In this document: positions 1 through 32,000 of the stretch, in pieces
Numbering within the stretch: the first letter of the stretch is position 1
Layout: each line of letters begins with the position of its first letter
Assembly (NCBI RefSeq): GCF_003097515.1
Contig: NZ_CP029188.1
Location: forward strand, 5,530,531-5,562,530
Direction: 5' to 3'
DNA length: 32,000 nucleotides
From: Streptomyces tirandamycinicus
GTDB lineage: Bacteria > Actinomycetota > Actinomycetes > Streptomycetales > Streptomycetaceae
Translations under genes and position numbers: made by a program
Notes under the pieces: model-generated
Databases searched by the model: none
The model's input: only the letters and a program-made list of their open reading frames with translations
What the model was told of the DNA's origin: nothing

Positions 1-211
1 GAGTTGTTGGTGTCCATGAGCACAGATTGCGCCATTCGGGTCAACGCCCGGTCATTGCTGGCTCATAAGCACCGCACGGGCCGGCGGGAGCAGGCGATTA
101 CCGGCCGATGAGGCTCCTTCGGAAACGTGGCGGTACGTTGACGAACGCGGGCCCTGGTTCGCCAACGGCAGGGCCTGAGCGTGCCCCGCGAAAAGGATCG
201 GAGAATACGGA

Positions 212-769
212 ATGAATTCCGCGCCCGCTGACCTCGACGCAGTCACTGCGGTGCCCAGCCCGCCCGCCCACGACGCGGTGACCCCCGCGGTGCTGCGATC
301 CGTGATGTCGCGTTTCGCCACCGGAGTCACCGTCATCACCGTGGGCGGGGAACACCTGCACGCGATGACCGCCAACGCCTTCAGCTCGGTGTCCCTGGAA
401 CCGCCCTCGGTGCTGTGCAGTGTGGGGCACAGCGCGGTGATGCACGGGGCGCTGACCTCGGCGGGGCGGTTCGCCGTCAACATACTCGACGTCGACCAGG
501 AGCCGCTGGCCCGGCACTTCGCCGACAAGAAGCGCACCCTGGGCGCCACCCAGTTCGACGGCGTCCCGTGGACGCCGGGCGAGCACACCGGCGCCCCGCT
601 TCTGGGCGGATCGCTGGCCTGGCTGGAATGCGAACTCACCGCCGCGCACGAGTTCGGTGACCACACCATCTTCATCGGCACAGTGGTCGGAGCGGGCCAG
701 TTCACCAAGGGCCATGGACTGCTGTTCGTCGACGGCCGATTCGGTCGCCCCGAGTCGTCCGCGCGCTGA
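212..769 (+). CDS. NAD(P)H:flavin reductase (flavin-reductase-like domain, HpaC/ActVB/SnaC type); probable reductase partner for two-component flavin-dependent oxygenases
   Basis: 185-aa ORF. ATG 212 has GGAG about 9-12 nt upstream; stop TGA 767-769. The translation shows the flavin-reductase-like pattern (RSVMSRFATGVTVIT..HAMTANAFSSVSLEPPSVL..FAVNIL..GDHTIFIGTV). The family call is by recognition. Confidence 0.85.
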   Translation: MNSAPADLDAVTAVPSPPAHDAVTPAVLRSVMSRFATGVTVITVGGEHLHAMTANAFSSVSLEPPSVLCSVGHSAVMHGALTSAGRFAVNILDVDQEPLARHFADKKRTLGATQFDGVPWTPGEHTGAPLLGGSLAWLECELTAAHEFGDHTIFIGTVVGAGQFTKGHGLLFVDGRFGRPESSAR

Positions 770-827
770 AGCGCGGCCCCCGCCGCGGGGCCGGTGAAAA
801 AGCGGCAGGGCGATCCGATGACCCGTT

Positions 828-899
828 CATGACCGTGATGAGATCGCCGAATGCCATGACCGTGAACTGTTCGTTCCCCGCTCCTGCTTTCATGGCCGT
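828..899 (+). repeat. Direct repeats CATGACCGTGA (x2) plus a degenerate third copy, upstream of the imine reductase gene
   Basis: catgaccgtga occurs at 828-838 and 855-865. catggccgt is at 891-899, and a related gatgacccgt is at 818-827. All lie in the 156-nt intergenic region. Confidence 0.5.
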
Positions 900-925
900 T
901 CTGCAAGAGCACCACGGAGTGGGAA

Positions 926-1828
926 ATGGAGTCGTACATGACTGGCAATGGCCGTTCACCGGTGACCGTCATCGGCCTCGGGCTGATGGGCCAGGCGCTG
1001 GCCGCCGCCTTCCTGAAGGGCGGCCACCCGACCACCGTCTGGAACCGGTCCGCCGACAAGGCGACGGATCTGGTGTCCTCGGGAGCCGTGCTCGCCGACA
1101 CCCCGGACGAGGCGGTCTCGGCCGCCGACTTGATCGTCGTCTGCGTGTCGGACGACGACGCGCTGCACGGCGTACTCGACCCGGTGGCCGAGAAGCTGCG
1201 CGGCCGCGTGGTGGCCAACCTGACCTCCGGCTCCTCGGACCAGGCGCGGGCCAACGCCGCGTGGTCCGCCGAGTGGGGCTTCGACTACCTCGACGGCGCC
1301 ATCATGACCGTGCCGGCGGGCGTCGGAGCCCCCGAGTCGGTGTTCTTCTACGCCGGTCCCCAGAAGGCCTACGACCGCCACGCCGAGGCGTTGGCCCTGC
1401 TCGGCGGCGGCACCACCTACCTCGGTGAGGACCACGCCCTGGCCCCGCTGTACGACGTGGCGCTGCTCGGCATGATGTGGGGGACGCTCAACAGCTTCCT
1501 CCAGGGCGCGGCGCTGCTGGCCACGGCGGACGTCAAGGCGTCGGAGTTCCTGCCCTGGGCGATCAAGTGGGTGGACGCCGTCAAGATGTTCGCCACCGAC
1601 TACGCTGGGCAGATCGACGCCGGTGACGGCGCCTATCCCGCTCGGGACGCCACCATGGACGTGCACGCCGGCGCGCTGAAGCACCTGCTGCACGAGAGCG
1701 AGTCCCAGGGCGTCAACGCCGAACTGCCTCGCTTCGTCCAGGGCCTGATGCAGCGCACCATCGCCGCGGGCTTCGGGCAGAACAGCTACGCCAGCATGAT
1801 CGAGCTGTTCCGCGCGCCGGAGAAGTAG
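926..1828 (+). CDS. NADPH-dependent imine reductase (IRED; beta-hydroxyacid-dehydrogenase-like fold)
   Basis: 300-aa ORF. ATG 926 and ATG 938 (MTGNG..) both have GGAG upstream, so the start is ambiguous by 4 codons. Rossmann N-terminus is VTVIGLGLMGQALAAAFLKGGHPTTVWNRS, followed by NLTSGSS, YLDGAIM, LLGGGTTYLG, LYDVALLGMMWGTLNSF, DYAGQIDAGDG and LKHLLHESE. These closely match what I recall of characterised Streptomyces IREDs. Confidence 0.85.
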   Translation: MESYMTGNGRSPVTVIGLGLMGQALAAAFLKGGHPTTVWNRSADKATDLVSSGAVLADTPDEAVSAADLIVVCVSDDDALHGVLDPVAEKLRGRVVANLTSGSSDQARANAAWSAEWGFDYLDGAIMTVPAGVGAPESVFFYAGPQKAYDRHAEALALLGGGTTYLGEDHALAPLYDVALLGMMWGTLNSFLQGAALLATADVKASEFLPWAIKWVDAVKMFATDYAGQIDAGDGAYPARDATMDVHAGALKHLLHESESQGVNAELPRFVQGLMQRTIAAGFGQNSYASMIELFRAPEK

Positions 1829-1851
1829 GCGGGCCGCCACACCGGCCGAGG

Positions 1852-1878
1852 GCCCGGACCGGTACCCCCGGTCCGGGC
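1852..1878 (+). terminator. GC-rich hairpin downstream of the imine reductase gene (candidate intrinsic terminator)
   Basis: Perfect 11-bp stem gcccggaccgg (1852-1862) / ccggtccgggc (1868-1878) with a 5-nt loop taccc, followed by tt. It lies 24 nt after the stop codon, in a convergent intergenic region. Confidence 0.5.
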
Positions 1879-1940
1879 TTCGCGTCGCCCGCACATGCGC
1901 CCGCGCACACGCCCGCGCGCTCTTCCCGCGCACACGACCG

Positions 1941-1984
1941 CGGCGGCCCGTACGGCCCGGTCGTCCGGGGCGTACGGGCCGCCG
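1941..1984 (-). terminator. Long GC hairpin downstream of the minus-strand flavoenzyme gene (candidate terminator)
   Basis: 1941-1954 (cggcggcccgtacg) pairs perfectly with 1971-1984 (cgtacgggccgccg). An inner 5-bp stem cccgg/ccggg (1956-1960 / 1965-1969) follows one mismatch. It lies about 60 nt beyond the stop at 2047. Confidence 0.45.
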
Positions 1985-2046
1985 CCGGCCGGGGGCCGCC
2001 GCACCGGCTCCCGCTCACACAGTGGCCGGTGGGGCGGGCGCGTCCG

Positions 2047-3222
2047 TCACAGGAAGTACGTGCCGGGCTCCAGGCCCATCAGCACGCGGCCCTGCACCTC
2101 CAGGTTGGCGCCCAGCTGCACCAGGGCGTGCAGCGAGAAGCCCTGGATGTCGCGGTGGAAGCGCTGGAGGTCGACATCGGTGCGGATCACCGAGCCGCCG
2201 CTGGCCGCGTACAGCGTCTCGACCGCCTCCTTGGCCAGCTGGCCCGCGTACGCCGTCTGGCCGCGGATGACGGCCTTCTCCTCGTCGGTCGGCTGCTCGC
2301 CCGCGTCGGCCGCCCGCTGGAGCACCTCCAGCCAGCGCTCGGACAGGGCGCGCGCCGCCTCGATCTTGTTGGCGGCGACGGCCAGCTGCTGCTGGGTCGG
2401 CGGGTGCTCGCGCTGGTCCGTCCAGTCCGTGTAGGTGATGCCGCGGCCCGGCACCCGCTCCAGGAACAGCCCGTAGGCGCCCTCGGCGATGCCGACGAGG
2501 GTCGCCGCCACACTGGACAGGATGTAACCGAGCAGCCCGTAGTTGCGCCCGGTCGCCCCGGTGTTGGAGCGGTTGCCGGTCGCGCTGACCATGGCCTCCT
2601 CCAGCGGCACCGTGCGGTGCGCCGGCACGAACAGGTCGGCGGCCTTGACCGTGCAGCTGCCGGTGCCCGCGCCGGACGAGACGTACCAGTCGTCCTCCAC
2701 GGCCAGTTCGGCCGTCGGCACCAGCGCGACCAGCTCCTGGTGCGTGCCGTCGGGCAGCTCCACCAGAGCGGCCAGCAGGTCCCAGTCGGCGCCGCGGACA
2801 CCGGAGTTGTACCGCCAGGTGCCGTCCAGCCGGTAGCCGCCGTCAACCGGCTTGAGGGTGCCGCTGGGCGCGAAGACGATCGACACCCGCGTGGAGCCGG
2901 AGGCGAAGACCTCCTCCTGCGCCCGGTCGGGGTAGAGGCTGACCGCCCACGCACTGGTGAGCCACACCATCGTCAGCCAGCCGGTCGACGGGCAGCCGCG
3001 TGCGACCTCGGAGATGACCCGCGCCTGCTGCGCGGCGTCCAGGTCGAGACCGCCGTACGTCCTGGGCACCGCGGAGCGGAAGACCCCGGCCTTCTCCAGG
3101 ACCTGGACGTTCTCCTCGACGATCCAGCGCCGCTGCTCGCTCTCCTCCCCGTTGCGGCGGAGCACCGGCACGGCGGCGCGCACGCCGTCGAGCACGGAGG
3201 CGAGTTCTTCTTCGGTGGCCAT
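2047..3222 (-). CDS. Acyl-CoA dehydrogenase-fold flavoprotein, likely a flavin-dependent (two-component type) oxygenase/dehydrogenase; paralogue of 30828-32000
   Basis: 391-aa ORF. ATG 3222 is preceded by GAGGAG on the minus strand. It aligns along its whole length with the 30828-32000 product (shared PGRGITYTDW.DQR.HP..QQQ, QR.HRDI.GF..HAL, E.QGRVLMGL.PG.Y.L). The N-terminal and middle regions look ACAD-like (AGVFR..VP...GGL, GYRL.G.W.YNSG). The flavin reductase at 212-769 lies nearby. Confidence 0.8.
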   Translation of the reverse strand: MATEEELASVLDGVRAAVPVLRRNGEESEQRRWIVEENVQVLEKAGVFRSAVPRTYGGLDLDAAQQARVISEVARGCPSTGWLTMVWLTSAWAVSLYPDRAQEEVFASGSTRVSIVFAPSGTLKPVDGGYRLDGTWRYNSGVRGADWDLLAALVELPDGTHQELVALVPTAELAVEDDWYVSSGAGTGSCTVKAADLFVPAHRTVPLEEAMVSATGNRSNTGATGRNYGLLGYILSSVAATLVGIAEGAYGLFLERVPGRGITYTDWTDQREHPPTQQQLAVAANKIEAARALSERWLEVLQRAADAGEQPTDEEKAVIRGQTAYAGQLAKEAVETLYAASGGSVIRTDVDLQRFHRDIQGFSLHALVQLGANLEVQGRVLMGLEPGTYFL

Positions 3223-3378
3223 GGGACTTCTCCTCGTCGCGCGGGATTCAAAAGGTGCGAGTCGCTCTGTGCGTTCACGTTATGCCCGGGAATTCGCGGA
3301 ACGGAAAATCCGTGATCTCACCCCGGTAACGCCTCGAGAACCCGCGGAAGGTGCGCCGAGACCGCTGTGAGGACACTG

Positions 3379-3407
3379 GATTACCGGACGATTACCAGCG
3401 GATTGCC
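3379..3407. promoter_or_regulatory. Three direct heptamer repeats GATTACC / GATTACC / GATTGCC at exact 11-bp spacing (candidate activator/operator site)
   Basis: Heptamers start at 3379, 3390 and 3401. They sit in the divergent intergenic region between the flavoenzyme gene (start 3222, minus) and the DinB-like gene (start 3460, plus). The function is inferred only. Confidence 0.3.
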
Positions 3408-3459
3408 GGGCGGTGGGCGGGCTTTTCGGCGGCCCGGTTCCGTCTGGCACTATGAGCCC

Positions 3460-4038
3460 ATGAACGAGCCTTGGGACTCCCTTGTTTCCGCCGCCGCCGA
3501 GGACAGCGCGGCACTTCTCGAGAAATGCGCCGGGGACTGGTCCCGGCCCGCCGGTGAACTGACCTGGAGCTGTACGCAGACCGTCGACCACCTCTCCCAG
3601 GCGGTGTACGGCTACGCGGCGCTGCTGATCGCCCGCCCGACCGACCGCTATGTGGCGCTGCGGGTCGCGATGGACGCGTCGGCGCCCGCCGACGAGATCG
3701 CGGAGAGCGTCAGGATCGGCGGCACCCTGCTCGCCCAGACCGTGCGCACCACGGACCCCGGCGCCTGGGCCTGGCACCCCTGGGGTCCCGGTGACGCGAG
3801 CGCGTTCGCCGCCGCCGGAGCCCTGGAACTCCTGGTGCACAGCCGCGACATCGCCCAGGGCTTCGGCATCGAGGCGGCCCTGGACGGCGAGCTGTGCGCG
3901 CCGGTCGTCGACCGCCTGTTCCCCGAGGCGCCGAGCGGTCAGCGGCCGGCCGACACCCTGCTGTGGTGCGCCGGCCGGATCGCGCTGCCCGGCCTGCCCC
4001 GGCGCACGGACTGGCGCTGGGACGGCACCGCGCGCTGA
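3460..4038 (+). CDS. DinB / mycothiol-dependent maleylpyruvate-isomerase N-terminal domain (MDMPI_N, TIGR03083-like) family protein
   Basis: The ORF-track ORF 3367-4038 starts at GTG. I prefer ATG 3460 (MNEPWDSL..) because the upstream extension translates the 11-bp repeats. The motifs TVDHLSQAVYGY and LELLVHSRDIAQGFG (His ... E..xHxxD) fit the DinB-fold metal-binding pattern of actinobacterial MDMPI-like proteins. No clear Shine-Dalgarno is present, and CACTAT ends 7 nt before the ATG, so the mRNA may be leaderless. Confidence 0.65.
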   Translation: MNEPWDSLVSAAAEDSAALLEKCAGDWSRPAGELTWSCTQTVDHLSQAVYGYAALLIARPTDRYVALRVAMDASAPADEIAESVRIGGTLLAQTVRTTDPGAWAWHPWGPGDASAFAAAGALELLVHSRDIAQGFGIEAALDGELCAPVVDRLFPEAPSGQRPADTLLWCAGRIALPGLPRRTDWRWDGTAR

Positions 4039-4113
4039 CCGGCCGGAGCACGCGCTGCCGGCCGCCGAGCGCTGATCGGCCGCCGCGCGCCGAACCGGCT
4101 GCCGCCGGACACA

Positions 4114-4147
4114 CGGACGCCCCCGGGTCGGGACCCGGGGGCGTCCG
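4114..4147. terminator. Perfect 15-bp GC hairpin between convergent genes (candidate bidirectional terminator)
   Basis: cggacgcccccgggt (4114-4128) / acccgggggcgtccg (4133-4147) with loop cggg. It lies between the stop at 4038 (+) and the stop at 4176 (-). Confidence 0.55.
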
Positions 4148-4175
4148 GTGTCGTATCACCGGCGCGGGTGCTCGG

Positions 4176-4604
4176 TTACTCGGCGGCCACCAGGCCCGTC
4201 GAGGCCACCGGACGGTCGATGGCCATCAGCCAGCGGCCGTCCTCGATGCGGCGCAGCACGTCGGTGCAGACGCCCTCGAGGTGGACCGGCTCGCCGTCCT
4301 TGCCCACGGTGTCGATGCTGTACCGGACGCCGACCAGGGCCACGTCGCCGGCCACGTACGAGTGGGTCAGCTCCGCTTTCAGCGAGGGCTTGGCGGCCAG
4401 GAACTCCTTGAACCAGGCCAGCCGCGCCCCTCCGGTGAGGGGCTCGCCGGAGAAGTTGGAGATGGAGTCCTTGCGGTAGAGGCTGTCGAAGATCGCCCCG
4501 TCGCCGGTGTTGAACGCCTGGAGGAAGACCTCGTTCTGGGTGTCGGGGTCGTCGGTGAGGTCAGGGTTGTTCGGGTCGAAGTCGGTGCTGAAGTTGTAGG
4601 CCAT
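4176..4604 (-). CDS. NTF2-like / SnoaL-like (ketosteroid-isomerase-like, DUF4440-type) small protein; paralogue of 6248-6625
   Basis: 142-aa ORF with ATG at 4602-4604 and stop TAA. It shares a motif pattern with the 6248-6625 product (AFN.GD, G.PLTG.AR, FLA..P, GD.AL, ID.V...G.P.HL.G...DVLR...DG.W..A.D.P). Size and pattern fit an NTF2-fold cone. Confidence 0.7.
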   Translation of the reverse strand: MAYNFSTDFDPNNPDLTDDPDTQNEVFLQAFNTGDGAIFDSLYRKDSISNFSGEPLTGGARLAWFKEFLAAKPSLKAELTHSYVAGDVALVGVRYSIDTVGKDGEPVHLEGVCTDVLRRIEDGRWLMAIDRPVASTGLVAAE

Positions 4605-4660
4605 CGTGAACCGGCCCGCCTCTCTGTGAAGGTGACTGGGACGTGAAGGGACGTGGGGAC

Positions 4661-4704
4661 TCGGCCGCCGGGGGCCGGGAAGACTTCCGCCCCCCGGCGG
4701 CCGA
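4661..4704 (-). terminator. 14-bp GC hairpin downstream of the amine oxidase gene (candidate terminator)
   Basis: tcggccgccggggg (4661-4674) / cccccggcggccga (4691-4704). The 16-nt loop can pair further internally. It lies 11 nt beyond the TAA stop at 4715-4717 on the minus strand. Confidence 0.5.
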
Positions 4705-4714
4705 GGTCGCTCGG

Positions 4715-6145
4715 TTACTCCAGGCCGAGGGTCTGTCGGGCCGCGCGCAGCCCCGACTCGACCGCCCCGTCCAGGAAGCCCGACCAGCCGTTCGCCACGT
4801 CACCGCTCGCGAAGGCGACCCGGCCGCTGGTGTTGTGGATGGACGGGTACAGCGAGGTGAGCTGCCCCGGCTTGCGGAAGGCCCATCCGCCGCGCGCGTA
4901 AGGGTCCCGGCCCCAGTCGTGCGCCCGCACCTCGATGATGTCCAGCTCCGCGCCGAGCTGGCGGACGGCACTGGCGACCTGGGCCTTGTCGGCCGGATCG
5001 AGCGTCGGATCGGTGCTGAACGCGACGTACAGCAGACCCTGGCTCGTCTCCTTGAAGGGCATCAGCATGGGGATCGGCGAACCGCCCTCCGCGCCCTGCG
5101 CGGAGAACTTGCCCGCCCCGGCCTTGGCGTGGATGAACATCTTGTACGCGTTCGGCACCGCGATGCCCTGGGCGCCGGCCGTGGTGTGCGCAGCCGGCAG
5201 CGACGGCGAGAACCTGATGGTGGGCCAGACGTTGACCGGCACGGCCACGACCGCGCGGGTCGCGCTGTAGCGCACCCCCGACTTCAGCGTCACGTACACC
5301 AGCGAACCGGTGTCGGTGACCGACGCGACCGGGGAGTTCAGCCGCAGCACCGGCTTGGCATCCGCCAGCATGGCGTCGAGCAGCCCGGACGTGCCGTTGG
5401 TCATGCGCCAGCGCTGGGTGTCGGCCCAGCCCTGGTTGCTCCAGCCCGCCAGCGACCACCAGTGCGACAGCATGGTGAGCGCGCCCTGCGTGCTGGAGCC
5501 GCCCGAGTAGATCGCCGTCTGCCCGTTGACCAGCAGCTCCTCCTCGGCGGTGAGGCCGAGCTGGTTGAGCCGGTCGCGCAGCGACAGCCGGTCCAGGCTC
5601 TGCAGCAGGTCCGACCGGTACAGCGGCTCGAAGGGGCGCTCGAAGTACTGGCGGGACCCGTCGAAGAGCCTCTCCAGCACCGCGCCCGTGCGGTTGAAGG
5701 CGTCCTCCGGGGTGAACTCCTTCGGACCGGAGGGCGTCGGCAGGAGGACCCGGTCCACCGGGTGCTCCTCGGTCAGGGCGATGTCGTACCGCGTCAGTTC
5801 GGCGGCGATGTGCGGCTGGGTGGTCTCCACCCAGGTGCCGCCCATCTCCACCTGGTGGCCCCCGAAGGTGTCGACGTAGGTGCGGCCGCCGACGCGGCCC
5901 CGCGCCTCCAGGAGCAGTACCCGCTTGCCGCGGGCCCGCAGTTCGCGGGTGGCCGTGATCCCCGCGAATCCCGCTCCGATCACGATGACGTCGTACGGGC
6001 CCCCCTCGGCCGCCCCGGCCGGGCCGGCCGCGAGCACGGGGGCCGCCGCCAGAGCGGCCGTGCCGCCGATCGCCTTGAGCAGAGTCCGGCGCGAAGGACG
6101 CCGCGATGTCGTAGCCTCTGCGCTGGTGTCGTTTAGGTGTCTCAT
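4715..6145 (-). CDS. FAD-dependent amine oxidase (flavin monoamine/polyamine-oxidase family) with N-terminal twin-arginine (Tat) signal peptide
   Basis: The ORF-track start is GTG 6154. ATG 6145 is preferred because GGAAG lies 5-9 nt upstream. The Tat motif is SRRPSRRTLLK, followed by a hydrophobic AIGGTAALAAAPVLAAG stretch and an A-x-A-like GAAE site. The mature protein begins with the dinucleotide-binding YDVIVIGAGFAGITATREL...LLLEARGRVGGR typical of flavin amine oxidases. Confidence 0.85.
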   Translation of the reverse strand: MRHLNDTSAEATTSRRPSRRTLLKAIGGTAALAAAPVLAAGPAGAAEGGPYDVIVIGAGFAGITATRELRARGKRVLLLEARGRVGGRTYVDTFGGHQVEMGGTWVETTQPHIAAELTRYDIALTEEHPVDRVLLPTPSGPKEFTPEDAFNRTGAVLERLFDGSRQYFERPFEPLYRSDLLQSLDRLSLRDRLNQLGLTAEEELLVNGQTAIYSGGSSTQGALTMLSHWWSLAGWSNQGWADTQRWRMTNGTSGLLDAMLADAKPVLRLNSPVASVTDTGSLVYVTLKSGVRYSATRAVVAVPVNVWPTIRFSPSLPAAHTTAGAQGIAVPNAYKMFIHAKAGAGKFSAQGAEGGSPIPMLMPFKETSQGLLYVAFSTDPTLDPADKAQVASAVRQLGAELDIIEVRAHDWGRDPYARGGWAFRKPGQLTSLYPSIHNTSGRVAFASGDVANGWSGFLDGAVESGLRAARQTLGLE

Positions 6146-6247
6146 GTCTTCCACAGGGATGTTTGGTGCACGTCTGACGACGGCCCGACGGATGGGATGC
6201 GGGAAGCGGGAGGACGGCGAGAGGCGGGGAGGGCCGTCCGGGCCGGA

Positions 6248-6625
6248 CTACTTCTGGCCGTACGGGTCGTCGACGGCGTAGCGCCAGATGCCGTCCTCGC
6301 CGAGCCGCAGCACGTCCACACCGGTGCCCGTCAGGTGCTCCGGCTTGCCCTCGTCGTCGACCGAGTCGATCTCCCAGTCGACGATCAGCAGCGCCGTGTC
6401 CCCGGTGACGAAGATCTGCCGGGTCTTGGTGCTGATCTTCGGGCCGCGGGCCAGGAACGCCCGCTGGTATTCCCGGCGCGCGTCACCGGTCAGCGGCTTG
6501 CCCGGCTCCCAGACCGCGACGGCCTCGTCCGTGTAAAAGAAGTCCATGGCTTCGAAGTCACCGCGGTTGAACGCGTCGACATATTGCGCGGTGTGCTTTT
6601 CCACGGTCTCGTGCAGCTGTGACAT
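6248..6625 (-). CDS. NTF2-like / SnoaL-like small protein; paralogue of 4176-4604
   Basis: 125-aa ORF with ATG at 6623-6625. It contains YVDAFNRGDFEAM, GKPLTGDAR, GDTALLIVDWEIDSV and DVLRLGEDGIWRYAVDDP, which is the same motif skeleton as the 4176-4604 product. Confidence 0.7.
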   Translation of the reverse strand: MSQLHETVEKHTAQYVDAFNRGDFEAMDFFYTDEAVAVWEPGKPLTGDARREYQRAFLARGPKISTKTRQIFVTGDTALLIVDWEIDSVDDEGKPEHLTGTGVDVLRLGEDGIWRYAVDDPYGQK

Positions 6626-6717
6626 AGGAACTGTCGACCTGCCTTCTGGATGTCGGCGTTCGGGTCATTTCCGGTACGGATGGTATTCGAGGTCGTTCTG
6701 CGGATCGCCCATCGGTC

Positions 6718-6750
6718 GGTAATTCCGCGCTCTCGCATCCCGGAATTACC
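6718..6750. promoter_or_regulatory. Perfect 10-bp inverted repeat GGTAATTCCG-N13-CGGAATTACC in the divergent PKS promoter region (candidate operator)
   Basis: 6718-6727 is the exact reverse complement of 6741-6750. It lies in the comparatively AT-rich 240-nt gap between the gene start at 6625 (-) and the PKS start at 6866 (+). A third half-site-like copy, GGTAATTCGG, is at 6835-6844. Confidence 0.35.
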
Positions 6751-6865
6751 CGTTCGAGATTGCCTGCTGAGGGGTGGGAGAGAATGCGCTGGCTATGATC
6801 GGCCCACAGGTTTCGGCATCTGATCGGAAGTCTTGGTAATTCGGCCGGAAAGGCAGTCGGGCGCG

Positions 6866-9800
6866 ATGACGAATCAGCAGAACGTGGAAACAACCGTGAC
6901 GGGTCGGAGCGAGGGCGAGGCGATCGCGGTCGTCGGTCTGTCCTGCCGCCTGCCGGGCGCGGACGGGCCCGAGGCGTTCTGGGAGCTGCTGCGCACCGGC
7001 TCGGACGCCATCACCCCGGTCCCGGAGGACCGCTGGCGCTCCGCGATCGGCGAGGAGACGCCCGAGGACACCGTCCCCGGCATGCGCCGCGGCGGCTTCC
7101 TCGACCGGGTCGACAACTTCGACGCCGCGTTCTTCGGGGTCGCCCCCCGTGAGGCCGTCACCATGGACCCGCAGCAGCGGCTGGTGCTGGAACTCGCCTG
7201 GGAGGCCCTGGAGCACGCCGGCATCGTGCCCGCCGCCCTGCGCGGCAGCCGCACCGCCGTGTTCGTCGGCACCCTGCGCGACGACTACGCCGCCCTGCTC
7301 TACCAGCACGGCGCCGCCGCGGTCACCCAGCACACCATGGCCGGCGTCAACCGGGGCGTCATCGCCAACCGGGTCTCCTACCACCTCGGCCTGAACGGCC
7401 CCAGCCTCACCGTCGACTCCGCCCAGTCGTCGTCCCTGCTGGCCGTGCACCTGGCCTGCGAGTCGCTGCGCAGCGGCGAATCCGACGCGGCGATCGTCGC
7501 CGGTGTCAACCTCAACCTCCTCGCCGAGGGTGCCGTCACCCAGGAGCGCTTCGGCGGCCTGTCGCCCGACGGCACCACCTACACCTTCGACGCCCGCGCC
7601 AACGGGTTCGTCCGCGGCGAGGGCGGCGCCGCCGTCGTGCTCAAGCCGCTGTCCCGCGCGCTCGCCGACGGCGACCCCGTCCTCGGCGTCATCCGGGGCA
7701 GCGCGGTGAACAACGACGGCGCCACCCCCGGCCTCACCGTCCCCGGACAGGCCTCGCAGGAGCGGGTGCTGCGCGAGGCGTACGCGCGGGCCGGGGTCGA
7801 CCCCGCCGCCGTGCAGTACGTCGAACTCCACGGCACCGGCACCCCGGTCGGCGACCCGATCGAGGCCGCCGCGCTCGGTGCGGTACTCGGCGCCGCCCGC
7901 CCCGGCGACCGGCCGCTGCGTGTCGGCTCGGTGAAGACCAACGTCGGTCACCTGGAGGGCGCTGCGGGCATCACCGGCCTGGTGAAGACCCTGCTCGCGC
8001 TCTCCCGACGCACCCTGCCGCCGAGCCTGAACTTCGCGACCGAGAACCCCGCCATCCCCCTCGCCGACCTGGGCCTGCGCGTGCAGCGCGAGCTGACCGG
8101 CTGGCCCGCGCCAGACCAGCCGCTGATCGCCGGCGTCTCCTCCTTCGGCATGGGCGGCACCAACGCCCACGTGGTGCTGGAGGGGGCACCGGGCACGACC
8201 GGGACGACGCCGGGCGCGCAGGCGCCGGGCACTGCTGAGGTGCCGGACACGGCGGGGGTGTCCAGCGCTGCCGAGGTGCCGGGCGGCGCGGTGGAAGACG
8301 GCGCTCTGCTGCCCTGGATCGTCACCGCCCGCGGCGAGGACGCCCTGCGGGCGCAGGCCGGCCGGTTGCGGGAGGCCGTCGCGGACGGCACCGCGCGCCC
8401 CGCGGATGTCGGCTTCTCCCTCGCCGCCACCCGCACCGTCTTCACCCACCGCGCCGTCGTTCTCGCCGACGACCGCGACGGCATGCTGGCCGGCCTGGAC
8501 GCGCTGGCCGTCGGCACGCCCGCCCGGGACGTCGTCACCGGCGTCGCCCGTCCCGGCCGCACCGCCCTGCTGTTCACCGGGCAGGGCGCGCAGCGCATCG
8601 CCATGGGCCGCGAACTGCGCGCCGCCTTCCCCGCGTTCGCCGCCGCCTTCGACGAGGTGTGCGCGCACTTCGCGCCGCTGCTGGACCGCCCGCTCGCCGA
8701 GGTCGTCGACTCCGGCGAGGGACTGGACGACACCGGCTACACCCAGCCCGCGCTGTTCGCCGTCGAGGTGGCCCTGCACCGGCTGGTGGCCGGCTGGGGC
8801 GTGCGCGCCGACCTGGTCGCCGGGCACTCCATCGGCGAGATCGCCGCCGCGCACGTCGCCGGGGTGCTTTCCCTGAAGGACGCGGCGCAGCTGGTCGCCG
8901 CGCGCGGCCGGCTGATGCAGGCGCTGCCCGAAGGCGGCGCCATGGTCGCCGTCCAGGCCGCCGAGGACGAGGTGCTGCCGCTGCTCGCCGGCCTCGAGGA
9001 CGAGGTCGCGATCGCCGCCGTCAACGGCCCCCGCTCGGTGGTGATCTCCGGCGTCGCCGAGCAGGTCACCCGGATCGCGGACCGGCTCGCCGCCGAGGGT
9101 CGCCGGACTCGCCGGCTGACCGTCTCGCACGCCTTCCACTCGCCGCTGATGGTGCCCATGCTCGACGAGTTCCGCCGCTTCGCCGAGCGGCTGACCTTCC
9201 ACGAGCCGCGCGTGTCCGCCGTGTCCACCGTCACCGGACAGGCGGTCCTGCCCGGCGAGTGGACCTCGCCCGACTACTGGGTGGAGCAGGTCCGACGCCC
9301 CGTGCGCTTCCTGGACGCCGTCCGTACCCTGGAGGCCGCGGGCGCCACCACCCTGCTGGAGATCGGCCCCGACGCGGTCTGCGCCACGATGGCCGCCGAC
9401 TGCCTGGAGGACACCGCCGCCGCCGCACCGATCGCCGCGCTGCGCGCCGGCCGCCCCGAGCCGCGCACCCTGCTCACCGCGCTCGCCGGCGCGTTCGCCC
9501 GCGGCACCGACGTGGACTGGACCGCCGTCCACGCCCCGGCCGCCGGCCGCCGCGTCCCGCTGCCCACCTACGCCTTCCAGCGGGAGCGCTACTGGATCGG
9601 CGGCCCGGCCCGTGCCGCCGCCGCGCTGCCCGCCCCCACCGAACAGCCCGCCCCCGCCGCCCGGCCCGCACGCCGCCCGGCCGCCGGCACCGACACCACC
9701 GCCGTCGTACTCGACCGCATCGCGGCCGTCCTGGAGTACGGCCCGGAGCGCCGCGTCGAGCTGCACGCCACCTTCAAGGACCTCGGCCTGGACTCGCTGA

Positions 9801-12800
9801 TGTCGGTCGAGCTGCGCGACGCGCTGTCCACCGCCACCGGCCTGCGCCTGCCCAGCGGCCTGCTCTTCGACCACCCGACCCCGGCCGCCCTGATCACCTA
9901 CCTCGACGCCCGGCTCGCCGACACCGGCGCCGCCGACGAGGACGACCTCACCGCCCCGGCCGCCGGAGCCGACGAGCCGATCGCGATCGTCGGCATGGCC
10001 TGCCGCTACCCGGGCGGCGTCGGTTCCCCGGAGGACCTGTGGCGGCTGCTCGCCGACGGCGGCGACGCCATCTCAGGCTTCCCCACCGACCGCGGCTGGG
10101 ACCCCGGCCTCTACGACGGCGACCCGACCGCGGGCGGCCACAGCACCGTCCGTGATGGCGGCTTCCTGCACGACGCCGCCCACTTCGACAACGAGTTCTT
10201 CGGCATCTCGCCCCGCGAGGCCCTCGCCATGGACCCGCAGCAGCGGCTGCTGCTGGAGACCGCGTGGGAGGCCGTCGAGCGGGCCGGCCTGGACGCCGCC
10301 GCGCTCAAGGGCACCCGCACCGGCGTGTTCGTCGGCGCCACCGCCCTGGAGTACGGGCCGCGCATGCACGAGGCGCCGGACACCGTCGAGGGCCATGTGC
10401 TGACCGGCACCACCCCGAGCGTGCTCTCCGGCCGGATCGCCTACCAGCTCGGCCTGGTCGGCCCGGCCGTCACCGTCGACACCGCCTGCTCCTCCTCCCT
10501 GGTCGCCCTGCACCTGGCCGTCCGCTCGCTGCGCTCGGGCGAGACCACCCTGGCCATCGTGGGCGGCGCGACCGTGATGTCCTCGCCCGGCATGTTCGTG
10601 GAGTTCTCCCGCCAGCGCGGTCTGGCCCCCGACGGCCGGATCAAGTCCTTCGCCGCCGCCGCCGACGGCACCTCCTGGTCGGAGGGTGTGGGCCTGCTCG
10701 TCGTGGAGCGGCTGTCGGACGCTCGCCGCAACGGGCACCGGGTCCTCGCGGTGCTGCGCGGCAGCGCGGTGAACCAGGACGGTGCGAGCAACGGACTGAC
10801 CGCGCCGAACGGTCCCTCGCAGGAGCGGGTGATCCGGCAGGCGCTGGCCGACGCGCGGCTGGCCCCGGCGGATGTGGATGTCGTCGAGGCGCATGGCACC
10901 GGTACCCGGCTGGGGGACCCGATCGAGGCGCAGGCGTTGCTGGCCACGTACGGCCAGGAGCGTGAAGAGCCGTTGTACCTGGGCTCGTTGAAGTCGAACA
11001 TCGGGCACGCGCAGGCCGCCGCCGGTGTCGGCGGGGTGATCAAGATGGTGCAGGCGATGCGGCACGGGCTGATGCCCCGCACCCTGCACGTGGACGAGCC
11101 CACGCCGCACGTTGACTGGACGGCCGGCGCCGTCGAGTTGCTGACCGAGGAGCGGGAGTGGCCGCGCGGCGAACGGCCGCGCCGGGCCGCCGTCTCCTCC
11201 TTCGGCATCAGCGGCACCAACGCCCACGTCATCATCGAGGAGCCGGATCTCCAGCCCGCCGCGCCCACCGGCCCCGCCGCGGCCGAGGCGCCCACTGCCC
11301 CCGCCGTGGCCGAGGCGACCACCGGCCCGTGGCTGCTCTCCGCGCACAGCCCCGAGGCACTGCGCGCCCAGGCCGCGCGACTGCGGGAGTTCACCTCCGA
11401 AGGCGACCCGCGCCCGGCCGACATCGGCTGGTCCCTCGCCGCCACCCGGACCGCCCTGCCCGAGCGCGCCGTCCTGACCGGCACCACCCCGGACGCGCTG
11501 AACACCGCCCTCGCCGTCCTCGCCGACGGCGGCACCGCGCCGGACGTGCTCACCGGCAGCGCCGCCGGCGCCGGCCGCACCGCGTTCCTCTTCACCGGCC
11601 AGGGTGCCCAGCGCCTGGGCATGGGCCGCGAACTGCACGCATCCTCACCGGTGTTCGCCGCCGCCCTCGACGAGGTGTTCGCCGCCGTCGATCCGCACCT
11701 CGAGCGCCCGTTGCGCGAGGTGATGTTCGCCGCCGAGGGCAGCCCCGAGGCGGAGCTGCTGCACCGCACCGCCTACACCCAGCCCGCCCTGTTCGCCGTG
11801 GAGACCGCGCTGTTCCGGCTCGCCGAGCACCACGGAACGGTGCCCGACCTGCTGGCCGGCCACTCGATCGGCGAGGTCACCGCCGCCCACCTGGCCGGGG
11901 TGCTCTCCCTGGAGAACGCGGCCGAGCTGGTCGCCGCGCGCGGCCGGCTGATGCAGTCCGCACGGGCGGGCGGCGCGATGGTCGCGATCGAGGCCGAGGA
12001 GGCCGAACTCGCGCCGGAGCTGGCGGAGCTGACCGGCCGGCTCGCCCTCGCCGCCGTCAACGGCCCCACTTCCGTGGTGGTCTCCGGCGACGCGGACGCC
12101 GCCGTGGAACTCGCCGCGCGCTGGGAGGGCCGAGGCCGCCGCACCCGCCGGCTCCAGGTGAGCCACGCCTTCCACTCGCCGCACATGGACGACGTCCTCG
12201 ACGCGTTCCGCGCGGTCGTCGACCGCCTCACCTTCCACCCGCCGCGCATCCCGGTCGTCTCCACGGTCACCGGTGAGATCGCCACCACCGAGCAGCTCAC
12301 CTCACCGGAGTACTGGGCCGACCAGATCCGCCGCCCCGTGCGCTTCCTGGACGCGCTGCGCACCCTCGCCCGGCACGGTGTCACCGTCCTCGTCGAGGCG
12401 GGCCCCGACCCCGTGCTGACGTCCCTGGCCCGCTCCGCGCTCGGCGACACCGCGACCGCCGTCCCGCTGATGCGGACGGGACGGGACGAGCCGGAGGCGT
12501 TCACCGGCGGGCTGGCCCTCGCCTGGGCGCACGGCGCGCCCCTGGACGCCACCGCCTTCCACCCCGGCGGCCGGCGCGTCGACCTGCCCACCTACGCCTT
12601 CCAGCGCACCCACTACTGGCTCGCCCCGGACGGCCCCGCCGACGCCCGCGGCCTCGGCCTGGACCCCGCCGACCACCCGCTGCTGCACACCGCGGTGGAC
12701 GTGGCGGGCCAGGACGACCTGCTGCTGACCGGCCGGCTCTCCACCGACACCCACCCCTGGCTCGCCGACCACGCCATCGGCGGCACCGTCCTGGTGCCCG

Positions 12801-15800
12801 CCACCGCCTTCCTCGAACTCGCCCTCGCCGCGGGCGGACGCCTCGGCGCCGACCGGGTCGACGAGCTGACCCTGGAAGCCCCGCTGGTGCTGCCCGAGCA
12901 CACCCCGGTGCGGGTCCAGGTCGCCGTCGGCGCCCCCGACTCCACCGGCGCCCGCGCCTTCGGCGTGTACGCCCGCCCCGACACCGGGTCCGGCGACGCG
13001 GAGGCCTGGACCCGGCACGCCTCCGGCACCCTCGGCGGCAGCCCGGCCGACGCCGCCACGGCCGCCGTACCGGCCGAGTGGCCGCCCGCCCACGCCACCG
13101 CCGAACCGCTGGACGACGCCTACGACCGGCTGGCCGGACTCGGCTACGGGTACGGCCCGGTCTTCCAGGGGCTGACCGCGCTGTGGCGCTCCGGCGACGA
13201 GCTGTACGCCGAGGTCGCGCTCCCCGCCGACCAGCACGCCGGGGCCGACCGGTACGGCCTGCACCCCGCGCTGTTCGACGCCCTGCTGCACCCGCTGGTC
13301 CTGCACGCGGCGGGCGACGCGACGGGCGCCGACTCCATCCGGCTGCCCTTCGCCTGGTCCGGCCTCACCCTGCACGCGGGCGGCGCCACCGCGCTGCGCG
13401 TGCGCATCGCCCCCACCGGCGCCGACGGCTACACCCTCACCGCCACCGACCCGGCCGGCGCGCCCGTGGTCTCCCTGGAGCGGCTGACCCTGCGGCCCAT
13501 CGCCCGCGACCAGCTCGCCGCCGTCACCCGCCGGACCGACACCCTCTACGACATCGAGTGGCAGCCGGTCGCCGTACCCGACGCCCCCGACCTGACCTTC
13601 GCTCAGGCGGCGGACGGCGAACTGCCCGAGGCCGACGCCCTGGTCGTGCGCCCGGAACTGCTCGTCGCGGAAGCGGCCGAGGACCGGGCCGCCGCCGCGC
13701 GCCGCACGGCGAGCGCCTTCCTCGGCCTCGTCCAGCGCTTCCTCGCCGACCCCCGGCAGGAGAACACCCGGCTCGTCGTCGTCACCCGCGGAGCGGTCGC
13801 CACGGCACCCGGCGAGGACGCCGATTCCCTGGCCACCGCCCCCGTGTGGGGCCTGGCCCGCACCGTCCAGTCCGAGCACCCGGACCGGATCGTACTGGTC
13901 GACAGCGACAGCGACAGTGACGGCGACACCGCGCTGCTGCGTGCCGCGCTCACCGCCGGAGAACCCCAACTCGCGATCCGACAAGGCAGGTTCCTCGCTC
14001 CGCGGCTCGTCCGGGCCGCGACCGGCGGGCAGCTGCCCGGCGCACTCGCCGACGGCGCGGTGCTCATCACCGGCGGCACCGGCGGACTCGGCGCCCTCTT
14101 CGCCCGGCACCTGGTGACCGAGCACGGGGTGCGCGAGCTGGTGCTGGTCAGCCGGCGCGGCCCGCAGGCGCCGGGCGCCGCCGAACTCCGCGACGAGCTG
14201 CGCGAACTGGGCGCCGAGGTGGCGGTCGAGGCGTGCGACGTCGCCGACCGCGCACAGCTCGCCGAGCTGATCGGCCGCATCGGCGAGCGGCTCACCGGTG
14301 TCGTCCACACCGCCGGCGTCCTCGACGACGCCACCGTCGAAGGCCTGACGGACGAGCAGCTGGAGCGGGTCCTGCGGCCCAAGGCGGACGCCGCCTGGCA
14401 CCTGCACGACCTCACCCGCGACCTCGACCTCGCCGCGTTCGTGCTGTTCTCCTCTGTCTCCGGTCTGCTCGGCACCGCCGGACAGGCCAACTACGCCGCT
14501 GCCAACGCCTTCCTGGACACCCTCGCCGCCCACCGCCGCGCCCACGGCCTGGCCGCGCTGTCACTGGCCTGGGGCCTGTGGGACGCCACGTACGGCATGG
14601 GCGGCACCCTCGGCGAGGCCGACCTCGCCCGCTGGAGCCGGGCCGGCATCCGCCCTCTCACCCCCGAGCAGGGTCTCGCCCTGTTCGACGCCGCGCTCGC
14701 GGGCGAGCAGGCCGTGCGCGTGCCCGCCGCCTTCGACCTGGCGGCGCTGCGCGCGGCGGACGCCCACCCCGCGCCCCTGCTGCGCGCCCTGGTCCGCACC
14801 CGGCCCCGGCGCACCGCCGCCGCGGCCACCGCGGGCGGCGGCTCCGACTGGGCGACGCGCACGGCCGCGCTGCCCGCGGACGAGCGCCGCGAGACGGTCC
14901 TCGACCTGGTGCGCGACACGGTCGCCGGTGTCCTCCAACACCCGAACCCGCAGCGCCTGGAACCACAGCGGGCCTTCAAGGAGATCGGCTTCGACTCGCT
15001 CGCCGGTGTCGAACTGCGCAACCGGCTGAACACGGCCACCGGGCTGCGGCTGCCCGCCACCGTCGTCTTCGACCACCCCTCCCCGCAGGCCGTCGCCGAG
15101 TACCTGCTGTCCCGGCTGGCCGACGTCACCGCCGCCGCGGTCCCCGCCCGCCCGGTCCGGCGGGCCGCGGCCGACGAGCCGATCGCGATCGTCGGCATGG
15201 CCTGCCGCTACCCCGGCGGGATCGGCTCGCCGGAGGACCTGTGGCGGCTGGTCGCCGAGGGCGTGGACGCCGTCAGCACCTTCCCGGAGAACCGCGGCTG
15301 GGACCTGGAGGCCCTGTACGACCCGGACCCGGAGCGCACCGGCACCTCGTACGTTCGCCACGGCGGCTTCCTGCACGAGGCCGACCTGTTCGACCGCGAG
15401 TTCTTCGGGATTTCGCCGCGTGAGGCCACCGCGATGGACCCGCAGCACCGGCTGCTGCTGGAGACCGCGTGGGAGACCTTCGAGAGCGCCGGCCTCGACC
15501 CCACCGGCCTGCGCGGCTCGCGCACCGGCGTCTTCACCGGCGCCATGTACGACGACTACGTCTCACGGCTCGCGGCGAGCCCCGAGGAGTACGAGGGCTT
15601 CCTGCTCGCGGGCAACCTGTCCAGCGTGGTGTCCGGCCGGCTGTCGTACACCTACGGCTTCGAGGGCCCGGCCGTCACCGTCGACACCGCCTGCTCCTCC
15701 TCCCTGGTCGCCCTGCACCTGGCGGCGAACGCCCTGCGCAACGGCGAGTGCGACCTCGCGCTGGCCGGCGGTGTCACCGTCATGGCCGGACCGCACGTGT

Positions 15801-18800
15801 TCATCGAGTTCTCCCGCCAGCGGGGCCTGGCCCCCGACGGGCGCTCCAAGTCCTTCGCCGCCGGGGCGGACGGCACCGGCTGGTCGGAGGGCGTGGGCCT
15901 GCTCCTCGTCGAGCGGCTGTCCGACGCCCGGCGCAACGGCCACCGGGTCCTCGCGGTGCTGCGCGGCAGCGCCGTCAACCAGGACGGCGCCAGCAACGGC
16001 CTCACCGCCCCCAACGGCCCCTCCCAGGAGCGCGTCATCCAGCAGGCCCTGCAGAGCGCGGGCCTCGCCCCGGCGGATGTGGACGTCGTCGAGGCGCACG
16101 GCACCGGTACCCGGCTGGGCGACCCGATCGAGGCGCAGGCGCTGCTGGCCACCTACGGCCAGGAGCGTGAAGAGCCGTTGTACCTGGGCTCGTTGAAGTC
16201 CAACATCGGGCACGCGCAGGCCGCCGCCGGTGTCGGCGGGGTGATCAAGATGGTGCAGGCGATGCGGCACGGGCTGATGCCGCGCACCCTGCACGTGGAC
16301 GAGCCCACGCCGATGGTCGACTGGACGGCCGGCGCCGTCGAACTGCTGACCGAGGAGCGGGAGTGGCCGCGCGGCGAACGGCCGCGCCGGGCCGCCGTCT
16401 CGTCGTTCGGTATCAGCGGCACCAACGCCCACGTCATCATCCAGGAGCCGGACACCCCCGCCCCGGCGGGCGAGCCCCAGGCCCCCGAGACCGCGCCCTA
16501 CCTGATCTCCGCGCACCTCCCGGACGCCCTGCGCGACCAGGCGGCCCGGCTGCACCAGCACGTCACCGCGCACCCCGAGGTGCCGCTCGCCGACCTCGGC
16601 CACTCCCTGGCCACCACCCGCACCCTGCACGACCACCGGGCCGTCGTCATCGCCGCCGATCGCGCCGAACTGCTCGACCAGCTCGCCGTGCTGGCCCGCG
16701 GCGAGAGCGGCCCGAACGCGCTGCCCGTCCCGTCCGGACGGCCGGGCAGGACCGCCGTGCTGCTCACCGGGCAGGGCTCCCAGCGCCTCGGCATGGGCCG
16801 CGAACTGTACGCGTCCTCGCCGGTGTTCGCCGCCGCGTTCGACGAGATCTGCGGCCACCTCGACCGCACCCTGGTCCGGCCGCTGAAGACCGTGCTGTTC
16901 GCCCCGGAGGACTCCGCCGACTCCGCGCTGCTCGACCAGACCGCGTTCACCCAGGCCGCGCTGTTCGCCGTGGAGACCGCGCTCTACCGGCTCGCCGAGC
17001 ACCACGGCATCACCCCCGACTACCTGCTCGGCCACTCCATCGGCGAGGTCACCGCCGCCCACCTGGCCGGGGTGCTGGACCTCGCGGACGCAGCGGTCCT
17101 CGTCGCCGAACGCGGCCGGCTGATGCAGGCCGCCCGCGAGGGCGGTGCCATGGCCGCCGTCGAGGTCACCGAGGCGGAGGTGCGCGACCTCCTCACGCCG
17201 TACGCCGGCCGGGTGTCCGTCGCCGCCGTCAACGGGCCCCGCTCCACGGTGATCTCCGGGGACGCCGACGCCGTCGACGCCCTCGCCGAGGAGCTGCGCG
17301 CCCGCGGCGGCCGCACCAAGCGCCTCCTGGTCAGCCACGCCTTCCACTCGCCGCACATGGAGGAGGTGCTGGACGAGTTCCGCGCCGTCGCGGCCGGCCT
17401 CACCTTCCACGCCCCCCGCATCCCGGTCGTCTCCAACGTCACCGGCGAGTTCGCCACCCCCGAACAGCTCGCCTCACCCGACTACTGGGCGCGGCACATC
17501 CGGGAGGCCGTCCGCTTCTACGACGGCGTTCGGCTGCTGGAAAAGCACGGCGTCACCGAGTGGCTGGAACTCGGCCCCGACGGTGTGCTGACCGCCCTGG
17601 TCCAGCGGTCGCTGACCGCCGAGTCCGGCACCGTCACCGCCGCACTGCGCCGCGGCCGGCCCGAGCACCGCACCTTCACCACGGCGCTCGGCCTGCTCGC
17701 CGCGCGCGGCGTCCGGCCGCGCTGGGAGACCTTGTTCCCCGGCGCGCGCCGCACCGCCCTGCCCGGCTACGCCTTCCAGCGGCGGCGGTACTGGCTCGAC
17801 GCCCCTGCCACCGTCGGCGACGCCGCCGGATTCGGACTGGCCGCCGCCGGCCACCCGCTGCTCGGCGCCGGAGTGTCCCTCGCCGACCGCGACGAACACC
17901 TCTACACCGGACGGCTCTCCCGGCACACCCACGCCTGGCTGACCGACCACGCCGTCGCCGGCAACGTCCTGGTGCCCGGCACCGGCCTGCTGGAGATCGC
18001 CCTCGCCGCCGGCGAGCGCACCGGCGTCCCGGCCGTCGGCGACCTCACCCTCGCCGCCCCGCTGACGCTGCCCGAGCGCGGCGCCGTGCGGCTCCAGGTG
18101 ACCGTGGGCGCCGCCGAGGCCGACGGCACCCGCCCGGTGCGGATCCACTCCCGGCCCGAGGACGGCCCGGCGGACGACGACTGGACCCTGCACGCCCACG
18201 GCACCCTGCACGCCGAGGACACCCCCGCCCCGGCCGCGACCCTCGCCGCCTGGCCGCCGCCCGGCGCCACCGAGGCCGACCTGACCGGCGCCTACGACCG
18301 GCTCGCCGACCAGGGCTACGCCTACGGGCCCGCCTTCCGCAATCTGCGCCGCGTGTGGACCGCCGGCGACGACCTCTACGCCGAGGTCGCCCTCGACGCC
18401 GACCAGCGGCAGCACGCCGCCCGGTTCGCCGTCCACCCGGCGCTGCTCGACGCCGCCCTGCACACCCTGCTGCCCGGCGTCACCCGGGAGAGCGGACACC
18501 CGCTGCTGCCCTTCTCCTGGTCCGGCGTCACCGTGCACGCCACCGGGGCCTCGGCGCTGCGGGTCCGGCTCGCCGTCAGCGGCACCGAATCCCCGGTCGC
18601 CGCGCTGACCGTCGCCGACGAGACGGGCGCCCCGCTCGTCACCGTCGACGATCTCACCCTGCGCCCGCTGTCCGCCGAGGCCCTCTCCGCCGCGGCCGCG
18701 CAGCCCGACGGCCTGCTCCGGGTCGAGTGGACCCCGCTGACCGGGGCCGCGCCGCACCCGGTGCCCGCCGGATGGGCGGTGCTCGGCGAACCCGGCCCCG

Positions 18801-20644
18801 CCGCCCTTGGCCTGACCGGCGCCACCGCCTACCCGGACCTCGACGCCCTGCGCGGCGCCCTGGACGAGGGCGCGACCGCACCCTCCGTCCTGGTCGTCCC
18901 GTTCACCGCCGAGACCGCCCGCGACCTCCCCGAGACCGCGGGTGACCTCCCCGAGGCGGCGCGCGCCGCACTGCGGGCCGCGCTGACCGACGTCCAGACC
19001 TGGCTCGCCGACGAGCGGCTGGCCGCCACCCGCATCCTCGCGGTGACCCGCCGGGCCGTCGCCGCCGCGCCCGGCGAGGACGTGACCGACCTGGTCCACG
19101 CCCCGGTATGGGGTCTGCTGCGGTCGGCGCAGTCCGAGCACCCCGGACGCGTCCTGCTGCTGGACGCCGACGCGGACGCCGACCCGGCCTGGTTCGGCGC
19201 GGCGCTGGCCCGGGTGGCCGGCACCGGCGAACCGCAGGGCGCGCTGCGCGGAGCGGACCTCCTGGTGCCCCGGCTGGCCCGGGTCCGCCGCTCCGAGGAA
19301 CCGCTGCCGCGCTGGGACCGGGGCGCCGTCCTCGTCACCGGCGCCACCGGCACCCTGGGCGCCGTCCTGGCCCGGCACCTGGTGACCGAGCACGGGGTGC
19401 GCGAGCTGGTGCTGGTCAGCCGGCGCGGCCCGCAGGCGCCGGGCGCCGCCGAACTCCGCGACGAGCTGCGCGAACTGGGCGCCGAGGTGGCGGTCGAGGC
19501 GTGCGACGTCGCCGACCGCGCGCAGGTGGCCGAGCTGATCGAACGCGTCGGCCCGAGGCTGACCGGCGTCATCCACACCGCGGGCGTCCTCGACGACGCC
19601 ACCCTGGAAGGGCTGACGGGGGAACGGGTGGACACCGTGCTGCGGCCCAAGGCGGACGCCGCCTGGCACCTGCACGACCTCACCCGCCACCTCGACCTCG
19701 ACGCCTTCGTGCTCTACTCCTCGATCGCGGGCCTCCTCGGCACCGCCGGACAGGCCAACTACGCCGCCGGCAACACCTTCCTGGACGCCCTCGCCGCACA
19801 CCGCCGCGCCCACGGCCTGCCCGCCCTGTCGCTGGCCTGGGGCCTGTGGGACCAGTCGAGCACCATCACCGGGCACCTCGCCGACACCGACCTGCGCCGC
19901 CTCGCCCGCTCCGGGCTGCTGCCGCTGGCCACCGACGACGCCATGGCCCTCCTGGACGCCGCGCCCGCGGCCGGGGAGAGCGTCCTCGGCGTCACCCGGC
20001 TGGACCTGCGCGCGCTGCGCGGCCGGGCCGCCGACGAGATCCCGGCCGTGCTGCGCGGCCTCGTCCGCACCCGGGCCACGAAGCCCGCGGCCACCGCCGG
20101 GCCCAACCCGGACAACGGTCCCAGGCTCGCCGAACGGCTCGCGCCGCTGTCCGCCGCCGAACGCGGCCGGCTCCTCAGCGATTTGGTGCGGGCCCGCGTG
20201 GCCGCCGTACTCGGCCACAGCGACCACTCGGCGATCGGCGCGGACCGCCCCGTGCAGGAACTCGGCTTCGACTCGCTGACCGCCGTGGAACTGCGCAACC
20301 AGCTGGCCGCCGAGACGGGGCTGCGGCTGCCCACCACGCTGGTCTTCGACCACCCGACGCCCAAGGCCGTGGCCGACTACCTGGCCACCCGGCTCGTGGT
20401 CGAGGAGACCACGCCCGACGAGCCGGTCCTGGCCGAACTGGGCAGGCTGCGGACCGTCATCGAGTCCGTCGCCGCGGACCGCGACGCCCACGACCGGATC
20501 ACCGCGCGGCTGCTGGAACTGCTCGCCGCCGCCGACACGGCGGCCCAGGCCACCGCCCCCGCCGACAACGGCGACGACGGCGACGACGACCTGGACTCGG
20601 CCACGGACGAGGAACTCTTCGCCCTGGTGGACGAGTTCGACTGA
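6866..20644 (+). CDS. Modular type I polyketide synthase 1: loading module KSQ-AT-ACP plus two extension modules KS-AT-DH-KR-ACP, with C-terminal docking tail
   Basis: One uninterrupted ~13.8-kb ORF. ATG 6866 has GGAAAGG about 13 nt upstream; TTG 6833 from the ORF track is possible. Motifs read from the translation are as follows. KS: TVDSAQSSS (Gln codon 7424-7426) and TVDTACSSS (Cys codons 10487, 15692). AT: GHSIGE plus HAFH (9128-9139, 12164-12175, 17336-17347). ACP: DSL serines (9794, 14996, 20273). DH: HPLL...DHAxxGxxLVP (His codons 12770, 17948). KR: GGTGGLG / GATGTLG with LDD. Acidic tail: [12 protein letters not shown]. Confidence 0.95.
6917..9925 (+). other. Loading module: KSQ (about 6917-8190) - AT malonyl-type (about 8560-9595) - ACP (about 9700-9925)
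   Basis: The active-site Cys is replaced by Gln (DSAQSSS). AT has [20 protein letters not shown] and VSHAFHS. ACP has [11 protein letters not shown]. Domain borders are approximate and set by eye. Confidence 0.85.
9974..15124 (+). other. Extension module 1: KS (9974-11245) - AT malonyl-type (11575-12615) - DH (12660-13510) - KR B-type (14050-14590) - ACP (14895-15124)
   Basis: [15 protein letters not shown]; DTACSSS; HGTGT; [11 protein letters not shown] and HAFH; [21 protein letters not shown]; LGYGYGPVF; LPFAW; [26 protein letters not shown]; [11 protein letters not shown]. Borders are approximate. Confidence 0.9.
15173..20400 (+). other. Extension module 2: KS (15173-16450) - AT malonyl-type (16750-17795) - DH (17840-18680) - KR B-type (19320-19860) - ACP (20170-20400)
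   Basis: The same motif set as module 1 (DTACSSS; [15 protein letters not shown]; [21 protein letters not shown]; QGYAYGPAF; LPFSW; GATGTLG..VLDD; [11 protein letters not shown]). Borders are approximate. Confidence 0.9.
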
Positions 20645-20657
20645 GCCGGTCACGTCC

Positions 20658-20699
20658 AGCCCCTCGGGTGCGGGGCACACGTCGCGCACCCGAGGGGCT
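20658..20699 (+). other. Perfect 15-bp stem-loop in the 103-nt gap between PKS gene 1 and PKS gene 2 (attenuator/terminator or mRNA-stability element)
   Basis: agcccctcgggtgcg (20658-20672) / cgcacccgaggggct (20685-20699) with a 12-nt loop. It starts 14 nt after the stop of PKS 1. Confidence 0.45.
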
Positions 20700-20747
20700 C
20701 GGAAATCCCAGGCACACCACCCCACGACACCCGGGAGTTGACAGATC

Positions 20748-23700
20748 ATGGCGGGCGAGGACAAGCTCCGCGACTATCTCAAGAAGGCCGTCGCCGATGC
20801 CCGTGAGGCGCGCCGACAGCTGCGGGAGATCGAGGAACGGCGCCACGAGCCGATCGCGATCGTCGGCATGGCCTGCCGCTACCCGAACGGGGTCGGCTCG
20901 CCGGAGGACCTCTGGCGCCTGGTCGTCGACGGCACGGACGCGGTCACCGCGTTCCCGGAGAACCGCGGCTGGGACCTGGACTCCCTGTACGACCCGGACC
21001 CGGAGCGCACCGGCACCTCCTACGGCCGCGAGGGCGGCTTCCTGCACGACGCCGACCGCTTCGACCCCGAGTTCTTCGGCATGTCGCCGCGCGAGGCCGT
21101 CGCCATCGACCCCCAGCAGCGCCTGCTGCTGGAGGCCGCCTGGGAGGGCTTCGAGGACGCCGGCCTCGACCCCACCGGCCTGCGCGGCTCGCGCACCGGC
21201 GTGTTCACCGGCCTGATGTACAGCGACTACGGCTCCCGGCCGCACCTGCCCCCGGAGGACTTCGAGGGCTACCTGTTCAGCGGCAGCGCGGGCAGCATCG
21301 CCGCCGGCCGGCTGTCGTACACCTACGGCTTCGAGGGCCCGGCCGTCTCCGTCGACACCGCCTGCTCCTCCTCCCTGGTCGCCCTGCACCTGGCGGCGAA
21401 CGCCCTGCGCAACGGCGAGTGCGACCTCGCGCTGGCCGGCGGTGTCACCGTGATGTCCACGCCGGTCGCCTTCGTGGAGTTCTCCCGTCTGCGGGGCCTG
21501 GCCCCCGACGGTCGCTGCAAGTCCTTCGGCGCGGGCGCGGACGGCGTCGGCTGGTCGGAGGGTGTGGGCCTGCTCGTCGTGGAGCGGCTGTCGGACGCTC
21601 GCCGCAACGGGCACCGGGTGCTCGCGGTGCTGCGCGGCAGCGCGGTGAACCAGGACGGTGCGAGCAACGGACTGACCGCGCCGAACGGTCCCTCGCAGGA
21701 GCGGGTGATCCGGCAGGCGCTGGCCGACGCGCGGCTGGCCCCGGCGGATGTGGATGTCGTCGAGGCGCACGGCACCGGCACCCGGTTGGGCGACCCGATC
21801 GAGGCGCAGGCGCTGCTGGCCACGTACGGCCAGGAGCGTGAAGAGCCGTTGTACCTGGGCTCGTTGAAGTCCAACATCGGGCACGCGCAGGCCGCCGCCG
21901 GTGTCGGCGGGGTGATCAAGATGGTGCAGGCGATGCGGCATGGGCTGATGCCGCGCACCCTGCACGTGGAGGAGCCCACGCCGATGGTCGACTGGGAGGC
22001 GGGCGCCGTCGAGTTGCTGACCGAGGAGCGGGAGTGGCCGCGCGGCGAACGGCCGCGCCGGGCCGCCGTCTCCTCCTTCGGCTTCGGCGGTACCAACGCC
22101 CACGTCATCATCGAGGAGGCGCCCGCCCAGGCGGTCGCGCACACCGACGGCACCGGGGCCGCCCCGGCGCCCGTACGGCTCCCCGTGCTGCCGTGGCTGC
22201 TGTCCGGCCGTACGCCCCAGGCCGTCGCGGCGCAGGCGGAGCGGCTGCTCGACCACGTCGAGCGGCACCCCGACCTGGACCCGCAGGACGTCGCCTACAC
22301 CCTCGCCACCGCCCGCGCCGCCCTCGACCACCGCGCGGTGGCCGTCGGCGCCGACCGCGACGCGCTCCTCGCCGATCTGCGCGCCCTCGACACCCTCACC
22401 GCGTCCTCCGCGTCGGGCACTGGCGCGTTGGGTTTTGTGTTCTCGGGTCAGGGTGCGCAGCGGGTGGGGATGGGGCGTGAGTTGGCTGCGTCGTATCCGG
22501 TGTTCGCGTCGGTGTTGGGTGAGGTGTGCGGGGTGCTGGATCCGTTGTTGGGTGGGTCGTTGCGGGAGGTGATGTTCGAGGAGGACGGTTCGGGGCGTTT
22601 GGATCGGACGGGGTGGGCGCAGCCGGCGTTGTTCGCGTTCGAGGTGGCGTTGTTCCGTCTGGTGGAGTCGTGGGGTGTGGTTCCGTCGGTGGTGGCGGGT
22701 CATTCGGTGGGGGAGTTGGCGGCGGCGCATGCGGTGGGTGTGTTGTCGTTGGCGGATGCCTGCCGGGTGGTGGCTGCTCGGGCGGGGTTGATGGAGGCGC
22801 TGCCGGGGGGTGGTGTGATGGTGGCGGTGGAGGCGTCGGAGGCGGAGGTGGCTCCGCTGCTCGTGGGCCGGGAGGCCGAGTTGGGTGTCGCGGCCGTCAA
22901 CGGGCCTACGGCTGTGGTGATCTCCGGCGACGAGGCGGCGGTGGAGGAGGTGGCGGCCCGGTTCGCCGGGGCCGGTCGCCGGGTGCGGCGGCTGTCGGTG
23001 TCGCATGCGTTCCACTCGCCGCGTATGGAGGGGATGCTGGAGGAGTTCCGCACGGTTCTGAAGGGCGTCGAGTTCCAGGCCCCGCGGATCCCGGTCGTCT
23101 CCACGCTGACCGGTCGTCTCGCCGCCGGTGAGGATCTGCGTTCCGCCGACTACTGGGTACGGCAGGTGCGCGAGGCCGTGCGGTACGCCGACGCGGTCAC
23201 CGCGATGGAGCGGCAGGGCGTCCGCACCTACGCGGAGATCGGCCCCGGCGGAGCGCTCGCCGCCCTCGCCGCGCAGTCCGTCCACGACGCCGACGCCACC
23301 GTCGTCACCGCCCTCGTCCGGGCCGGCGTGCCCGAGCCGCAGTCCCTGGTCCGGGCCCTCGGCCTGCTGCACGGACGGGGCGCGCGCGTGGACTGGGAGG
23401 CGTTCTACGCCGGTTCCGGCGCCCGCCGGGTCCCCCTGCCGACGTACGCCTTCCAGCACCAGCGCTACTGGCTGGACCAGCTCGTGCCGGCCGACGGCGG
23501 CACGGCCCGCGTGCCCGCGCAGCGGACCGCCCAGCCGGAGGCGGCGGAGCCCGAGGGCGTACCGCTGCCCGAGCGGCTCGCCGAACTGGCCGTCGCCCAG
23601 CGCGAGCAGTACGTGCTGCAGATCGTCACCAACCTCGTCGCGAGCGTCCTCAAGCACGGCGACCCGTCCGGGATCTCCCCCGACCGGCCCTTCCGGGACC

Positions 23701-24098
23701 TCGGGTTCGACTCCCTCACCGGCGTCGAGCTGCGCAACCGGCTGGCCAGGGAGACCGGCCTGACCCTGCCCGCCACCGTGGTCTTCGACCACCCCAACCC
23801 GGGCGCCCTCGCCGCCTTCGTACTCGACGCGGCCGGCCCGGCACCCGACGAGCCCTCCCGCGCCGTCCGGGACGGACTGGACCGGTTGGAGGCGTCGCTC
23901 GACGCGCTGCCCGCCGACGGCGACACCCGCGCCGAGGTCGAGGCCCGGCTGCGCGGCCTTCTGGAACGGCTGTCCGGCAGCACGCCCGCCGCCGACCCGG
24001 CGTCCGGCGACCCGGCCGTGCAGGAGCTGATCGCGTCCGCGTCCGCCTACGAGATCTTCGACTTCATCGACACCCAGCTCGGCCGGGCGGCGGACTGA
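20748..24098 (+). CDS. Modular type I polyketide synthase 2: single non-reducing extension module 3, KS-AT-ACP, with N- and C-terminal docking regions
   Basis: 1116-aa ORF. ATG 20748 has GGGAG about 12 nt upstream. The N-terminal coiled-coil docking region is [27 protein letters not shown] is about 20844-22120 (Cys codon 21363). AT is about 22425-23475 (GHSVGE Ser codon 22704; HAFH 23004-23015). ACP is about 23610-23830 ([11 protein letters not shown], Ser codon 23712). There is no DH/KR/ER between AT and ACP. Confidence 0.95.
22399..23247 (+). repeat. Copy A of a ~849-nt near-identical direct repeat (AT domain of module 3)
   Basis: Colinear with 25915-26763 at a constant offset of 3516 nt. 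By eye I find only 3 mismatches (23087, 23135, 23212). The off-frame ORFs 22526-23131 and 26042-26647 in the track translate almost identically. Confidence 0.95.
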
Positions 24099-24106
24099 CG
24101 CGGCAC

Positions 24107-24131
24107 GGGGCCGCCCGGCATGGGCGGCCCC
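24107..24131 (+). other. Perfect 10-bp stem-loop between PKS gene 2 and PKS gene 3
   Basis: ggggccgccc (24107-24116) / gggcggcccc (24122-24131) with loop ggcat. It begins 9 nt after the stop at 24098. Confidence 0.4.
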
Positions 24132-24185
24132 GCCCCACCGTCGCACCTGCCCTGTCCCGGCGTTCAAGGAGAGGCTTTCCTTCGC

Positions 24186-30749
<6,564 letters not shown>

Positions 30750-30772
30750 TCGGCCGCCCCGAGTGGGGCGAC

Positions 30773-30800
30773 GGCCGCCGCCCCAGTCGGGGCGGCGGCC
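30773..30800. terminator. Perfect 12-bp GC hairpin between the convergent PKS 3 and flavoenzyme genes (candidate bidirectional terminator)
   Basis: ggccgccgcccc (30773-30784) / ggggcggcggcc (30789-30800) with loop agtc. A smaller hairpin cgcccc/ggggcg at 30755-30770 sits just upstream. Confidence 0.55.
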
Positions 30801-30827
30801 GCCGCCCCGCGCCGTGCGACGAATGCC

Positions 30828-32000
30828 TCAGAGGATGTACGAGCCCGGGGCGAGCCCCATCAGGACGCGGCCCTGCATCTCCAGATTCGGCAGCGGATGC
30901 GCCAGGGCGTGCTGGGTGAAGCCCAGGATGTCCCGGTGGTAGCGCTGGATGGGCACGCTGCGCTTGAGCACCGAGGCGCCGCTGAGCGAATACAGCAGCT
31001 GGACGGCCTCCTTGGCCAGGTCCCCGGCGAACGCGGTCCGCCCGCGGACCTGAGCCTTCTCCGCGTCGGTGGGCCGCTCACCGGCGTCGGCGCGCTCCTG
31101 GAGCAGCGCGATCACCCGGTCGGTCAGCGCGGCGCCGGCCTCGATCCGGTTGGCCGCGGCCGCCACCTGCTGCTGGACCAGCGGGTGCCGGCGCTGGTCG
31201 TCCCAGTCGGTGTAGGTGATCCCGCGCCCGGGCAGCCGCTCGAAGAACAGTTCCAGGGCGCCGCGGGCGAGACCGAGGGCCATGCTCGCGTACAGCGACA
31301 TGATGAACGCGACTGCGCCGTACCCCCGCCCCGGCACCTGCGCGTTCCACCGCTCACCGGTCTCCCCGGTCAGCGACGCGTCGTACCCGATGAGCCGGTG
31401 GGCGGGCACGAAGACGTCCTCGGCGACCGTGGTAGCGCTCCCAGTGCCGCTTCCCGCCGAGACGTCCCAGTCGTCGACGATGGACAGTTCCGTCAGCGGT
31501 ACGAGGGCGAAGAACTCCTCCTCGGTCCCGTCCGGCCGCTCCAGCACCGCGCCCAGCACGTCCCAGTCGGCGGCGTGGCAGCCGGAGTTGTAGCCCCAGC
31601 GCCCGCTGAGCCGGTAGCCTCCCTCGACCGGGGTCAGCCGGCCGGTCGTCGCGAAGCCCAGCGACACCCGCACCGAGCCCCCGTCGAAGACCTCCTTCTG
31701 CGCCTTGTCCGGGTACAGGCCGGCGATCAGCGCCCCGGTGAGCCAGACCGTCATGTTCCAGCCGGTGGCCGGACAGGCCCCGGCGATCCGGCCCACGACC
31801 TCCGCCTGCCGCTCGAGGGAAAGATCCAGACCACCGAACCGTTCGGGCACGGCCATACGGAACACTCCGGCCCGGTCCAGGCGCCGCAGCGTCTCCCGCG
31901 GCACCCGCCCCTGCCTCTCCGCCTCGATGCCGTGTTCCCGGATCACCGGCACGGCTTCGCGGACGGCAGCCAACACCTCGGCCGAATCCTGAATTGACAC
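30828..32000 (-). CDS. Acyl-CoA dehydrogenase-fold flavoprotein, paralogue of 2047-3222 (N-terminus at or just beyond the window edge)
   Basis: 390-aa reading frame ending in TGA at 30828-30830. It begins with GTG exactly at 32000, and alignment with the paralogue's N-terminus (..VLAAVREAVPVIRE.. versus ..VLDGVRAAVPVLRR..) suggests the true start is at or within a few codons of the edge. It is similar to the 2047-3222 product along its whole length. Confidence 0.8.
   Translation of the reverse strand: MSIQDSAEVLAAVREAVPVIREHGIEAERQGRVPRETLRRLDRAGVFRMAVPERFGGLDLSLERQAEVVGRIAGACPATGWNMTVWLTGALIAGLYPDKAQKEVFDGGSVRVSLGFATTGRLTPVEGGYRLSGRWGYNSGCHAADWDVLGAVLERPDGTEEEFFALVPLTELSIVDDWDVSAGSGTGSATTVAEDVFVPAHRLIGYDASLTGETGERWNAQVPGRGYGAVAFIMSLYASMALGLARGALELFFERLPGRGITYTDWDDQRRHPLVQQQVAAAANRIEAGAALTDRVIALLQERADAGERPTDAEKAQVRGRTAFAGDLAKEAVQLLYSLSGASVLKRSVPIQRYHRDILGFTQHALAHPLPNLEMQGRVLMGLAPGSYIL

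What the first reader, a model, noticed from the sequence alone, without database searches (positions are those of the whole stretch)
212..32000. Reductive-release pentaketide synthase with imine reductase, exported amine oxidase and flavoenzymes: candidate polyketide-alkaloid (2-alkenyl piperidine/pyridine type) gene cluster
Seen in sequence: the three PKS genes encode, in order, KSQ-AT-ACP / KS-AT-DH-KR-ACP / KS-AT-DH-KR-ACP // KS-AT-ACP // KS-AT-DH*-KR-ACP-R. All five ATs carry GHS[IV]GE...HAFH and ..TQPALFA / WAQPALFA malonyl-type signatures. There is no ER or MT domain and no TE. Established knowledge: terminal thioester-reductase domains release an aldehyde. In actinomycete polyketide-alkaloid pathways (coelimycin, cyclizidine, streptazone, argimycin P) that aldehyde is transaminated and the amine cyclises onto a chain carbonyl. 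Inference: colinear processing gives an unbranched C10 chain, 3-hydroxy-5-oxodeca-6,8-dienal, or the 2-ene if DH* is active. Amination at C1 would place N in a 1,5 relationship to the ketone retained by the reduction-less module 3. That is set up for a six-membered cyclic imine with a pentadienyl side chain, which is the substrate class of the imine reductase at 926-1828. The amine oxidase and ACAD-fold flavoenzymes could aromatise or oxygenate the ring. The skeleton would resemble 2-pentadienyl-piperidine/pyridine (streptopyridine-like) metabolites, or a relative one module shorter than nigrifactin/argimycin-type pathways. I cannot tell from sequence alone whether this exact cluster is already described. 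No aminotransferase, regulator or transporter is in the window, so the cluster must continue beyond an edge.
Basis: partly seen in the sequence, partly recalled or inferred. Interest (0 to 1): 0.75.

Follow-up and report, generated by a model that had tools for sequence, protein, structure and literature searches.

The report
Streptomyces C10 polyketide-alkaloid gene cluster
The window is the core of a Streptomyces gene cluster that builds a ten-carbon polyketide, releases it as an aldehyde, adds nitrogen and closes a piperidine ring; it is a correctly read but ordinary member of the known argimycin/streptazone/streptazolin cluster family.

Summary
Three co-linear PKS genes encode KSQ-AT-ACP, two KS-AT-DH-KR-ACP modules, one KS-AT-ACP module, and KS-AT-DH(dead)-KR-ACP-R. 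All five ATs are malonyl-type and all KRs are B-type. There is no ER, MT or TE.

The predicted aminotransferase exists. Its first 11-12 codons lie at window 1-35 (minus strand), and the full gene is seen in 99%-identical strains. Regulators and a type II thioesterase lie beyond the left edge. A transporter and more regulators lie beyond the right edge in the nearest relative.

With them, the tailoring genes match, family for family, the experimentally dissected argimycin P (arp) cluster. That set is aminotransferase, imine reductase, ACAD-fold flavin monooxygenase plus flavin reductase, a SnoaL-like cyclase pair and an amine oxidase.

The PKS is one module shorter than arp/stz. C10 clusters with these cyclases were already predicted to make latumcidin/streptazolin (Awodi 2016), and one was assigned to a streptazolin producer (Klumbys 2024). 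The source species is Streptomyces tirandamycinicus or a close relative, whose genome paper lists a 'streptazone E' cluster.

The likely end products are bicyclic C10 cyclopenta[b]pyridine alkaloids. This is a new member of a known kind, of low interest.

The parts
1..35 (-). First 11-12 codons (MAQSVLMDTNNS) of the class III (omega) aminotransferase gene. The rest lies beyond the left edge.
   Evidence: The reverse complement of window 1-35 equals the N-terminus of the 533-539 aa Aminotran_3 genes of L001-L003.
212..769 (+). Flavin reductase, same family as ArpK. It would supply reduced flavin to the ACAD-fold monooxygenases.
   Evidence: PF01613, E 1e-40. ArpK role from PMC5820336.
926..1828 (+). 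NADPH-dependent imine reductase, same family as ArpDHII. It would reduce the cyclic imine (piperideine) to the piperidine.
   Evidence: RedAm-like_C, E 1e-42. PDB 5ocm and 3zgy, E 1e-104 and 5e-94. ArpDHII shown to be an imine reductase.
2047..3222 (-). ACAD-fold two-component flavin monooxygenase, same family as ArpDHI. Candidate ring epoxidase or hydroxylase.
   Evidence: Acyl-CoA_dh_2, E 3e-24. Best PDB relatives are HsaA, HpaH-C2 and XiaF, E 1e-40 to 1e-43.
3460..4038 (+). DinB/MDMPI_N-like protein of unknown role. The longest ORF starts at 3367; related strains call the start at the Met at 3460.
   Evidence: PF11716, E 4e-8. Called as 192 aa in L001-L004.
4176..4604 (-). SnoaL-like (NTF2-fold) protein 1, a candidate cyclase of the ArpHI/ArpHII/StzE/StzF kind.
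   Evidence: SnoaL_2 and DUF4440. 112 homologues in actinomycetes. Their 90% clusters include S. abikoensis, S. chartreusis and S. osmaniensis.
4715..6154 (-). Tat-exported flavin amine oxidase, same family as ArpO. It would oxidise the cyclic amine to an imine or pyridine.
   Evidence: PF01593, E 8e-44. Twin-arginine signal SRRTLLK. Best PDB relatives are annotated amine oxidases (5ttj/7kho, E 1e-73), 6-hydroxynicotine oxidases and MAO-N.
6248..6625 (-). SnoaL-like protein 2, the second candidate cyclase. It is 40% identical to SnoaL-like protein 1.
   Evidence: SnoaL_2, E 7e-13. Pairwise blastp 40%, E 1e-25.
6833..20644 (+). PKS1: KSQ-AT-ACP loading module, module 1 (KS-AT-DH-KR-ACP) and module 2 (KS-AT-DH-KR-ACP). 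The probable start is the Met at 6866.
   Evidence: Pfam. Motifs: DSAQSS 7415-7432; DTACSS 10478 and 15683; GHSIGE three times; HAFH three times; DH His at 12770 and 17948; KR LDD twice; ACP GxDS three times.
20748..24098 (+). PKS2: module 3, docking-KS-AT-ACP with no reductive domains, so the beta-ketone is kept.
   Evidence: Pfam. Motifs. Single-module orthologues of 1073-1124 aa at 70-73% identity in S. chartreusis, S. iakyrus, S. massasporeus, S. turgidiscabies and S. sedi.
24120..30749 (+). PKS3: module 4, docking-KS-AT-DH(inactive)-KR-ACP, followed by the terminal thioester reductase. The true start is possibly the Met at 24186.
   Evidence: Pfam. DH His replaced by Arg at 27141-27170. 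KR LDD at 28719. ACP at 29394.
29661..30374 (+). Terminal thioester reductase (R/TR) domain, which releases the chain as an aldehyde.
   Evidence: NAD_binding_4, E 4e-72, residues 1848-2085. TGASGFLG and YLRSK present and conserved in eight orthologues.
30828..32000 (-). Second ACAD-fold two-component flavin monooxygenase, 56% identical to the one at 2047-3222.
   Evidence: Acyl-CoA_dh_2, E 7e-22. Orthologues at 68-95% identity in 11 Streptomyces species, always next to PKS3 where the contig continues.

Best explanation
The window is the core of an arp/stz-type actinobacterial polyketide-alkaloid cluster of the pentaketide (C10) subtype, from Streptomyces tirandamycinicus or a very close relative.

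Shown from sequence:
- A KSQ loading module and four malonyl-specific extension modules are present.
- Modules 1 and 2 reduce and dehydrate, giving a diene.
- Module 3 keeps the ketone.
- Module 4 gives a B-type 3-hydroxyl, because its DH lacks the catalytic His.
- A terminal reductase domain replaces a thioesterase.

Inferred by co-linearity and from the biochemistry of CpkC-TR/CpkG and ArpN:
1. The chain is released as 3-hydroxy-5-oxodeca-6,8-dienal.
2. The aminotransferase encoded at the left edge aminates C1.
3. The amine condenses with the C5 ketone to give 4-hydroxy-2-(penta-1,3-dienyl)-1-piperideine.

Inferred by family-level analogy with the arp knockouts:
4. The imine reductase makes the piperidine.
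5. After loss of water, an ACAD-fold flavin monooxygenase, fed by the flavin reductase, epoxidises the ring.
6. The two SnoaL-like proteins open the epoxide with C-C bond formation, giving a fused five-membered ring.
7. The Tat-exported amine oxidase re-oxidises the cyclic amine to an imine or pyridine.

The expected products are C10 cyclopenta[b]pyridine alkaloids of the streptazone/abikoviromycin(latumcidin)/streptazolin family. The 2-pentadienyl-piperidines, streptopyridines and nitrogen-free streptenols would be intermediates or shunt products. The exact end product cannot be told from sequence.
For: - Domain and motif map.
- Aminotransferase, two SARP regulators, type II thioesterase and FMN reductase immediately left of the window in four 99%-identical strains.
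- HxlR regulator, MFS transporter, a third ACAD-fold gene, NmrA-like and PNPOx-like genes and a large SARP to the right in the nearest relative, L005.
- The arp cluster holds the same enzyme families. Knockouts there assign ArpN (amination), ArpDHII (imine reduction, shown by bioconversion), ArpDHI (needed before five-ring formation, proposed to form the epoxide), ArpHI/HII (five-ring cyclisation; mutants accumulate epoxides) and ArpO/ArpK (oxidation towards pyridine): PMC5300972 and PMC5820336.
- ArpPI, PII and PIII are 4625, 3575 and 2203 aa, against 4603, 1116 and 2209 aa here. PKS2 is therefore one module instead of two.
- Awodi et al. predicted that C10 clusters with StzE/F homologues make latumcidin or streptazolin: PMC5365063.
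- The streptazolin producer Streptomyces sp. A4420 carries a 'streptazone E-like cluster lacking a single module': PMC11127301 supplement.
- Single-module PKS2 orthologues occur in S. chartreusis. Locus L016 there has PKS genes of 4562, 1100 and 2186 aa.
- About 30 further 90% clusters match the AT-ACP end of PKS2.
- The 90% clusters of SnoaL-like protein 1 include S. abikoensis, S. chartreusis and S. osmaniensis. Strains of the latter two species produce streptazolin.
- Labelled acetate shows five acetate units in streptopyridines, which co-occur with streptazolin: PMC4077424.
- The genome paper of S. tirandamycinicus HNM0039 lists a streptazone E-type cluster: PMC6424883. SnoaL-like protein 1 is 100% identical to the protein of that species.
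Against: - No Arp or Stz protein sequence could be aligned directly. Correspondence rests on shared Pfam families, gene content and a published antiSMASH match that could not be placed at these coordinates.
- No metabolite of this family is reported from S. tirandamycinicus.
- The streptazolin assignment in strain A4420 is itself by inference. No loss-of-production data were seen in the text read.
- The cluster holds genes absent from arp: two extra ACAD-fold monooxygenases and DinB-like, NmrA-like and PNPOx-like genes. Their roles are unknown and they could divert the pathway.
- The right flank was read in a relative whose ACAD protein is 95% identical (L005), not in the source genome.
- AT specificity and KR stereochemistry are called from motifs only.
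Confidence: 0.78

Rival explanations
1. One reading: the end products are monocyclic 2-pentadienyl piperidines or pyridines (streptopyridine-like). The amine oxidase and flavoenzymes would only aromatise or oxygenate the six-membered ring.
For: The PKS chain, the aminotransferase and the imine reductase suffice for 4-hydroxy-2-(1,3-pentadienyl)piperidine. In arp, the PKS plus ArpN alone give nigrifactin. Monocyclic C10 piperidines and streptopyridines are real products of streptazolin strains. ArpO is linked to pyridine formation.
Against: Two SnoaL-like genes sit inside the cluster next to PKS1 and are conserved across the family. An ArpDHI-family monooxygenase and a flavin reductase are also present. 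In arp these genes are required for the bicyclic products, and the monocyclic compounds there are side-pathway products.
Confidence: 0.17
2. The cluster makes nitrogen-free pentaketides such as streptenol-type 1,3-diol-5-ones, or it is silent or decayed in this strain. The dead DH would then be one sign of decay.
For: Streptenols have the oxidation pattern expected if the released aldehyde is reduced rather than aminated. The module 4 DH has lost its catalytic His. No product is reported for this species.
Against: All 11 genes are intact with high GC3. All essential KS, AT, KR, ACP and R motifs are present. The aminotransferase is intact in sister strains. The equivalent DH is also inactive in the functional arp PKS. 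DNA is 99% conserved over the window parts covered (up to about 10.8 kb) in four strains.
Confidence: 0.05

Closest known systems
Argimycin P (arp) cluster of Streptomyces argillaceus (Ye et al. 2017 and 2018; PMC5300972, PMC5820336)
   Same: Three PKS proteins with a KSQ loading module, all-malonyl ATs, diene/triene-forming early modules, a retained ketone, a 3-hydroxyl from a final module with an inactive DH, and terminal TR release. The cluster also has an aminotransferase, an imine reductase, an ACAD-fold monooxygenase, a flavin reductase, two SnoaL-like cyclases, an amine-oxidase-like dehydrogenase, a type II thioesterase and a SARP regulator. PKS1 and PKS3 have nearly the same lengths (4625/2203 aa against 4603/2209 aa).
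   Different: arp has five extension modules (C12). Its ArpPII is bimodular (3575 aa), and module 4 carries inactive DH and KR domains. Here PKS2 is a single KS-AT-ACP module (1116 aa), giving C10. This cluster has three ACAD-fold paralogues instead of one, plus DinB-like, NmrA-like and PNPOx-like genes. Gene order differs. Direct sequence identity to Arp proteins was not measured.
Streptazone E (stz) cluster of Streptomyces sp. MSC090213JE08 (Ohno et al. 2015, as cited in PMC5300972 and PMC5365063)
   Same: A TR-terminated PKS, a transaminase, and the StzE/StzF cyclases that form the five-membered ring. The S. tirandamycinicus genome paper lists a streptazone E-type cluster.
   Different: The streptazone E carbon skeleton corresponds to the nigrifactin C12 chain. 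The window's PKS is one module shorter. The stz paper itself could not be read here.
Predicted latumcidin/streptazolin-type C10 clusters: Streptomyces sp. NRRL B-24891 (Awodi et al. 2016) and the 'stl' cluster of the streptazolin producer Streptomyces sp. A4420 (Klumbys et al. 2024)
   Same: The descriptions match the window: a streptazone E-like cluster lacking one module, with a transaminase, a TR domain and StzE/F-type cyclases.
   Different: The sequences of those clusters were not available for comparison. The product assignment there is also by inference. Whether this cluster makes streptazolin, abikoviromycin, streptazones or another congener is open.
Coelimycin P1 (cpk) cluster of Streptomyces coelicolor
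   Same: The TR domain and the CpkG omega-transaminase provide the biochemically proven logic of reductive release followed by transamination. It also uses SARP regulation.
   Different: From my own knowledge, not checked here: cpk is a hexaketide cluster, has no imine reductase and no SnoaL-like cyclase pair, uses different secreted flavoenzymes, and gives a different ring system.

Membership tests
Actinobacterial polyketide-alkaloid clusters (criterion of Awodi et al. 2016) | Type I modular PKS ending in a thioester reductase domain instead of a thioesterase | tested here: met
   NAD_binding_4, E 4e-72, at PKS3 residues 1848-2085, with TGASGFLG and YLRSK. No thioesterase family hits any PKS protein.
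Actinobacterial polyketide-alkaloid clusters (criterion of Awodi et al. 2016) | CpkG-like class III aminotransferase within 35 kb of the PKS | tested here: met
   An Aminotran_3 gene of 533-539 aa lies directly left of the flavin reductase gene in L001-L004. Its start codons are at window 1-35 on the minus strand. It is about 31 kb from the R domain.
arp/stz-type (cyclopenta[b]pyridine-forming) subfamily | Pair of SnoaL-like (NTF2-fold) cyclases of the ArpHI/HII or StzE/F kind | tested here: inconclusive
   Two SnoaL_2/DUF4440 genes lie at 4176-4604 and 6248-6625. They sit next to PKS1 in every related locus read around SnoaL-like protein 1. No Arp or Stz sequence was available to measure identity, and cyclase activity is not testable here.
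arp/stz-type (cyclopenta[b]pyridine-forming) subfamily | Imine reductase, ACAD-fold flavin monooxygenase with flavin reductase, and amine-oxidase-like dehydrogenase | tested here: met
   Pfam and PDB matches, compared with the arp gene table and knockouts. The match is at the level of protein families.
arp/stz-type, hexaketide (C12: nigrifactin, argimycin P, streptazone E) | Loading module plus five extension modules, with a bimodular second PKS protein | tested here: not met
   PKS2 is a single KS-AT-ACP module of 1116 aa. There are four extension modules in total, against ArpPII at 3575 aa.
Pentaketide (C10) subtype: streptazolin/abikoviromycin/streptazone A-D/streptopyridine chemistry | Loading module plus four malonyl extensions, giving an unbranched C10 chain with 3-OH, 5-oxo and a 6,8-diene | tested here: met
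   Domain string and AT/KR/DH motifs. The same three-protein architecture occurs in S. chartreusis, S. sedi and S. physcomitrii.
Pentaketide (C10) subtype: streptazolin/abikoviromycin/streptazone A-D/streptopyridine chemistry | Production of a named member of that compound family by the host | not testable with these tools
   No metabolite data exist for this cluster. The only links are at species level, through S. chartreusis, S. osmaniensis and S. abikoensis homologues.

The most novel reading that the evidence does not exclude
The most novel reading not excluded concerns the genes that arp lacks. These are two further ACAD-fold flavin monooxygenases (three in all), a DinB-like protein, an NmrA-like reductase and a PNPOx-like protein. 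They might make this lineage's cluster produce an undescribed, more highly oxygenated C10 cyclopenta[b]pyridine alkaloid. Alternatively they might encode steps of this compound family for which no enzyme assignment was found in the papers read, such as the retained epoxide of abikoviromycin or the carbamate ring of streptazolin.
Probability: 0.3. Interest if true: 0.45.

Novelty: new member of a known kind. Interest (0 to 1): 0.25.

Why it matters
The finding shows that raw-sequence reading can reconstruct a PKS domain string and correctly predict a flanking aminotransferase.

Biologically the cluster belongs to a family that is already described and widespread in Streptomyces. About 30 protein clusters (at 90% identity) match the AT-ACP end of the single-module PKS2 over its full length. 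The pathway logic has been worked out genetically in the arp system.

The remaining value is modest.
- No paper found in the library searched links a C10 cluster of this type to its product by knockout or expression. Streptazolin, abikoviromycin and the streptazones are old bioactive alkaloids.
- A well-assembled example in a culturable marine strain could serve for that assignment.
- It could also help assign roles to the extra flavoenzymes.

Tried and rejected
- Plus-strand ORFs at 2029-3315, 3894-4646, 4643-6136, 6137-6622 and 30897-31997 gave no Pfam hits. They are shadow ORFs of minus-strand genes in this high-GC DNA, so GC3 filtering was used instead.
- Exact-protein look-ups failed for the right-hand ACAD protein, for PKS3 and for P0001. 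The right flank of the source genome could therefore not be read, and the relative L005, whose ACAD protein is 95% identical, was used.
- The full-length PKS2 search was swamped by unrelated PKS modules. A second search with only the AT-ACP end was more specific but returned mostly contig-end fragments.
- I tried to find the accession numbers of Arp-like proteins (the WP_0303467xx series in Table 3 of PMC5300972) among cluster members. None turned up, so no direct percent identity to Arp or Stz proteins is reported.
- Literature searches found no open-access paper that experimentally defines a streptazolin or abikoviromycin cluster. The Awodi supplement is not held.
- A coelimycin-type identity was considered and rejected. 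The module count differs, and the window holds an imine reductase and a SnoaL-like pair, which to my knowledge cpk lacks.
- A bldA (TTA codon) regulatory link was checked. None of the 11 genes has a TTA codon.
- The locus from S. machairae (L020) is fragmented by frameshifts and was used only for gene content.

Full report
**1. What is in the window**

The DNA has 70-79% G+C, so raw ORF lists are full of shadow frames. Filtering ORFs by third-position GC leaves 11 genes.

On the plus strand:
- a flavin reductase (212-769; PF01613, E 1e-40);
- an imine reductase (926-1828; RedAm-like_C, E 1e-42);
- a DinB/MDMPI_N-like protein (3367 or 3460 to 4038);
- three PKS genes (6833-20644, 20748-24098, 24120-30749).

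On the minus strand:
- two ACAD-fold proteins (2047-3222 and 30828-32000; Acyl-CoA_dh_2);
- a flavin amine oxidase (4715-6154; E 8e-44);

**2. The PKS**

- The loading KS has Gln in the active site (VDSAQSS).
- The four extension KS domains have the Cys-His-His set.
- All five ATs carry GHS[IV]GE and HAFH, the malonyl signature.
- The DH domains of modules 1 and 2 are complete.
- PKS2 is docking-KS-AT-ACP with nothing between AT and ACP.
- The module 4 DH has Arg where the catalytic His should be, Thr for the motif Pro, and no LPFxW.
- All three KRs have the LDD (B-type) motif and the catalytic Tyr.
- The C-terminal domain is an NAD_binding_4 reductase (E 4e-72) with TGASGFLG and YLRSK.
- No ER, methyltransferase or thioesterase family hits the PKS proteins.

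Co-linear reading gives 3-hydroxy-5-oxodeca-6,8-dienoyl-ACP, released as the aldehyde.

**3. The flanks**

An exact look-up of the flavin reductase protein returned four genomes or assemblies. Their DNA is 98.8-99.8% identical to the part of the window each covers, up to about 10.8 kb.

In all four, a class III aminotransferase of 533-539 aa is transcribed divergently from the flavin reductase gene. The reverse complement of window 1-35 encodes its first residues, MAQSVLMDTNNS. Further left lie two SARP-type regulators, a type II thioesterase, an FMN reductase and a two-component system.

For the right side I used the ACAD-fold protein at 30828-32000 to fetch loci from 11 Streptomyces species. 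In the closest locus (L005, protein 95% identical) the genes beyond the window edge are an HxlR regulator, an MFS transporter, a third ACAD-fold gene, an NmrA-like reductase, a PNPOx-like protein and a large SARP. This set, in whole or in large part, recurs in L007, L012, L013 and L015.

Its decisive test, an aminotransferase nearby, is passed.

**4. What the accessory enzymes are**

- The ACAD-fold proteins are closest to the oxygenase components of two-component flavin monooxygenases (HsaA, the C2 component of p-hydroxyphenylacetate hydroxylase, XiaF; E 1e-40 to 1e-43). They are not close to acyl-CoA dehydrogenases. This fits the adjacent flavin reductase.
- The best solved relatives of the amine oxidase are entries annotated simply as amine oxidases (5ttj, 7kho; E about 1e-73), followed by 6-hydroxynicotine oxidases and MAO-N. 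To my knowledge 5ttj is the nicotine oxidoreductase NicA2. These enzymes oxidise cyclic amines.
- The N-terminus of the amine oxidase has a twin-arginine motif, a hydrophobic stretch and an AxA site. 'Exported' is therefore a fair reading. No signal-peptide predictor was run.
- The imine reductase matches solved imine reductases at E 1e-104.

**5. Comparison with characterised systems**

The argimycin P cluster of S. argillaceus contains ArpN (aminotransferase), ArpDHII (imine reductase), ArpDHI (ACAD-like), ArpK (flavin reductase), ArpHI and ArpHII (SnoaL-like), ArpO (amine-oxidase-like), ArpT (type II thioesterase) and a SARP. Its PKS proteins are 4625, 3575 and 2203 aa.

Knockouts and feeding experiments there show the following.
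- The PKS plus ArpN suffice for the piperideine nigrifactin.
- ArpDHII reduces the imine.
- ArpDHI acts before five-membered-ring formation and is proposed to form the epoxide.
- arpHI and arpHII mutants accumulate epoxides and lack all bicyclic products.
- ArpO and ArpK are needed for the pyridine-type end products.

The window has one or more members of every one of these families. Its PKS1 and PKS3 are of matching size. Its PKS2 has one module (1116 aa) where ArpPII has two.

The functional pattern at the carboxyl end is the same in both systems: 3-OH, 5-oxo, and an inactive final DH. The chain is therefore the arp chain minus one vinyl unit.

**6. The C10 subtype is already in the literature**

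- Awodi et al. found 22 TR-plus-transaminase clusters. They proposed that two of them, with C10 chains and StzE/F homologues, make latumcidin (abikoviromycin), streptazolin or a relative.
- Klumbys et al. annotated the cluster of the streptazolin producer Streptomyces sp. [quoted passage not shown]
- Labelling shows that streptazolin and the streptopyridines are pentaketides. 2-Pentadienylpiperidines, streptazones and streptenols co-occur with streptazolin.

**7. Distribution and source**

SnoaL-like protein 1 is 100% identical to a protein of Streptomyces tirandamycinicus. The best DNA match, at 99.8%, is Streptomyces sp. ICN441. The genome paper of S. tirandamycinicus HNM0039 lists a streptazone E-type cluster from antiSMASH, with no experiments.

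Single-module PKS2 orthologues of 1073-1124 aa at 70-73% identity occur in S. chartreusis, S. iakyrus, S. massasporeus, S. turgidiscabies, S. sedi and others. The S. chartreusis locus has PKS proteins of 4562, 1100 and 2186 aa. S. sedi also has a complete single-module PKS2, and in S. physcomitrii the PKS2 ORF runs almost to the end of the fetched locus.

A search with only the AT-ACP end of PKS2 finds about 30 protein clusters with full-length matches. These include S. luteogriseus, S. collinus and S. diastatochromogenes. Similarity then drops sharply.

The 90% clusters of SnoaL-like protein 1 include S. abikoensis, S. chartreusis and S. osmaniensis. To my knowledge S. abikoensis is the species from which abikoviromycin was named. 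Strains of S. chartreusis and S. osmaniensis make streptazolin and streptazones. These are species-level associations, not proof.

**8. Conclusion and limits**

The class call rests on direct sequence evidence plus the biochemistry established for CpkC-TR/CpkG and the arp genes. That call is a reductive-release pentaketide synthase followed by transamination, cyclisation and imine reduction.

The step from monocyclic to bicyclic product is inferred from the presence of the SnoaL-like pair and the ArpDHI-family monooxygenase. I could not align Arp or Stz sequences directly.

The exact end product is open. So are the roles of the extra ACAD-fold paralogues and of the DinB-like, NmrA-like and PNPOx-like genes.

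The finding is a correct and careful read of an ordinary member of a known cluster family.

Noticed in passing
window about 22550-23270 (PKS2 AT) and about 26070-26790 (PKS3 AT): The AT domains of modules 3 and 4 are essentially 100% identical in protein over about 240 residues. The flanking KS and linker regions are only 50-80% identical. DNA identity is 86% over the 2.6 kb KS-AT region. This looks like gene conversion between neighbouring modules.
   Followed up: partly
window 27141-27170; L016, L010, L015, L005, L006, L008, L013: The catalytic His of the module 4 DH is Arg in the window, L005, L008 and L013, and is deleted in S. physcomitrii. It is retained in S. chartreusis, S. sedi and L006; the first two keep the full HxxxGxxxxP motif. 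The DH region is only 48-62% identical to the more distant orthologues (82-86% to the two closest, L005 and L006), against 68-75% for whole PKS3 in the distant ones. This suggests relaxed constraint on the domain across the family.
   Followed up: partly
P0209 and P0212 (Streptomyces sp. NBC_00872, S. scopuliridis): A sister variant of PKS2 carries a KR (KS-AT-KR-ACP; 1562-1582 aa; 71-73% identical). S. scopuliridis also has SnoaL-like protein 1 homologues at 75-76% identity. This would give a 5-hydroxyl instead of the 5-ketone needed for imine closure.
   Followed up: no
window 1959-1976 and 4669-4755, compared with L001: Between the window and the 99%-identical strain L001, the IRED-ACAD intergenic region differs by an insertion of about 100 bp in L001. 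The alignment also breaks near the SnoaL-like protein 1 / amine oxidase junction. These are small strain-level indels in intergenic DNA.
   Followed up: no
L017-L019 (S. luteoverticillatus / S. abikoensis group): The SnoaL-AmOx-SnoaL triad stays next to PKS1. It is followed directly by an HxlR regulator, a SARP, the aminotransferase and a type II thioesterase. No imine reductase, ACAD-fold or flavin reductase gene lies on that side, so the tailoring gene order is rearranged between lineages.
   Followed up: no
window, all 11 genes: No gene has a TTA codon, so the structural genes show no bldA-dependent translational control.
   Followed up: yes
L020 (Streptomyces sp. MS1.AVA.1 / S. machairae, 9.3 Mb contig): The homologous cluster appears broken into gene fragments. 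The amine oxidase is split into pieces of 252 and 411 aa, there are KS fragments of 93 and 171 aa, and one ACAD-fold gene is truncated. This is probably frameshift error in a long-read assembly rather than real decay.
   Followed up: no
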